Translations under genes and position numbers: made by a program
Origin: Rhodothermales bacterium
GTDB taxonomy: Bacteria > Bacteroidota > Rhodothermia > Rhodothermales > Bin80
DNA length: 64,000 bases
Assembly (NCBI GenBank): GCA_965215475.1
Contig: OZ244061.1
Span: 764,563-828,562 of the forward strand
Reading direction: 5' to 3'
Shown: piece after piece, positions 1 through 64,000 of the stretch
How positions within the stretch are numbered: the stretch's first letter is position 1
Layout of the letters: every line of letters starts with the position of its first letter
Notes under the pieces: model-generated
What the model was told of the DNA's origin: nothing
The model's database searches: none
Seen by the model: only the letters and a program-made list of their open reading frames with translations

Positions 1-126
1 TAGCAATCCTCAATATTTCAATTGGTAGGGACAATGCCATTTTATTTTGCGAAATTATCCATGATGAAAATGATTGTTCCATTATGAGTGAATAAACTAG
101 CTTGGGCAGTGAGTATACCATCCTCT

Positions 127-2099
127 TTAGCAAGCCTCTATATCATTGTAATCACGATAAAATGCACGGGTTGTGTCTGTATCTTCATCTGAAATAGAAA
201 AGTCTTCATCGCCGAGTGAATTAAGGTTAACATATAGATGGTTCGCATCTAAGCAGTCCATCAACACACGCTTAGCATCATTCAAAGAAAGGTTAACAAA
301 TTCATCTTCGTCAAAAGAATCCATGTTGAAATCATAACGAAGAAAACCCATTTTCTGCATATCGACCTTAATGGACAATAATGTGGAGTGCTTTCTTGCC
401 GATTCAATTTGATCAGCAAAAACTGAGTTGGAAGCCGCGAGTTCGGCATAAACAAATGACCCACCTCCTTTCCATTCAACTTTCTCAGAAACGCCACCTT
501 GTTCGCCTCCAATGACTTTTTTCAAGCGAGTCTTCGTTATCTCCTCAATATAATCCATCTGTTCGATAGCAATCCATTGACGGCCCATCTTGTGTGCAAC
601 AGCAGCCGTAGTACCCGACCCTGCGAAGAAGTCCATCACAATGTCACCTGGATCAGTTGTAATTTCGATAATGCGGCATAAAGTTTCTTCAGGCTTTGGG
701 AACGTAAAAGATTGCTTACCCATAAGTGCTTTAACTTGCAGTGTTCCTCGTTCAGAATTTACCAACTTATCAGCCCAAACAGATCGAACCATTTTACTGG
801 TTTTTCGATACTTTTCAAAAATTCTAAACTGACCATCTCTTTTAGGCCTTGCTAATATTTTATTGATGTTCTCCCTTGATTTTTTCACTCCCCATCGCCA
901 CACAGTTTGAATTTCTTGTGACTTTGCAGGCATTACACGTACCCAGCCATCTATTTCATTAAGGCTTACTTTATGCAAACCATTTTCATCAGAATTATGG
1001 GGATCCACATAAAAAGGATAGACAAGATTTGGGCGATTGCCTTCGTGAAAAGTAGTATTTCTATTCCTCAATTCACGTAGTTCAAAACCACCAAATTCAT
1101 CTGAATAAGGAAATTTTTTAGCAGGATTATTAATCCAATTGAGTATATAACTCTCACTTTTGGCATAACAGAGGATATATTCATGCATATTTGCAATGCC
1201 ACCATAGTCTCTACCTGCAGGATTGTTTACGACAACTACGCATTCAATAAACTTACCGCCCTTCATTACCTCATCCATGAGAACTTTTAAATAGGCAAAT
1301 TCGTTTCTGTCGCAATGAACAAAAATGAAGCCATCTCCAGAGAGCAGTTGTTTGGCTACTTCAAGCCGATTTCGCATAAATGTAAGCCATGTAGAGTGAT
1401 TGAATCGGTCATTGTACCGAAATCCATCATTCCCAGTATTGTAAGGTGGGTCAATGTAAATCAGTTTTACTTTTCCCGCATAACGAAGCTTTAGTGAGTG
1501 AAGGGCTAACAGGTTATTGCCCTTGATCAACAAATTGTCTTCATTACGTATTTTGCCAACTGACAGACGATTTACCCCCCCCCCATTTTTTCTGAAGCAG
1601 CACTCCAACGCTCCCATCCTGTTAACACCTTTGGCTCAAACAGCCTCGTAATGTCATCGGGGGAGAGAGTAGTATTCCAAAACACTTCCTCCCTGCCTCT
1701 ATCTTCCTTGGTCATTCCACCTTCTAGTACGCAGTCTTTGTATGGCCATGTAAGTACTACATTGCGTAAGTGACTCAAAAAATTACCATGCTGATCTACC
1801 AAGCCAATTCGATTCTTGAAAGCAGTATAACTGTCTGGGAGAAAGGTCTTGTTTGAAATAAAATCCCGAAATTTAACCTTGTCGAAAACTAACGTTCCAG
1901 CAACTTCAACAAAAAAATGTGCCTTGATTGCTTCCGACTGTATCAGTAATTCCAGAAGATGCGCATCCATTCTCAAAGCTGATTCAATCACCACATTTTT
2001 TAGAATAGTTCCGTCTGAAATGAACTCTTCTTCGGACGCTAACAATTCAGCCAGATCGTCAAGAAGGTTTTGCCCGTTCAAAGAAAGATCCTCTCCCAT
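127..2099 (-). CDS. mod: Type III restriction-modification DNA methyltransferase (Mod), frameshifted at a G10 tract (putative phase-OFF)
   Basis: ORF 1572..2099 has the Mod N-terminus (DSYTAFKNRIGL, WPYKDCVLEGG). ORF 127..1617 has IYIDPPYNTG and DFFAGSGTT (beta-class m6A MTase). Adding one G at 1575-1584 joins them into 657 aa. Confidence 0.9.
1570..1591 (-). repeat. Homopolymer cassette AAAAAAT-G10-TAAAT in mod
   Basis: C10 at 1575-1584 on + strand. The coding strand reads ATG GGG GGG GGG TAA; G11 would read GTA AAT CGT in frame. Confidence 0.9.
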
Positions 2100-2109
2100 G
2101 TGTACCAGG

Positions 2110-2481
2110 TTAACTTGTTATTCGAGATTTCAATTGATTCCATGTAAATGCGGCAGCTGGATGCATGGATGCCCCTAACCCACCGCCAGCAACCCCAAGT
2201 AATCCCCCTACAAATACGGTTAATACCGGAACAAGTACACCAGGGATATCACCAAACATCGCTCCCATAATTACCATAAGGCGCGAGGTTGGCTCAGGAG
2301 CAACCATAAATGCATGAGCCACAAACAGGGCCCAGCTCAAGGCAACGGCAATCCCTCCGGCAAGCCATGCACGTCCGGGGCAATAGATCCCTGCAGCAAT
2401 GCCACCTCCTATACTCCATACCCATCCAAAAAATAGATGGAGCAAGAATGCAACCCCTAATCCTATCAATATTCGGATCAT
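2110..2481 (-). CDS. Small integral membrane protein, unknown function
   Basis: 123 aa, Gly-rich hydrophobic helices; start overlaps the aminotransferase stop. Confidence 0.75.
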   Translation of the reverse strand: MIRILIGLGVAFLLHLFFGWVWSIGGGIAAGIYCPGRAWLAGGIAVALSWALFVAHAFMVAPEPTSRLMVIMGAMFGDIPGVLVPVLTVFVGGLLGVAGGGLGASMHPAAAFTWNQLKSRITS

Positions 2482-3653
2482 CGGCCATTTTTGTATTTCT
2501 GAACAAATCTCTGAATCCGGCGAGTGGCCTCCGCTACTTTGTCATCCGCGGTCGCATAGGAGCAGCGCACGAACCCCGCCCCACTTGGGCCAAACGCATC
2601 CCCCGGCACCACCGCAACCGATTCTTCCCGAATCAATCTCTCTGCGAACTCCTCCGAAGTCAGTCCAGTGGACCGAATATCCGGAAAACAATAGAATGCT
2701 CCCTCGGGCTCAAAAGTTGGGAGCCCTGCCGCCCGCAACCCATCTACAATCATACGCCTACGACGATCATATGCCTGACGCATTCGCTCCACCTCCGAAG
2801 CGCAATCCCGGATTGCAGCCAAGGCTCCATACTGGGCTATAGTTGGAGCACTCATGATCATGTACTGATGGACTTTATAGAGCCCCTCATATATTGATGC
2901 AGGAGCAATCGCATAACCAAGTCTCCATCCTGTCATGGCGTAAGCTTTAGAGAATCCTCCCAGAAGAATGCTGCGCTCACGCAAAGATTGAACCGACCAG
3001 GCACTCGCATGCCCTGTCCGTTTCGTATCCCCATAGATGAGTTGATCATAGATCTCATCCGAGATCAGAACCAGGTTGTGCGCTTCCGCTATGGCAGCAA
3101 TTTCCTCAAGGGTTTCCCGTCTGAGGACGGCACCAGTTGGATTATTCGGATAACCAATGAAGATCATCTTGGTCCGAGATGTGATTCTGCTGGATATATC
3201 CTCTGCCGTCACCTCGAAATTTGTTTCCGAACGTGTTGGGACATAAACAACCTTCCCATGAGCAAATCTCGCAACCGGGCCATACGACACAAAGCATGGC
3301 TCAGGAATCAGAACTTCATCCCCCGGGCTCAAGAGTGCAAGCATCGACAATTGCATTGCTTCACTGGCACCAATGGTGATCAGAATCTGATCTGCCTCTA
3401 CCTGATATCCGTATAGATGAAACAGGTGCTCCGCAATTGCCTCACGCAGTTCAATCAATCCAGCATTCGAAGTGTAACCTGTTTTTCCCAATGCCAACGA
3501 AGCCACCGCTTCGTCAATCACGGATCGTGGACTCACGAAATCTGGTTCCCCTATTCCCAGTGAAATCACATCGTCCATGGACGCTGCAATGTCGAAAAAT
3601 CGGCGAATACCACTTGGAGGGATGGATTGAATGTGGGGGGCAAGCAGTGACAT
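2478..3653 (-). CDS. PLP-dependent aminotransferase class I/II
   Basis: SLGIGEPDF, YPNNPTG, SDEIY, GFSKAYAMTGWRLG. Confidence 0.95.
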   Translation of the reverse strand: MSLLAPHIQSIPPSGIRRFFDIAASMDDVISLGIGEPDFVSPRSVIDEAVASLALGKTGYTSNAGLIELREAIAEHLFHLYGYQVEADQILITIGASEAMQLSMLALLSPGDEVLIPEPCFVSYGPVARFAHGKVVYVPTRSETNFEVTAEDISSRITSRTKMIFIGYPNNPTGAVLRRETLEEIAAIAEAHNLVLISDEIYDQLIYGDTKRTGHASAWSVQSLRERSILLGGFSKAYAMTGWRLGYAIAPASIYEGLYKVHQYMIMSAPTIAQYGALAAIRDCASEVERMRQAYDRRRRMIVDGLRAAGLPTFEPEGAFYCFPDIRSTGLTSEEFAERLIREESVAVVPGDAFGPSGAGFVRCSYATADDKVAEATRRIQRFVQKYKNGR

Positions 3654-3655
3654 TC

Positions 3656-5188
3656 TCAGACAAATTCTACTCCCTGTGCCAAGGGAAGGTCTTTGCCATA
3701 ATTCACGGTATTGGTCGATCTTCGCATATAGTATTTCCAGGAATCTGAACCACTTTCACGCCCCCCACCGGTTTCTTTTTCTCCTCCGAACGCACCACCA
3801 ATCTCCGCTCCACTCGTGCCAATATTTACATTTGCAATCCCACAGTCACTTCCCTCAGGACCACAAAAAATCTCAGCTTCCACAACGCTGTCCGTGAAGA
3901 TTGCACTCGACAGCCCCTGTGGTACATTATTCTGGATTCTGATTGCCTCCTCCAGTTGGTCATATTCATGCACATAACAGAGCGGAGCAAAGGTTTCTGT
4001 TTGTACGATCGCTGCTTCAGAGGAAATTTCGATGAGAGCAGGCCGAACATACACACCACCCTGGGGGACATTTTTGGTGACTCGTCCTCCTCCGTGGATC
4101 TGCCCTCCCTCTTTTACAGCCGAAGCCAAAGCATACTCCATTGCCTTCGCGGCATCTTCATCAATCAGGGGTCCAACCAATACATCCTTTTCGCGTGGAT
4201 CCCCTATCCGGATAGATTCCCAAGTTCGGCGTAACCGTGACAATAGCTCATCTTTGATACTGTGATGGACAATCAAGCGTCGAAGCGTTGTGCATCGCTG
4301 TCCTGCCGTTCCCACTGCTGCAAATGTGATCGCTTTCACAGCAAGGTCAAGATTTGCACCTGGAGCAACTATGAGGGCATTATTGCCTCCTAGTTCCAGC
4401 AATGAGCGTCCTAGGCGTTTGGCAACTCTTTGTCCAACCGCCCGCCCCATAGCAACCGATCCGGTTGCGGAGATTAATGGCAGGTATTCCGAGTCAGATA
4501 ATGCCTCTCCAACTTCACGACCACCTTGGGTCACTACACTCAGCGAATCTGGTGCCTCTTCAAAGTCACAAACCACCCTCATTAAAAGATTATGGCATGC
4601 CCATGCCGTCAAGGGAGTCTTTTCCGAAGGCTTCCAAACGACGGGATCGCCACAAACTAATGCCAAGGCCGCATTCCATGACCATACAGCCACAGGAAAA
4701 TTAAAGGCCGAAATAACACCAACGGCTCCCAGCGGATGCCACTGTTCCATGAGTCGATGCTGAGGACGCTCACTTTGAATGGTCAGCCCATAGAGCTGGC
4801 GACTGAGCCCAGTGGCAAAGTCACATACATCAATCATTTCCTGCACTTCCCCTTCCGCCTCTGATTGAATCTTTCCTGCCTCCAAAGTAACCAGAAATCC
4901 CAGTTCTTCTTTATGATCTCGCAGTATCTGCCCAAATTGACGAACTAACTCTCCACGACGAGGCGCAGGAACGATCCTCCACGAAAGAAACGCATGATGG
5001 GCCGCCTCACAACCTCGTTCAACTTCCTCAGCTGTAGCTGAGCCAACCGTCTGAATCAGGTGACCGTCAATGGGACTATGAACCTCAATCTGTGCCCCAC
5101 CACCAGAGCTTACGGAAGAGCCAACTATAAGCCCAGGCCCTACATCCGATATTCCAAGTGATTTAAGCGTTGTGCTCATCTCTAACAT
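3656..5188 (-). CDS. Aldehyde dehydrogenase, ALDH7/piperideine-6-carboxylate dehydrogenase type
   Basis: LELGGNNA, GTAGQRCTT, GAEIGGAFGGEKETGGGRESGSD. Confidence 0.93.
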   Translation of the reverse strand: MLEMSTTLKSLGISDVGPGLIVGSSVSSGGGAQIEVHSPIDGHLIQTVGSATAEEVERGCEAAHHAFLSWRIVPAPRRGELVRQFGQILRDHKEELGFLVTLEAGKIQSEAEGEVQEMIDVCDFATGLSRQLYGLTIQSERPQHRLMEQWHPLGAVGVISAFNFPVAVWSWNAALALVCGDPVVWKPSEKTPLTAWACHNLLMRVVCDFEEAPDSLSVVTQGGREVGEALSDSEYLPLISATGSVAMGRAVGQRVAKRLGRSLLELGGNNALIVAPGANLDLAVKAITFAAVGTAGQRCTTLRRLIVHHSIKDELLSRLRRTWESIRIGDPREKDVLVGPLIDEDAAKAMEYALASAVKEGGQIHGGGRVTKNVPQGGVYVRPALIEISSEAAIVQTETFAPLCYVHEYDQLEEAIRIQNNVPQGLSSAIFTDSVVEAEIFCGPEGSDCGIANVNIGTSGAEIGGAFGGEKETGGGRESGSDSWKYYMRRSTNTVNYGKDLPLAQGVEFV

Positions 5189-5343
5189 GATGGTAGGCTA
5201 AATCTATGAGGATGGAGCAGGAATAGACGCCTCTCTGTGCCCCAGAAAAGCTACTGATGTCACAAAGCAGTACCCGGTTGAGCACACGGTCTCTGGTTCA
5301 AAAAACGTGTCCGTCATCGTCTACAGGCTACTTAATCCATGAC

Positions 5344-7983
5344 TTATGCTTCCTCCGTCGATACTTCTTGCTCTGCTACATCCGCATCTTCTTTCTTTTT
5401 GGCGGTTGATTTTGCCTTGGAAGCCTTGGCCTTTGATGTCTTCTTATCCATCTCTTCTTTCTCGAGCACCTCCTCTTTGGAATCCTCTGTCACAGGCATT
5501 TCTTCCTCTTCCACCTTCACGTCAGCGGGTGCAGCATCGGATGCTTCTTCCTGCGCAGCCTTCTCCGTAGAAGATATACCCTCTGTGGCTTCAGATGCCT
5601 CCTCCTCAGAGGGTTTCGACGCAACTACTTCTGTCTCCGGCTCTTTTTCTTCAGAGGCCTCCACGCTTACCGTCTTATCCGCAGGTGCATCGTTCTCCGA
5701 ATCCTCGGAAGTGGCTGATTCTTCTGCATCCTCCAATTTTGCTTTCAATGATTCAAGTCCGCTGAGTTCTCCAATCGTAGTGGGACCGCTGGTGGCCTTT
5801 TCCCGTTTCGTATGCTGACGAACCGCTTTCTCTTCTGCCCGGCGCTGAGCACGCTTCACATGTTCCTCTTTCTGACGCTCCTGAGCCTGCTCCTGTCTAT
5901 CCCTGGCAGTTTCGCTCATTACGATTTCTTTTTGACTCACATCGAGTCGGATCACACGAAGTTCTAACTCATCCCCTTCCTGATAGGGCGCAAATCCGCT
6001 GTCGGGTTTGTTCTTGAGCTCATTGATAGGTACTGATGCCTCTACTTCAAGGGGTAACTCGACTAGCAAACCCTTACGATCCACCCGAATCACCTTCGCC
6101 TTATGGTCAGTGCCCGTTTCATAAATCGTTACCAGATTGGTCCACGGATTCGTTTCAATCTGTTTATGACCAAGCGCAATCCGCTGGCGCTTCTCATCTA
6201 CGTCCAGCACAACGACAGAAAGCTCCTGCCTTTTCTTGATTAATTCACTGGGATGGCGGATCGTTTTGGTCCAGGATAGATCAGATACATGCACCAACCC
6301 ATCAATCCCCGGTTCAATTTCGACGAAAGCTCCAAAGTGAGTAATATTACGTACACGACCACGAAGCACCGTTCCCGGAGGATAGCGCATGGCAATACCT
6401 TCCCATGGATTGACTTCAAACTGCTTCATTCCGAGCGAGATCTTCTTCAGGTCATGGTCAATGCTTAACACAGAGACTTTCACAACCTGTCCGAGTGAAA
6501 CCCGCTGAGATGGATGGCGGATATGTCCGGTCCAACTCATCTCGGAGACATGTACCAACCCTTCGATCCCCTGCTCAAGCTCAAGAAATGCACCATAGTC
6601 GGTGATCGAGACAACTTTGCCTTCTACAATATCTCCTGGCTTGTATCGCTCTTCAATGTTTTCCCACGGATGCGGCTTCAACTGCTTCAGACCTAATGAA
6701 ATTCGCTGACGCTCCTTGTCGTATTCGAGTACAACAACTTTTAATTCCTCATCCAGTGTGACGATCTCCGTTGGGTGAGAGACACGGCCCCAGGTCAGGT
6801 CCGTAATATGAAGAAGACCATCCACACCTCCCAAATCAACAAACACCCCGAAGTCAGTAATATTCTTCGCAATTCCCTCCAGAACCTGCCCCGTCTCCAT
6901 TGTGGAGAGGATACTTTCTCGCTGGGAAGCAAGCTCACGCTCGATCAGGGCTTTGTGAGATACCACCACATTCTCGTTCTCAGAATTAATCTTGACGATT
7001 TTGAATTCCATTCTGCGATCCAGGTAAGAATCAAAATCTCTTACGGGGCGCATATCAATCTGAGATCCAGGCAGGAACGCTTCCAATCCATCAATCAGAT
7101 TTACTAACATGCCTCCTTTAATTCGTCGGACGATGGTTCCCTCCAACACCGTTCCATCTTTGAACGCATCTTCGACCTGCTCCCAACGTCGAACTCTTTC
7201 GGCTCTTTCCTTGCTGAGTACGAGTTGCCCATGATAGTTTTCAATCCGCTCAAGATATACTTCGACTTCATCCCCGATATTCAATTCACCGGAAAACTCA
7301 TTCTTGGGAATTACCCCATCGCTCTTGAATCCAATATCGATCACGACATCCTTGTCACTGATCGATATAATTCGCCCGGTCACAATCTCGTCTTTCGATA
7401 CCTTACTGAGGGAACTATCAATAAGTTTGATCAGATCTGCTGCTTCTTGCTGCTCTTCATCAATGGACTCCATCAGTTCTTCAAGGCTCGAAAGCGGAAC
7501 CACATCTCCTAGAATTTCTCCGGTATATCCTATTCTAGTGGGGTCTTCGAGAATATCCTCCTGATTGGATCTCACGGGATCTTGGGGCTCCTCATCTGAG
7601 GACTCCGAGATGCTTTCATCTGAAGCAGCGGACTCATCCGTAGATTCTGCCGCTGGAACTGGTTTGTCCTCCGAAAGCGTTTCCGGCTCCGTTGAAGCTT
7701 CTGTAGATTCTACAGCCGATATTGATGTGTCCTCGGAAGATGCTTCCGGCTCCGTTGAGACTTCCGTAGATTCGGTTTCAGTTACGACTACATCTTCAGA
7801 TGGCTCCGAGCCGGATCCAGAGAATTGCTCAGATTCGCTCCCTGCTACATCAGTAGCAAAATTGGACTCCGATGACGAATTGGTTGAATTTGATGGTGCT
7901 GTCGAATTATGATCGTCTGTTTTTGATTCAGGATGATCCGCTTTCACGGAGTCCTCTACGCTTGATTGTGTTTGTTCTGACAT
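5344..7983 (-). CDS. rpsA: 30S ribosomal protein S1 with long acidic N- and C-terminal extensions
   Basis: Repeated S1 domains (AFLPGSQID, DFGVFVDLGGVDGLLH, DYGAFLELEQGIEGLVH); downstream of cmk. Confidence 0.96.
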   Translation of the reverse strand: MSEQTQSSVEDSVKADHPESKTDDHNSTAPSNSTNSSSESNFATDVAGSESEQFSGSGSEPSEDVVVTETESTEVSTEPEASSEDTSISAVESTEASTEPETLSEDKPVPAAESTDESAASDESISESSDEEPQDPVRSNQEDILEDPTRIGYTGEILGDVVPLSSLEELMESIDEEQQEAADLIKLIDSSLSKVSKDEIVTGRIISISDKDVVIDIGFKSDGVIPKNEFSGELNIGDEVEVYLERIENYHGQLVLSKERAERVRRWEQVEDAFKDGTVLEGTIVRRIKGGMLVNLIDGLEAFLPGSQIDMRPVRDFDSYLDRRMEFKIVKINSENENVVVSHKALIERELASQRESILSTMETGQVLEGIAKNITDFGVFVDLGGVDGLLHITDLTWGRVSHPTEIVTLDEELKVVVLEYDKERQRISLGLKQLKPHPWENIEERYKPGDIVEGKVVSITDYGAFLELEQGIEGLVHVSEMSWTGHIRHPSQRVSLGQVVKVSVLSIDHDLKKISLGMKQFEVNPWEGIAMRYPPGTVLRGRVRNITHFGAFVEIEPGIDGLVHVSDLSWTKTIRHPSELIKKRQELSVVVLDVDEKRQRIALGHKQIETNPWTNLVTIYETGTDHKAKVIRVDRKGLLVELPLEVEASVPINELKNKPDSGFAPYQEGDELELRVIRLDVSQKEIVMSETARDRQEQAQERQKEEHVKRAQRRAEEKAVRQHTKREKATSGPTTIGELSGLESLKAKLEDAEESATSEDSENDAPADKTVSVEASEEKEPETEVVASKPSEEEASEATEGISSTEKAAQEEASDAAPADVKVEEEEMPVTEDSKEEVLEKEEMDKKTSKAKASKAKSTAKKKEDADVAEQEVSTEEA

Positions 7984-8150
7984 AGAAAATTGACCTGACC
8001 TTAGGTAGGATGCACTTCCTTTGCATCAGAATCAGGCAAGGGTATTTAGTTAAGTTATAAATGGACACTTGCGTAAAGGAAGTTGGGATCTATATGACGG
8101 ATCACAGATTACGAGTATCATGCGAACCAAGTTATACGGACCTCTAAGAT

Positions 8151-8816
8151 TTATCGTTCCAATATGTATCCAAGTATGATTGCTGCCTGTTCATCCGGAG
8201 TCAGATCATCTGTATTAATTACAATTGCATCCGCTGCTTTTCTAAGAGGTGCAATCGCACGTTCGGAATCCTGTAGATCACGCTTCATTATCGAATCGTA
8301 TACTTGATGGAAGGGGATCTCCAAACCTGTTTGAGAAAGTTCGGTAAATCGGCGGCGGGCCCGTACTTCAGCGGATGCGGTCACAAAAAACTTCCATTTT
8401 GCATCCGGAAAAACGACCGTTCCAATGTCTCGCCCCACAACAATTAGCCCTGGATCCTTACCAAAACGGTCCCCCACTCGATGTTGAACCTTCAGTAAAA
8501 ACTCACGAATCTCCGCTATCACTGCAATCCGACTGGACATTTCTGTGATTCGGGAGGTATGAAGCTTCATGGTTATATCTTCCTCATCAAAGTAAATCTT
8601 CATGCGGCGATCAATACAATCAATCTTTAGATTCATCTTTGGAAGAAAGGCTGCAACACTATCTTGCGTACTTTCGATGCCGTGTTTCAGGAACCCAAAT
8701 GCCACTGCCCTATACATCAAGCCGGAATCCATGAAAACAAACCCCGAATCACTAGCAACCTGATGTGCCATGGTACTCTTGCCGGATGCGGCCGTACCGT
8801 CAATTGCTATAATCAC
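8151..8816 (-). CDS. cmk: Cytidylate kinase
   Basis: IAIDGTAASGKST, GRDIGTVVFPDA, cmk-rpsA order. Confidence 0.96.
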   Translation of the reverse strand: MIIAIDGTAASGKSTMAHQVASDSGFVFMDSGLMYRAVAFGFLKHGIESTQDSVAAFLPKMNLKIDCIDRRMKIYFDEEDITMKLHTSRITEMSSRIAVIAEIREFLLKVQHRVGDRFGKDPGLIVVGRDIGTVVFPDAKWKFFVTASAEVRARRRFTELSQTGLEIPFHQVYDSIMKRDLQDSERAIAPLRKAADAIVINTDDLTPDEQAAIILGYILER

Positions 8817-8829
8817 TTTCTTAGGTAAA

Positions 8830-9360
8830 ATGCGAAAACTTCGTCATGAAGAAATTGACCGACCAACCGCCGATCAGGTCCGGCTGTTACCACGACACCC
8901 GGTTACTGTTTTGCTAGACAATATACGATCAGTACACAATGTAGGCTCCATCTTCCGAAGTTCCGATGGTGCTTTGGTTGAGCATATACTCCTCACGGGA
9001 ATCACCTCAACTCCCGAAAATCCGCAAATGCATAAAACCGCTCTTGGTGCCCAGGATACAGTCCCTTGGAGCTATAAATCAGATCCAATGGTTGCAATTG
9101 ATCATTTACGTAGCTTGGGCTATACCATTGCCGCGTTAGAACTTACCGACTCCTCTATCCCCGTTTCTGAGGTATCCCGTGACTATTTTCCACTTTGCCT
9201 GGTCATCGGCAACGAACTCTCTGGCGTCGATCAGTCCATCATTGATCAAGCGGATTGTGCCCTGGAGATTCCCCAATATGGTGCCAAACAATCCCTCAAC
9301 GTAGCCGTCGCCTATGGTATTGTTATCTTTGATCTGATTAAATTCCTGCGGAATATTTGA
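8830..9360 (+). CDS. TrmH/SpoU family RNA methyltransferase
   Basis: LDNIRSVHNVGSIFR, GNELSGV, SLNVAVA; likely start ATG at 8830. Confidence 0.92.
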   Translation: MRKLRHEEIDRPTADQVRLLPRHPVTVLLDNIRSVHNVGSIFRSSDGALVEHILLTGITSTPENPQMHKTALGAQDTVPWSYKSDPMVAIDHLRSLGYTIAALELTDSSIPVSEVSRDYFPLCLVIGNELSGVDQSIIDQADCALEIPQYGAKQSLNVAVAYGIVIFDLIKFLRNI

Positions 9361-9367
9361 TTGATCC

Positions 9368-10789
9368 ATGGGAGAGCCCCTGGACTTGCTGACTTTTTTT
9401 CCTCCTGTGGAAGACGCACAGTGGCAGAACTTGATCTCTGAGGATTTATCCTGGCAACCGATCGAGGGAATTACGATCCATCCCTATTATCGGCGAGGTA
9501 CATCAGACCCTACGCCTATACTTGATCACCCCGGATGGATCATCCGTGCAGATGTTGATCTAAAAGATGCTTCCGCCGCTTTAGATGCAGGTGCAGAAGC
9601 ACTGGGGTTTGTTCTGCCAGAATCTGCCCCTATCCCAGAAGATTTGCCCCTTGGAAGAGTCCCTCTCTTTTTTCGTGGCGAGGGGGTTAATCTGAAATTC
9701 ATCCAATCTCTTCGTACCAGAGCAGAGGAAAGAGGACTTGAACTCGAGCAGCTTCGTGGTGCAGTCATCCCCTTCGAACATCAATCCCCTCACACAAAAT
9801 TGCAGGCCGCCAAAGGTACTGGATTGTGGACGGAGTGCATTAACCTTGAGACCTGGCATGACCAAGGTGCAACGCTTGTGCAGGAAATGGCGTGCGGATT
9901 ATCTCAATTATCCGACTTATTGGCGGAGCTGGCACCTGACTGCAACGCAAACCACATCTATTATCGTGTACCAATTGGGGAGCGCTATTTATTGGATATC
10001 GCCCGATTACGTGCACTCCGCTTATGTACCCGAGAGATCCTGAACGCTTATTCGATTCCCACCCAGAACATCTCTATTGTAGGCACTCCAAGCTGCCGCT
10101 ATGCATCACAACTGGATCCCGATACCCACATGATCCGCCAGACTCTCCAATATGTAGCTGCCATTCTTGGAGGCTGTGACGTCGTAGTAACCACGGGTAT
10201 TGGATCCAACCTGCGTATGCAACAAATACTGCGTCACGAAGCAGGTTTCGGCCGTATTGCCGACCCATCAGCGGGATCCTGGATGATTGAAAACATGACG
10301 GATGCTCTTGGGGAAGCGGCCTGGGAACTGTTTCAAAAGATTGAAGCAACCGGGGGGTTACATAGAGCGTCCCCCTGGATCGAAAAAGAAATCCAACAGG
10401 CGGACAGGCAGCAGCGCAATAGGTCCTATACCTGTAAGGAGATCATCGTGGGAGTCAATTCTTATCTCTCCCGTCAAATAGAGCAAGCCGTCCCGAATAT
10501 AAAGAGCCTTACCGCTCCTCTTGAGCATATCCGTCTTCGTGCAAAAGCACTAGGCAGAGACGTATCTGTCCTCCTTCACGGAAACTGTGATGATCTTTGG
10601 CTACATAGGCTTCTGGATTTATGTGCTTGCACGATCAATCCAGACGAAGCTGAACTCAGCTTAAAAAAAACCTCGGATGGATTCTTGGCTGAGAACTCCA
10701 AGCATGAATCCATTCTTCTTTCTGTTGGCGAGCCATTTCCCGCCGCTGCGGATCGCCTGCTCACCTTGCTGGAGAGTCATGCATCCTGA
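9368..10789 (+). CDS. Methylmalonyl-CoA mutase small (non-catalytic) subunit
   Basis: [36 protein letters not shown]; directly upstream of the large subunit. Confidence 0.85.
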
Positions 10790-12896
10790 TTTTGCATCGA
10801 TTCCTTATCCACGATCCAACCCCTCGCCTGGTGTGATTACTGGGCCCGGTGAAGAAGGAGCCTTGCATGGACCCACAGCAATAGCACCGATGGAGCATCT
10901 GGATTATGCGGCGGGCCTTCCACCCTTCCTACGCGGCCCTTATGCTTCAATGTACACGAAACGTCCGTGGACGATCCGACAATATGCCGGGTTTTCCACA
11001 GCGGAAGAATCCAATACTTTTTACAAAAATGCACTTGCCGAAGGGCAACGCGGCCTCTCTGTCGCGTTCGATTTGCCGACGCATCGAGGGTATGACTCTG
11101 ATCATAGATTCGCGCGTGGGGATGTTGGGCAGGCAGGGGTAGCGATTGATAGCGTGGAGGATATGCGGATTCTGTTTGATGGTATTCCGCTCAAAAACAT
11201 GAGTGTGTCCATGACCATGAATGGTGCGGTGCTACCTATCATGGCTTTTTTTATTATTGCGGCAGAGGAATCCGGAGTCCCAGCCAACCAGCTCAGTGGT
11301 ACGATTCAGAACGATATTCTCAAAGAATTCATGGTGCGGAATACATACATCTACCCGCCTGCACCGTCTATACGTATCACCGGAGATATTCTCCAGTGGT
11401 GTGCACAAAATATGCCCCGCTTCAATCCCGTATCCATCAGTGGGTACCATATGCATGAAGCCGGCGCACCCGCTGATCTAGAGCTTGCCTACACACTTGC
11501 TAACGGACTCGAATATGTACGCACCGGCCTTGATCGTGGATTAACGATCGATTCTTTTGCCCCGAGACTATCTTTTTTCTTTGGGATTGGGATGAATCAT
11601 TTTACAGAGATTGCCAAGCTACGGGCAGCCCGTTTGCTCTGGGCCCGACTAATTCATCCTTTTTCGCCTCGGAACCCAAAATCTATGATGCTTCGTATGC
11701 ACTGTCAGACCTCTGGCTATAGCCTCACTGCCCAGGATCCTCATAATAATGTGACACGCACTACGATTGAAGCACTCTCGGCTGTTTGCGGTCAAACGCA
11801 GTCGCTTCACACAAATGCAATGGATGAAGCTCTCGCGCTTCCTTCAACCCATGCTGCCAGGATTGCCCGGAATACGCAGCTGATCTTAAGAGAAGAATCG
11901 AATCTAACCAGAGCCATCGATCCGTGGGGAGGTTCCTACCATGTCGAACATCTCACTCATATCTTAACTCATCAAGCATGGAACCATATTCAAGAAATTG
12001 AATCCATGGGAGGCATGACAAAGGCGATTGCGACCGGTCTTCCCAAGATGAGGATCGAGGAGGCTGCCGCAGCCAAACAAGCACGAATTGATCGCGGGGA
12101 CGAGATTGTCGTAGGGGTCAATGCGTTTCAATCCGGTGAGAATGCCGAAATCCCGCTCCTCCGAGTCGATAATGCAGACGTGCTTTCCAATCAGTCCCGC
12201 CGATTAGAGGAACTGAAAAAATCCAGGGACATGGAAAAAGTACGTAGATCTCTGGAAGCACTCTGCACCGCTGCATCCCGTAAGGACGTAAATTTACTGA
12301 ATTTCGCATTGGATGCAGCTCGGAATCGTGCAACACTGGGAGAGATCTCCAGTGCCTTAGAAACCGTATTTGGCCGCTATACTGCCCATAACGAAACGGT
12401 TACGGGCATTTACTCTACCGTTATGGATACCGATCAAGCCACTGACCATGCTCGTTCTTTGACCGATCGATTTGCAGATCGTACAGGACGTCGGCCCCGA
12501 ATCCTGGTTGCAAAACTTGGCCTGGACGGACATGACCGCGGGGCACGCACTATTGCGACTGCGTTTGCCGACCTAGGATTTGACGTAGATGTGGCTCCCC
12601 TTTTTCAGACTCCCGAAGAAGTGGCCCGCCAGGCCATTGAGAACGATGTTCATATTGTGGGGATCTCCAGTCTTGCCGGTGCACACCGAACATTGGTTCC
12701 GGAGTTCATGGAAATTTTGGAACGGCATCGCCGGACTGATCTCGAAGTCGTTGTCGGTGGAATCATTCCAGCCGAAGACTACTCCTTACTTCACGAGTCG
12801 GGGGTCTGTGAAATTTTTGGCCCTGGAACCATCATTGCACATGCAGCCATCACGATTCTGACTCGTTTACTGGATGATCATGCCCCAAAACCCTGA
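10779..12896 (+). CDS. scpA: Methylmalonyl-CoA mutase large subunit (B12-binding)
   Basis: [27 protein letters not shown]12 motif; likely start ATG at 10779. Confidence 0.96.
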
Positions 12897-13851
12897 AATA
12901 GAATCTCTAATAAAGGGAATTCAATCTGGAGATCGGGTGAGCCTCAGCCGAGGCATCACGCTGATGGAAAGTACACTGGAAGAAGATCAGAAAGTAGCTG
13001 ATCGCCTACTGGGTGCACTGCTTCCAAAAACAAATACCGCACTCCGTGTTGCTGTAACCGGTGCCCCCGGAGTTGGAAAAAGCACATTCATTGAGGCGCT
13101 AGGAATACATCTGGTGAATTCGGGACATAAGGTCGCCGTCCTGACGATTGATCCATCGAGCCCCCGGACTAGGGGGAGTATTCTGGGAGATAAAACCCGT
13201 ATGCCCCAACTTGCCACCCATTCAAACTCATTCGTACGCCCCTCTCCTTCCGGGTCCATCACCGGTGGGGTTGCCCATGCCACACTCTCTACGATCCTTC
13301 TATGTGACGTAGCCGGGTATAACCCGATCTTGGTGGAAACGGTCGGTACAGGTCAAGGAGAGTATGCCGCGTGGAAGATGGTTGATGTAGTTCTTTTACT
13401 GGTACTCACCCATGCCGGCGATGAGTTACAGGGAATTAAGCGTGGCATTCTTGAGACTGCGGACCTTATCGCGGTCACAAAGGCAGATGGCTCCCTGAAA
13501 GAGAACGCTTCCCTGACTGCCAAAACCTACCAGCGCGCCCTTGGGCTTTCTCGCAGCCGCCTGACTATTCCCAGTGTCCTGACCTGCAGTGCTCTTGAAA
13601 ACACGGGGATCAAGAAGATCTGGGACAGAATAAAGGAGATTGAGGATACGGCAAAGAAAAATGGGCAACTTGACCAAAGGCGTCACGAACAGATTTCTCA
13701 TGCGATCTTTGAAACGGCAAAAGGACTTCTTTTGGCCCGCTTTCGTAACTCTAAAAACCTCCATGATGAATTGCAACAGCTTCAGAAACAAGTCGTCCAG
13801 GGCAAGTGTACGGTAAACGAGGCAGCTCACATATTACTCTATAACTCATGA
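12874..13851 (+). CDS. meaB: Methylmalonyl-CoA mutase-associated GTPase
   Basis: [29 protein letters not shown]. Confidence 0.95.
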
Positions 13852-13869
13852 GATTTGTATCTTCTTTAC

Positions 13870-13896
13870 TTTGTGCCACATGTGATGTGACACAAA
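13870..13896. promoter_or_regulatory. Imperfect palindrome between meaB and glnS (hairpin or operator)
   Basis: TTTGTGCCACAT-GTG-ATGTGACACAAA, 12-bp arms with one mismatch. Confidence 0.3.
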
Positions 13897-14000
13897 TGAT
13901 CTTCGTACAAGAATAAATCCTCGTCATAAAATCGAATCTATTTTCTTTTCTTCATTGCCAAAATATACACGCGCATACTCTAACTTCCACTTTTACTCCG

Positions 14001-16265
14001 ATGGCCCAATCTTCTGCAACTACTGATTTTATCCGAACCATCATCAACCGAGATCTTGATGCAGGGATACATGAGCGCGTTGTTGTGCGATTTCCACCGG
14101 AGCCGAACGGGTTTCTCCATATTGGTCATGCCAAGAGCAGTACGCTGAATTTTGGATTAGCTGCCGAGTACGGTGGCCGGTGCCATTTGCGATTTGATGA
14201 TACCAATCCCGAAAAAGAAGATCAAAAATACGTGGATGCCATCAAGCAGGATCTAAAATGGTTGGGGTTTGATTGGGGTAAGCATGAATATTATGCCTCC
14301 GATTATTTTGAGAAACTCTATGAGTGGGCGTGTCAGCTCATCCATAAGGGATTAGCCTATGTAGATGATTCTCCAGAGAATATCATCCGCGGAATGCGCG
14401 GCACGGTCACTTCATCTGGAGCTCACAGCCCCTATCGGGAACGCACACCAGAAGAAAACTTGGAGCGATTCGAATCTATGCGCCGAGGAGAATTTAAAGA
14501 TGGGGCCTGTGTTCTTCGTGCCAAGATTGACATGACACATCCAAACATGAAGATGCGCGACCCGCTCATGTACCGCATCCGACACGCGACGCATTACCGT
14601 AGGGGAGATGAGTGGTGCATCTATCCTTTCTATGATTGGGCTCATGGACAATCGGATGCCATTGAGGGCGTTACTCATTCGATCTGTACCCTTGAATTTT
14701 TGACCAACCGTATCCTCTACGACTGGTATCTGGATGCTCTTGAGATTGATCCCCGTCCTCGTCAGTATGAATTTGCTAGACTGAATTTAGAGTATCACGT
14801 AACTTCAAAGCGTAAGTTGCTGGATCTAGTTCAAGAAAATGTTGTTGATGGCTGGAGTGATCCGCGCATGCCCACTCTTGCCGGGCTCAGACGCAGAGGA
14901 ATACGTCCAGAAGCCATCAGGGCATTTTGTGAATCCGTGGGAACCACCAAAGTTGACAGCACTCATGATCCCTCCCTGCTAGAATATTGCATACGAGACA
15001 ATCTTAACCAGCATGCCCCGCGTGTTCACTGTGTTCAGGACCCTCTCCGAGTCACGCTTACGAACTTGCCCGAGGGTTATGAGGAAGATATTCAGGCCCC
15101 CTATTGGCCTCACGATGTTCCACGCACAGGTACTCGCATGCTCCCTTTCTCCAACGAAATTCTGATTGAGCGGAGCGATTTTTCTGACGATCCACCGAAA
15201 GGATATCGAAGGCTGACCTCCGGTGGGATTGTTCGCCTACGACATGCATACATTATCCGCTGTACTCATGTTGAAAAAAATGATCGCGGACAGGCCGTTC
15301 ACCTGCACTGCGAATTGCTAGAGGGAACGCGAAGTGGAACAGCCCCCTCTCCGACCTCGCCCCTAAAACCGAAGGGGACCATCCACTGGGTTGATGCCAA
15401 GCGGTCCTTGCCGATCACTGTACGAGAGTATCACCACTTATTATCTGTTCCCATATCCGAAGGGAACCTCTGGCCTGACCTCAACCCTTCTTCTCTCATT
15501 GAGTACAGCCATGCGCGGATTGAGCCTAGCATCCTCCATGACTCACTTGATCAGAGATACCAGTTCGTCCGTCTTGGATATTATTGGCGTGATCCAAATT
15601 TCGCGGAGGAATCTCAACCCATCTTCAATTGTATTGCCCCCCTTCGAGATTCCTCGTCCAAGACGAATATCAAACCTGCCACACCTGTATCTGAAAAACC
15701 CAAGCCCCAGAATACGCAACGCGTTCTCACCTCGGATGAGAAACTGTGGCTCCAGCGTAGTGGGCTTAGCCGAGCAACTGGACTGGCCATTTATGGAGTA
15801 CCGGGGGCTCAGAAATTCTTTGAAGAAGCCTCCAAATCTGCACCACGCGCATCGGTCGGAAATTGGATGGCCAACCAGCTTCTGCCTGTTCTAGATGATC
15901 GTATGCTGTCCGATTTGCCTTTTGGGCCGAATGAGTTCTCGCAGTTAGTCCAGTTAGTTGACTGTGGGGTTGCCAGTTCTTATGAAACTCGTGAAGTACT
16001 CAAGCGCATGTTTACTACGGATCAATCTCCGACGGAATTACTTGCTCAGGTTCAGGATTCCATTATGAGCGACCCAATAGCACTCAAAAGGTTGATTACG
16101 GATGTTCTGAACGAATATAGTGACCGGGTACAGGCATACGCTGCCGGAAAGGTTGGATTACTAGGCTTTTTTGTAGGACAGGTCGTGAAACGATCGCACG
16201 GAAAAGCGAACCCAAAGCAGGTTCAGATGCTCGTTGCCGAAGAACTTGATCGAATTACCTCGTGA
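14001..16265 (+). CDS. glnS: Glutamine--tRNA ligase with C-terminal GatB/YqeY domain
   Basis: RFPPEPNGFLHIGH, HSICTLEF, TSKRKL; C-terminal GFFVGQVVKRSHGKANP. Confidence 0.95.
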   Translation: MAQSSATTDFIRTIINRDLDAGIHERVVVRFPPEPNGFLHIGHAKSSTLNFGLAAEYGGRCHLRFDDTNPEKEDQKYVDAIKQDLKWLGFDWGKHEYYASDYFEKLYEWACQLIHKGLAYVDDSPENIIRGMRGTVTSSGAHSPYRERTPEENLERFESMRRGEFKDGACVLRAKIDMTHPNMKMRDPLMYRIRHATHYRRGDEWCIYPFYDWAHGQSDAIEGVTHSICTLEFLTNRILYDWYLDALEIDPRPRQYEFARLNLEYHVTSKRKLLDLVQENVVDGWSDPRMPTLAGLRRRGIRPEAIRAFCESVGTTKVDSTHDPSLLEYCIRDNLNQHAPRVHCVQDPLRVTLTNLPEGYEEDIQAPYWPHDVPRTGTRMLPFSNEILIERSDFSDDPPKGYRRLTSGGIVRLRHAYIIRCTHVEKNDRGQAVHLHCELLEGTRSGTAPSPTSPLKPKGTIHWVDAKRSLPITVREYHHLLSVPISEGNLWPDLNPSSLIEYSHARIEPSILHDSLDQRYQFVRLGYYWRDPNFAEESQPIFNCIAPLRDSSSKTNIKPATPVSEKPKPQNTQRVLTSDEKLWLQRSGLSRATGLAIYGVPGAQKFFEEASKSAPRASVGNWMANQLLPVLDDRMLSDLPFGPNEFSQLVQLVDCGVASSYETREVLKRMFTTDQSPTELLAQVQDSIMSDPIALKRLITDVLNEYSDRVQAYAAGKVGLLGFFVGQVVKRSHGKANPKQVQMLVAEELDRITS

Positions 16266-16615
16266 CCCACGGCTTGAAGTGCCATGCGTGCCGTGCTTGG
16301 ATCCTGTGTCAAAAAATAATCGGTATCGTAGGTTGCAACGGTGAGGATTGAAAGACCCGCATCTGCCAGAGTTGTCGCTAGCTTGGCAAGAACCCCTACA
16401 GCACTGAAATCCAGTGGTTCTTGGCAACCCATAAGATACCATCCGCGCTCTGCGGCTTGATCAGATGGGATCTGAGACTCTTGGCAAATCACGGAAAGCT
16501 CATGCGGCGTTCGTGTGATTGATGTAAACGGCCCCCGTTCTGCCCAAACAGGAATTTTGCTGGTTGATGAAAAGCGAACCACGCCAAAAGGCTCAGAATA
16601 TTCGATAAACACCAT
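16223..16615 (-). CDS. ACT domain-containing protein
   Basis: SITRTPHELSVIC, LDFSAVGVLA, TYDTDYFL; likely start at 16615, just after the gltX stop. Confidence 0.85.
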   Translation of the reverse strand: MVFIEYSEPFGVVRFSSTSKIPVWAERGPFTSITRTPHELSVICQESQIPSDQAAERGWYLMGCQEPLDFSAVGVLAKLATTLADAGLSILTVATYDTDYFLTQDPSTARMALQAVGHEVIRSSSSATSI

Positions 16616-16619
16616 TCCA

Positions 16620-18101
16620 TTACCCCAAAAGATGAACGGCATTCCTGAATCGTCGAATACATGTTTCCTTGCCCAGTACATGAAGAAGCGCAAAGAGGCT
16701 CGGTCCCGCGGTGGCTCCGCTAACGGCGAGTCGTACCGGATGGATGATCCGCCCCGCTCCAACTCCATACTGCTCTGCCAATGCCCTCAACTGCGTCTCG
16801 AGCACTTCTTCTTCAAATGAGGTCATTGATTCCAATCGATCTGCATATCCCTGTACCAATTCTGCTGCATCCGCCTTCCAACGTTTTTTGACACCTGCTG
16901 TATCAAATTGATCTGGATCCATAAATAGGTAACGGAATCGAGTAGGTAGATCCTCCGCATGCTCTAGTCGATCGCGAACCAGAAGGCATACCTGTTGTAA
17001 ATATCTATGATCTGGAAGGTCAACTCCATGAATTTCAAAAAATGGTTGGACTCGATTCGCAAGTATTTTCACATCCAGACGTCGAAGATGTTGTCCATTG
17101 AACCAGTTCAGCTTATTCAGATCAAATTGTGCCGGCGCTGAACCAACCCGATCCAGATTAAATACCTGTTCTAGATCTTTCAGCCCAAACACCTCCTCTT
17201 CCGTCCCGGGATTCCAGCCCAGGAAAGCGAGAAAATTCACAACCGCCTCAGGCTCAAACCCACGTGCACGATAATCCCGCACATTGATGGGGATCCCCTG
17301 CCTATCGGCAGCACGCTTGGAAAGTTTTCCCCCGGTTGGGCTTAAAATGAGAGGTAAATGCGCCATATTGGGGGATTGCCAACCCAACATTTGGTAAAGA
17401 AGAATATGTTTGGGGGTTGAGGAGATCCACTCATCCCCTCGAATGACATGCGTAATCGCCATATGATGATCATCCACTACGTTTGCTAAATGATACGTCG
17501 GCATGCCATCCGACTTGATCAAAACCTGATCATCAATACTTTCCGAAGAAACGTTTACTACCCCTTTGATGAGATCATGGAACTGAACGGTTTCGTTCTC
17601 AGGAACACGTAGCCGAATGACATGCTCCTCTTTTGCATCCAGGCGCTTTCGAATAACCTTACTTGGCTGAGTTATGCTGTTATCCATCTCATTCCGCGTA
17701 TGTATACCGTATGCGGCATTGGCTTTCCTGAGTGCATCAATTGAATCTGGAGAATCAAATGCATAATATGCATACCCGGCCGTGACTAAAGACTCCGCAT
17801 ATTTCACATAAAGAGATCGTCGTTCTGACTGGCGATAGGGACCGTAGCACCCTCCCTGGTCAGGGCCCTCATCAACCTCCAAACCGCACCACTGCAATGC
17901 CTGAATGATATCGTTCTCTGCATCTGCAACAAATCGTGTACGGTCGGTATCTTCAATGCGAAGCACTAGATGTCCTCCCTGACTACGTGCAAACAGGTAG
18001 CAATACAGTGCTGTCCTTAGGCCTCCAATATGTAAATAGCCTGTGGGGCTAGGAGCAAATCTAACACGAATTAGCGATGTCTTGAGTTCTTGCATCCCCA
18101 T
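16620..18101 (-). CDS. gltX: Glutamate--tRNA ligase
   Basis: RVRFAPSPTGYLHIGG, LRIEDTD, KLSKR. Confidence 0.96.
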   Translation of the reverse strand: MGMQELKTSLIRVRFAPSPTGYLHIGGLRTALYCYLFARSQGGHLVLRIEDTDRTRFVADAENDIIQALQWCGLEVDEGPDQGGCYGPYRQSERRSLYVKYAESLVTAGYAYYAFDSPDSIDALRKANAAYGIHTRNEMDNSITQPSKVIRKRLDAKEEHVIRLRVPENETVQFHDLIKGVVNVSSESIDDQVLIKSDGMPTYHLANVVDDHHMAITHVIRGDEWISSTPKHILLYQMLGWQSPNMAHLPLILSPTGGKLSKRAADRQGIPINVRDYRARGFEPEAVVNFLAFLGWNPGTEEEVFGLKDLEQVFNLDRVGSAPAQFDLNKLNWFNGQHLRRLDVKILANRVQPFFEIHGVDLPDHRYLQQVCLLVRDRLEHAEDLPTRFRYLFMDPDQFDTAGVKKRWKADAAELVQGYADRLESMTSFEEEVLETQLRALAEQYGVGAGRIIHPVRLAVSGATAGPSLFALLHVLGKETCIRRFRNAVHLLG

Positions 18102-18779
18102 GATGAGAGTTGAGTAATTGTGATCAGTTCCAGTTCAGACGGTATGCAATCATCTGAACTTGCTTTTTGGTATGCCTCCTATCAAGAGGGTTTTAACAAA
18201 TAATTTATGCATTGTTCTCTGATCCAATGTGATCATGAGATCGTCTTAAAATAGTCGGCAGATTGGATCTTTATCCAAGAAGCCCCTAAAGATAGATTCC
18301 TTATTCATAATGAGGGAAGAGCCACAAAATCTAACCCAAGACAAATACATATCGCCCCGAAGTGAAGTCTTTCAATTCTATACCAGATATAGATTGAAGA
18401 TGGGTTAATCTAGACGGAGTGCCTATTCAAAGTAGTCAAGGACTACATGACTCCGCTGATCGTATGTCTTCACAAGTAGCACTGATCACTCTGCCATGCC
18501 AACATTGTTTTGATTCGTCAGGATACTACCGTATGTTGTTACTGCCTGCCCGTTTTCTTTGATTCTATCCTTGAATGTACTCTTCTCGTATCCGTACGAA
18601 AATCCAAGGTATTCCAGCCTAAATTGCCCCCATCCCTGACCGTACATGTTTTGCTTGACAGAATGATTAGGGCGGGCGAAAAAATAACTTGGTCACATAA
18701 TGATTCCGCATGTATGTACGAGTTGTGGTTTAATGGTATAGTTCCACTGTGGACAAATAGACCCATGTACGATATTGAG

Positions 18780-19015
18780 TTCGTCCATTTGGTGCTGGAC
18801 TACTTTTTGAATTGCCCGTGGTGACCTATTTTCTCACGAACTCGGCATACCGACTCCGAAAATACGCTTTCTTGGGAGTTTTCGTCATTGGGGCTTTCAT
18901 AACTCCTGTAGATTCTTTTTCAATGTTGGCGGCTGCCGTTCCACTGTATCTTCTTTATGAGGCCTCAATTATCCTAGCAGCTTGGACAGAGCGCAGTGTT
19001 TGGCAGCTCAGATAA
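18780..19015 (+). pseudogene. tatC: TatC C-terminal fragment
   Basis: FGAGLLFELPVV...RKYAFLGVFVIGAFITPVD...AVPLYLLYE matches the last TatC helices; no intact 5' part; start approximate. Confidence 0.75.
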
Positions 19016-19161
19016 TTCATAGATTGAATTTCATATGATACGGCTGAAAGATGAAAGTATACACCTGTGGAACTGGCCCAATCTGTATTAGTCCATTCAA
19101 CATCAAGAGGCGAAACGCCTATGAACTACTGGGTTGATAGCTCCATAAGTCACATTCTGTT

Positions 19162-22100
19162 TCACTGCACCCGTATCACGTGTCCAGTGTAGACTGAGGA
19201 TTTCTGATCTTCCAGAGAGGTTGCAATCATCCGATACAAGTAGGGACCCGAGGGCAGATCAAGGTCGGTTAGTTCTAGTTCATGGCGCCATCCTGCGCTC
19301 AGTTGTACTGCCGGGATGGCCATCACGCGCCGCCCTGTCAGGTCAAGAACCTCCACCTGCACCTGTGCTGCCCATGGAAGATCAAACACCAGATGCGTGG
19401 ACCGATAAAACGGATTCGGATAATTCGGATACACCCGAAACTCCTGCGGCACCTTTTGGTTGGCTTCGGTCTGTGTCGGCGATAGAACCTCTATGGTAAA
19501 CTTCAAACTATCTTGCGCCCCATTTTGATCGGTGGCCGTGTAGGTCATCGGGACGGGCTGTATCACCTCTGCGGGCATGCCATAGATCGTGCGGGTCTGT
19601 GCATTGTATCTGAGCCCTAACGGAAAATCCAGTAGCGTCAAGGTATATGCAATGGGAGGTACACCGTCTGAGACCTCAGGGAGCACCCATGGCGCAATCG
19701 TCACACCCCTATCATAGGTCCGATCGGCAATGGTGCCAGTAAAAGCCATCTGATAAATCTCCAGACTGAACGTCTGCTCAATGCGCGCTCCCAAGCGATC
19801 TTGTGCGGTGTAGGTATAGGTTACAGCCTCAGCGACTTCTGAGGGCACCCCGCTTAACGTCCGCGTCTGCGTATCAAAGGTGAGCCCGACCGGTAGCTCA
19901 GGTGTCAAGGTATAGCTGTACGGCCCAATCCCCCCGATCGCGGCTGGAAGCACTTGATTGGTGAGTGGAATCTGGACGGGGTACCTCTGGTCGACAACAG
20001 CTTCTGCAAACGTCAAGGACGGAGGCACTTTGACCTCTATGGTAAAGGTCTGCGAAGCCGACTGGGTATTGGCATCGGTCACCGTATAGGTAAAGATGGT
20101 TGGGGCCATCACTTCGGTGGGCGTTCCGCTCAGCGTCCGTGCATCAAACTTCAGACCTTTGGGCACCTCTGGGGTGAGGGTATAGCTGTAGGGGCGTGTT
20201 CCATATCTGGCTTCGGGAAGCTCAAGATCTTTGATGTCTACTCCTACGAGATAGGACTGGTTGGACACCGTCTGGGTAAAGGATAAGCTTGGCACATCGT
20301 TGTCCACGATGGTGAGCGTAAAGACATATGGATTTGCGAGATTATCGCCGGTCAAGGTGATGATGATGGTTTCGTTGGGCTCGTCATCAAGATCATCAAT
20401 GATTGTGATGCGTAGATCGGCCGTGATCGCGTAGTCTACGTCTTGGGTCGCCGTCCCCGAGAGCGTGTAACTCACCGATGGGCGACCGGTCACTTGGACC
20501 TGATAGGTGCCGGCTGTTTCATCAATGCGGGCCGATGCTCTGGTAAATCTGACCTGGGGTTGCGTCGCAGCCTTGGTCACTACATTGGACGGCAGGCTTT
20601 CGCCAACACGGTTGATGGCACTGACCCGGTAGTGACGGTCAGAATGATGATCCGTGTACGTGGTGCTCGTTTGACGCTCACCAAGTGGGTTCCAAGGCGG
20701 CTGCCCATCCGCGGACCACTGGACCTGATAGCCTGTAATGGCCTCGCCCCCGTTATCGGCCGGCGCTTGCCACGACAGAACAACTGGCAGAGTTGTAGTG
20801 GCGGTTAACTCCAGCGGATCACTGGGAATCGCTGGCGTGGCACGATCCACCGTCGTGCCATCAGCCACATTGGAGGGTGGACTGCTTCCCTCGGCGTTGA
20901 TGGCACGGGTCCTGTAATAGCGCGTCGTGCCCGGAGACAGTCCACGATCAATAAACATCGTCAAGGTGGACTCGGAGTCATCTTCAAGATTCGCCCAACT
21001 AGTTCCATCGGCCGACCACTCAACGCGATATCCCGTAATAGCCGCGCCCCCGTTATCGGTCGGAGCGGTCCATGAGACAACAAGAATCGTCCGCCCACTT
21101 GGGGTGACACTCAGTGCAGTCGGCGCATCAGGGGCCATGATGGCTTCTGTAGTCGCATTCGCTGGAGTAGATGCGCTGGTGCTCTCGCCCACCGAGTTAC
21201 TCACATAGACCCGGTAATGCCGCGTGGTAGAAGGATTGAGGCCCGTATCGCTGTAGGTGCGATCCGGGCCCGAATGCGCAGGAATGGCATTTGTCCACGG
21301 AGCATTCCCGTCAGCCGACCACTGAACGCGGTAGCCCGTGATGTCGGCGCCCCCGGTGTTGGTGGGCGCATCCCAAGAGAGAGCAATCGCAGTACGCCCG
21401 TTGGCCGTCGCACTGAGATTTCCAGGGGGACCGGGCCTCGTCGCCGTCACCGCAGCGGTGGTGGCATCGTCGGTCGCAGATGCGCTGGCACTCTCGCCCA
21501 CCGAGTTACTGGCATAGACCCGGTAATGCCGCCTTGTAGATGGATCAAGCCCCGTATCGCTGTAGGTGCGATCCGTGCCCGAATGCGCAGGATCGACATT
21601 TGTCCACAGAGCATTCCCGTCGGCCGACCACTGAACGCGATAGCTACTAATACGTGCACCCCCGTCACTGGTCGGGAGATCCCATTTCAAGTTAATCGTA
21701 GTACGCCCTGACGCGGTGGCGACAAGGTTTTGCGGGGCCCCGGGCCTCACCGCCGCAGCGGTCGTCGCATCATCGGTGTTGGACGGCAAACTCTCCCCCT
21801 GCGCATTGATGGCATACACCCGGTAATGGCGCGTGGCACCGCCCAAAAGCCCCGTATCGCTGTAGGTCGTGCTCGTTGATTCGGTGTCATCCATCACATC
21901 CGCCCAGCCCGCAGTTCCATCCGACGACCACTCAATGTGGTACCCCGTGATGGCCGTGCCCCCAGTGTTGGCTGGCGCCGTCCACGACAGATCAATCGTC
22001 GTTGGCCCATTGGCGGACGCATTCAAACCCGTTGGATCACTGGGAATCGTATTGGTACTGCCATCTACCGTCGTCGCACTCGCTGGAATGGATGCTGTCC

Positions 22101-25100
22101 CCGTGTTTGTCGTATTGATGGCGCTCACCCGGTAATGGCGCGTGGACCCTGCACTAAGGCCGCGATCAATAAAGGTGGTGGCCGTACTTTCGGTGTCATC
22201 TTCGAGATCCGCCCAGTTACTCGTGCCATCGGCCGACCACTCTATCTTGTACCCACTCACCGCACTGCCTCCATTGTTGGACGGCGCCGTCCACGAAAGC
22301 ACAATCAAGGTGCGCCCACTGGCCGTGGCCGTCAAACTGGTTGGATCGCTGGGAACCGTATTCGTGCTGCCATCCACGGTGGTCCCCATCCCGGCGGTAG
22401 ACGCGGCACCTGTATTCACAGAGTTGATCGCACTGATCTGATAGTGCCGCGTGACTCCCGCCGAAAGCCCGCGATGGATATGGGTGGTTTGTGTTGATCG
22501 GGTATTGGTGGCCAGAGGGTTGTAATTGGTGCCTCCATCGGTCGACACATCGATCTTATAGCCGGTAATGGCTTCGCCCCCATTGTCGGCCGGCGCCGTC
22601 CATGAGACGATCAGTATCGTGCGTCCACTTGGGGTGACACTTACTGCAGTCGGCGCATCAGGGGCCATGATCGCTTCGGTGGTGGCACTCGTTGAACTTG
22701 ACGCCGTTGCACTCTCGCCCTGTGAGTTGCTGGCATATACCTGATAATCATAGCGCGTGTTTGGACTTCGCCCCGTATGACTGTAGGTCCGCGTCGTGCC
22801 CATATGCGCAGGATCAACATCACTCCAGCTACTGCCTTGATCGTCCGACCACTGAACGCGGTAGCCCGTGATATCGGCGCCCCCGGTGTTGGTGGGCGCA
22901 TCCCAAGAGAGAGTAATCGCAGTGCGTCCGTTGGCCGTGGCACTGAGATTTCCAGGGGGACTAGGCACGGTCGCCGCCATGGCAGCGGTGGTGGCATCGT
23001 CGGTGTTGGACGGCAAACTCTCCCCCTGCGCATTGATGGCATACACCCGGTAATGGCGCGTGGCACCGCCCAAAAGCCCCGTATCGCTGTAGGTCGTGCT
23101 CGTTGATTCGGTGTCATCTATCACATCCGCCCAGCCCGCAGTTCCATCCGACGACCACTCAATGTGGTACCCCGTGATGGCCGTGCCCCCAGTGTTGGCT
23201 GGCGCCGTCCACGACAGCACAATCGTCGTTGGCCCATTGGCGGACGCATTCAAACCCGTTGGATCACTGGAAATCGTATTGGTACTGCCATCTACCGTCG
23301 TCGCACTCGCTGGAATGGATGCTGTCCCCGTGTTTGTCGTATTGATGGCGCTCACCCGGTAATGGCGCGTGGACCCTGCACTAAGGCCGCGATCAATAAA
23401 GGTGGTGGCCGTACTTTCGGTGTCATCTTCGAGATCCGCCCAGTTACTCGTGCCATCGGCCGACCACTCTATCTTGTACCCACTCACCGCACTGCCTCCA
23501 TTGTTGGACGGCGCCGTCCACGTAAGCACAATCAAGGTGCGCCCACTGGCCGTGGCCGTCAAACTGGTTGGATCGCTGGGAACCGTATTCGTGCTGCCAT
23601 CCACGGTGGTGCCCATCCCGGCGGTAGACGCGGCGCCTGTATTCACAGAGTTGATCGCACTGATCTGATAATGCCGCGTGACTCCCGCCGAAAGCCCGCG
23701 ATGGATATGGGTGGTTTGTGTTGATCGGGTATTGGTGACCAGAGGGTTGTAATTGGTGCCTCCATCGGTCGACACATCGATCTTATAGCCGGTAATGGCT
23801 TCGCCCCCATTGTCGGACGGCGCCGTCCATGAGACGATCAGTATCGTGCGTCCACTTGGGGTGACACTTACTGCAGTCGGCGCATCAGGGGCCATGATCG
23901 CTTCGGTGGTGACACTCGTTGAACTTGACGCCGTTGCACTCTCGCCCTGTGAGTTGCTGGCATATACCTGATAATCATAGCGCGTGTTTGGACTTCGCCC
24001 CGTATGACTGTAGGTCCGCGTCGTGCCCGTATGCGCAGGATCAACATCACTCCAGCTACTGCCTTGATCGTCCGACCACTGAACGCGGTAGCCCGTGATA
24101 TCGGCGCCCCCGGTGTTGGTGGGCGCATCCCAAGAGAGAGTAATCGCAGTGCGTCCGTTGGCCGTGGCACTGAGATTTCCAGGGGGACCAGGCACGGTGT
24201 TCATCCCCGCTGTGACGACATTGGACCAGGTGCCGGTGGTGCCCGCCGAATTGATTGCACCGACCCGGTACTGACGCACGGTGGTGAGCGTTTGACTGGT
24301 ATGGGCGTAGGTCACCCCATCATCCATAGTGTCATCTTCAACATCCGTCCAATTGCTACCCCCGTCCGTGGATTGTTCAATCTCATAACCCGTGATGACA
24401 CTACACTTGTCGCTCACCGCTGGCGCGGTCCACGATAAATTAAAGGTGCTGGTGCCATCACTGGTGGCGGTCAGCCCCGTCGGGGCAGCCGGAACGGCGA
24501 CGGTGCCCGTGGTCGCATAGGCTTCGTCAGACAGGGCACTATCTTCAAACTCATCATCTTCCATATAGACCCGATACCCATAGCAGGTATTGGTATCCAG
24601 ACCCGTATCGGTGATCATGAGGGTGGAAGCACCAACTTGACTATCAAGAGTCCATGAATCTCCGTCATTGTTACTGCGAAATACATAGTAGTTCATCACC
24701 GTTCGTCCACTGGGAAGATCTGTCGGGGCGACCCAGGCTACATCAATGGATGTTCCCGTATTCTTGGTCGCCGTCACCCCGGTGGGGATTCCCGTCCCGC
24801 TACGGGCCACCGCGGTTACCGTGACGACCGCCGACGGGGGGCTCTCAACATCATCCGCATTGACTACTTTGATGCGGTAATAAAACTCTTCCCCCGGCGT
24901 GAGCAGACTACTGACATGGCGCTCGGCCGGAGAATCCGTGTTGTTGGTTGGCTCGGCCAGCACCTCCCAGCTGGTGTTGTCCGTTGACCATTCCAGAATA
25001 TGCTTTTTGAAGGCCGCACCCCCAAGACTGGTCGCTGGAGAGGTATCCCATTGAAGCGTAATGGCATGAAAGGCTGTCGTCGTTACTCGTAGACTGGTCG

Positions 25101-27939
25101 GTGCAGCCGGCACGGTCACCGATGCCTGCAAGACACTGGACGCTGCACCCGCGCCACGTGCATTGATCGCGCGAACCCGGTACCAGCGTGTATCCCCCGC
25201 CGAGAGCCCTGTATGAGAATAGGTGGTCCCCGTCTGACTGTCCACCAACTCGGTAAAGGTCGTTCCGTCTTCAGAGACCTCAATCTTGTAGCCTGTAATC
25301 GCGCTCCCCCAGGTCTGCGTCGGTGCGGTCCAAGACAGTGCAATGCTCGTGGCCGCCGGGGTGGAGGTGAGACTAGTCGGCGCAGCGGGTGCGCCAAAGG
25401 TGAGCGAAGCGGGGATGGACGGATCTCTTAAAACAAAGCCTTGGGTATAAACGCCCACACGATAGCTATAAGTGGTGCCTGCAGTCAAGCCATCACTATC
25501 GGTATATGTCAATGTAGTGGCAGACAATGTGGTGGAAAGTGCTCGCCAGCTGTCTCCGCTATTGGCCGTCCGATACACTTCAAAAAATTGCACTGGATCG
25601 GATGACAAATCCGTTGGGGCCGTCCACGAAACCGTCACCTCCGTCGCCGATGTCTGCGATGCGGTCACCCCCGTAGGAATGCCCGTTGAAGTGAATGCCT
25701 TTGCAGTCACGTTTCGGGCCACAGACGCAGGGCCCGCCCCCGCTGAATTCACCGCGCTCACCCGGTAGTAAAACGTCTCACCGGGCGTCAACAAACGGCT
25801 GTAGTGGTCATATCTTGGTATAAGGCCGGCAGCGACGCCCGTGGCCAACACCTCCCATGTTGAATTATCGGTAGACCATTCAACGGTGTAGCTAGTAATA
25901 GGCGTGCTTCCCGTGCTACTCGGTGGATCTATTCCTACATAGACATATTGATACTGTTGACTACCAATTATTGAAATCGTAGGAGCGCCGGGCGGCTCCC
26001 CGATGGTAATGCTCTGAACTGCGGTCGGTTGGCCTGTGCCCCGTGCATTGATGGCACGGACCCGGTAATGACGCACATCGCCGGCCGAGAGTCCGGTGTG
26101 CGAATACGTAGTCCCCGTCTGACTGGCGACCAGCTCGGTAAAGGTGTCGCCATCGGTAGAGACCTCAATCTGATAGCCGGTGACGGCGCTCCCCCAGGTC
26201 TGCGTCGGGGCGGTCCAAGACAGATCAATGCTGGTGCGCCCTGAGCCAACCGTCGCTGTAAACGAGGTCGGCACGCTGGGCGCACCAACGGTCAGCGAAT
26301 CGGGCGGCGAAAGATCGTACTCAAAGGACGCATCGGTTTGAACGGCCACACGATAGCCGTAGGTATTCCCAACCGTCAACCCGTCATCATCAACATACGA
26401 GGATGCTGTGTGGCTGATACTGCCGTCAAGTTGCTCCCAAAGCTCTCCGCTATTGGCCGTCCGATACACCTGATAGAAGGCAATTCCATCTGTAGTACCA
26501 TCCGCATCCGGCACATCCGTTGGGGCCGTCCACGACACTGTGACTTCACCGGCCGCCGTCTGCAGTGCCCGCACATCAGTGGGCACGCCCGCACCACTGG
26601 CACGAGAAACCGCCACCGCACTAGCAGACGTAGAAGGCGGGCTCGCCCCCGCGGAATTGACCGCACGCACCCGGTAGTAAAACGTCTCGCCTACGGTCAG
26701 CAAACTGCTAAAATGTTCATAGTATCCAGTATTGCCTGCAGCGGGCTGGTCCACAACCTCCCAGTTGGTATCATCGGTAGACCATTCGATGATATGGCTG
26801 GTAATCGGCGGCGTGATCGTAGGTGTCCGATCCCAATTCAGAACGATATTATGAAGCCGGACGCCACCGGCTGTTAATCCCGTTGGCGCGGCGGGCGGGA
26901 GCTGCGTAGTGAAGGCATCGGACCACGCGCCAAAGCCCGCCGAATTCTTTGCCCGCACCTGGTACTGACGGCTCGTCGCAATCGTCTGCCCTGTATGCGC
27001 ATACATCACCGCGTCATCGCCCGTGTCGGCTGCGACATCACTCCACGTATCGCTGCTACTGGCGCGCTCCTGGATCTGATAGCCCGTGATCGCGCTGCAC
27101 TTGTCAGATGCCGGCGCTGTCCAACTCAAATTGAAGGTCGTCCCCGTGCCCGTGGCCGTCAAGCCCGTTGGGGCCGCAGGAGTGGTGACCGTCCCCGTCG
27201 TCGCGTAGGCGGGGTCGGAGAGGTGGCTTTTTCTATAAGATGGCACATAATCCGCGATAACCCGATACCCGTAGCAGGTATTCGCACTCAAGCCCGTGTT
27301 GGTGAATGCTTGATTAGAAGCCCCGATGTTATTCTCTATTATAGTCCACAAATCACCATCATTTGTGGTGCGCAAGAGTTGATAAAATGATACGGATTGA
27401 TTATCTGGAATATCGGTCGCATCCGTCCACGAGACCTCAATGGAGGTGCCATCACTTTGCAGGGTTGCCGTCACCCCAGTGATAACGCCCCATCCACTGC
27501 GTGCCACCGCGGTTGCGGTGACGACATCCGACGGTGGACTCACCTCATCATTGGTATTGACGACCTTAAATCGGTAGTAATAGTCGTTTCCCGGCGTCAG
27601 TAGATTGCTGTAGTGATTAAAACCGCTTGTAAATTGGGCAGTACTCTCCCCCGCCACCGACCAGGTGCTGTTGTCTGAAGACCATTCAAAGATATACTTT
27701 GAAAATCCTGCGCCGCCTAAGGAACCGCTTGTAGCGACAGTAAAATTCAGACTCGTTTGATGAAATGCACTATATGCGACAGTCAGACCGGTGGGCTTAT
27801 CTGGAGGGGCGCTGCTGGGCAGTCTGGTTCGAAGAGACGGATCGGCTACCGCGAAGGTTGTAGATGCGGTTTCGCTTGGATCTACCGAATTCCAAGTTGT
27901 ATGCTCACTGCCGTCCGCAGACGCCACGCCATCCTCCAC
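19162..27939 (-). CDS. Giant secreted surface protein: ~two dozen fibronectin type III domains, Calx-beta-like and Ig-like domains, T9SS C-terminal domain
   Basis: Repeated LSWTAP..GG..ITGY...Y.V.AIN FN3 motifs; DDEPNETIIITL; LP.GL.FD..TLSG.P; NYPNPF...LPSGPY sorting domain. This ORF lacks a signal peptide, which lies out of frame upstream. Confidence 0.93.
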   Translation of the reverse strand: MEDGVASADGSEHTTWNSVDPSETASTTFAVADPSLRTRLPSSAPPDKPTGLTVAYSAFHQTSLNFTVATSGSLGGAGFSKYIFEWSSDNSTWSVAGESTAQFTSGFNHYSNLLTPGNDYYYRFKVVNTNDEVSPPSDVVTATAVARSGWGVITGVTATLQSDGTSIEVSWTDATDIPDNQSVSFYQLLRTTNDGDLWTIIENNIGASNQAFTNTGLSANTCYGYRVIADYVPSYRKSHLSDPAYATTGTVTTPAAPTGLTATGTGTTFNLSWTAPASDKCSAITGYQIQERASSSDTWSDVAADTGDDAVMYAHTGQTIATSRQYQVRAKNSAGFGAWSDAFTTQLPPAAPTGLTAGGVRLHNIVLNWDRTPTITPPITSHIIEWSTDDTNWEVVDQPAAGNTGYYEHFSSLLTVGETFYYRVRAVNSAGASPPSTSASAVAVSRASGAGVPTDVRALQTAAGEVTVSWTAPTDVPDADGTTDGIAFYQVYRTANSGELWEQLDGSISHTASSYVDDDGLTVGNTYGYRVAVQTDASFEYDLSPPDSLTVGAPSVPTSFTATVGSGRTSIDLSWTAPTQTWGSAVTGYQIEVSTDGDTFTELVASQTGTTYSHTGLSAGDVRHYRVRAINARGTGQPTAVQSITIGEPPGAPTISIIGSQQYQYVYVGIDPPSSTGSTPITSYTVEWSTDNSTWEVLATGVAAGLIPRYDHYSRLLTPGETFYYRVSAVNSAGAGPASVARNVTAKAFTSTGIPTGVTASQTSATEVTVSWTAPTDLSSDPVQFFEVYRTANSGDSWRALSTTLSATTLTYTDSDGLTAGTTYSYRVGVYTQGFVLRDPSIPASLTFGAPAAPTSLTSTPAATSIALSWTAPTQTWGSAITGYKIEVSEDGTTFTELVDSQTGTTYSHTGLSAGDTRWYRVRAINARGAGAASSVLQASVTVPAAPTSLRVTTTAFHAITLQWDTSPATSLGGAAFKKHILEWSTDNTSWEVLAEPTNNTDSPAERHVSSLLTPGEEFYYRIKVVNADDVESPPSAVVTVTAVARSGTGIPTGVTATKNTGTSIDVAWVAPTDLPSGRTVMNYYVFRSNNDGDSWTLDSQVGASTLMITDTGLDTNTCYGYRVYMEDDEFEDSALSDEAYATTGTVAVPAAPTGLTATSDGTSTFNLSWTAPAVSDKCSVITGYEIEQSTDGGSNWTDVEDDTMDDGVTYAHTSQTLTTVRQYRVGAINSAGTTGTWSNVVTAGMNTVPGPPGNLSATANGRTAITLSWDAPTNTGGADITGYRVQWSDDQGSSWSDVDPAHTGTTRTYSHTGRSPNTRYDYQVYASNSQGESATASSSTSVTTEAIMAPDAPTAVSVTPSGRTILIVSWTAPSDNGGEAITGYKIDVSTDGGTNYNPLVTNTRSTQTTHIHRGLSAGVTRHYQISAINSVNTGAASTAGMGTTVDGSTNTVPSDPTSLTATASGRTLIVLTWTAPSNNGGSAVSGYKIEWSADGTSNWADLEDDTESTATTFIDRGLSAGSTRHYRVSAINTTNTGTASIPASATTVDGSTNTISSDPTGLNASANGPTTIVLSWTAPANTGGTAITGYHIEWSSDGTAGWADVIDDTESTSTTYSDTGLLGGATRHYRVYAINAQGESLPSNTDDATTAAMAATVPSPPGNLSATANGRTAITLSWDAPTNTGGADITGYRVQWSDDQGSSWSDVDPAHMGTTRTYSHTGRSPNTRYDYQVYASNSQGESATASSSTSATTEAIMAPDAPTAVSVTPSGRTILIVSWTAPADNGGEAITGYKIDVSTDGGTNYNPLATNTRSTQTTHIHRGLSAGVTRHYQISAINSVNTGAASTAGMGTTVDGSTNTVPSDPTSLTATASGRTLIVLSWTAPSNNGGSAVSGYKIEWSADGTSNWADLEDDTESTATTFIDRGLSAGSTRHYRVSAINTTNTGTASIPASATTVDGSTNTIPSDPTGLNASANGPTTIDLSWTAPANTGGTAITGYHIEWSSDGTAGWADVMDDTESTSTTYSDTGLLGGATRHYRVYAINAQGESLPSNTDDATTAAAVRPGAPQNLVATASGRTTINLKWDLPTSDGGARISSYRVQWSADGNALWTNVDPAHSGTDRTYSDTGLDPSTRRHYRVYASNSVGESASASATDDATTAAVTATRPGPPGNLSATANGRTAIALSWDAPTNTGGADITGYRVQWSADGNAPWTNAIPAHSGPDRTYSDTGLNPSTTRHYRVYVSNSVGESTSASTPANATTEAIMAPDAPTALSVTPSGRTILVVSWTAPTDNGGAAITGYRVEWSADGTSWANLEDDSESTLTMFIDRGLSPGTTRYYRTRAINAEGSSPPSNVADGTTVDRATPAIPSDPLELTATTTLPVVLSWQAPADNGGEAITGYQVQWSADGQPPWNPLGERQTSTTYTDHHSDRHYRVSAINRVGESLPSNVVTKAATQPQVRFTRASARIDETAGTYQVQVTGRPSVSYTLSGTATQDVDYAITADLRITIIDDLDDEPNETIIITLTGDNLANPYVFTLTIVDNDVPSLSFTQTVSNQSYLVGVDIKDLELPEARYGTRPYSYTLTPEVPKGLKFDARTLSGTPTEVMAPTIFTYTVTDANTQSASQTFTIEVKVPPSLTFAEAVVDQRYPVQIPLTNQVLPAAIGGIGPYSYTLTPELPVGLTFDTQTRTLSGVPSEVAEAVTYTYTAQDRLGARIEQTFSLEIYQMAFTGTIADRTYDRGVTIAPWVLPEVSDGVPPIAYTLTLLDFPLGLRYNAQTRTIYGMPAEVIQPVPMTYTATDQNGAQDSLKFTIEVLSPTQTEANQKVPQEFRVYPNYPNPFYRSTHLVFDLPWAAQVQVEVLDLTGRRVMAIPAVQLSAGWRHELELTDLDLPSGPYLYRMIATSLEDQKSSVYTGHVIRVQ
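21760..24198. repeat. Near-identical internal tandem duplication, 1227-bp period (409 aa, 4 FN3 domains)
   Basis: cggtgttggacggc at 21774 and 23001; antisense ORFs in the track repeat at a 1227-bp offset; ends approximate. Confidence 0.9.
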
Positions 27940-27952
27940 CGTGGCGGGTTGT

Positions 27953-28117
27953 TTATTTAAAAAATGGGGGGGGGGGGGGGGGTGAATTCAACTCCACAGC
28001 CTCCCCCATCTGCGCAGAGGTCGTCTCTACACCAAACAGGACCACACACCACAAAATCACATGCATCATGCAGGATCGGAAAAGGGCACGCGTGCCCGCA
28101 AATTCGTTAGGTCTCAT
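27953..28117 (-). CDS. Out-of-frame signal-peptide segment of the giant FN3 gene
   Basis: MRPNEFAGTRALFRSCMMHVILWCVVLFGVETTSAQMGEAVELNSPPPPPPFFK*. With C16 instead of C17 it reads PPPPPHFLNKQPATVEDG into the 2925-aa ORF. Confidence 0.85.
   Translation of the reverse strand: MRPNEFAGTRALFRSCMMHVILWCVVLFGVETTSAQMGEAVELNSPPPPPPFFK
27959..27987 (-). repeat. Homopolymer cassette ATTCA-C17-ATTTTTT (out of frame)
   Basis: G17 at 27966-27982 on + strand. Confidence 0.9.
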
Positions 28118-28118
28118 C

Positions 28119-28139
28119 AAAAAATGGGGGGGGGTGAAT
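28119..28139 (-). repeat. Homopolymer cassette ATTCA-C9-ATTTTTT at the extreme 5' end of the FN3 gene
   Basis: G9 at 28126-28134. ATG at 28146 reads MFHSPPPIF*; C10 would read MFHSPPPHFLMRPNE into the signal peptide. Confidence 0.85.
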
Positions 28140-28548
28140 GGAACATCGTTCAGGGTAAGTCAAGTATTCACAAGGAAAAATATGGTTTGTTCAGACAAAT
28201 ACAGACAAAGATAAAAAAAAGATCCAAGTTCTTGTAAATAGCCTAACATCAGATGAAATTCAGCGCAGCGGTATCATTCAACCAGAACTGTCCTACCATA
28301 AGATCCTGTATCTTGTAAGGGACTGCGAACAAAGCATACGTTAAGTTCAACCCATAATATTCACGACGATTGAGTTTTAAGTTATTTTCACCAAACTGGA
28401 GCTTTTTTTCTGAGGTCCTGCTATACTGTTTCTACGCCCATTCCAGTGGGGGGGCCACGGATAGAACGTACGGTTTTTATCCTGAGATGTATGGAGTGGG
28501 TGCCGTTCTTTTTTCAGAAATTTATTTCCCCCATTTGGGGAACCCTTT

Positions 28549-30043
28549 ATGAAGCTCAAACCACCGCCAAGGTTCCACGTAAAGCCGACCTTCCACCGCT
28601 CCTTAGAGGTCAAGACACAGAACATCCCACGACCTCCGATGTGGGATCGATTGTGATGCGCTCCATGGTTGACAAGATGGGAATGGTTCCTTTTCTGGTC
28701 TGTACGATCCTCGGGATCCGAATCGGATCACACATTCGTGGGTCCAGTTGCGGATCCAATGTATCCTGATGTTGGCTCAAGGCTGGGGGATGCTCCAGTC
28801 CAACCGCGTCATGGATGATCCAGCTCTGAAGGCATCCTGCCAGATCAAGCGAGGCGGTACGGTCACCGGCCCCGATGTTCAATTGGCATCGCAACCAACG
28901 AGGTCGAGACGGCGATCGCTTCTCCGTACCGCGAAGAATTACGCTCGCCTCATTTGAAGCTCAGACGGGAACATATGTGGGTGCGTCATGGTGCACAGCA
29001 TCAGGCGATTGCCCTCCTTGCTACGGATTCCATGGCCGTGGAAGTTCACGGCCATCAACAGGGAGCGAAGGACCATGGACCCGCTAAGCCGAATGGATTT
29101 CTTCCCCAGATACTCCAGCGGGGAGACGGGGGAGGTCCTTGGAGCATGATTACGTCCAGGCACGGATCCAGAACCCAAAGGCTTCCCCCACTTCATGGTT
29201 ACGATCGCCTTGAAGGTGAAACAACGCATTGCAGATCAAGGGATGGTTTGGATGCGGGCTTGAATGGGGAGCAGACCTGTGCACCCTTGGAATTGGATGG
29301 ACTCGATCATGCGTGGGACCCGCAATACGCGATGGAGTCAGATGGCAGCCCCCGATCTCCATGATTGCAGAGAAGATACGGTCCGATCCATGGAACTCGT
29401 GTATCACGCCGATAAATGGAGCCTCCCATGTCGGGTCCTTTTCGTGATCCGACCGCGCCCATAAGAGCTTTTCGATGGATCGTACTTTTTCGTGACTAGT
29501 CTTGATTCGTCCGAGGAGGAGATCGCCAAGATGGATCGTCAACGCGGGAAAGCAGCGTTGCCTCAGGGGGAGAGGAAAGCGGCGTGTACCTGTGCCTTTC
29601 CGTCTTCACCACGCAAGAAGAGCCAGGATCGGGTTCCCGTGATCGAGGAGAGCGTTCCAGGAGACGATGATGAAGTAGGCATGGAGAATGCGGTGCGGTT
29701 CCTGCTCGACATGCAGGTCAATCCGCTCATGCATCTTGGTCGATGCACCCTAGCAGAAACCAGAAGCGATGGAAACATCTACGCAGCAGGCATCTGCATC
29801 CGGGAACGACACGCCATGGTGTTCCCCGGACGTAGAGAGAGCCACCGAAGTCTGCACCTTCGCCGAGGAACCCCAGACCACGGAGGAGGAACCTCACATG
29901 CATATTCGCACCTTCAGAGAACAAGTCCTGAACGTCGGGGCGGTGATGATGGGCGTTACCTCCGATTCCGCAGTGCTCCATCTGCTATAGAAGCCTGGAA
30001 GCGGCGCTGGGAACACTTCGGAACGTTGGACTGGCACGAGTGA
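28549..30043 (+). pseudogene. Degraded IS1380-family transposase
   Basis: Fragments across frames: FHRSLEV..TSDVG, LMLAQGW..DDPAL..LASQPT, EVHGHQQG, RQRGKA, FREQVLNV. Confidence 0.75.
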
Positions 30044-30222
30044 CCAAGCGTCTAAACTCCCTCCTTTGAGGTCTTTTTAGAACGGTGGGAGAGCACGGAA
30101 ATACGTGGCATGGGAAAGATCGGTCCATGCCATACGAATCATGGAAAAAAAGACCTTTCTCTCATCAAAAATAGGTGACTCTTCTCCAAATTTGACAGAT
30201 CGTGTCAAAACATTCCACTACT

Positions 30223-31330
30223 TTAGTGTCCGTCCGAAAAATCAATACTCATAAAAAAGGTTCCCCTGAGCCTGTTCTGAGCGGTTTTTTCTTCGATTTA
30301 TTTTAACTCAGGATCCATTTATTTGCGGCATTTTGGATGTTTCTGCGTTAAAGGTACAGGAAACAGGGATTTACGCGTTCAGATCCCGATGTTCTTCCTA
30401 CCTCTTCGACCGAATTGGATTCATCTTCATCTTTGAGCTGCCGAAATTTCAGGAGAAAATATACCATGTTCAAACGTCCATTGGCCGGATCCCGCTTGAG
30501 GAGATTCATCTCTACCCAAATAGCCGGGATGATACGACTGCGTATCTGGAAGGCTTTCGCGCCCTCCTTTTGGATGACCAAACGCGGAAGGACCTCATCC
30601 ACTTGCTGGAAGAACACTTGGGGTCCGCACCCGTCGGGGGCGTCCTGGAATGGATTTGCTCGGGAGGGTTCTGTTCGCAGAGTGAAAGCAGGCGACCCAT
30701 TGTGACGATGACCGTTTCACCTTGTTGGCAAATGAGTTGAAGGTGTTACGCCATATGATGGGGCATGGTCGTGAGGATCCCAAGCAGTATAGTCGGCAAT
30801 GTATTCATGATAACGTATCCAAGTGTTCGGTGGAACGTTTGACGCAAATCAATGCGTGGATCGTCAAGCTTGGTCACAGGACGATCGGGAAAACGGGGGG
30901 AACGATGAAGTGTCGGAGTGACTCCAAGGTGGTCACGACGAATGTACATGATCCTACGGACTTGAGCCTCTTGTGGGATAGTGCTTGCTTCGCGTATGCG
31001 TGGGTTGGGCCCTCTATTTTGAATTTGCAGGCTGGCGCCCGCACGAGAGTTTATTGAAAAAGGTATATCGGGGGGTTCAATCGTCCCGAAAAGGTCGGAA
31101 AGTATACCAAGCCGAGCGGGTGCAAAGGTATCTGGGGTGCTGCGAGAAGATCCGCAAGAAAGCCGTATAGTTGGTGGATTGGTTGAAGCAGATGGAATCG
31201 GAAGCCAATGCCCACGAGAGGAAGCAACGCCACACCGCGATCCACGAGATTTCCTTGTATTTGGACTACTATTCGCCTGGCAATCTGCAACCAAGTGGAC
31301 ATCCGCAGAAGTGATGGAGCATAGGGCCAC
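30223..31330 (+). mobile_element. Degraded ISNCY (ISDol1-like) element
   Basis: Putative end TTAGTGTCCGTCCGAAAAA at 30223. Transposase fragments IGRIPLEEI..SRDD, LANELKVLRHMMGHG, DSKVVTTNVHDPTDLSLLWD; multiple frameshifts; 3' end approximate. Confidence 0.7.
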
Positions 31331-31634
31331 CCAAGTGAAATTTACAAGCCCCTACCATATACCATGCGCAGAAGTTAGGTCGTGTATACCAGTGGATCAT
31401 AACATTTGTGGTGCCTCCCCAAAAGAAACAGACCAAGATCTACGAGATCTGCAAGGAATATAGAGATAATTCAAGTTCAATCTCGCATCCCCCAGCGACA
31501 GAACCTATAATCTTATGATTGCTACCCGTAAAGGCCGTGACTTCCCTAGATTTTGAATCACCTCATGGATTCATTTAGGAACCCTTGTAGCAGATCACGG
31601 TGAAATAGGGTTGCTTAAAAATCAGATATATCCA

Positions 31635-33641
31635 ATGAAGATTGTTTCCTGCACTGCACTTCTCACTGTAGTATTCTTGTTCTCTGATGCTGCTGCCCAA
31701 GAGATTGTTGTGGCAGAAATTGATGGGAAAGCTCTCACGCTTCAAGAGTTTGAACAGGAATACGCAGAAACCATCGGTGGCCGGGCCGCTGCCATGGAAG
31801 ATTCTCTCGAGGAATATGTTGATTTCCTGGATCGATATGTGAATTTTCGTGGAAAACTGAAAGAAGCCCGAGCTGCTGGCTACTTTGAGGATGAAGATTT
31901 GCTTTCCGAAATTCATGTGTACCGATCCTCCTTTGCTAAACCCTTTCTCATTGATAGCGATATCTTGGAACCCGTGGTGCAAAATCTATTCGAAAGACGT
32001 AAGGAATTTGTACACGCCAGCCATATCATGACACAGATTCCCGGAGATACCCCATCTCCTGATGATACCCTCAGTGCGTGGAATAAAATTCTTGCGCTCC
32101 AGGATTCTCTCCATGTTGGTATCCCATTTGGGGACGTTGCGGAGAGGTACTCCGAAGATCCATCTGCAAGTAATTCTAACTCGATAAGAGGATATCGAGG
32201 TGATCTAGGATGGTTCACTGGGGGGCAAATGATTGAGCCCTTTGAAACTACCGCCTACAACATACCCATTGGAAGCGTATCAGATATCTTTCGCAGTTCC
32301 TTTGGATACCACATTCTTCATGTCCATGCCCGGGAGATCACCAAGCCGGACTATATCGCTTCACATATTATGGTTCAATTCCCAGGTTCTACGCCTGCTG
32401 ATTCCGCTCTTGCATTTGCCAAAATGGATACCATAAAAACTTTGATTGATCAAGGTATGGATTTTGGTGAAGTTGCCATGAATTATTCCGATGACCAGTC
32501 AAGTGCGCAATCTGGAGGCTCTTTAGGGGGAGCTATCGCATTCCGAAACCCGAACCTTGATCAAACCTTCCTTGAAGCCCTCTTTGATTTGGACACTCCC
32601 GGTCAGATATCCGCTGTCGTTGAGACACCTTTTGGCTTACATCTGATTAAATTAGATGATGTCTCATCCCTTCCAACATATGAACAATCCTATGACAGAC
32701 TGTCGCGAATGGCGCAGCAACTTCCCCGTTTCAAAGCCGCAGAGATGGAACTTGCCAAGTCATTGCGCGCGCTCTATACGAGTAAGGTTGACACACTGTT
32801 ATTGACTCGCTTCATCGGAGATGTACGCCCCGATTCTCTCCAAAACCACCTGCAAGTGTTGGCAGATCGTAACTCCAGTAGGGCAACCCCACTGATTACA
32901 TTGGAAGACTCGGTCTACACGCTGAACGAATTTATTATTTTTTCATCAACCCAATCTTACTCCAATGATTCTGAGTTGAACTCCATTGAACAGGTGCTAG
33001 AGAAAATAGAATCATTTCTTGATGATAAAGTCCTTTTCTATCATTCCTACGAGTTAGAAAAAACGAATGAGGAGTTCAAGAAAATCATGCAGGATTTCAA
33101 GGATGGATTGGCTATTTTTCAGATCATGGAAGACTCTGTTTGGACGGCTTCATCCCAGGATACATTGCGTCTGCTGAAACACTATGACGAACATGCGGAA
33201 CTCTATCAGTGGCCTGATAGGTATCGTCTCATTGAGATCTCTGGAGCATACAGATCCGATTCTCTTTTGACCGAAGCTACAAACCTTTTGAACCTAGGTG
33301 GAAGTTGGGAGGAGCTTCAGAATAAGATTGAAGAAGATTCAACATGGACCCTTCTCTTAGATACCGTTCTAGTCGCAGAAACAACCAATAGTGTCTATGA
33401 CAATGCGGTTGGCCTGGAGGTTGGAGAACATACAGACATCCTCTCTATCCGAAATCGGAAGCTCGTCTTGTACATGGACGGAGTAGAGCCTGCCAGGATA
33501 AAAACATTCAAAGAAGCCCAATCCGAGATTATCGCTAATATTCAATCTGAAATAGAACAGGAGTTCCATCAAAGACTACGTGAAAAATATCAAGTATCAA
33601 CCTTCCCCGACCGGCTTGAAGTGGCATTCCTGGACCAATGA
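31635..33641 (+). CDS. Periplasmic peptidyl-prolyl isomerase (two PpiC/parvulin domains)
   Basis: Signal peptide; ASHIM, YSEDPS, GDLGWF, FGYHIL; likely start at 31635. Confidence 0.9.
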   Translation: MKIVSCTALLTVVFLFSDAAAQEIVVAEIDGKALTLQEFEQEYAETIGGRAAAMEDSLEEYVDFLDRYVNFRGKLKEARAAGYFEDEDLLSEIHVYRSSFAKPFLIDSDILEPVVQNLFERRKEFVHASHIMTQIPGDTPSPDDTLSAWNKILALQDSLHVGIPFGDVAERYSEDPSASNSNSIRGYRGDLGWFTGGQMIEPFETTAYNIPIGSVSDIFRSSFGYHILHVHAREITKPDYIASHIMVQFPGSTPADSALAFAKMDTIKTLIDQGMDFGEVAMNYSDDQSSAQSGGSLGGAIAFRNPNLDQTFLEALFDLDTPGQISAVVETPFGLHLIKLDDVSSLPTYEQSYDRLSRMAQQLPRFKAAEMELAKSLRALYTSKVDTLLLTRFIGDVRPDSLQNHLQVLADRNSSRATPLITLEDSVYTLNEFIIFSSTQSYSNDSELNSIEQVLEKIESFLDDKVLFYHSYELEKTNEEFKKIMQDFKDGLAIFQIMEDSVWTASSQDTLRLLKHYDEHAELYQWPDRYRLIEISGAYRSDSLLTEATNLLNLGGSWEELQNKIEEDSTWTLLLDTVLVAETTNSVYDNAVGLEVGEHTDILSIRNRKLVLYMDGVEPARIKTFKEAQSEIIANIQSEIEQEFHQRLREKYQVSTFPDRLEVAFLDQ

Positions 33642-34483
33642 GAATTTGGTTGGGAGTCATTATTGCCTCGATATTGATTAGCATCACAGGCTGCCTACAA
33701 CCAGATTCATCTGAAGAATTTGTTGCTCGTGTAGGAGACACCTTCCTGTTGCAGTCAGATCTTGATGCCAGCCTTACCAACCTGGCTTCCAACCTTGATA
33801 CAGCACAAGTGCGTAGACAAATTATTGATCAATGGATTGATAACGAACTCCTCTATCAGGAAGCATTGCGACAGCGAGTCGCAAACCGAGAAGAGATCAA
33901 ACGTCGCATGAATGAAAGTGCTCGTGCCATCCTGATTGAAGGGTTAATCTCTGACTACCACTCGCAGGCGGATCTTGAGATTACCCCCGTTGATGTAGCC
34001 ACTTATTACGAAAACAATAAAGATCAACTTCGCTTTCAAGAATCCTTTGTACATATTCGCTATCTGAGCAACCCCAGCCAGGATTCACTGTTGCTGGCCA
34101 CCAAGTTGTTGAATCAGTCCGCGAATCCTGATTCAGAATTTGTCTCACTGATTCATCGCTTCAGTACATATCCTGCGGATGCGCTCGAGATGAATCAACA
34201 TTATATCCCTGAAGCCAGGCTATTCACCAATCAATTTGAACTCAGGAATTTGTTGAACGACACCGAAGTTAACCAATCACCCCAAATTCTACGGGGAGAT
34301 TCCCTTTATCATTTTCTTCAGGTCATTGGGCGTAACCCTGCTGGTACAGTTCCGAAATTAGCCTCGATAGAGACCTTCATTCGAGAGCAGCTTTCGATCA
34401 GATTCAGGAAACAGAATTATATGAGAAGCATTCAAGCACTGCGCGTAGAAGCCGAGTTTCGTGAAGACATTGAGATCCGGTGA
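33638..34483 (+). CDS. Putative lipoprotein, SurA/PPIase-related
   Basis: Lipobox-like ITGC; VARVGD..L, IDQWIDNELLYQEA; lies between two PPIase genes. Confidence 0.75.
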   Translation: MRIWLGVIIASILISITGCLQPDSSEEFVARVGDTFLLQSDLDASLTNLASNLDTAQVRRQIIDQWIDNELLYQEALRQRVANREEIKRRMNESARAILIEGLISDYHSQADLEITPVDVATYYENNKDQLRFQESFVHIRYLSNPSQDSLLLATKLLNQSANPDSEFVSLIHRFSTYPADALEMNQHYIPEARLFTNQFELRNLLNDTEVNQSPQILRGDSLYHFLQVIGRNPAGTVPKLASIETFIREQLSIRFRKQNYMRSIQALRVEAEFREDIEIR

Positions 34484-34576
34484 AGAAGTTGTTGATCAGG
34501 GCATTCGCAGTTTCTACCAATTCTTTCCTGCCATCCGTTCTAGCTGAAATCCAGGTATAAGCCCGTTCGCATTCAA

Positions 34577-35953
34577 ATGCCCAAATTCTCTTACATCTTC
34601 CGATCCTTCATACTTAGTGCCATCTTTCTGGCCCCGCATTCCTTCGTGCTAGCGCAAGAGGATGTGGTTGATGAAATTGTATCGATTGTAGGAGAAAATA
34701 AAATTATTCTACGCTCCGAGATTGATGGGCTTGTGCAAACCATCACACAACAGCAAGGAATCGAGTATGGTAATGAGCTCTGGTTCCAGACGCTACAACA
34801 ACTCATTGACCAAGGAGTACTTGCTGAGCATGCACGAAGAGACACGAACATTGTTATTACTGAAGATCAGGTGAATCAGTCGCTGGACCAACGCATCCAA
34901 CTCATGTCGCAGCAACTGGGCGGCGAAGCGAAACTCGTCGAGATCTACGGTAAGAGTCTGGTTCAAATCCGGGCGGATCTCCGTGACGAAATACGAGATC
35001 GACTCTTAGCCGAACAATTCCAAATCTCAAAGTTTCGTAACCTGAAAATCACTCCCACCGAGGTACGGGAATGGTTTGATCAATTCCCTACTGATTCTCT
35101 TCCCATACTCCCTGCTATCGTACGTGTCTCTCATATTGTAAAGTACCCTGAACTTCTTCCTGAAGCAACCGAGGAAGCTCTTGAAATTATCACCTCTATT
35201 CGGGATTCCATCACGACTGGGGTGAGCACGCTTGAGAGCTTAGCCCGCCGCTATTCCGAAGATACAGGCTCGATTCAGACTGGAGGAAGATATCAAGATA
35301 TGGCATTGGGGGATCTGGTTCCTGAATTCGCGGCGATTGCGGCCCGCATTGAGCCAGGGGAATTATCCCAGCCATTCCAGAGCCCCTTTGGGTATCATAT
35401 CCTTCGAGTAAATGAGCGCGTTGGAGATGTCATAGATTTTAGTCATATCCTCATAAATATTGATCGATCTCGCGCCGATCCTTCCAAAGCGATTAAAGAA
35501 CTTGAAGTGATTCGAGACTCCATCCTGACGTACAACCTTCCGTTTGAACTCATGGCAAGACGTCACTCGGAAGAGGAGTCGTCCTCGGAGATTGGAGGCC
35601 GTGTGACTGACCCAAATTCTGGAGAGCGAGATCTTTTTGTTGATGCCCTAGGGCCGGATTGGAAGGCCACCACAGATACGCTCGAAATTGGAGAAATGAG
35701 CCAACCTGCCGAGGTGACCCTCTTGGATGGGAATATTGCCTGGCATCTGGTCCTGCTCCAGCGCAAGGTACCTGCCCATCGGATCAATATTGAAACCGAC
35801 TATTCTCGTATTCAAATCCTGGCTCTGGACAATAAACGAACGCAAGAAATGCGACGCTGGTTGGACTTACTCCGGGAAGATGTGTTCGTTGAACTTCTGG
35901 GAAAAGCACTCACCCTACAACCATCCTCCGAACGTGCTTCAGCCAGTTACTGA
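34577..35953 (+). CDS. surA: SurA-like chaperone/PPIase
   Basis: VDEIVSIVG..IILRSEI N-domain; LVPEFA, FGYHIL. Confidence 0.85.
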   Translation: MPKFSYIFRSFILSAIFLAPHSFVLAQEDVVDEIVSIVGENKIILRSEIDGLVQTITQQQGIEYGNELWFQTLQQLIDQGVLAEHARRDTNIVITEDQVNQSLDQRIQLMSQQLGGEAKLVEIYGKSLVQIRADLRDEIRDRLLAEQFQISKFRNLKITPTEVREWFDQFPTDSLPILPAIVRVSHIVKYPELLPEATEEALEIITSIRDSITTGVSTLESLARRYSEDTGSIQTGGRYQDMALGDLVPEFAAIAARIEPGELSQPFQSPFGYHILRVNERVGDVIDFSHILINIDRSRADPSKAIKELEVIRDSILTYNLPFELMARRHSEEESSSEIGGRVTDPNSGERDLFVDALGPDWKATTDTLEIGEMSQPAEVTLLDGNIAWHLVLLQRKVPAHRINIETDYSRIQILALDNKRTQEMRRWLDLLREDVFVELLGKALTLQPSSERASASY

Positions 35954-35957
35954 CATC

Positions 35958-36980
35958 ATGCCGGACGCACAAAAGATGGAAGGATCACCTGCTGAAGACC
36001 TCTTCCCTGCCCTTGCCGAAGCTCTACCTCCGGCATGTAAACGCCTTGAGAAAGAAATCTCCAAAATTATTATTGGTCAAAAAGAGATTATTCGCAATAT
36101 CCTGGTATGCCTTTTAGCCCAGGGGCATGTTTTATTGATTGGAGTGCCTGGCCTCGCAAAGACCCTTCTCATTCGCACCTTGGCGGATGCTTTGGCCCTA
36201 AATTTTACCCGAATTCAGTTCACTCCTGATCTAATGCCCGGCGATATTACGGGTACGGAGATCATTGAAGAAGATAAACGAACCGGTGGGAGGGCATTTA
36301 AATTTGTCAAGGGCCCCATCTTTGCCAATGTTGTACTTGCAGATGAGATCAACCGAACGCCTCCTAAAACCCAAGCGGCACTCTTGGAAGCGATGCAAGA
36401 GCACCGCGTGACCGCGGGCGGGAATACGTTTGCTCTGGAAGAACCATTTTTCGTACTTGCCACACAGAATCCCATTGAACAAGAGGGAACGTATCCTCTT
36501 CCCGAAGCGCAACTAGATCGGTTCATGCTCAATCTATGGCTGGATTATCCCTCTCTCGAGCAAGAGGTTGAAGTTGTACGCTCAACTACCGCCGGCCAGA
36601 CCGGCATGGTTCAACCTGCAATGTCCAGAAATGAACTTCTTGATTATCAAAAACTGGTTCGCCATCTGCCTGCAGCCAATAATGTTATTGAGTATGCGGT
36701 TCGTCTTACGGCTAGTACACGCCCCAATCGTGATGGCGTGCCCGATTTTGTGAACGAATATATCGCTTATGGAGCAGGGCCACGTGCCTCGCAGTATTTA
36801 ATCCTCGGCGCCAAGGCACTTGCTGCCATTGATGGACGATACACTCCCCTGATTGATGATGTTCAATCCCTTGCTACAGCGATCCTTCGCCACCGCATTA
36901 TCGCTAATTTCAATGCGGAAGCCGATGGAATCACGGTGACCGATCTGATTGAACGAATCCTTGACAAGATTCCTACGTAA
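35958..36980 (+). CDS. moxR: MoxR family AAA+ ATPase
   Basis: GVPGLAKT, RIQFTPDLMP, ADEINRTPPKTQ, ATQNPIEQEGTYPLPEAQLDRF; likely start at 35958. Confidence 0.95.
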   Translation: MPDAQKMEGSPAEDLFPALAEALPPACKRLEKEISKIIIGQKEIIRNILVCLLAQGHVLLIGVPGLAKTLLIRTLADALALNFTRIQFTPDLMPGDITGTEIIEEDKRTGGRAFKFVKGPIFANVVLADEINRTPPKTQAALLEAMQEHRVTAGGNTFALEEPFFVLATQNPIEQEGTYPLPEAQLDRFMLNLWLDYPSLEQEVEVVRSTTAGQTGMVQPAMSRNELLDYQKLVRHLPAANNVIEYAVRLTASTRPNRDGVPDFVNEYIAYGAGPRASQYLILGAKALAAIDGRYTPLIDDVQSLATAILRHRIIANFNAEADGITVTDLIERILDKIPT

Positions 36981-37034
36981 TCCGACGGATCAACTTGGGG
37001 AAATCCTCTGGGATCATAGATCACCGCAAGCCTG

Positions 37035-38027
37035 GTGGCTGCATCCAGTCAGTCATCAAGTCATCAACTACGGGCAATCAAACTCGAGACCGTGAACCAT
37101 CTTACTGCTTCGCTCGCGAAACTTTTCCGTTCGTTCTCATGGTTTTCCATCGGGTTGAGGTACATGATCCTGTCGGTCTTCTTCTTCAGCCTGATGTCAT
37201 TGCTGGCAAAGCTGATCTCTTCGACGATTCCAGTAGGACAGATTGTTCTGATCCGAGGGGTCATCGGAAGTGTTCTGGCTTACTGGGGAATCCGTGCTGT
37301 TGGAGTTCCCGCTCTTGGGGTTCATAAAAAGCTATTGGTTTTTAGAGGGGTAGCCGGGTTTGGATCTTTGATGTGCTTCTTCTGGACTCTGATCAATCTC
37401 CCCTTGGCCGAAGCAACCATACTCTTTTATTTATCTCCTTGTATTGCTGCAATCCTGGCCGCTCTGATCCTGCGCGAATCTCTTTCTATCGGGATGGGAA
37501 TTGGCATTTTGGTTTGCATCTTGGGCGTGTTTTTTATCATCCAACCGGAGTTTCTTTTTCGTGTACAGCGAGTACATCTACCTTCAATCGGTGTGGGAAT
37601 CTTGGGAGCCGTTCTGGCTGCTCTTGCATTCATCTCTGTACGCAAACTCCGTAAGACCGATCATACCTTGGTTATTATCTATTATTTCTCGTTCGTATCT
37701 GCAATCGCAGCGATTCCTTTCGTTGCGACTCATCATGTAATTCCATCTCTTACAGAGTGGCTGATTCTGATTGGGGTTGGGGTCTTCAGTCACACGGCAC
37801 AGATTTTTCTCACACGTAGCTTGCATCGTGAGCAAACTACTCGGGCCATGGGGATGAGTTACGTTCAAGTTTTGTTCGCGGTCACCTGGGGAATCCTCAT
37901 TTTCGGAGATTTCCCCAACCTCCTATCTTTGATGGGAATGCTCCTCGTTGCTGGCGGTAGTGTCATTACGGCTCAGCGCCGATCGGTTACACATCCAAAT
38001 CTTCAGCCTTCCGGGCATTCTCTGTAA
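37035..38027 (+). CDS. DMT/EamA family transporter
   Basis: ~10 TM helices, LLVFRG, ILRE; true start may be downstream. Confidence 0.85.
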   Translation: MAASSQSSSHQLRAIKLETVNHLTASLAKLFRSFSWFSIGLRYMILSVFFFSLMSLLAKLISSTIPVGQIVLIRGVIGSVLAYWGIRAVGVPALGVHKKLLVFRGVAGFGSLMCFFWTLINLPLAEATILFYLSPCIAAILAALILRESLSIGMGIGILVCILGVFFIIQPEFLFRVQRVHLPSIGVGILGAVLAALAFISVRKLRKTDHTLVIIYYFSFVSAIAAIPFVATHHVIPSLTEWLILIGVGVFSHTAQIFLTRSLHREQTTRAMGMSYVQVLFAVTWGILIFGDFPNLLSLMGMLLVAGGSVITAQRRSVTHPNLQPSGHSL

Positions 38028-39909
38028 TGAAACGGTAACGAACGGATGAATCCCGCCCCATTAATCCAGAGATCGTCGTTTCCGCAAGGGTTTTTTCGGG
38101 GATCGTAACTTGCAGGATTCGGCGCCGAGCGGGATCCAGAGTGGTTTCTTTCAGTGTCTGTGGCATCATTTCTCCGAGTCCCTTGAAGCGTTGAACCTCA
38201 ATCTTGATCTTGGAATTTTTGCGCCGTAGGCGCTGTTCAATCCGACTTTTTTCCTCTTCATCCAGAGCCCAGTACGTCTTTTTGCCCGCATCCAGTCTAT
38301 AGAGTGGCGGCTCGGCAATATAGATGTGTCCACGATCAATCAAGGCACGCATATGGCGATAAAAGAACGTGAGCATGAGTGTGGCAATATGGTGCCCATC
38401 CGAATCTGCATCCATTAACAGGATCACCTTGTGGTACCGCAACTTTTCGGGCTCCAGGTTGGCTCCCATTCCGCAGCCTAGTGCTTGAACTACATTCGAT
38501 AACTCGGCATTATTGCGCAGCTTTTGGATGCTTGCCTGCTCCGCATTGAGTACTTTTCCACGCAGCGGCAAAACCGCTTGTGTTTTTCGATCTCTTCCCT
38601 GCTTTGCCGAACCACCCGCTGAGTCTCCCTCTACAATGAACAGTTCTCCCACCGCAGGATCCATGGACGAGCAGTCTGCTAACTTACCCGGAAGTGTGAG
38701 CCGCCTTCGCTGACGAGCCTTGGAGCGAGCCGATCTCGCGGCGGCCCGGCTTGCCTGTCGAGCCCTAGCTGCCTGGAGCACACGTGCACCAATGGCATCA
38801 CTCGCCGATGGATGGGAATTCAAAAACTGCTCCAGAGCAATCCGAACCGTACCACTCACCAAAGAACGTGCAGAAGGGTTATTCAACTTCTCCTTGGTCT
38901 GCCCCTGAAATTGTGGTTCGGCCATGAACATGTTGATCACAGCAAAGAGTCCTTCACGTATATCTTCGGACGTCACCTCTACCCCACGGGGGGTTGCATT
39001 ATGCGTGTCCATCCAGGAACGAACGGCCGCTCTGACTGCATCTTTGTACCCCTGTTCGTGTGTGCCCCCATGATTCGTAGGAATACCATTGACATACGAT
39101 TTCACACATTCGCGTGTTGCTTCGGTCCATTGGAGGGCCACCTCTAAACGGACCGCATTTTCGAAGGCATCCTGTTGAATGGAAAATACTTCTGGATGCA
39201 CTGCAGATACACGCTCATTTTGGATCAAATACCCCAGAAAATCAATAATTCCTCCCTCATGAATGAACTCCACCTCTTCCCCCTTGCTTTCATCTTTGAA
39301 TATGATTCGCAGTCCACGATTCAAATAGGTTTTAATCTCTAACTGCTCCCGGATTTTACTCGCATCAAAAACGACGGAATCAAAAATTTCCGGATCCGGC
39401 GCAAAGTATATGCTTGTGCCGGTTAATCGCGTTCGCTTATCTAGATCGACTAATTTACTGACCGGAAGTCCGCGCTCGAATCTCTGTTCATAGGTCGTTC
39501 CTCCTCGCCTGACTCGGGCAACCAATTCTTGGGACAGTGCATTCACCACAGATGCCCCTACTCCATGTAACCCGCCAGAGGTTACATACTGATCTCCCTC
39601 AAATTTCCCCCCCGAATGCAGGGTCGTCAGAATCACTTCGAGAGCAGGAATTTTTTTCTGAGGATGGGGATCCACCGGAATTCCACGCCCATTATCCTCG
39701 ACTGTAACACTCGACGCATCCTTGTGAAGTGTAACTTCAATACGATCCGCATGCCCATTGACCGCTTCATCAACACCATTGTCTATAATTTCCCAGAGAA
39801 GGTGATGAAGCCCGGGTTTTCCTGTACCTCCAATGTACATGCCGGGGCGTTTGCGTACGGCCTCCAAACCTTCCAATACAATAATATCCGCTCCCGAATA
39901 TGAACTCAT
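37987..39909 (-). CDS. parE: Type IIA topoisomerase subunit B (probably topoisomerase IV)
   Basis: [46 protein letters not shown]. Confidence 0.88.
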
Positions 39910-42227
39910 GGTAAGGGGATTTCATTCGGTTCGGCCGCGCAGGCAACCAACTCTCCTCGCTGGATGACTTTGCGCCCTTTACCACCTCTGCGGGTGACTT
40001 CATACTTGGTTCGACGAATAATTTCCTTCCTTCCACGAGGTGTTTCAACGGCAACTCCCTCACGCATTTGCGAACTCACATTCGCTCCTATCAGAGTATC
40101 ATCTGCGTGGACTCGCATGCCAATTACCCCCTTCCCTGGTCCATGAATCAAGGGGATCTCCTCGGTTGAAAAAATGATGGCATGCCCTTTTTGGGAGACT
40201 AGGATGACTGATTCATCTCCGGCTGCGGGCCATACCCCAAAAACTTCACTTCCCTCACTCAATCGTACGGACTGCCTGCCCTTTCGTGTAGAAATACCGG
40301 AAAATAGTTGAAGCGGCTGCCGGAGTACCATTCCCTTGGAGGTCACCGCTACAATATACCCTAAATCAGGGATATCCTCCTTCTCGGACGAATTATTTGT
40401 TTGCAATACTCTGGAATCACAGGGGATCACTCCAACAACTCGCTCCTTATCCTTGAAATCAAACAACTTCTGTAATGGGATCCCATGACCCGTCGTACTC
40501 ATAATATCGTTCACTCGAATCGTATAGGCTTTTCCAAAATTTGTCCATACAACAATCGTATAGCGTGTTCCTGTTCCCAATGCCCATCCGACCTCATCTC
40601 CTTCCCGAACCCGAATTGATTGAATCTCGGTATAGGATCCCTGTCGCTTGATCCAACCTGCGCGTGTCACGATCACGACCGTATCTTCATCCAATATAAA
40701 ATCTTCTTCGGAATACTCATAAAGTCCTTCATCCCCTTTAGCAAGGGTCGTCCGCCGTTCGGTCGAAAACTTCTGTTTCACTTGCTTCAATTCATTGCAA
40801 ACCAGCCTCCATCGTGATAACTTGTCCGCCAATAAATCACGGATCTCTTCGGCCCGAATCTTTTTATCTTTGAGTTCCTCCCGTACGGCATCAATCTCGA
40901 GTTGAGAAAGCTTATAGAGCCTTGTTTCGAGAATCGCATTCGCTTGAAGTTCGGACAGAATAAATCGATGCCGTAAACGCTGAGCCCCATCTGACTTATT
41001 CCTTGAAGCCCGGATAATCTTGATTGCCTCATCCAGTTCATCAAAGATGATGTCAAAGCCATCCAGAATATGAATCCTCTCTTCCAACTGCTGCAACTCA
41101 TACCGCAACCTTTGTGTAACCACCTCAAGACGAAAGTGCAAGAAATGCTCTAAGGCTTCCTGTAGATTCACCCGCTTTGGTTCACAAATCTGAGGGTTCG
41201 TCGTTGGCAGTAGGCACGTCAGATTTACGTTGAATCTGGACTCTAATGGTGTGTATTTGTATAGATATCCCATAGCTGCCTCTACATTTGCTCCACGCTT
41301 CAGGTCCATCACAATCCGAATATCATCCGTGGATTCATCTCGAATATCCACCAGTTGTGGGATTTTTCCGTCTCCGATATGATTGGCAATTTTCTCAACT
41401 AGATCACTCTTGTTGACCGCATACGGAATGGACGTGATCACGATCTTTGACTTCTGCTCAACCTGATATGTCCCTTGAAGAATGATCACTCCTTCCCCTT
41501 TCTTATAGATCTGAAGCAATTCCTCCTTGGAGTTCATCATTCGGCCACCCGTAGGGAAGTCCGGGCCAAGAATGTGACGATCCAGTAAACGTTTGAGTGC
41601 GTTTGCAGGCCAAGTGTGTTCGGATCGACGAAGTAGTGACTCTGCCATATAAATGGCCCCACTCAATACCTCACCAAGGTTATGAGGAGGAATGTTGGTG
41701 GCCATTCCAACTGCAATACCGGTCGCGCCATTGACCAATAGATTCGGAATACGCGCAGGCAATACGACCGGCTCTGATAAGGTTGCGTCAAAGTTTGGCC
41801 TGAATGGGACGGTATCCTGACGGAGCTCTTCCAAAAAGGTCATCGCAAGAGGCTGCAATTTGGCCTCTGTGTACCGCATCGCAGCAGGCCGATCCCCGTC
41901 TATGGATCCGAAATTTCCATGCCCATCCACTAATGGATCACGCAGGGAAAAATCCTGTGCCATCCGTGCCATTGCATCATAGATTGCACTGTCTCCATGC
42001 GGATGATATTTGCCCATCGTGTCCCCAACGATAGTGGCACTCTTTCGATATCTTGCATCGGGGTATAGGCGGAGACCTGCAAACATGGAATACAAAATCC
42101 GGCGCTGCACCGGCTTTAATCCATCTCGAATATCTGGAAGTGCTCGGCTAGTAATCACCGACAGCGCATAATTCAGATATCTCGCATTTGCAAGCTCATG
42201 AAGTGGAGCCGTTTTTCTGTGGTCCAT
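39906..42227 (-). CDS. parC: Type IIA topoisomerase subunit A (probably topoisomerase IV)
   Basis: [29 protein letters not shown]; short C-terminal domain without a canonical GyrA box. Confidence 0.88.
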
Positions 42228-42808
42228 CCCTCAGTACAAATCAGATTGATTCCATGAAAATACTACCAAAATCCTCATTTTCATTTGATTATTGCTACAA
42301 TCCTGAAAAGATGATTTTCTATCACTGTCGATGAGAACTTGTTGCACTGACACGATCTCAAGTTATTTTGAATCATTTTGGAACTTGCGGATTATTTTAA
42401 GGAGAGGAATTTCATAGAAGAATAGAGGAGATGTACACATTGAACCGATCTTCGAGAAACTTACTCTATATCTGCCCCTATTTGGCAAATTCAGAAAATT
42501 TTTGGAGAATTCCATCAACAAGGAATGATCCCATGAGAATTGGACTACTCCTGTATACAAATGCACCTTGATTTTCGATTGCATTTACCACTAAAGATAC
42601 TCAAAGGACTTGATCTACGACCTGAACAAAGCCGAATCATACATATTCGGACAGGTCCATATGCTGTATGGCTTGTGATAAACGAAAGTGCCAATGCTTT
42701 TCTTCTGCTCTGGCTGAGTGTACTCGAATCGAGTCGCCCACTGGAGGAATTCAATTCTATTGCCTAATTTATGAGGAAATTGGATTACTCTATTGATCCA
42801 TCGAATAC

Positions 42809-44599
42809 ATGACATTTATTGACTGGACGATTGTCGTTCTGTATTTTCTGATCGTTATCGGGATTGCCCTGTATTACTCGAAACGTGCCGGACAGAACAC
42901 TTCTGAGTTTTTTCTAAGTGGGCGAAGGATGACCTGGTGGTTGGCGGGAATTAGTATGGTCGCTACCACGTTTGCTGCGGATACACCCATGGCCGTTACC
43001 GAACTTGTAGCCCAAGATGGAATTGCTGGGAATTGGATTTGGTGGAATTTTGCGTTTGGTGGAATGCTGACCGTGTTCTTTTTTGCGCGCCTATGGAGAA
43101 GGTGTGGAATTCAGACGGATGTTGAATTTGTAGAAGTTCGCTATACCGGAAGGGCGGCAGCATGGCTTCGCGGAATCAAGGCGGTCTACTTCGGCCTGCT
43201 ACTGAATATCATTATTATTGGGTGGGTCTCCCTCGCAATGGAGACCGCCATCAACGTCCTGTGGCCGGAACTGACACTCTTTGGACATGCATCGGTCTCA
43301 ATTGGCGGACTTACGATGAGTGCAGCACTAGTCGTGGTCAGTCTATTGGTCGTCTTGGTTTCTATTTTTGCTCTCCTCTCCGGCTTATGGGGAGTGGCTG
43401 TCACGGATGTAATGCAATTTATCTTGGCCATGATTGGCTCTATTTTGATGGCCGTATTTGTGCTCCGCCTTCCCGAAGTAGGAGGAATTGCTGGTCTAAA
43501 ATCTCAACTGCCTGCAGAAACCTTCCGATTCTTCCCCACGATCGGGGAAGCATCGGGTGCAGCCGCGGCATTCGCTCTGTCGATCCCTGCATTTGTTGCC
43601 TTCATTGGAATTCAGTGGTGGAGTAGCTGGTATCCAGGTTCTGAGCCTGGAGGTGGTGGATACAGTGCACAACGTATGATGGGTACTTCTAGCGAGCGTG
43701 ATGCGACGTTTTCTGCCTTGTTCTTCACCATTGCTCACTACTGTATTCGGCCATGGCCTTGGATCATTGTTGCCTTGGCCTCCCTGGTCCTCTACCCTAA
43801 TCTTGCTCAGTCACGAGAAGGATTTATCCTGGTCATGCGAGATGTGCTACCGGTTGGAGTCCTGGGGGTGGTCTTTGCAGCATTCCTGGCTGCATTTATG
43901 AGTACCATTTCCACCCAGCTAAATTGGGGAGTTTCCTACCTGGTGAATGATTTTTGGCGCAGATTTGCCAGGCCTGATCGCAGTGAAAAGCATTACGTAT
44001 TGATTTCTCGCATTTTCACGTTCGTCGTAGGGTTACTCAGTATTCTCCTTGCAACCCAACTCGAATCAATCAGTCAGGCATGGACCTTGATCATTACAGC
44101 CTCTGCTGGGGTCGGGACGGTTTTGATCCTTCGCTGGTACTGGTGGCGGATCAATGCATGGAGTGAACTTGTTGCCACTCTGGCTCCGATTCTGATGGTT
44201 CTCCTGACATTATTTGGCGTACCCATTCCCGGCATACAGGAACCCTTTCCATCTAACTTATTCGTTGTAGTGGGAGTAACGACGGTGCTCTGGCTCATCG
44301 TTACTTTCTTGACAAAACCGACAGATCTATCTACGCTCAGGGAATTTTATTCTCTGGTCCGGCCTGCGGGCCCTGGGTGGCGTCCGATTGCGGCCCAATT
44401 TCCAGATATCCAACCTGATTCAACGATTGGTTCTATGGCACGTCAATGGGGTATTGGAGTTGTACTGGTTTATTCTTCTCTCTTTTCGGTTGGTTATTTC
44501 ATTCTAGGCAATATGATCCCTGGAATTCTGACATTACTTCTGGCTATTAGTGCGGCCTTCTATTTAAGATGGACGTTTGATCAAAATAAAGCTCTTTGA
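42809..44599 (+). CDS. Sodium:solute symporter family protein
   Basis: FFLSGR, SMVATTFAADTP, AAFMST, many TM helices. Confidence 0.92.
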   Translation: MTFIDWTIVVLYFLIVIGIALYYSKRAGQNTSEFFLSGRRMTWWLAGISMVATTFAADTPMAVTELVAQDGIAGNWIWWNFAFGGMLTVFFFARLWRRCGIQTDVEFVEVRYTGRAAAWLRGIKAVYFGLLLNIIIIGWVSLAMETAINVLWPELTLFGHASVSIGGLTMSAALVVVSLLVVLVSIFALLSGLWGVAVTDVMQFILAMIGSILMAVFVLRLPEVGGIAGLKSQLPAETFRFFPTIGEASGAAAAFALSIPAFVAFIGIQWWSSWYPGSEPGGGGYSAQRMMGTSSERDATFSALFFTIAHYCIRPWPWIIVALASLVLYPNLAQSREGFILVMRDVLPVGVLGVVFAAFLAAFMSTISTQLNWGVSYLVNDFWRRFARPDRSEKHYVLISRIFTFVVGLLSILLATQLESISQAWTLIITASAGVGTVLILRWYWWRINAWSELVATLAPILMVLLTLFGVPIPGIQEPFPSNLFVVVGVTTVLWLIVTFLTKPTDLSTLREFYSLVRPAGPGWRPIAAQFPDIQPDSTIGSMARQWGIGVVLVYSSLFSVGYFILGNMIPGILTLLLAISAAFYLRWTFDQNKAL

Positions 44600-44602
44600 A
44601 TT

Positions 44603-44992
44603 ATGTCGGAGTTGATTATTGTCGGTGATCGTGTCCTCATTAGACCCGATGGTGGAGAGCAGCAAACTGAATCTGGTTTGGTCTTGCCTGCATCCGTCGC
44701 GGAACGTGACCGAATTGGCTCTGGTCGCATTGAGCAAGTAGGCCCTGGTCATCTGATCCCAAACCCTGATTATTCCGATAATGAACCTTGGGCAGAGCCA
44801 AAAAAGATCGGGCGGTATCTACCCTTAGAAGCGAATGTGGGCGACCTAGCATTCTACCAGCGAAATGAAGCGATTGAATTTACCTACAAGCAAGCCAAAT
44901 TCTTTATCGTTCCTCATCATGCGATCCTTGCTCTGGTTCGGCCAGATCATGAAGATGTAATCACTGAACTGCTGGGTTCAAATCGGCGGTAA
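44603..44992 (+). CDS. GroES-like co-chaperonin (no adjacent groEL)
   Basis: GDRVLIRP..TESGLVLP..VGPG. Confidence 0.85.
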   Translation: MSELIIVGDRVLIRPDGGEQQTESGLVLPASVAERDRIGSGRIEQVGPGHLIPNPDYSDNEPWAEPKKIGRYLPLEANVGDLAFYQRNEAIEFTYKQAKFFIVPHHAILALVRPDHEDVITELLGSNRR

Positions 44993-45015
44993 CCACAGGA
45001 TTCCTGTAGAACTTC

Positions 45016-45225
45016 ATTGCGGTAGGAACTCGAGTTCATCCTTTCGAGTTTTCCCGAGCCCCGCTCGCAGATCTGGACGTGCGCGGTAACGCATTCGGCT
45101 CCTACCTTAGATCACTCCACCTAGCTTGACGACATGCCTCGTAGCTGGGGGGCGTATGCTCAGCTTCGGCCAATAGCAGATTACCAATGTGTTCAGTTGC
45201 TCCCATGTTGTACGACCCCGTTTTT
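45016..45225 (-). mobile_element. Group II intron 3' remnant (end of maturase, domain V, domain VI)
   Basis: Minus strand GAGCCGAATGCGTTACCGCGCACGTCCAGATCTGCGAGCGGGG (DV), then ...TTCCTACCGCAAT (DVI end). Preceded by RTTWEQL..YWPKLSI, resembling an RT/maturase C-terminus. Confidence 0.8.
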
Positions 45226-45254
45226 ATTCACCAAAAATTCGGCTTCTCTATCTA

Positions 45255-45583
45255 GTGCCTGCCCAAAAAGTAGATTTGTTGAATCTTGAAAAAATAAATC
45301 CGTTTACCGACATCCAATCATAGATTTTTCATGTTGATCTTACCGATACTTGATCATTTTGGGGTGCGAATATTTTTCCGTAATCAATCAGGTTCATCTC
45401 CAATTTTGCAAAAATCGCATTTCATCCAGTATACCGTACGATTCTGCCAAATCAGTCAGGGGATCTCAAAAAATGTTCACGCCTATTTTTTCACAAAAAT
45501 TCGTCCCATGACTACAGAAAATGTCCACATAGAGAGTATTCAGAGCACTATATGTCAAAAACAAGGGGGTTTTTGGCAGGCAC
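45255..45583. mobile_element. Internally deleted IS/MITE with GTGCCTGCC(C)AAAAA inverted ends
   Basis: GTGCCTGCCCAAAAA at 45255 and TTTTTGGCAGGCAC ending at 45583; flanks TATCTA/TATATA. Confidence 0.6.
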
Positions 45584-45721
45584 TATATACAGACATTCGT
45601 TAAAGCGCCTCTGTTTCCATCCTTTTCAAGCCGGTTTTCTTCCACTTACTGGCACTAGAACATAGCCGTCTCGCCCACGCCTCAAAAAGTTCTGTCGCTG
45701 AACATTTGGTTTGTAGCCTGT

Positions 45722-46325
45722 GGCAAGATCTGGTACAAGGAACCCATCAAAGTCAGTGATCATGACTTCCTCTCCTATGCCTTATTCAAGGCTCGTCCCT
45801 ATAGAATCTTTGATCTGTCGAAGAATCGTGGAGCGGTATGTGTTGGAGACGCCAGCGATACCCCTTAATTTGAGGTAGATTGTATGGTGCACTGGTTCAA
45901 AACGAAGGGGCGGCCGTATCACCCTTATGCCAAACGGCTCATGATTCTGAACAATTGTGGAAGATCCAACAGTAATCGCGCACGAGCGTGGAGGTACTAC
46001 CTGCAAATCAAACTATGTGATCCCTATCAAATACAGGTCATAGTCGCCCATTGTCCCAATGGTGCCAACAAATGGAATCCCATTGAACATCGTCTCTTTG
46101 ACCCTATCAGTATCAACTTGTTGAGGCGTCCACTGGACAGTGAAGAGACGTCCATGAATCATATTTCGACAACAAGCAATCGATCGGGATTGCATGTCGA
46201 AGGTTCGGATGACGAAACAATATCAAATGGGCGTCAAAATTATCTACGAACAGATGGCCTGGATCAACATAAGTCACAACCAAGTAAACCCCTAATGGAA
46301 TTATGACATCCTCCCAACGCCATGA
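45722..46325 (+). pseudogene. ISAzo13-family transposase fragment
   Basis: PIKVSDHDF, PY.IFDL, KWNPIEHRLF, RPLDS, WNYDILP with internal stops and frameshifts. Confidence 0.85.
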
Positions 46326-46391
46326 AAAATCCCCGATCCAGCAGAATTTCTAACCGAGGGGACTGAACACAAAATAATGGATCAAATCCCA

Positions 46392-46487
46392 ATGCTCTTG
46401 CAAAACCTCGCTCACTTGAGTGCAAACATTGCTCTGAGAGTACCTGAGGGGATCTTTTCTCTGGATCAAGGGTTTTGCAAGAGCCTC
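46392..46487. mobile_element. ~96-bp MITE-like element, copy 1 (variant A)
   Basis: Perfect 14-bp IR GCTCTTGCAAAACC / GGTTTTGCAAGAGC. Confidence 0.75.
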
Positions 46488-46565
46488 ATCCCGTAAAAAC
46501 AGGGGGCTCTCAGGGATTTGAATAAAGTGAAATGGGAAAGTTGTTTTTGGATGCCTCCCTACGGT

Positions 46566-46943
46566 TTAGACACCGCCGTTATTCAATAACCAGCCCATAA
46601 TGGCGATTAACAGGGCAACTATCACCGTCAAACCACCTGTCACCAAACCAATCAATAGATTATATTTTGAGTTCTGGGAATCAATCTTGGAGTTCTGAGC
46701 GTCAAACTTGGAATTCTGAGCGTCAAACTTGGATTCCAGACGGGCGTAACTGGTGTCAATTCGATCTAATACATTTGCAGATGCCATCGTGAGAATGAAA
46801 TGAATGATTTTGAGGATATCAGGTCCTTTGAGTCCTGTCTTTTCGAGAATGGAGTATATTTCACTCCATTCGCCGTTTTGTTGATTCTTTCCAATATGCT
46901 CCATAGGTTTGGTTTGACAGCTTTTAGGACTCAAATGTTCCAT
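46566..46943 (-). CDS. Small coiled-coil protein with C-terminal TM anchor, copy 1 (3 heptads)
   Basis: FDAQNSK FDAQNSK IDSQNSK followed by a hydrophobic helix. Confidence 0.8.
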   Translation of the reverse strand: MEHLSPKSCQTKPMEHIGKNQQNGEWSEIYSILEKTGLKGPDILKIIHFILTMASANVLDRIDTSYARLESKFDAQNSKFDAQNSKIDSQNSKYNLLIGLVTGGLTVIVALLIAIMGWLLNNGGV

Positions 46944-47214
46944 CTAATTTAACTGTTGACAAAGATCCATCTTCGCCTCGATCATAGTCATATTCGTGGC
47001 TCAACTCTCCCCTGCATTTACGATTTATCCAATCTTATAGGTACTCCAGTGGCTCTCACTAACGGGTTATATTTCATCAAACGAATCTTTCGAGGGATGT
47101 TTTCGGTGAGATGTCTACATTTTCGCCTTTTCTGTGCAGATTTCCGTAAGGAACGTGTAAAAATCTAGATTCTATTACGATTGTTGTAGAATGACTAATT
47201 TTGCAGTGAATAAA

Positions 47215-47310
47215 GATGCTCTTGCAAAACCTCGCTCACTTGAGTGCAAACATTGCTCTGAGAGTATCTGAGATGTTTTCTATCTGGATCAAGGGTTTTG
47301 CAAGAGCCTC
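47215..47310. mobile_element. MITE-like element, copy 2 (variant B)
   Basis: Same IRs; core AGTATCTGAGATGTTTTC. Confidence 0.75.
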
Positions 47311-47386
47311 ATCCCGTAAAAACAGGGGGCTCAGGGATTTGAATAAAGTGAAATGGGAACGTTGTTTTTGGATGCCTCCCTACGGT

Positions 47387-47785
47387 TTAGACACCGCCGT
47401 TATTCAATAACCAGCCCATAATGGCAATTAACAAGGCAACTATCACCGTCAAACCACCTGTCACCAAACCAATCAATAGATTATATTTTGAGTTCTGGGA
47501 ATCAATCTTGGAATTCTGAGCGTCAATCTTGGAATTCTGAGCGTCAATCTTGGAATTCTGAGCGTCAAACTTGGATTCCAGACGGGCGTAACTGGTGTCA
47601 ATTCGATCTAATACATTTGCAGATGCCATCGTGAGAATGAAATGAATGATTTTGAGGATATCAGGTCCTTTGAGTCCTGTCTTTTCGAGAATGGAGTATA
47701 TTTCACTCCATTCGCCGTTTTGTTGATTCTTTCCAATATGCTCCATAGGTTTGGTTTGACAGCTTTTAGGATTCAAATGTTCCAT
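47387..47785 (-). CDS. Small coiled-coil TM-anchored protein, copy 2 (4 heptads)
   Basis: FDAQNSK IDAQNSK IDAQNSK IDSQNSK. Confidence 0.8.
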   Translation of the reverse strand: MEHLNPKSCQTKPMEHIGKNQQNGEWSEIYSILEKTGLKGPDILKIIHFILTMASANVLDRIDTSYARLESKFDAQNSKIDAQNSKIDAQNSKIDSQNSKYNLLIGLVTGGLTVIVALLIAIMGWLLNNGGV

Positions 47786-48056
47786 CTAATTTAACTGTTG
47801 ACAAAGATCCATCTTCGCCTCGATCATAGTCATATTCGTGGCTCAACTCTCCCCTGCACTTACGATTTATCCAATCTTATAGGTACTCCAGTGGCTCTCA
47901 CTAACGGGTTATATTTCATCAAACGAATCTTTCGAGGGATATTTTCGGTGAGATGTCTACATTTTCGCCTTTTCTGTGCGGATTTCCGTAAGGAACGTGT
48001 AAAAATCTAGATTCTATTACGATTGTTGTAGAATGACTAATTTTGCAGTGAATAAA

Positions 48057-48155
48057 GATGCTCTTGCAAAACCTCGCTCACTTGAGTGCAAACATTGCTC
48101 TGAGAGTACCTGAGGGGATCTTTTCTATCTGGATCAAGGGTTTTGCAAGAGCCTC
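48057..48155. mobile_element. MITE-like element, copy 3 (variant A-like)
   Basis: Same IRs; core AGTACCTGAGGGGATC. Confidence 0.75.
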
Positions 48156-48233
48156 ATCCCGTAAAAACAGGGGGCTCTCAGGGATTTGAATAAAGTGAAA
48201 TGGGAACGTTGTTTTTGGATGCCTCCCTACGGT

Positions 48234-48590
48234 TTAGACACCGCCGTTATTCAATAACCAGCCCATAATGGCGATTAACAAGGCAACTATCACCGTCAAA
48301 CCACCTGTCACCAAACCAATCAATAGATTATATTTTGAGTTCTGGGAATCAATCTTGGAATTCTGAGCGTCAAACTTGGATTCCAGACGGGCGTAACTGG
48401 TGTCAATTCGATCTAATACATTTGCAGATGCCATCGTGAGAATGAAATGAATGATTTTGAGGATATCAGGTCCTTTGAGTCCTGTCTTTTCGAGAATGGA
48501 GTATATTTCACTCCATTCGCCGTTTTGTTGATTCTTTCCAATATGCTCCATAGGTTTGGTTTGACAGCTTTTAGGACTCAAATGTTCCAT
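48234..48590 (-). CDS. Small coiled-coil TM-anchored protein, copy 3 (2 heptads)
   Basis: FDAQNSK IDSQNSK. Confidence 0.8.
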   Translation of the reverse strand: MEHLSPKSCQTKPMEHIGKNQQNGEWSEIYSILEKTGLKGPDILKIIHFILTMASANVLDRIDTSYARLESKFDAQNSKIDSQNSKYNLLIGLVTGGLTVIVALLIAIMGWLLNNGGV

Positions 48591-48861
48591 CTAATTTAAC
48601 TGTTGACAAAGATCCATCTTCGCCTCGATCATAGTCATATTCGTGGCTCAACTCTCCCCTGCATTTACGATTTATCCAATCTTATAGGTACTCCAGTGGC
48701 TCTCACTAACGGGTTATATTTCATCAAACGAATCTTTCGAGGGATGTTTTCGGTGAGATGTCTACATTTTCGCCTTTTCTGTGCAGATTTCCGTAAGGAA
48801 CGTGTAAAAATCTAGATTCTATTACGATTGTTGTAGAATGACTAATTTTGCAGTGAATAAA

Positions 48862-48957
48862 GATGCTCTTGCAAAACCTCGCTCACTTGAGTGCAAACAT
48901 TGCTCTGAGAGTATCTGAGATGTTTTCTATCTGGATCAAGGGTTTTGCAAGAGCCTC
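48862..48957. mobile_element. MITE-like element, copy 4 (variant B)
   Basis: Same IRs; similarity to the other units stops exactly at its right end. Confidence 0.75.
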
Positions 48958-49285
48958 TAAATAAATTAGATCATTTTGAATGCATAGCACCGTAATTGAT
49001 TCACTGATGAATAGCTCCTTGCACCTTGATCCGAATTGGCAGATGGATCGGGTAACCGTAGATTTAGCACAGCAACGCGCGGACGCTAACCACTCCCATC
49101 AGGGAAAGCACCTGATGTACCCCTAACCCTGAACGTTGTATGATCATCGTAAGGAGCGAAGTTGTCTGCATTTGAATCAGATAGATTCTAGGAGGCGAGA
49201 GGCAGTCCAGAACAAGTTGGAGTAAAATCTTGATGGTACAGATTGCTTGAACCAGCAGTGGAATAAATGTGATCTATCCCAAATG

Positions 49286-49359
49286 TGGCGTGGGAGAGAC
49301 TCGAACTCTCGACCTTGCGATTATGAGTCGCACGCTCTAACCGACTGAGCTACCACGCC
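49286..49359 (-). tRNA. tRNA-Met (CAT), probably elongator
   Basis: GGCGTGG/CCACGCC acceptor stem, TAGCTCAGTCGGTTAGAGC D-arm, CT-CAT-AA loop, GTTCGAGT T-loop; Ile2 identity not excluded. Confidence 0.93.
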
Positions 49360-49447
49360 AACAATCTCTTTGAACGGAGATTGTCCGAACCGGGTTGCAA
49401 CCACACGTAGAAGCACTGGTACCATACATGCAAGCCTTCTGATAAGT

Positions 49448-50617
49448 ATGGACTGGAATAGCATTATTGGGCAGGAGAAAGTCGTTGATCTCTTGAAACG
49501 TTCGGTAGATTCTGGGCGGATAGCTCATGCATATCTGTTTCATGGCATGGAAGGAACGGGTAAGCGTGCCGTAGCCTTGGCCTTTGCATGGCAATTGCAA
49601 TGCAAAGGTTTCAACGAAAATGAAGGTAGCAAATCTCGTTCGCATGCAACCCAATTGGACCACCCCGATATTCATATTCTGATTCCAGAGCCTAGCGATG
49701 CCAATCCTCGGGATATAGCTGAACGGGTTACAATTCTGGCAAAAGATCCATACGCAGCGGTCGATTTTGTTCGTGCCCCCGCATTGGGATCTCGGAAAAA
49801 TGCCCCGACAAAACTCAAGCAAGCATTTTATTCCGTTGATCGCATTAATCAACATTTACGACAAAAAATGATGATGCGCCCCCTCAGAGGAGGCTATCGC
49901 ATCGCGATCATCACTGATGCAGATAGGATCCGCGAGCAAGCAGCGAATTCATTTCTGAAACTTCTTGAAGAACCAGGACCGGATACACTATTCATCTTAA
50001 CCACCTCCCGAAAGGATCTCCTCTTGCAGACGATCCTTTCTCGCTGTCAACACATCGTATTTGAGAACCTCTCTCAGGATCTGATTGCACAAACCCTACA
50101 CGAACGTAAGGGAATTGAGATGGAGCTTGCGGAAATTATCGCGAATATGTCTCAAGGTTCATATACGCGTGCTGTTGAGCTCACTCAAAGTGAAGAGCTC
50201 CGAGGAGATCGAGAACGTGTTTTAAGATTTCTTCGACTGGCTTTTACCGAAAGATTTACTCAGCAAACGAAGCTTATTACAGAGATCGGTCAGTCGGGTA
50301 GAGATCGGATCAAAAATTTGCTCCAACTCTTATTGAGCTGGATCCGTGATGTCGAATTGTACCGAGCGCTCGGAGAAGATGCACCGATCACGAATCGTGA
50401 TCAGAAACAGCAAATTTCAAAATTTAGCCAAAACCTACATCGAGCAGATCTGAACGCAATGTGTAACCTCATTGAAGAAGCTCTACATTTGAGCGAATCA
50501 AATGTGAACACGACGTTATTGCTGATGAACTTATCCCTGAATCTGAGTCATGCCATGCGAAGTTCTCATAGTGGAAAACTATTTCAACCGCTTACTAACT
50601 TCAAAACATTACCCTAG
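49448..50617 (+). CDS. holB: DNA polymerase III subunit delta'
   Basis: HAYLFHG..GTGK, HPD, AANSFLKLLEEP, TILSRCQ; likely start at 49448. Confidence 0.93.
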   Translation: MDWNSIIGQEKVVDLLKRSVDSGRIAHAYLFHGMEGTGKRAVALAFAWQLQCKGFNENEGSKSRSHATQLDHPDIHILIPEPSDANPRDIAERVTILAKDPYAAVDFVRAPALGSRKNAPTKLKQAFYSVDRINQHLRQKMMMRPLRGGYRIAIITDADRIREQAANSFLKLLEEPGPDTLFILTTSRKDLLLQTILSRCQHIVFENLSQDLIAQTLHERKGIEMELAEIIANMSQGSYTRAVELTQSEELRGDRERVLRFLRLAFTERFTQQTKLITEIGQSGRDRIKNLLQLLLSWIRDVELYRALGEDAPITNRDQKQQISKFSQNLHRADLNAMCNLIEEALHLSESNVNTTLLLMNLSLNLSHAMRSSHSGKLFQPLTNFKTLP

Positions 50618-50755
50618 GATCCCCCTTTTCCATGTCTCCTCTTTCATATCCCAGATTTTGATTCTTCATAAACTCACTCTGCGAACGTTGTTCTGTATTT
50701 GGCGTAAATTCTCCAGGGATATTCATGATCTTTCTTCTTAGATAACCAGCTTATC

Positions 50756-51760
50756 ATGGCTTGTGGTGAAAACGGTTCCTGCGGTTGTAGTGGAAGTACA
50801 TTAACCGGATATGGGGGTTGCAACGATAGCTGTCCATCCGTCCAGATTTTTGACTGGCTTCCTTCATCTTCTAAGGAATCGGGTCGAGACCAATGTGATT
50901 TAGTCGAAGTCGCGTTTAAGGGGCGACGTAGGAAGGTGTATCATAACCTGCGAAAAATCCCCATTCGTGCTGGTGATGAAATCATCGTTTCTGCACAGAG
51001 AGGGCTAGACTATGGTCAGGTGGTACTCACAGGCGAATTAGTCCATATCCGTTCAAAAGATAATCCCAATTATGGGCAAGTCCTCCGACTGGCTTCATCA
51101 AATGATCGGAGTATCTATAACGAAAACAAAAAAGCGGAAAAAGATGCTCTGAATGACGCAAAAACAACGATCAAGAGACGGCAACTCCCCGTCAAACTTG
51201 TTGATGTAGAATGGCAATTTGATCGAAAACGGCTATCCATCTTCTATACATCTCAAAACCGTATTACGATGCGCCCAGTCATTACCGAACTCTGTCGGCG
51301 CTTTAAGACACGGGTCGAATTTCTTCGCTTGAATCCTCGCCAGGAATCTGCTCGGGTCGGAGGACTTGGTGTATGTGGACGAGAGCTCTGCTGCTCATCA
51401 TGGATGCGCCAGATTCCACCTGTATCCACTTCGGCTGCCAAAAAGATGCACTTTCCCCTTTCTGATGAACGTTTGACCGGAAGATGTGGACAACTCAAGT
51501 GCTGCTTGAATTACGAGCTCGAGCAGTATATGAAAATACTTAAGGAGTTCCCGAAAAAAAATGCTAGAGTGAACACCTCCAGTGGCCCTGGGAAAGTCCT
51601 GAGTATGAATATTTTCTCCCGCACCGTGCGCGTGAATCTCAAGAACAATCTGACAGAGGAGTTTGAACTCAAAGAAATTACCTGCTCCACAAAGAAACGC
51701 ACTCCGCCACGCACAAGTAAACCTTCACGGAAAACAAAGTCGAAAGAAGCGTCGCTATAA
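50756..51760 (+). CDS. ricT: PSP1 domain regulatory Fe-S protein (RicT/YaaT family)
   Basis: GGLGVCGRELCC, GRCGQLKCCLNYE; follows holB. Confidence 0.9.
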   Translation: MACGENGSCGCSGSTLTGYGGCNDSCPSVQIFDWLPSSSKESGRDQCDLVEVAFKGRRRKVYHNLRKIPIRAGDEIIVSAQRGLDYGQVVLTGELVHIRSKDNPNYGQVLRLASSNDRSIYNENKKAEKDALNDAKTTIKRRQLPVKLVDVEWQFDRKRLSIFYTSQNRITMRPVITELCRRFKTRVEFLRLNPRQESARVGGLGVCGRELCCSSWMRQIPPVSTSAAKKMHFPLSDERLTGRCGQLKCCLNYELEQYMKILKEFPKKNARVNTSSGPGKVLSMNIFSRTVRVNLKNNLTEEFELKEITCSTKKRTPPRTSKPSRKTKSKEASL

Positions 51761-51871
51761 CTGTGAGCTTCTTTCCATACAAATTTGTCTTATGGTCGTG
51801 CACATGATCGGATCATTTTAACAAAAATATAGTACTTAATTGGGCGTAAAAACTCAATAATTGAAGGTGTT

Positions 51872-53824
51872 ATGAATCTACTCCAAATCTTGGTTCAAAA
51901 ATGTATCCTCCTATGTGCGCTGAGCAGTGTTCTGTTGCTCTCAACTGTTCTGGCACAGGGAACTGCTACCTATACGCTTACATTCACATCAACTTGGTCA
52001 GCTTCTACGCATCCCATAAATTTCCCCTCAAGCCCCCATTTTTCTCCACTCATTGGTGGGACTCACAACAGCTCCGTATCGTTCTGGAATTCTGGATCAA
52101 CTGCCAGTACCGGAATCAAGAATATGGCTGAATTGGGATCGACTTCTGCACTTAGCAGCGAAGTCAATCAAGCAATTAGAGCATTAAATGCCGGCCAAGT
52201 TATCAGTGGAGGGGGGATTGGGCGTTCTCCAGGATCCGCATCATCTACATTTAAGGTGACTGCTGACTTTCACTTGGTGACCGTTACCTCCATGCTTGCT
52301 CCCAGTCCAGACTGGTTTGTTGGTGTATCAGGACTGAATTTGCTCGATGGCTCAAATAACTGGAAGCAAAGAGAAGAAGTTGAGTTATTTGTCTACGACG
52401 CCGGGACGGATAGTGGAACCGACTATACCTCCTCGAATTCCCCAACCAATCCTCGTGAGAATATAAGTGGTATCAATACTTCTCCCTTTTTGGTGAACGG
52501 GACGGTTAAATCCGTCGGCACGTTTGTCTTTGTACTGCAATCAAGTACCCCTACGGCCCCTGGTGCACCCACATCACTCAGTGCAACTCCAGACGGGCAA
52601 ACTGCCATTGACCTGAGCTGGACCGCTCCGGCAAGTGACGGAGGCGCACCGATTACAGGATACAAAATTGAAGTCTCCATAGATGAAGGGGGCAGTTTCA
52701 CGGATCTGGTCGCGAACACGGGCAATGCAAACACATCTTACTCGCACACGGGATTGAGTGCGGACACCCGACGTGACTACCGTGTAAGCGCCATCAACTC
52801 TGTAGGCACTGGGCCAGTTTCCAATGAGGCGAATGCAACCACGGATTCAGTGAAAGATACCCCTATGCCTGAAGTGAGTTTATCTGCGGATCAAAATTCT
52901 GTTGCGGAAGGAGATCTTGTAAAGGTGACGGTAGAGCTGTCTGCAGCTCAGCAAATTGACGTAACTGTCCCTTTGATTCTCACTGCCGGAACTGCCGAAT
53001 CCGATGATTTTGACAATGTCTCTCCCGTAAATGTCGTCATTTCCAGTGGCCAAACAAAAATGGATCACCTTATCAATACTTATGAGGATGCAGACACCGA
53101 AGATGAAACCTTCTCCGTAGCCATTTCTAAGGATCACCTCCCCGACGGGATCATTTTGGGGGCTGCTTCTTCCATTGAAATCACGATCACCGATAAAGAT
53201 TTACCCGGGATATCCGCTCCCTCCTCTATCGAAGTTGATGAAGGAAAATCAGAAGAAGTTTCCATCTCTCTTATGACACAACCTTCAAGCAATGTATCCG
53301 TGACCATTACAGGTCATGCAAATGCCGATCTGACACCTGATCCACAGGTGCTGACCTTCACGCCAGACAATTACAATGCTCCCCAGACCGTTACCCTAAC
53401 TACCAACGAAGACGAGGACCTGATCAATGATGAAGTGACCTTGACCTTACAGGCATCTGGTGGAGGCTATGATGATGTATCTGTCACATTGACGATAACC
53501 ATCAGAGATAATATGGGAGTAAATATTGAGGAAGAACCATTATCCACCTCCATTACCCTATGGGGCAATTATCCAAACCCAGTATCCGATCATACGACCA
53601 TCGTGTTTGATCTACCAGAACCTGCACAAATCTCGGTTCTAGTCGTAGATTTACTCGGACGAACCATTCAGACAACCCCATATGGATGGTATGGATCTGG
53701 CACAGGTCATACCGTAGAGGTTGTCACCCAAAACTTGACTTCGGGTATCTATTATTATACCCTGATGGCCGACCTTGGAGATCAATTGATTCGACAATCC
53801 AAATCCATGTCAATTATGAGGTAG
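51872..53824 (+). CDS. Secreted spondin_N + FN3 + Calx-beta-like protein with T9SS C-terminal domain
   Basis: Signal peptide; HFSPLIG, MLAPSPDWFVGV, YDAGTDSG (Spondin_N); FN3; NYPNP...SGIYYY. Confidence 0.9.
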   Translation: MNLLQILVQKCILLCALSSVLLLSTVLAQGTATYTLTFTSTWSASTHPINFPSSPHFSPLIGGTHNSSVSFWNSGSTASTGIKNMAELGSTSALSSEVNQAIRALNAGQVISGGGIGRSPGSASSTFKVTADFHLVTVTSMLAPSPDWFVGVSGLNLLDGSNNWKQREEVELFVYDAGTDSGTDYTSSNSPTNPRENISGINTSPFLVNGTVKSVGTFVFVLQSSTPTAPGAPTSLSATPDGQTAIDLSWTAPASDGGAPITGYKIEVSIDEGGSFTDLVANTGNANTSYSHTGLSADTRRDYRVSAINSVGTGPVSNEANATTDSVKDTPMPEVSLSADQNSVAEGDLVKVTVELSAAQQIDVTVPLILTAGTAESDDFDNVSPVNVVISSGQTKMDHLINTYEDADTEDETFSVAISKDHLPDGIILGAASSIEITITDKDLPGISAPSSIEVDEGKSEEVSISLMTQPSSNVSVTITGHANADLTPDPQVLTFTPDNYNAPQTVTLTTNEDEDLINDEVTLTLQASGGGYDDVSVTLTITIRDNMGVNIEEEPLSTSITLWGNYPNPVSDHTTIVFDLPEPAQISVLVVDLLGRTIQTTPYGWYGSGTGHTVEVVTQNLTSGIYYYTLMADLGDQLIRQSKSMSIMR

Positions 53825-53932
53825 GAAGCAGTCACCTCTGCCAGTCCCATCAGAGGGAGCCTTCTTCATCATCGTGGAGATAGATCCGCAATGATCTGTC
53901 GGGGAACGGATGCCAGAATTTCTCTGCGACCC

Positions 53933-56056
53933 CTATTCCTGACCCTCTTTGGCTGCTGCGGCTACCACTTGTTCCTGTACATTCCTCGGCATCGCCTGGT
54001 AATGGCTAAATCGTGCCGCGTGAATCCCCCGCCCCTGTGTCATTGAACGAACACGAGTTGAGTATTGATACAACTCAGCTTCCGGTACTTGGACCAGGAT
54101 CTTTTGCATGGCCCCCTCCGCTTCCATACCCTTGATGGTTGCACGGCGTCCATTCAAATCCCCCATTACATCTCCCGTATATGCATCCGGTATTGTAACC
54201 TCCACGTCATGGATTGGCTCTAGAATGACTGGTTTGGCTTTGCGGAATGATTCTCTGAATACCATTCGGGCCGCGGTTCGAAAAGCATTCTCATTCGAAT
54301 CTACCGAGTGCATTCCTCCATCAAAGATGACAAATCGAACATCTCCAACTGGGTATCCTGCCACAGGGCCTCGTTGCATGCCTTCCAGAACACCTTTCTG
54401 AATCGCACCGAAAAAGCGCCGCATATCAATCACACCCCCAACTATAGCGTCAATAAATTCAATCGTAGATCCCCACGCCGTTTGAGCTTGAGCAACATTA
54501 CGTACGTTAATATCCGGTCGCTTCCGGAACTCACCATCAAGGGGCTCGATCAAAACCGAAATGTCAGCGAACTGTCCGGCACCTCCTGTCTGTTTCTTGT
54601 GTCGATAAGAATCACGCGCCTCCGTGGTGACGGTTTCGCGATAGGCAACCCTTGGGCGCGTGTATTCTACCTCTACATTCACCTTGGATTTGAGTCGATA
54701 CTGGGCAACTTTCAGATGCATTGCCCCCTGCCCACCCAACGTGATCTGGCTTAGGTGAGGTTCATGGATCACCACCAGAGAAGGGTCTTCTGCCGTGATT
54801 TGATGCAGCCCTTGTGCAAGTTTATCCTCTTCTCCCTCCGTCTTTGCCTGAATCGCTTCACGATAACGGGGTTCAGGAAACGGGATGGGCGTAACAACAA
54901 CCCGATCCCCTTTCTTGTGAAGCGTATTGTTCGTATGCGTATCTCGGAGCTTGACCAACGCCCCGATATCTCCCACATTCATTCTTGATACCGTTTCACG
55001 ATCACGCCCAGATAAAACATAAAGCTGCCCCAAACGCTCAGATGCACCCGACTGTGCGTTTTCGAGATCCATCCCGGACTCAATCGCACCATTACATACA
55101 CGGAAAAATGAATAATCTCCGACATGATGCTCCGCCATCGTACGATAGATAAACACAACCGGATTGCCCTCCGTGCTAAGCGTATTCAGTGTGCCTTCAC
55201 CTACGGAAATCGGAGGGGCCTCCAGTGGAGACGGCACTACATTACCAATAAAACTCATCAGACGAGCAGAGCCAACATTCGTGGTCGCTGCGGTACAAAA
55301 TATTGGGTAGAGCGACCTCTGTAGCATTGCATCCCGAAGCCCCGCTCGCATTTCCTCCTCCGTCAATCGCTCTGACTCCAGATATTTTTCCATCAACTCT
55401 TCATCGCTGACCGCAATATCCTCTACTAATGAATTATGTAACTCTTCTGCGCGATCCCGAAATTCATCCGGAATTTCACTGATGGTAGGTGGTCCCTGAG
55501 AATTGGGATCAAAACTGATTTTTTTCATGATCAGTACATCAATCAATGAATTCGGTGTGTCGCCGGGGAATTGAATGACCGTAATCCCCGAGCCAAAACG
55601 ATCTCGCATTTGTGTAATGAGTGTGTCGACATCGGCTTGGGGGCGATCAATCTGGTTAATCACAAACATGACCGGCTTCTCATTCTCTTTAGCCGCCGCC
55701 CATGCCAGCTCTGTTCCCACTTCAACTCCTTCTTGCGCATTCATCACAAAGATAGAGGTATCTGCTACCCGAACTGCAGCCACAACTTCTCCTACAAAAT
55801 CCGGATACCCTGGCGTATCAATAATGTTAATCTTATGATCATCCCATTCCGTATGTAAAAGGGACGAGAAGATGGACATCTGCCTCTCCTTTTCACTCGG
55901 CTGATAATCACTCACCGTAGATCCTTCTACAACGCTACCTAGTCGTCGTATCTTATTGCCTACAAATAACATAGATTCAGCTAAGGAAGTTTTTCCACTT
56001 CCTTGATGACCAACCAACACAACATTCCGGATGTGTTCAGGATTATATACTTTCAT
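53933..56056 (-). CDS. fusA: Elongation factor G-like protein (EF-G2 type paralogue)
   Basis: GHQGSGKT, DTPGYPDF, HKKQTGGAGQF, HSVDS; not in the str operon. Confidence 0.88.
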   Translation of the reverse strand: MKVYNPEHIRNVVLVGHQGSGKTSLAESMLFVGNKIRRLGSVVEGSTVSDYQPSEKERQMSIFSSLLHTEWDDHKINIIDTPGYPDFVGEVVAAVRVADTSIFVMNAQEGVEVGTELAWAAAKENEKPVMFVINQIDRPQADVDTLITQMRDRFGSGITVIQFPGDTPNSLIDVLIMKKISFDPNSQGPPTISEIPDEFRDRAEELHNSLVEDIAVSDEELMEKYLESERLTEEEMRAGLRDAMLQRSLYPIFCTAATTNVGSARLMSFIGNVVPSPLEAPPISVGEGTLNTLSTEGNPVVFIYRTMAEHHVGDYSFFRVCNGAIESGMDLENAQSGASERLGQLYVLSGRDRETVSRMNVGDIGALVKLRDTHTNNTLHKKGDRVVVTPIPFPEPRYREAIQAKTEGEEDKLAQGLHQITAEDPSLVVIHEPHLSQITLGGQGAMHLKVAQYRLKSKVNVEVEYTRPRVAYRETVTTEARDSYRHKKQTGGAGQFADISVLIEPLDGEFRKRPDINVRNVAQAQTAWGSTIEFIDAIVGGVIDMRRFFGAIQKGVLEGMQRGPVAGYPVGDVRFVIFDGGMHSVDSNENAFRTAARMVFRESFRKAKPVILEPIHDVEVTIPDAYTGDVMGDLNGRRATIKGMEAEGAMQKILVQVPEAELYQYSTRVRSMTQGRGIHAARFSHYQAMPRNVQEQVVAAAAKEGQE

Positions 56057-56202
56057 GAGTTTTATTTTTGATATCCGTTCAAGACGCTGACCGCAAAATA
56101 TACAGCCTGTGAGAGAATTTACCTGCTTTTCTGCTAGAATTGTACTTGATGGAGAACACCCTCGTATAAAACCGTTTAAGTTGCTTGTTGTAGATTAAAT
56201 CA

Positions 56203-57078
56203 ATGCCTTGGTTCAAACGAACAAAAAAGGGAATTCTGACTACTCGTAGTGGCCAGCATGAGATGCCGGCCGGTCAATGGAAGAAGTGCCCTAAATGCGA
56301 TGCGATTAACTCTATAAGGGTACTCAATAGTAACCTTAATATCTGTCCCAAGTGTGGTTATCATGGCCGGTTTGGTTCCAGTAATTACTTTGACTTGCTT
56401 CTGGATGATGGTTCATGTCAACTCCAGGACCAAGAAATTACCTCAACTGATCCCCTTGAGTTTACCGATCGCAAAAGCTATTCGGATCGCCTGGAGAATA
56501 CACGGAAAAAAAGTGGGTTGCCTGATGCGGTTCAATCTGCGATTGGCCAAATGGATCGGCATATGGTTTCGATTGCCGCCATGGATTTTAATTTCATTGG
56601 AGGATCAATGGGGTCCGTGGTCGGCGAAGTAATTGCCCGTACAATCCGTAGAGGAATCGAACAGAAAATCCCTGTTATTGTCATTGCTCAAAGTGGTGGA
56701 GCCCGAATGATGGAAGGGGCCCTCAGCCTCATGCAAATGGCCAAAACCAGTGCGAATCTGGCTATACTACACGAACATGCAATTCCCTACATCTCCATAT
56801 TAACGAATCCAACGACTGGCGGAGTCACGGCATCCTTTGCGATGCTGGGAGATATCAATATTGCCGAACCTGATGCTCTCATTGGTTTTGCGGGCCCCCG
56901 TGTGATCCGCGAAACGATCGGGCAAGATCTCCCGAAAGGATTTCAGAGCTCCGAATTTCTCATTGACCATGGTTTTATTGACTTGGTCGTAGATCGAAGA
57001 GAACTCCGTTCTATCTTAATTCATCTCCTCAATCTTTTCCACGAAGAATCATTGACCAAGAAGCAAGATGGTGATTGA
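56203..57078 (+). CDS. accD: Acetyl-CoA carboxylase carboxyltransferase beta subunit
   Basis: CPKC zinc finger, FIGGSMGSVVGE, SGGARM, PTTGGV, GFAGPRVI. Confidence 0.96.
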   Translation: MPWFKRTKKGILTTRSGQHEMPAGQWKKCPKCDAINSIRVLNSNLNICPKCGYHGRFGSSNYFDLLLDDGSCQLQDQEITSTDPLEFTDRKSYSDRLENTRKKSGLPDAVQSAIGQMDRHMVSIAAMDFNFIGGSMGSVVGEVIARTIRRGIEQKIPVIVIAQSGGARMMEGALSLMQMAKTSANLAILHEHAIPYISILTNPTTGGVTASFAMLGDINIAEPDALIGFAGPRVIRETIGQDLPKGFQSSEFLIDHGFIDLVVDRRELRSILIHLLNLFHEESLTKKQDGD

Positions 57079-57790
57079 ACGCTTACAGGATTACGAATCT
57101 GTCAGTAAACGTGCGGCAGAGATTGTATCCGAGGCTATTTCTAAAACCCCCTCCGGTGTATTTGGCTTTGCAACCGGCAGTACTCCCGAGAGGCTCTACG
57201 AATTAATCGTCTCTGGTTATCAGAACGGTGAAATCTCGTTTGATCAACTCACTACGGTAAATCTGGATGAATACATCGGACTACCCACGGGCCATGAGCA
57301 ATCTTATGCGACGTTTATGCAATCCCATCTATTTGGACATGTCAACGTAAGGCCAGATTCTATTCACTTCCCCTCTGCAATCCCGGATCCGTCAACTTTT
57401 GAGCAACTCATTCAGACTCTGGGTGGGATTGACCTTCAGATTCTGGGCCTTGGTAGCAATGGTCATATTGGTTTCAATGAGCCTGGCTCTCCGTTTGATT
57501 CTCGAACCAGGGTCGTCTCTCTCGCTCCATCAACGATTCAGGATAATGCCCGATTTTTTGATTCCATCGAAGATGTACCCACGCAAGCAGTGACGATGGG
57601 AATACAGACAATTATGGAAGCACGCAAGATTTTATTGCTCGCATGTGGCCCTGCAAAAGCTGAGGCGGTCGCACGGTGTCTACAGGAGCCACAGACAGAT
57701 GATGTGCCTGGAAGTTGTTTACAAGCTCATTCCAATGTCACCATATTATTGGATGAAGATGCAGCTTCTGGTCTCATAAATAAACCCTAG
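57068..57790 (+). CDS. nagB: Glucosamine-6-phosphate deaminase
   Basis: ATGSTP, NLDEY, NGHIGFNEPG. Confidence 0.95.
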   Translation: MVIERLQDYESVSKRAAEIVSEAISKTPSGVFGFATGSTPERLYELIVSGYQNGEISFDQLTTVNLDEYIGLPTGHEQSYATFMQSHLFGHVNVRPDSIHFPSAIPDPSTFEQLIQTLGGIDLQILGLGSNGHIGFNEPGSPFDSRTRVVSLAPSTIQDNARFFDSIEDVPTQAVTMGIQTIMEARKILLLACGPAKAEAVARCLQEPQTDDVPGSCLQAHSNVTILLDEDAASGLINKP

Positions 57791-57803
57791 ATCTACTTGA
57801 ACC

Positions 57804-58925
57804 GTGATCCTGATACTAAAACCAAATACGGAACAGGAGTCTCCTCGATATGAACTCCTGACTCGCTACCTGGATTCTCTGGTCAATATTACCTATCAAG
57901 CTCGACACATTCAAGGTATTGGACAGAAGTTGACGGAGATTTATCTACTTGGGGATACCAAATCTCTCTCCATGGATTTCATGCGAAGCCTTCCCTGTGT
58001 GCAGCGCGTAGTACGCGTACAGGAAGCCTACCGAGTGCTTGGAAGACATGGCCAAGAAGACTTTCCTCACCAATTTGAATACAACGGAATCACATTCAAT
58101 CAGACGAATCTCCACGTATTTGCTGGGCTGTGCGCCGTCGATACTCCTGAACATGTGGAACTGATGATGAAGGCACTCAAGAAAAATGATCAAGCCTGTA
58201 CCCGCATGGGAGCCTACAAACCGCGTACCAATCCTTATTCTTTTCAGGGACATGGAAAAACCTGTCTCCCTTATGTTTTCGAACTTGCTGGTAAATATGA
58301 CATCCGTATCATTTGTATGGAGATTACTCATGAGTCACATATCTCAGAAATTCATGAAACTCTTGAGGCTACAGGGAATCCTACGGGGGTCATGCTACAG
58401 ATTGGCACGCGGAATACTCAGAATTTTGAACTGCTCAAGTGTGCCGGCCGCCAAGATGATTACCCTGTGCTCATCAAGAGAGGATTTGGGATCACTCTGA
58501 ATGAATCACTGAATGCCGCAGAATATCTCGCTAGTGAGGGCAATCGACGCGTGATTTTTGCTCTACGTGGAATGAAAACGAATTTAGGTGATCCTCATCG
58601 AAATTTTGTTGATTTTTCGCATGTCCCTGTAGTGCATCGACTCACTAGAATGCCTGTCTGTATTGATCCATCTCATTCTGTCGGGAGCCGACAACGAAGC
58701 CCCAATGGATTAATGGATGTCATGCATGCCACGGCTCAGGGCATTATTGCCGGAGCAAACATGATTCTTGTTGACTTTCATCCAAAACCTGCCAAAGCAT
58801 TGGTAGACGGCCCTCAGGCACTGCGTCTGGATGAACTCTCATTTTTTCTGGAAGATGTTCAGATCGCGCGTGATGCCTATGTCAAACGTGTTGAACTGGC
58901 TCAGTCTCGGCAAGAAGCTGCATAG
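57804..58925 (+). CDS. 3-deoxy-7-phosphoheptulonate (DAHP) synthase, class I beta
   Basis: GAYKPRTNPYSFQG, LQIGTRNTQNF, IKRG, DPSH. Confidence 0.92.
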   Translation: MILILKPNTEQESPRYELLTRYLDSLVNITYQARHIQGIGQKLTEIYLLGDTKSLSMDFMRSLPCVQRVVRVQEAYRVLGRHGQEDFPHQFEYNGITFNQTNLHVFAGLCAVDTPEHVELMMKALKKNDQACTRMGAYKPRTNPYSFQGHGKTCLPYVFELAGKYDIRIICMEITHESHISEIHETLEATGNPTGVMLQIGTRNTQNFELLKCAGRQDDYPVLIKRGFGITLNESLNAAEYLASEGNRRVIFALRGMKTNLGDPHRNFVDFSHVPVVHRLTRMPVCIDPSHSVGSRQRSPNGLMDVMHATAQGIIAGANMILVDFHPKPAKALVDGPQALRLDELSFFLEDVQIARDAYVKRVELAQSRQEAA

Positions 58926-60688
58926 ATGGTTTCGGCTCGCTCAATTAAACTCTCAATCTCACTGAGTCCCTTGTTCCAGAATTCTGGATCTTGTAAATCA
59001 ATTCCCAAGCGACCTACAAGGATATGTGGCCAATCGGATCCACCAGATTTCATCAACTCAACATATCGATCTGGAAATTCGTCAGGAGATTCAAGGTATC
59101 GTTTATATAAAGCCATCACCAATAGTTCTCCAAACGCATACGCGTACACATAGCCTGGGGTATGCAAAAAATGCGGGATATAACTCCACCAACTTTGATA
59201 CTGCTCTGTAAGCTCTATACTCTTGCCATACATTGCAGATTGAGTGGATATCCAGTGCTTGGCAAATTTATCTGTAGACAATTCCCCTTCTTCACGCCGT
59301 GAAGTGTGGATTGCATCCTCAAATCGATTCATCGTTACTTGACGAAAGACGGTTGCCATGGTATCATCAATCTTGCTCACTAGCAACGTCAGGACATTAC
59401 GAGGATTCGGTTCTTGTGCCAACAAGCGCTGGAACGTCAGCATCTCGCCAAATACGGAAGCCGTCTCTGCCGTGGTCAACGGTGTCGAGGCCTGCAAATA
59501 CCCCTGCTCTCTTGAAAGGAATTGATGCACTCCGTGACCAAGCTCATGTGCAAGGGTTTGTACATCTCGTGCACGTCCTGTATAGTTCAACAGTACATAG
59601 GGATGCACACTAGGGACTGCCCCATGGCTGAACGCTCCGCCTTGCTTGCCTTTCCTTACTGGTGCATCAATCCACTTTTCTTCAAAGAAACGTTCCGCAA
59701 CATCCGCCAAAAGGGGATGAAAGCTTCGGTAACTTTCCAGTGTTATTTGTTTTGCTTCATTCCATGAGTAATGGGTATCGCTCTCCCCCACCGGTGCATA
59801 TCGATCATAATCATAGAGCGGGTTTAGCCCGAGAATTTTCGCCTTCAGTTCATAAAAACGAGCGACCAAATCATAGCGACTGATGACTGAATGTATGAGA
59901 GCATCAGCCGTCTCATCTGTGATTTCATTCCCTAGGTTACGGGATTTTAGCCAATGTGGTAATCCTCGCATGCGATCATTTGCCGCCTTATCCGCAAGGA
60001 GAGTATTGAAGATATATGTAAGTGTATGCTCATTCGAGATCAGTCCTTCAGAAAAACTATCCGCTGCCTCTTTACGAATTCCCCGATCATGAGCATGAAG
60101 CTTGGTCAGCAGAATCTCTTGAGGAAGAGATTCTCCCTGAAATGTGAAACGCATTCTGCTGATTGTTTCCGTAAAGAACCGTATCCAGGCAGATCTCCCG
60201 GTTACTTGTGTCTCTGAAAGAATCCTTTCCTCAGGCTCCGACAGTGTATACTCCGTGAGTAGTCTCTCACATTCGAGAAAATGACGATACCCAGCAAGTT
60301 CGTCATCTTCCATAAGCATCCTAGCCTGATCCTCCTCCACTCTCATCCATTCCAGCCCAAAGAATAGCAGACTTTTGCTAATCTGCGTATACAACTCACG
60401 AACATGCTGTAAAAGAGCTCCACGTTCTGGATCATCCGTCGCCGTAACCCACGAGAGATAGGCATAGGTCATCGCTCGACCAATCCTCTCCTGAATCAAC
60501 TCATACTTACTGAGTGCGCTCCTCAGCTGAACTGCATCCAGATCTGCTATCTTGCCTCTCCATGACTTGTTAAACCCTTCAGCTTCACGCGTGATCTCAT
60601 TCAGATCGTTTTGTACATCAGACTCGCTCAGATATAGATGCGTCAGATCCCAATTAACCTTTTCTGCGCCTGTCGTTTGTGTATCCAT
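58901..60688 (-). CDS. pepF: M3B oligoendopeptidase F
   Basis: TLAHELGH, AETAS, WSYIPHF, YVYAYAFG. Confidence 0.93.
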   Translation of the reverse strand: MDTQTTGAEKVNWDLTHLYLSESDVQNDLNEITREAEGFNKSWRGKIADLDAVQLRSALSKYELIQERIGRAMTYAYLSWVTATDDPERGALLQHVRELYTQISKSLLFFGLEWMRVEEDQARMLMEDDELAGYRHFLECERLLTEYTLSEPEERILSETQVTGRSAWIRFFTETISRMRFTFQGESLPQEILLTKLHAHDRGIRKEAADSFSEGLISNEHTLTYIFNTLLADKAANDRMRGLPHWLKSRNLGNEITDETADALIHSVISRYDLVARFYELKAKILGLNPLYDYDRYAPVGESDTHYSWNEAKQITLESYRSFHPLLADVAERFFEEKWIDAPVRKGKQGGAFSHGAVPSVHPYVLLNYTGRARDVQTLAHELGHGVHQFLSREQGYLQASTPLTTAETASVFGEMLTFQRLLAQEPNPRNVLTLLVSKIDDTMATVFRQVTMNRFEDAIHTSRREEGELSTDKFAKHWISTQSAMYGKSIELTEQYQSWWSYIPHFLHTPGYVYAYAFGELLVMALYKRYLESPDEFPDRYVELMKSGGSDWPHILVGRLGIDLQDPEFWNKGLSEIESLIERAETIYAASCRD

Positions 60689-60771
60689 TACATCATCAAA
60701 ATTAGGAGCCGCATAGAACCTTGATTCCTTTAAATTGTTGTAGCGTGCCCCAAAACTAATTCACTATTCTG

Positions 60772-61092
60772 ATGCCTTATCAATCAATTGATTCCATTCA
60801 TGATTTCGATGCAGTCCTGAAACAATCCAATTCCGAAACGGTCGCAGTCTTCAAGCATAGTTCCACTTGTGATCTATCTGCTACGGCCAAGAGCGAAATG
60901 GTGAACGTCAAGCTCCCTGTCTTTGAGCTTGTGGTTCAGACGGCACGTCCACTATCCAATCATATAGAAGCTCATTTTGGAATTCGACATGAATCCCCAC
61001 AAGTGATCTTGATCTCTCAGGGCAAGCCCATCTATAATGCATCTCACCTAGCTGTGACTGCAGACAGTATCCACGCAGCGGCTACGCAGTAG
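60772..61092 (+). CDS. ytxJ: Bacillithiol system monothiol redox protein, YtxJ family
   Basis: FKHSSTC, IRHESPQ, YNASH. Confidence 0.9.
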   Translation: MPYQSIDSIHDFDAVLKQSNSETVAVFKHSSTCDLSATAKSEMVNVKLPVFELVVQTARPLSNHIEAHFGIRHESPQVILISQGKPIYNASHLAVTADSIHAAATQ

Positions 61093-61150
61093 CGGCCTGA
61101 AAGCCGGGGGAAAAGGTTCTACTGATTTAGGGATCCTATTTCTCACTAAA

Positions 61151-61507
61151 TTATTCGGCAGATGCCTCGTCACCCATACCTGGGGCCGGGCTGAAGAATT
61201 CGGCAAACTTGTTTGTTTTTTTTGCAAATTCTCCGGGATCCTCGGATGGCTCTCTCGTGCGAGTAACATTCGGCCAGAGTTTGGAATATTCGGTATTTAT
61301 TTTGAGCCATCTGGAATCGGGATCATCCTCGATCTCTGATTTGATTGCCTCGACCGGGCATTCGGGTTCGCATACTCCGCAATCAATACATTCATCTGGG
61401 TGAATCACCAACATATTTTCACCCTCATAAAAGCAGTCGACCGGACAAACTTCTACGCAATCCATGTATTTGCAGCGGATGCAAGGATCCGTCACGATAT
61501 AGGTCAT
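61151..61507 (-). CDS. fdxA: 7Fe ferredoxin (FdxA type)
   Basis: [18 protein letters not shown] and [12 protein letters not shown]. Confidence 0.93.
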
Positions 61508-61843
61508 GAAACTCTATATTAACAGCTTTCTGATTCAACCATTAATTTGCGATTAAACGTTCATGTCGCTGAGTTACCTCATATTGGTGCCTATTTTTCT
61601 ACTCAAACAAACTCTTTCCTTTGCCTTATCTTCAATTGCCTTCACTAACTCAGTTTTGTTCGCCAAGTTAAGCCATGCGGAGTGATTTCCTCTAAATTGT
61701 CTGCGTCTTCATTTGGTTTTCTCACCCCAAAGAGACTGTTTCCGACCATATTTTCTTACGGATACTGACTCTTAATGACAGTGATTTCATCCCCTCACAA
61801 AATCTAGGTTTGTGGTTCCCACTTCTGATTCTGCTACAAAAAA

Positions 61844-62196
61844 TCAATCAATGTGGGAAAACTGAATCCCCTCATGATCCTTCGGCATAACAACTCCTAA
61901 CTCGCCAGAATGAACCATAGAAACCGTACCACTGCTATCAGTGCGACCAATACCTGGATAGCCAATAACAACTCCTAACTCGCCAGAATGAACCATAGAA
62001 ACAGTGCCTGCATGTTCTCTCTGAAGTACTTGTGCCTCTCCATCTTTTCCAATGCTGTGCCGATATGATCCGGCATAAATAAACATGGCATCAGATACCT
62101 GCACACAGTGGATAGATGTTGATGGCCGTGCCCGAAGTAATACATTAAAGAATATCCATAATCTTTAATGTATTGCACGATTCGTTTTAAATCCAC
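61844..62196 (-). pseudogene. Degraded gene fragment, possibly a metallophosphoesterase C-terminus, with internal 38-bp duplication
   Basis: YFGHGHQH then, after a frame change, FIYAGSY; GTVSMVHSGELGVV occurs twice (61887-61924, 61965-62002). Confidence 0.4.
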
Positions 62197-62276
62197 ACCT
62201 TACCCGTCCTGCTTGCATGCGCTCCTTCTCGTCCAGAGATATATCCATCCAGAAGAAAAATCATAATAGAATCTTT

Positions 62277-63673
62277 GGTTCTTCCACTTTTTTAGTGGGT
62301 TGAACGATTTTGATAGCCTACTGGATATAAATCCAGACCGCCAAGATAGAAGTATATCGCATTCGCAAACCGCTCGGGATTTCGGAATCCTCGTGCACGA
62401 ACTTTGATCGTTTTAATCCGACTATTGATCCTCTCAGCGGGTCCATTACTCACCCGGAGAACAATGGCATTGATGATTCCCCAGAGATGTTTTTTGATCG
62501 TCTTGGAGACGTTTCTCATGGGATCCAACCGACTTCTGTCAAGCCATCCTACCCATCGCTTCCAGCCTTTGCGTGCCCAAGTACGACTCGTGTAATTCCA
62601 CAGCTTCAAGTTCATTTCCTTCATCGCCCAAGCACGTGCTGTTTTCAACGTACTGTTCTTTCATGGATCCAATCGTTTCTTTTGTTTTGCCGACATATTC
62701 TTCCGGTTGGTGAGCCAGTCATACTTCGTCCCAACCAGATCCAGAATGCCTTCTCGCTTCAAGACACGATGCTCTTGTTTACGAACGGTATCGAGTCCCC
62801 CCTGAATATAGTTCGTCACATGAAAAGGATCAAACGCAATCTTTTTTTGAGCATCTGCTACACACGCTTGGGTCGCACGAATCTATGCAGGCCACAGATC
62901 CATACTCACGCTCTTGAGGGTCTGGAGTTGTTCAGATGAACAGGTCGTATCATAGGACTTTAAACTCTCAATCTTGCGACCCTGCGCCACAAACAACACC
63001 CTACCCTTGGTCGGATCCGACACGATCGTTACATAGTTATGCCCTTTCTTGGAGGCGATCTCATCCACACAGATATGCTCCACATTCTCCTTCTCTTTGC
63101 GGGCGTTCCCACGCTTCACAGCACGATCCATAATGTGCGATATCATGGTCCAACTCACCTCCAGACGATCGGCCACCGCCGCTATAGTACTTGCATCGTG
63201 TAACCAATCAATCACGCGTGCCTCAAACTGGGTGGTGAATTGGACTTGGGCATCCGCCCAAGGTGCCGATAGGGTACTGACCCCATGCTCTGGGCAGTTT
63301 ACGCGTGGGACCTTCGCTACAACCTTCGTACGGTAGTCGCAAATATTCGTATGGCGCCATGTACGCGTACGATGATCGTAACCAGGACACTCCTTCCCAC
63401 AATGTGGACAGTGTAGCTTCACATCGTCCGGAAGCGTTACGTGGATCTTCGCCCATGATTCGGTGGTGTCTTGCTCAATTTCCGATACCACCCAAGGGGA
63501 TTTGACGCCGATAAGGTGGTTGATATCTGTGATTTTTAAGGCCATGTCAATAGGGTGATAGAATGATGGGTTGTAAACACCTAATATACTATATCAATCC
63601 TTTCTAAACCTCATTCAAATCCGATCGTTTACACTTCTTTTCAGGCTTTACCCACTTAAAAAACGGAAGCCCC
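62277..63673 (-). mobile_element. ISL3-family insertion sequence, complete ends, inactivated transposase
   Basis: IRs GGTTCTTCCACTTTTTTAGTGGGT and GGGGCTTCCGTTTTTTAAGTGGGT; 8-bp TSD GAATCTTT at 62269-62276 and 63674-63681. Confidence 0.92.
62292..63545 (-). pseudogene. ISL3 transposase (internal stop at 62883 plus a frameshift)
   Basis: CPHCG, VPRVNCPEHG, VDE, SMDLWPA*, AFDPFHV, SNGPAERIN, RARGFRN. Confidence 0.9.
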
Positions 63674-63796
63674 GAATCTTTTTTGGTTTAGCGGGAATTA
63701 CTGAACTGCTGTGAGTTTTGACCAAAGACGTTCAAAAATTAGGGGACATAATCCAAGGAAAGGAACTTTACAACCTCTTTTCGTTGAAAACCGTTC

Positions 63797-64000
63797 ATGT
63801 TCATTTCAACCGAAGTACTTATGTCCATTCTCAGTTTTCTTCTATTGCTTTCTGTGGTTCCGAACTCGGCAAGTGACTTGTTTGCAACCTCTTCCATTTT
63901 ACCCCCCCCCCATTTTTCGGGTGATCGCGCCATAGGGACGCTCCCTGATGGATTTTCCGAACTTGAGTCTGCCAAGAAGACGTCTCCCTTAGGGGGCGGA
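63797..64000 (+). CDS. 5' end of a secreted protein with an in-frame C10 cassette after its signal peptide (runs off the window)
   Basis: MFISTEVLMSILSFLLLLSVVPNSASDLFATSSILPPPHFSGDRAIG..., 68 codons open to the edge; not in the ORF track. Confidence 0.65.
   Translation, partial: MFISTEVLMSILSFLLLLSVVPNSASDLFATSSILPPPHFSGDRAIGTLPDGFSELESAKKTSPLGGG
63896..63917 (+). repeat. Homopolymer cassette ATTTTA-C10-ATTTTT (in frame)
   Basis: C10 at 63902-63911. Confidence 0.9.

Follow-up and report, generated by a model that had tools for sequence, protein, structure and literature searches.

Homopolymeric tracts which change in length by slipped-strand mispairing form contingency loci in Neisseria, Haemophilus, Campylobacter and Helicobacter, and to our knowledge these systems have not been described as needing or sharing a fixed flank. 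A literature search of limited depth, covering parts of papers, returned no report of a fixed flank at such tracts. Phase-variable type III mod genes, or phasevarions, are said to have been described by Srikhanta and colleagues, and clustered homopolymeric runs raise mutation in repair-deficient yeast. Examples from the contingency-locus field are PMC5084427 and PMC6321876, and PMC4928981 reports mutation rates raised near G repeats in yeast.

The tracts in the 64-kb stretch of DNA analysed here (the window) and in the 3.71-Mb genome around it (G000) resemble these contingency loci in that G/C runs of at least 9 lie in the 5' part of surface-protein and R-M genes, length polymorphism shifts the reading frame, long runs are in bimodal excess and mixed frame states occur within one genome. 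What is unusual is that a third to half of the tracts in the species and its genus, and not in neighbouring genera, have one and the same polar flank. As in phasevarions, a mod gene (TypeIII_RM_meth plus N6_N4_Mtase) with a repeat tract in its ORF stands beside res; however, there are two tandem mod genes with one res here, and the tract is a homopolymer between the domains. The yeast effects are alike in that a homopolymer beside a run is the kind of context reported to alter slippage or local mutation, but they concern mutation and do not involve a polar flank conserved at contingency loci of bacteria.

Exactly four C/G runs of at least 8 are present in the window, all of which also reach at least 9 (Table 1), and the C8 pattern gave 18 overlapping matches compared to 2.4 on average, and never more than 11, in the 100 shuffles of the window used as the chance control. 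Read with C on top, ATTTTT lies directly 3' of the run at 4/4 sites (in order ATTTTTT, ATTTTTT, ATTTTTT and ATTTTT), which bears out the claim of a first-pass annotation that all long window runs share a 3' flank of A and T5 or T6. The 5' flanks it had listed (GATTTA, AATTCA, CATTCA and ATTTTA) were identical on rereading; the TT[TC]A pattern drawn from them describes the window sites but fails as a general rule, being found at only 11 of the 37 motif sites in the genome. The window tracts belong to a genome-wide set of about 86.

Table 1. Tracts, flanks and host genes in the window.
Feature	Position	Strand	Remarks
Type III mod split by tract	127..2099	-	ORF 1572-2099 TypeIII_RM_meth and ORF 127-1617 N6_N4_Mtase (Pfam)
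G10 tract (C10 on + strand)	1575..1584	-	Inside type III mod, between N-terminal domain and methylase domain
ATTTTTT flank 3' of C run (AAAAAAT 5' of G run, coding strand)	1585..1591	+	
Giant surface-protein gene and leader	19162..28146	-	fn3 (20 stretches), He_PIG, signal peptide, two tracts
ATTTTTT flank of C17 tract	27959..27965	-	Read on minus strand
C17 tract, coding strand (G17 on +)	27966..27982	-	Just after signal peptide of 2925-aa protein
ATTTTTT flank of 28126 C9 tract	28119..28125	-	Read on minus strand
C9 tract (G9 on +)	28126..28134	-	In-ORF or leader tract of same giant gene as C17
C10 tract	63902..63911	+	After signal peptide of 1517-aa protein; in frame as assembled
ATTTTT flank of 63902 C10 tract	63912..63917	+	

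As assembled, the tracts at 1575, 27966 and 28126 are out of frame and only that at 63902 is in frame, within the ORF of a protein with fn3/He_PIG/Calx-beta content and a T9SS sorting domain. In mod, G10 leads immediately to TAA in the frame of the N-domain ORF on the minus strand, as had been read before; the methylase-domain ORF is in a different frame and is joined in frame at 3k+2. The C17 tract closes the signal-peptide ORF (27953-28120) and does not share the frame of the fn3-rich giant ORF (19162-27939), which requires 3k+1, in agreement with the rule first proposed for it. The C9 tract reads ATG-TTC-CAT-TCA-(CCC)3-ATT-TTT and then TGA, while C10 would join the signal-peptide ORF; it is located 10 nt past an ATG and 5-8 nt ahead of the ATG/TTG of the signal-peptide ORF, and belongs to the same giant gene as either a second tract inside the ORF or a tract of its leader. 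The hosts in the window had been described as non-homologous, which stands for mod as a separate family and does not stand for the two surface proteins, both of which are fn3/He_PIG proteins and related.

Among 11 near-identical paralogue families with matching flanks, the C-run length differs in 9, while in each of the 8 motif families of this set the T run does not vary. Paralogues of the C17 tract have C11 and C9, those of the C9 tract have C9 and C15, and those of the tract at 63902 have C9, C10 and C12; in the D9 family, 2/6 copies are in frame. The mod orthologues range from G9 to G16, so that orthologues do differ in tract length, and the C10 of the window mod tract is reproduced exactly by a gap-free short-read contig of run X1, which argues against an assembly artefact; at one site, a run X2 contig reads C11 against C12 in the assembly. 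This length evidence consists of contigs and assemblies. With runs above threshold, polymorphic in length and changing the frame, the window sites can be classified as putative homopolymer phase-variable contingency loci, as the first-pass annotation had held, and the differences in tract length and frame from locus to locus look like independent stochastic switching.

The mod locus extends beyond the window. The window gene matches PF12564 at 2e-24 and PF01555 at 4e-47, and a second tandem mod copy with both Pfam domains is found just upstream of the window together with res, an 874-aa ORF (ResIII, 9e-32) directly downstream of the first mod copy with a 4-nt overlap. The tandem mod genes, which share a 739-bp 5' part (96% identity), carry separate tracts, C10 in one and C12 in the other, and both are upstream of the one res. 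In gene content, this would be a type III R-M system with a phase-variable mod, i.e., a candidate phasevarion. At 9/11 mod loci of other species, with 71-79% overall identity, A5-7 and T are kept, and one mod copy in the genome G023 reads A5-T-G4, in frame and with the same A-run. In distant mod homologues (named Rhodobacteraceae, Halomonas, Pseudomonas and Thiolinea records, with 74-79% N-domain identity), K-N/M-G-G-G is absent and the linker is different. The linker is of conserved length relative to the outgroups (20 vs 19 residues). The A5-T-G4 copy, together with distant homologues lacking both the tract and the A-run, indicates that the motif arose in place.

In the whole genome, ATTTTT follows 37/86 C/G runs of at least 9, compared to a background frequency of 0.0007 per position, well in excess of chance, where random flanks would have spoken against the original observation. 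These long runs comprise 43 C and 43 G runs, an excess given that run numbers drop roughly 5-fold with each extra base between lengths 5 and 8. The flank follows shorter runs at 15/15140 (length 4), 5/4345 (5), 1/924 (6), 1/167 (7) and 0/22 (8), and the 15, 5 and 1 observed after C4, C5 and C6 compare to roughly 11, 3 and 0.7 expected; short runs with the flank are thus neither depleted nor clearly enriched, and the flank alone does not drive the expansion of short runs. The T run is exactly 5 at 18 of the motif sites and 6 at the other 19, and none of the 86 long runs in the genome has the mirror flank (AAAAAT 5' of C). After dereplication, the exact flank is seen in 20/62 downstream-flank families, all 20 with A as spacer, and true independence is below 20 families, as many C-coding giant proteins are alike in domain content and leader architecture. 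Another 9 families have a T run of at least 5 within 2 nt or ATTTTC, two families have a T run without the A spacer, and about 14 families of tracts apparently in genes are without the motif, indicating that it is not required for a long tract. Information content in the 20 families is near zero beyond +7 and -6, with only a weak AA..TG upstream. A mobile cassette or MITE-like element was considered as a class and rejected, as wider shared sequence, defined ends and target duplication were not found.

The flank is independent of gene family, coding strand, codon phase and replication direction. The coding strand carries C in 13 of the 20 families and G in 7, the flank falls in all three codon phases (K-N-G, K-M-G and K-W-G on the G strand), and the 19 sites with the C run on the leading strand and the 18 with it on the lagging strand show no replication-strand bias. 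Motif hosts in Pfam terms include TypeIII_RM_meth plus N6_N4_Mtase, two other N6_N4_Mtase genes, Type ISP enzymes (Mrr_cat_2, ResIII, ISP_coupler and Type_ISP_C), a defence-type helicase (Helicase_C and MZB), fn3/He_PIG proteins, of which the giant surface proteins are T9SS-type, Calx-beta/LapA, DUF4397 with Por_Secre_tail, and lipoproteins; near variants of the flank are present in a C-5 methylase and an EcoRI-type methylase. In seven unrelated R-M or defence genes, the motif is located within catalytic or linker regions, on either strand. Coding on either strand, in three phases, in unrelated Pfam families and in one genus, the flank is a matter of DNA and not a peptide or ribosomal signal, as had been proposed.

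Among 23 other species of the genus, the flank is found at 217/632 long runs, with at least one site in 18/23 species; 5/23 congeners have no flank site, and several others bear long tracts with few motif sites. It is present in 19/24 genus assemblies, both complete and draft. Of the 40 sites examined in the genome G008, about 29 seem to form a single paralogue family. Outside the genus, the flank occurs at 1/277 long runs in 17 genomes, with 0/51 (the sister genus), 0/36 and 0/39 in tract-rich neighbouring genera, where flanks are heterogeneous; a reversed control pattern gave 1 match in all 41 genomes. MutL, the mismatch-repair protein searched, is present in 41/41 genomes, and thus no genus-specific loss of mismatch repair, as judged by MutL, explains the pattern. 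Epsilonproteobacteria are repair-poor, unlike the present organisms in which MutL is found. The genus-specific flank at long C/G tracts is a real rule in the DNA.

An IS110-family element of the genus inserts into the same poly-C tracts. Its transposase is a DEDD_Tnp_IS110 protein (PF01548 at 7e-38), it lacks terminal inverted repeats, it has a non-coding left end of about 330 nt, and its insertion is sequence-specific, features which place it in the IS110 family. Every full-length copy is bordered by C4-10 on its left and by C7-29 on its right, and two copies sit inside tracts of known families. As only 2/16 right ends in the genome abut ATTTTT, the target of the element is the C run and not the flank. 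The left non-coding end has a G7 run and a copy of the terminal 9-mer of the right end, and an Rfam search gave no match. IS110-family elements use a bridge RNA (PMC11208160), and the element resembles them in transposase, ends, long non-coding left end and sequence-specific insertion; it differs in that its target is a homopolymeric C tract, i.e., the phase-variable tracts, and its bridge RNA is only putative.

The reading we prefer, whose probability we judge to be evenly balanced, is that the four window sites are ordinary slipped-strand tracts and the flank is a constrained DNA-level context, likely with an effect in cis on the tract. The flank would evolve in place beside a growing tract, in variable linkers and leader regions, and would then be held while the surrounding sequence drifts, a combination that points to constraint on the DNA itself. 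Its role would probably be an effect on the mutability or the retention of the tract. By a structural rationale of A-tract polarity, an adjacent rigid A-tract of fixed polarity could alter the handling of slipped intermediates by polymerase or mismatch repair, and tracts with the flank would expand past a threshold, switch at a favourable rate or be retained. A bolder version, which we hold to be doubtful, would make the flank a genus-specific address tag for hypermutation that licenses or tunes G/C tract length, either recognised by a factor specific to the lineage or effective through the geometry of the A-tract, in any gene and either orientation. Imported genes such as R-M systems would turn phase-variable once a linker gains the tag, and the IS110-family element, presumably RNA-guided, would form a second layer by homing into the same tracts, which it could lock off.

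Other explanations must be weighed against constraint acting in cis. The A/T homopolymers beside a hypermutable tract could drift in and be maintained as a mutational attractor, without selection for any role, as an adjoining frameshift costs nothing because the tract compensates for it, and local mutation may also be raised near G runs. This would account for variation in T-run length between distant paralogues or orthologues, in which the frame is restored elsewhere (T5 vs T6 in the D17 family, T5-9 in G008, and A5-7 in mod orthologues), and for the families without the A spacer, and raised substitution around G repeats has been reported in yeast (PMC4928981). However, it is unlikely given the strict polarity, the constant spacer A, a T run of only 5 or 6 in the genome that is invariant among recent paralogues with differing C runs, and the lack of the flank in tract-rich neighbouring genera. 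Binding of a genus-specific protein or guide RNA to A5-6-T-Gn, leading to nicking, recombination, length resetting or regulation, would fit a polarity set by sequence regardless of the direction of transcription or replication, the sharp confinement of the flank to a single genus, and the IS110-family copies inside poly-C tracts with the G7 run in their non-coding left end. No candidate factor was found, the IS110 relative does not follow the number of motif sites (no match in G007, G011 and G014, with 12, 16 and 13 sites, and 9 matches in G003, with 1 site), few IS right ends abut the flank, and a two-part site would not easily accommodate a spacer that varies over 9-17 bases, all of which makes such recognition improbable.

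Coding convergence with deep paralogy is less probable still: A runs would be Lys codons of signal-peptide n-regions or an A-rich leader before ATG, T runs would be Phe/Ile codons opening hydrophobic regions, and the motif would have spread with leader families. In two G-coding genes, the flank and the leading G of the tract do supply the start ATG (M-GGGG-SSLLILFLFLAPDTFAQ, and M-GGGG-GGDLGGNLVIHGDNLHALKSL in the methylase), the large G008 family reads M-K-x-x-x-K-(N/M)-Gn on the G strand, lipoproteins read M-K-L-PPP-IFLAVLAVFFLLGC, and many giant proteins have common fn3/He_PIG content. Nevertheless, the flank is read in three phases with the spacer as N, M or W, or H, I or P, the run never contains AAG in place of AAA or TTC in place of TTT, the two orientations have no peptide in common, and the R-M and defence genes carry the motif in catalytic or linker regions on either strand. 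A portable hypermutable cassette, with tract and flank inserted as a unit by a mobile or recombinational process, had been raised by the first-pass annotation, and the same 7 nt beside tracts in unrelated genes and a mosaic leader at genome position 2485434, D9-like upstream and D17-like downstream and joined at the tract, would agree with it. We regard it as very improbable, as the common sequence ends about 7 nt 3' and, weakly, 6 nt 5', no repeats or target duplications surround the unit, and the mod motif arose in place, with a gradual in-frame state and a linker of nearly outgroup length. An assembly or sequencing artefact has a negligible probability; single-contig assemblies often misjudge homopolymer length and many tracts are out of frame, but the motif recurs across the genus assemblies and the X1 contig confirms C10.

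Run length alone is usually taken to govern phase variation at homopolymers. A polar flank that is found in unrelated genes, whichever their orientation, points to sequence in cis as a determinant of the origin or the switching rate of contingency loci. If this is true, the set of phase-variable genes would be predictable from sequence, cis and trans control of simple-repeat mutability would be open to direct test, and the system would illustrate how recently acquired R-M genes are turned into stochastic switches. The IS110-type element in the tracts is a natural example of a recombinase aimed at hypermutable homopolymers.

The four C or G runs of at least 8 nt in the window, which are listed in the table below, give rise to 18 overlapping C8 matches, compared with a mean of 2.4 in shuffled sequence. 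The hexamer ATTTTT lies directly 3' of the C run at all four tracts, in agreement with the first-pass annotation, which had seen a near-common flank at every C/G run of at least 9 in the window; its statements on reading frame also proved correct at all four sites when the ORFs at each tract were read. At site 1, in a gene for a type III restriction-modification (R-M) methylase (mod), TAA follows immediately after G10 in the frame of the N-terminal ORF, and the methylase ORF is in a different frame. A 55-aa signal-peptide ORF (27953-28120) is ended by the C17 of site 2 and does not share the frame of the 2925-aa ORF (19162-27939), while the C9 of site 3 lies 10 nt downstream of an ATG, shortly ahead of the start of the same signal-peptide ORF. 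The C10 of site 4 keeps the frame of an ORF that extends beyond the window end (1517 aa in the genome), leaving three of the four sites out of frame. The host genes had been described as unrelated, which is true of mod; however, the two surface proteins are of one broad kind, as Pfam places fn3 and He_PIG in both (20 fn3 stretches with He_PIG in the 2925-aa ORF; 8 fn3 stretches, He_PIG, Calx-beta and a weak Por_Secre_tail match in the site-4 protein). Sites 2 and 3 (27966-28134) are two tracts 143 nt apart in the leader of a single giant gene, an arrangement common to its two paralogues and seen in related form in a fourth giant gene (genome 2648519/2648771); expression of the two-tract gene may need both tracts in phase. 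Adjoining the site-4 gene, a 220-aa ORF on the minus strand (62883-63545) resembles by eye the N-terminal part of an ISL3-type transposase.

Coordinates of the tracts, mod domains and insertion element (window coordinates unless marked as genome; flanks read with the C strand on top)
Feature	Position	Tract or family	5' flank	3' flank
Site 1	1575-1584	C10	GATTTA	A + five or six T
Site 2	27966-27982	G17	AATTCA	A + five or six T
Site 3	28126-28134	G9	CATTCA	A + five or six T
Site 4	63902-63911	C10	ATTTTA	A + five or six T
mod N-terminal domain	ORF 1572-2099	Pfam PF12564		
N6_N4 methylase	ORF 127-1617	Pfam PF01555		
IS110-family element, example copy	genome 863660-865215 (fetched stretch L085, 161-1716)			

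The genome under study is a single 3.71-Mb contig of 47.4% G+C, of which the window covers positions 764563-828562 and in which C-run counts drop about five-fold per extra base up to length 8 (2144, 465, 82, 13) and are then flat or rising again (11, 12, 3, 9 and onward), with lengths of up to 29. There are 43 C and 43 G runs of at least 9, and 37 of these 86 have ATTTTT immediately 3' of the C run; none has the mirror arrangement. The hexamer follows 0/22 runs of length 8, 1/167 of length 7 (the sole case being a tract interrupted by an insertion sequence, IS) and about 0.1% of runs of lengths 4-6. When the 200-nt downstream flanks were clustered, 62 families resulted, 20 of which carry the exact hexamer and a further nine GATTTTTT, AATTTTT, TATTTTT, TTTTTT, ATAAT7 or ATTTTC. 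The T run measures 5 (n=18) or 6 (n=19) at the 37 motif sites and takes no other value, and no conservation is seen past +7 across the 20 exact families. Upstream of the tract only a weak AA..TG is present in these families (T at -2 in 13/20, G at -1 in 12/20); the proposed 5' flank TT[TC]A is found at 11 of the 37 motif sites, and the rest do not have it. A perfect 34-nt palindrome was observed between a C11 and a G10 run (genome 3326527-3326581), and its arm recurs in four further places, behind C runs or behind IS right ends with a C run.

Coding strands of the exact families were assigned from open frames and translation, with gene identities confirmed by Pfam, and the coding strand carries C in 13 families and G in 7. 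Among the C-coding hosts, the tract follows the signal peptide in giant secreted proteins and stands before or within it in lipoproteins (e.g. M-K-L-PPP-IFLAVLAVFFLLGC); the others are an N6_N4 methylase, a Helicase_C/MZB protein and a surface protein with one internal tract. Among the G-coding hosts are mod, a second N6_N4 methylase whose ATG start codon the flank makes together with the first G, two Type ISP-like enzymes and a related methylase/Type_ISP_C gene, a DUF4397/Por_Secre_tail protein with its signal peptide after M-GGGG, and a Calx-beta/LapA protein; a C-5 methylase and an EcoRI-type methylase have near variants of the flank. On the G strand the spacer T is found in all three codon phases, and therefore no conserved peptide is encoded. 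With the origin placed at ~2.13 Mb and the terminus at ~0.22 Mb from cumulative GC skew, the motif sites show no replication-strand bias, the C run being leading at 19 and lagging at 18. Taken with the codon phases, this indicates that the polarity of the motif is intrinsic to the sequence and independent of transcription and replication.

In 9 of the 11 paralogue families in which upstream and downstream flanks both cluster, the C run differs in length (e.g. 11/17/9, 9/15, 11/13/12, 16/14/12, 12/10, 10/11/9 and 16/10), and the T run is constant within each of the 8 motif families among them. Four of the six copies of one downstream-flank family, D9, are out of frame. A mosaic leader at genome 2485434, D9-like (..PTK) upstream of the tract and like a second family, D17 (IFSGNPVIGTLPDGF), downstream, points to recombination at tracts or close to them. 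When the genus was searched with the DNA of the giant-gene leader, only its paralogues in the same genome and matches of 23 to 70 nt, mostly tract and flank, were returned, so the motif recurs there in species-specific sequence, and comparison of orthologues rests on mod because at the DNA level the leader is without a counterpart in the 23 other species. Relatives of mod in other species, at 71-79% overall identity, carry G9 (six loci), G10, G11 and G16, each after A5-7 and a T, with the bases immediately outside the A run varying freely. In another species (G023), one of two tandem mods shows no more than G4 where the tract would be, after the same A5-T, and reads in frame as M-K-N-G-V. Full-length homologues recorded as Rhodobacteraceae, Halomonas, Pseudomonas and Thiolinea, at 74-79% N-domain identity, have a different linker of near-equal length lacking Lys-Asn/Met-Gly-Gly-Gly, and K-N-GGG(G) is present in two other proteins at 78-84% identity. 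The G4 copy and the motif-free homologue linkers thus indicate that the A and G runs arose within a variable mod linker in this lineage. The idea of a portable cassette is contradicted at this locus, as no unit was inserted in mod and both runs formed inside the linker.

A second mod copy is found just outside the window on its upstream side, likewise split by a C12 tract with identical flanks and followed by an 874-aa ResIII gene; the locus has two tandem type III mods (window 127-2099; genome 762590-764527, fetched stretch L172) upstream of a single res. A 739-bp 5' part is common to both mods at 96% identity, the remaining parts being unmatched in the same search. Logan contigs were aligned to the stretch with both copies, and the read evidence consists of two tract-spanning contigs only: a gapless contig from sequencing run X1 confirms the C10 of the window tract, and a contig from run X2, of the same sample, has C11 at the other tract as opposed to C12 in the assembly. 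In most run-by-tract combinations the tract is crossed by no contig, which may stem from paralogy given the 739 bp shared at 96%, and nothing was concluded from it. A 554-bp part of the assembly (genome 761704-762259, positions 204-759 of stretch L081) is skipped in contigs from runs X1, X2 and X4, a difference close to the 3' end of the R-M locus that is possibly an indel or repeat variant.

The search was extended to 23 further species of the genus and 17 genomes of other genera. C9-ATTTTT matched in 18 of these 23 species, with at most 50 matches per genome, and once among the 17 outside genomes; a reversed control pattern matched once over all 41 genomes. Expressed per tract, 217/632 runs of at least 9 have the flank in the other genus species (0 to 58% each), compared with 1/277 outside the genus, including 0/51 in the sole other sampled genus of the family and 0/36 and 0/39 in two other tract-rich genomes. 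Among 165 tract flanks from five outside genomes, the sequences are heterogeneous and one is ATTTTTT. In the genus species G008, 40 of 50 motif sites were inspected by eye: about 29 have a G-strand start codon within 25 nt of the T run and look like one large secreted-protein family in which a Lys-rich n-region precedes the tract, at six an IS right end abuts such a tract, and about ten are in other contexts, with T runs ranging from 5 to 9. As most of the sites inspected in G008 look to be of one family, high motif counts in some species partly reflect family expansion; the hosts in the genome under study are diverse, and family expansion is therefore not the whole explanation. Loss of mismatch repair, judged from MutL, was rejected as the cause of the genus pattern, as MutL is present in 41/41 genomes, above cut-off in 39.

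An IS of about 1.56 kb, with a DEDD_Tnp_IS110 transposase and without inverted repeats, is present in about 16 copies in the genome under study, none in the window. Every copy is bounded by C4-10 on the left and C7-29 on the right, and two lie inside tracts of known families (genome 1796705-1798564 and 3565748-3567632), which are split so that one side has the upstream flank with some of the C run, and the other has the remaining C run, ATTTTT and the downstream flank. The right ends abutting tracts at 6 of the 40 sites inspected in G008 belong to a related IS. The element appears to home into poly-C tracts; judged from its sequence, a G7 run in the non-coding left end would suit a guide against a C-run target, and no Rfam family matched the IS at E values of up to 1. 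Relatives of the transposase (E up to 1e-40) occur in 13/23 other genus species and 0/17 genomes outside the genus. As the cause of the flank the element was rejected, being uncorrelated with motif counts and having 14 of its 16 right ends in the genome under study abutting other sequence. No description of an IS aimed at homopolymers was found in the literature at the level of titles and abstract openings, which is weak evidence. In run X5, from a related strain, a contig that reaches the flank of the mod tract at window 1583 (L081 4645) runs into sequence matching the terminal bases of the IS right end and not into the tract; the junction comprises the right-end match and a short interrupted C run, the rearrangement having joined within a 6-nt identity of flank and IS end.

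Several accounts of the flank are ruled out by the data, namely chance, errors of assembly, a signal in the peptide, one oriented by transcription or replication, and a mobile cassette. Several structural and mutational ideas each fail to cover all the features: a hairpin from AAAAT...ATTTT arms could be drawn in only 7 families and H-DNA from mirror repeats in about 6, and G.T-wobble-assisted misalignment, ectopic template switching anchored on the A run and stop-codon avoidance likewise fall short. That the flank is a mutational by-product of adjoining a hypermutable tract is considered unlikely, and its recognition by a genus-specific factor is given similarly little weight. About even credence is given to the flank being a selected cis context that affects tract mutation or persistence, by a mechanism that we infer; in its favor are the specificity of the flank for tracts beyond the length threshold, its tight definition, its polarity and its retention in a linker that can otherwise vary. 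As a simple driver of expansion, however, such a context is opposed by the undepleted flanked short C runs and by the many genic tracts without the flank. MutL is present throughout.

No description of a conserved flank at homopolymer contingency loci was found in titles and abstract openings, which again is weak evidence. The tracts themselves are slipped-strand contingency tracts of a known kind, residing in surface-protein and R-M or defence genes, and the new element is the polar flank.

Follow-up and report, generated by a model that had tools for sequence, protein, structure and literature searches.

Two poly-C tracts in series around the signal peptide of a giant, putatively phase-variable surface-protein gene in a Rhodothermales bacterium

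A giant gene on the minus strand of a Rhodothermales genome is preceded by a signal peptide that lies between two poly-C tracts, the second of which puts it out of frame with the rest of the protein. The gene lies in a 64,000-nucleotide stretch (hereafter the window; GenBank assembly GCA_965215475.1, contig OZ244061.1, positions 764,563 to 828,562). We consider it likely that this locus is a 5′ regulatory segment, that its gene belongs to a large family encoding giant FN3 surface proteins secreted by the type IX secretion system (T9SS), and that two slipped-strand poly-C tracts in series set its expression. We have high confidence that the downstream tract is a frameshift ON/OFF switch, OFF in this assembly, and moderate confidence that the upstream tract is a three-state gate delivering ribosomes to the signal-peptide start.

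A signal peptide between two poly-C tracts

The features of the region, in order of transcription, are:

28144..28146, minus strand: upstream ATG, in the context GAACGATG, with A at −3
28117..28146, minus strand: short 5′ ORF of 9 codons in the C9 state (MFHSPPPIF plus TGA), containing the C9 tract
28126..28134, minus strand: upstream poly-C tract, C9, preceded by ATTCA
28119..28125, minus strand: ATTTTTT, 3′ flank of the upstream tract, from the sequence
28013..28117, minus strand: signal peptide, 35 aa from ATG 28117, with three Arg in the n-region, h-region VILWCVVLFGV and c-region TSA/Q
28080..28097, minus strand: small GC hairpin, GGGCA-CGCG-TGCCC then TTTT (5-bp stem, T4), within the n-region coding sequence of the signal peptide and paired in the RNA fold
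27953..28117, minus strand: leader ORF as assembled, 54 aa plus TAA, ending ..NSPPPPPPFFK* just past C17
27966..27982, minus strand: downstream poly-C tract, C17 as assembled, with ATTCA at its 5′ side, between signal peptide and mature protein, out of frame in this assembly
27959..27965, minus strand: ATTTTTT, 3′ flank of the downstream tract, from the sequence
19162..27987, minus strand: giant open frame, 2,941 codons plus stop (called by the ORF finder from GTG 27939, 19162..27939, 2925 aa)
19225..19422, minus strand: T9SS type A C-terminal sorting domain (TIGR04183; G000:C1:783787-783984), 24.6 bits against a cut-off of 23

The first-pass annotation had described a hidden signal peptide between C9 and C17 tracts with identical ATTCA and ATTTTTT flanks, a description borne out in every element and position. 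The upstream copy, ATTCA-C9-ATTTTTT, stands four codons after ATG 28146, and its short ORF closes in a TGATG, in which the TGA (28119-28117) shares bases with ATG 28117-28115. The ORF from ATG 28117 encodes MRPNEFAGTRALFRSCMMHVILWCVVLFGVETTSA/QMGEAVELNS, and the signal peptide contains two further ATGs (28069 and 28066). Downstream, ATTTTTT is followed by AAATAA, with the stop TAA at 27955-27953. The lengths proposed for the repaired gene are also arithmetically correct: with one C less in C17 the protein from ATG 28117 has 2984 aa [(28117-19162+1-1)/3-1], and when the upstream tract additionally gains one C the protein from ATG 28146 has 2994 aa. The motif ATTCACCCCCCCC has two exact matches in the window and three with at most one mismatch (0.10 expected; 0 of 100 shuffles reach three), and C8 words have 18 matches in the window against 2.4 expected, so that chance does not account for the flanked tracts. 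The context GAACGATG precedes the upstream tract at four loci of this genome. The GC hairpin was not flagged by a terminator scan and is absent from other leader types.

That the called protein lacks a leader was likewise upheld. At its annotated N-terminus no hydrophobic stretch is present: the highest Kyte-Doolittle mean over 11 residues is 0.81, as against 2.99 for VILWCVVLFGV in the upstream leader. The analysis supports a genuine signal peptide that is part of the giant gene; it is homologous to the leaders of two database proteins, P0124 and P0127. It is not in frame with the giant frame in this assembly and is in frame in P0124, P0127, and P0129. By the −3/−1 rule and alignment with the P0127 leader (..GVASA/QTG), cleavage is predicted at TSA/Q.

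The giant frame contains 23 FN3 stretches together with F5/8-type C, He_PIG, and Ig-like domains. Its TIGR04183 match is borderline, reaching only 20 bits when the whole protein is searched. T9SS machinery is present in the genome (the translocon SprA at 1682 bits), as are 59 matches to T9SS C-terminal domains, among them the C-termini of the window gene and of its paralogues A, C, and D. Two plus-strand shadow ORFs of equal length (21937..22497 and 23164..23724) lie 1,227 bp apart within the gene, a spacing that indicates near-identical internal repeats (window 21937-23724).

Tract lengths among paralogues and relatives

The genome (G000) is a single contig of 3.71 Mb with 47.4% G+C, in which three loci, A, B (the window gene), and C, share the leader cassette. 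The copies are identical except for two bases before the first tract and for the tract lengths themselves (upstream/downstream 9/11 in A, 9/17 in B, and 15/9 in C); the 143-nt inter-tract segment and the next 46 nt are the same in all three, and divergence lies outside the cassette. A fourth locus, D (G000 2648519), carries C16 and C10 in a leader of another sequence. Stop-free frames of 3,795, 2,941, 3,856, and 2,825 codons follow in A, B, C, and D, respectively. At the downstream tract none of the three cassette copies is in frame, and across the two-tract loci of this genome and of a sister species (G020) that tract is in frame at 1/9. These states are compatible with chance, with an OFF state favored in culture, or with decay.

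The arrangement recurs in the genus. In the sister species G020, five giant genes have leaders with two tracts and different signal peptides, and near-identical copies differ in tract length (C10/C16 in L041 versus C10/C14 in L042; C15/C9 in L020 versus C16/C10 in L043). Homologous genes in G023 and G014 have the downstream tract only. The N-terminal 159 aa are matched in 8/24 genomes of the genus. Searched against genome contigs, the same 159 aa gave 242 pattern matches and 0 confirmed. Counts of the pattern C9ATTTTT are 37 in this genome, 48 in G020, and 50 in G008; it is present in 18 of the 23 remaining species of the genus, with as many as 50 per genome, and in 1/17 genomes of other genera, and a reversed-pattern control gives counts of 0 to 1.

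Among database proteins, P0124 (3884 aa; from a sibling assembly of 3,709,413 bp) starts MSHLPPHFLMRPNEF...SAQMGEAVELNSPPPPHFLDKPATVEDG, its first residue corresponding to ATG 28146. Its N-terminus MSHLPPHFLMRPNEFAGARALFRTCMMHVILWCVVLFGVETTSAQMGEAVELNSPPPPHFLDKPATVEDG is read from the upstream ATG with both tracts in frame; it is a gene call, with C7 and C13 implied from the protein sequence. The doubly in-frame reading predicted in the first-pass annotation thus exists naturally, and both tracts can be read as codons. The same annotation had named homologues starting without a leader as grounds for doubt; P0124, P0127, and P0129 are all in frame with one. P0123 represents the same region as P0124 through an alternative-frame call across a C9 tract, and P0129 is the orthologue of the window protein body behind a different signal peptide. 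In the homologues P0003, P0005, P0006, P0013, and P0017 (protein database) the leader is followed by Pn-H-F-L.

Contigs from three public sequencing runs (X2, X7, and X10) contain a P0124-type locus as C7/C11, a reading based on 6 letters absent from the long tract, an alignment ending after 7 G, and loose ends. These data are assembled contigs that break at the tracts. The loose ends correspond to flanking sequence of locus A on the upstream side and of locus C on the downstream side. Over paralogues and assemblies, the observed lengths are 7, 9, 9, and 15 for the upstream tract and 9, 9, 11, 11, 13, and 17 for the downstream tract. Signal-peptide cassettes look exchangeable, judging from the leader swap in P0129 and from the X2, X7, and X10 contigs, which join the A upstream flank to the C body. 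Excision of the signal-peptide cassette by recombination between its identical flanks was also considered and set aside, as none of the contigs compared shows the joined form.

A comparison of the cassette DNA with 40 relatives found the cassette in this genome only, with just the poly-C and T-run part matched elsewhere, and an exact cassette 42-mer had 0 matches in metagenome contigs and 0 in genome contigs, collections from which its own genome is possibly absent. The 50-aa leader peptide matched none of the longer proteins in the range 89-2000 aa, which places the giants outside it; residues 1-75 of P0124 matched none among proteins of 2136-6797 aa, where the cluster representatives are without the leader.

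Genome-wide, there are 86 C/G runs of at least 9, with a bimodal length distribution that A/T runs do not show. The 3′ flank ATTTTT follows 37/86 of these tracts as against 2/1113 runs of C6-C8. Directly before frames of at least 1000 codons there are 22 tracts of at least 9, of which 14 have no in-frame upstream ATG and 8 have one, about the one-third that random phases predict. The single-tract genes that we inspected encode a signal peptide, a linker, Pn, and then H-F-S/L; those at G000 290023, 828464, 1835607, and 2445584 are in frame, and those at 486828, 1467954, and 3326175 are out of frame. The one at 828464 falls in the window (63902-63911), where an in-frame C10 in a giant gene (a frame of about 1,480 codons leaving the window) reads MSILSFLLLLSVVPNSASDLFATSSILPPPHFSGDR, a single-tract version of the design.

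Several other tracts deserve mention in their own right. The ATTTTT motif is tied to the C strand, standing at the 3′ side in 37/86 tracts, and its mirror AAAAAT stands at the 5′ side in none. Tracts with this flank are also found in a lipoprotein family (ATGAAATTG-Cn-ATTTTTCTAGCG) and in a mod gene, where the motif is on the strand opposite the coding one, so common ancestry of the giant-protein N-termini cannot account for all of them. Very long C runs are found at G000 865216 (C29), 2695302 (C27), and 3326175 (C23). A unit ending TAAATGGTAGAGAGT is present in five copies, and a C run of 10-29 follows every copy, perhaps marking where a repeated element ends. At window 1575-1584, a Type III restriction-modification methyltransferase gene is divided by a G10/C10 tract (minus-strand ORFs 1572..2099 and 127..1617) into an N-terminal 175-aa ORF with PF12564 and a 496-aa ORF with PF01555, which makes it a candidate phase-variable mod gene of the phasevarion type. 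Slightly beyond the window, at G000 763974 and 2.1 kb from this tract, a C12 tract has 15-nt flanks identical to those of the first.

Readings of the two tracts

The downstream tract, just past the signal-peptidase site, would determine whether the 2,941-codon cargo is read in the frame of the Sec signal peptide. The ON phase is predicted at a tract length of 1 mod 3, read Pn-H-F-L and continuing N-K, as in P0003, P0005, P0006, P0013, P0017, P0124, P0127, and P0129. With C17 out of frame, leader translation would end after 54 residues and the cargo would be made without an export signal. T9SS cargo first crosses the inner membrane by the Sec route, so cargo without a leader would be useless. 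The region has the marks of a contingency locus: C9 and C17 both lie in the 5′ coding region, where a single-base change alters the frame, and tract length is polymorphic between constant flanks, both among cassettes A, B, and C and at the P0124-type locus (C7/C13 versus C7/C11, and C9 in P0123). Switching within populations would presumably be reversible.

For the upstream tract, the length of the short ORF from ATG 28146 would give three outcomes. Computed for loci A, B, and C, a length of 0 mod 3, the present state, makes the stop overlap the signal-peptide ATG, and the resulting TGATG probably permits termination-reinitiation; 1 mod 3 would fuse the upstream ATG to the signal peptide; and at 2 mod 3 the frame runs past the signal-peptide ATG to a stop 8 nt on, so that ribosomes would overshoot that start, probably unfavorably. 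The nine two-tract loci comprise 6 overlapping, 1 fused, 1 overshooting, and 1 stopping early, a count that overstates its support because gene conversion could copy tract phases and the paralogues are not independent. The overlap takes the form TGATG in A, B, and C and ATGA in L041, L042, and L048 of G020. At locus D and at these three G020 loci the upstream ATG cannot be fused to the signal peptide in any phase; one phase ends an upstream ORF of 36-50 codons exactly on the signal-peptide ATG, and 3/4 are in that phase. Locus D would reach the overlap at 0 mod 3, and L041 and L048 need different phases for it (1 and 2 mod 3), each being in the phase required. An overlap phase thus exists in three unrelated leader designs.

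Two earlier proposals about this tract fared differently. A strict AND gate needing a change from C9 to C10 is not favored, since the C9 state, with its stop/start overlap, is probably permissive already and the signal peptide contains ATGs of its own. Re-initiation at TGATG gains comparative support from the overlap phase in two unrelated leader types; translation of the upstream ORF and its coupling to the signal-peptide start are what we infer from these sequences.

The chief alternative, which we regard as rather unlikely, is that the upstream tract acts on transcription (promoter, transcription start, or 5′ UTR) or is a neutral copy of Cn-ATTTTTT, with the signal-peptide ATG initiating alone and only the downstream tract switching. 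The signal peptide's own ATGs count for it, as they may make the upstream tract irrelevant to expression, and the G023 and G014 homologues manage with one tract. Promoter-tract rheostats are known from Bordetella fim and meningococcal porA/opc. This alternative has more difficulty with the ATG found 2-6 codons 5′ of the upstream tract in 9/9 two-tract loci, in 7 distinct sequence contexts, with the natural fused allele P0124, and with an exact stop/start overlap being reachable in three unrelated leaders with upstream ORFs of up to 50 codons; it is helped by the upstream ORFs of locus D and L020, which are in a non-permissive phase. Promoter evidence points both ways. A sigma-70-like scan of 27900-28700 placed 0 promoters, although the sigma-70 consensus may not be this lineage's, and a scan at L020 also found 0. 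At L043, the 3′ end of a TTGACC-18-TATTAT match is 12 nt from the upstream ATG, so that transcripts from it would include this codon; the evidence is weak, with two matches found against 1.1 expected.

Initiation in this genome is congenial to the translational gate. SD-like motifs at −18..−4 precede 155/1663 ORFs as against 251/1663 in a control window. Bacteroidetes are described as lacking SD sequences and favoring A at −3 (PMC6847099). This genome resembles them, with SD-like motifs not enriched before starts and A at −3 of ATG 28146, and where no Shine-Dalgarno sites are used, 5′-proximal initiation and coupling become plausible. Polyproline slows ribosomes, and in-frame tracts encode polyproline, so tract length may also tune the rate. 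Putting these elements together, we entertain a wider scheme, as a tentative possibility. Cn-ATTTTT might be a portable switch module copied into many genes of the genus, two copies of which would form a two-input translational gate in the giant-protein leaders, one that suits a bacterium without Shine-Dalgarno sites. Ribosomes would enter at the 5′-proximal AUG through a length-variable polyproline mini-ORF and be delivered to the signal-peptide start, by overlap or fusion, only in the right phase; the second tract would couple the signal peptide to the cargo, and the cassette would be exchanged among paralogues by recombination.

Recoding is improbable and would be compatible with the switch-and-gate explanation: RNA-polymerase slippage on C17, or ribosomal slippage on T6, would give some in-frame product at any DNA length, and the DNA state would tune expression rather than shut it off. 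Long homopolymers promote transcriptional slippage, and every tract is followed by a T5-T6 run. Natural alleles are nevertheless in frame at the DNA level, and no structured RNA element was found, the leader RNA folding no better than shuffles (z −0.56) and an Rfam search giving no match better than E 0.7. The frame correction at the downstream tract, moreover, differs between paralogues (2 mod 3 in A and B, 0 mod 3 in C), so no single programmed shift fits all, and programmed frameshifting on the T6 run was rejected because A, B, and C require different shifts.

A homopolymer miscount in the assembly, leaving the gene intact (e.g., C16) and nothing variable, is very unlikely. Long homopolymers are error-prone and the single-contig assembly is of unstated technology. 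Lengths at homologous sites nevertheless range from 7 to 17 across paralogues, the sibling assembly, another contig, and three short-read-derived contig sets, for which single-base miscounts are insufficient. Coding runs also tend to keep the frame rather than change it (C/G6, 419 vs. 19; C/G7, 55 vs. 2; C/G8, 8 vs. 0) in a test that needs 120 codons on each side and is informative for runs of 6-8 only, and the excess of C/G runs of at least 9 is bimodal and tied to one flank motif. Decay of a pseudogene, with the frameshift a dead end, is highly improbable: three of three cassette copies are out of frame here, yet 2,941 codons are free of stops, the A, C, and D frames (3,795, 3,856, and 2,825 codons) are open as well, the C-terminal sorting domain is kept, and relatives have in-frame alleles.

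Known systems and significance

Contingency tracts near export signals, at the 5′ ends of genes for surface or secreted proteins, have precedents. Gonococcal pilC has a poly-G in its signal-peptide region, and Gardnerella nanH3 reportedly has a poly-C contingency tract at its 5′ end. In Listeria, a poly(A) contingency tract lies at the 5′ end of inlA (PMC2831843). The giant genes are like these three in that a slippage run near the signal peptide sets the frame of export signal and mature protein and differs in length between strains. They differ in having two tracts in series around the signal peptide; in the great length of the tracts (C17 at this locus, C29 elsewhere in the genome) and their fixed ATTTTT flank; and in the 22 genes with frames of at least 1000 codons, in a T9SS-bearing organism that is not known to be pathogenic.

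Control by repeats at two levels is known from Helicobacter pylori sabA (promoter T-tract and 5′ CT repeats) and meningococcal porA (promoter poly-G and coding poly-A). As there, one tract would serve as the dimmer and the other as the on/off switch for a single gene. In sabA and porA the first tract belongs to the promoter, whereas the upstream tract here comes after an ATG and is readable as codons. Neisseria meningitidis oatC has two homopolymeric tracts inside one ORF (PMC2413038). The two genes share two independent slippage tracts, either able to switch; both oatC tracts lie within one ORF, whereas here one belongs to a short 5′ ORF, or to an N-terminal extension, and the other separates signal peptide from cargo. 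In Streptococcus gallolyticus pil1 the repeat is in a leader peptide (PMC3894217). The likeness is a repeat tract in a short upstream ORF that sets the distance ribosomes read and hence expression of a downstream surface structure; the differences are that here there is no convincing terminator and the repeat is a homopolymer encoding polyproline. The conserved stop/start overlap suggests that the coupling would be translational rather than by attenuation.

A single on/off tract near a signal peptide is already well known; the doubling around an export signal is the new part, and it recurs in a gene family and a genus. Our literature search returned no paper joining homopolymeric tracts, phase variation, and type IX secretion, none linking this lineage to phase variation, and, judged from the titles listed, none on phase variation via translational coupling. 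Repeat-driven phase variation is known mostly from host-adapted pathogens. For annotation, the consequence is that such genes are routinely predicted in pieces or with the signal peptide missing (P0002, P0004, and P0123). One genus of T9SS-bearing bacteria has dozens of tracts per genome, concentrated at the starts of giant surface-protein genes, which would mean stochastic surface variation on the scale of Campylobacter or Neisseria in a lineage for which we found no such description. The double tract is a testable model for how two independent mutational switches can be combined on one gene, and it bears on how starts are chosen without Shine-Dalgarno sites.
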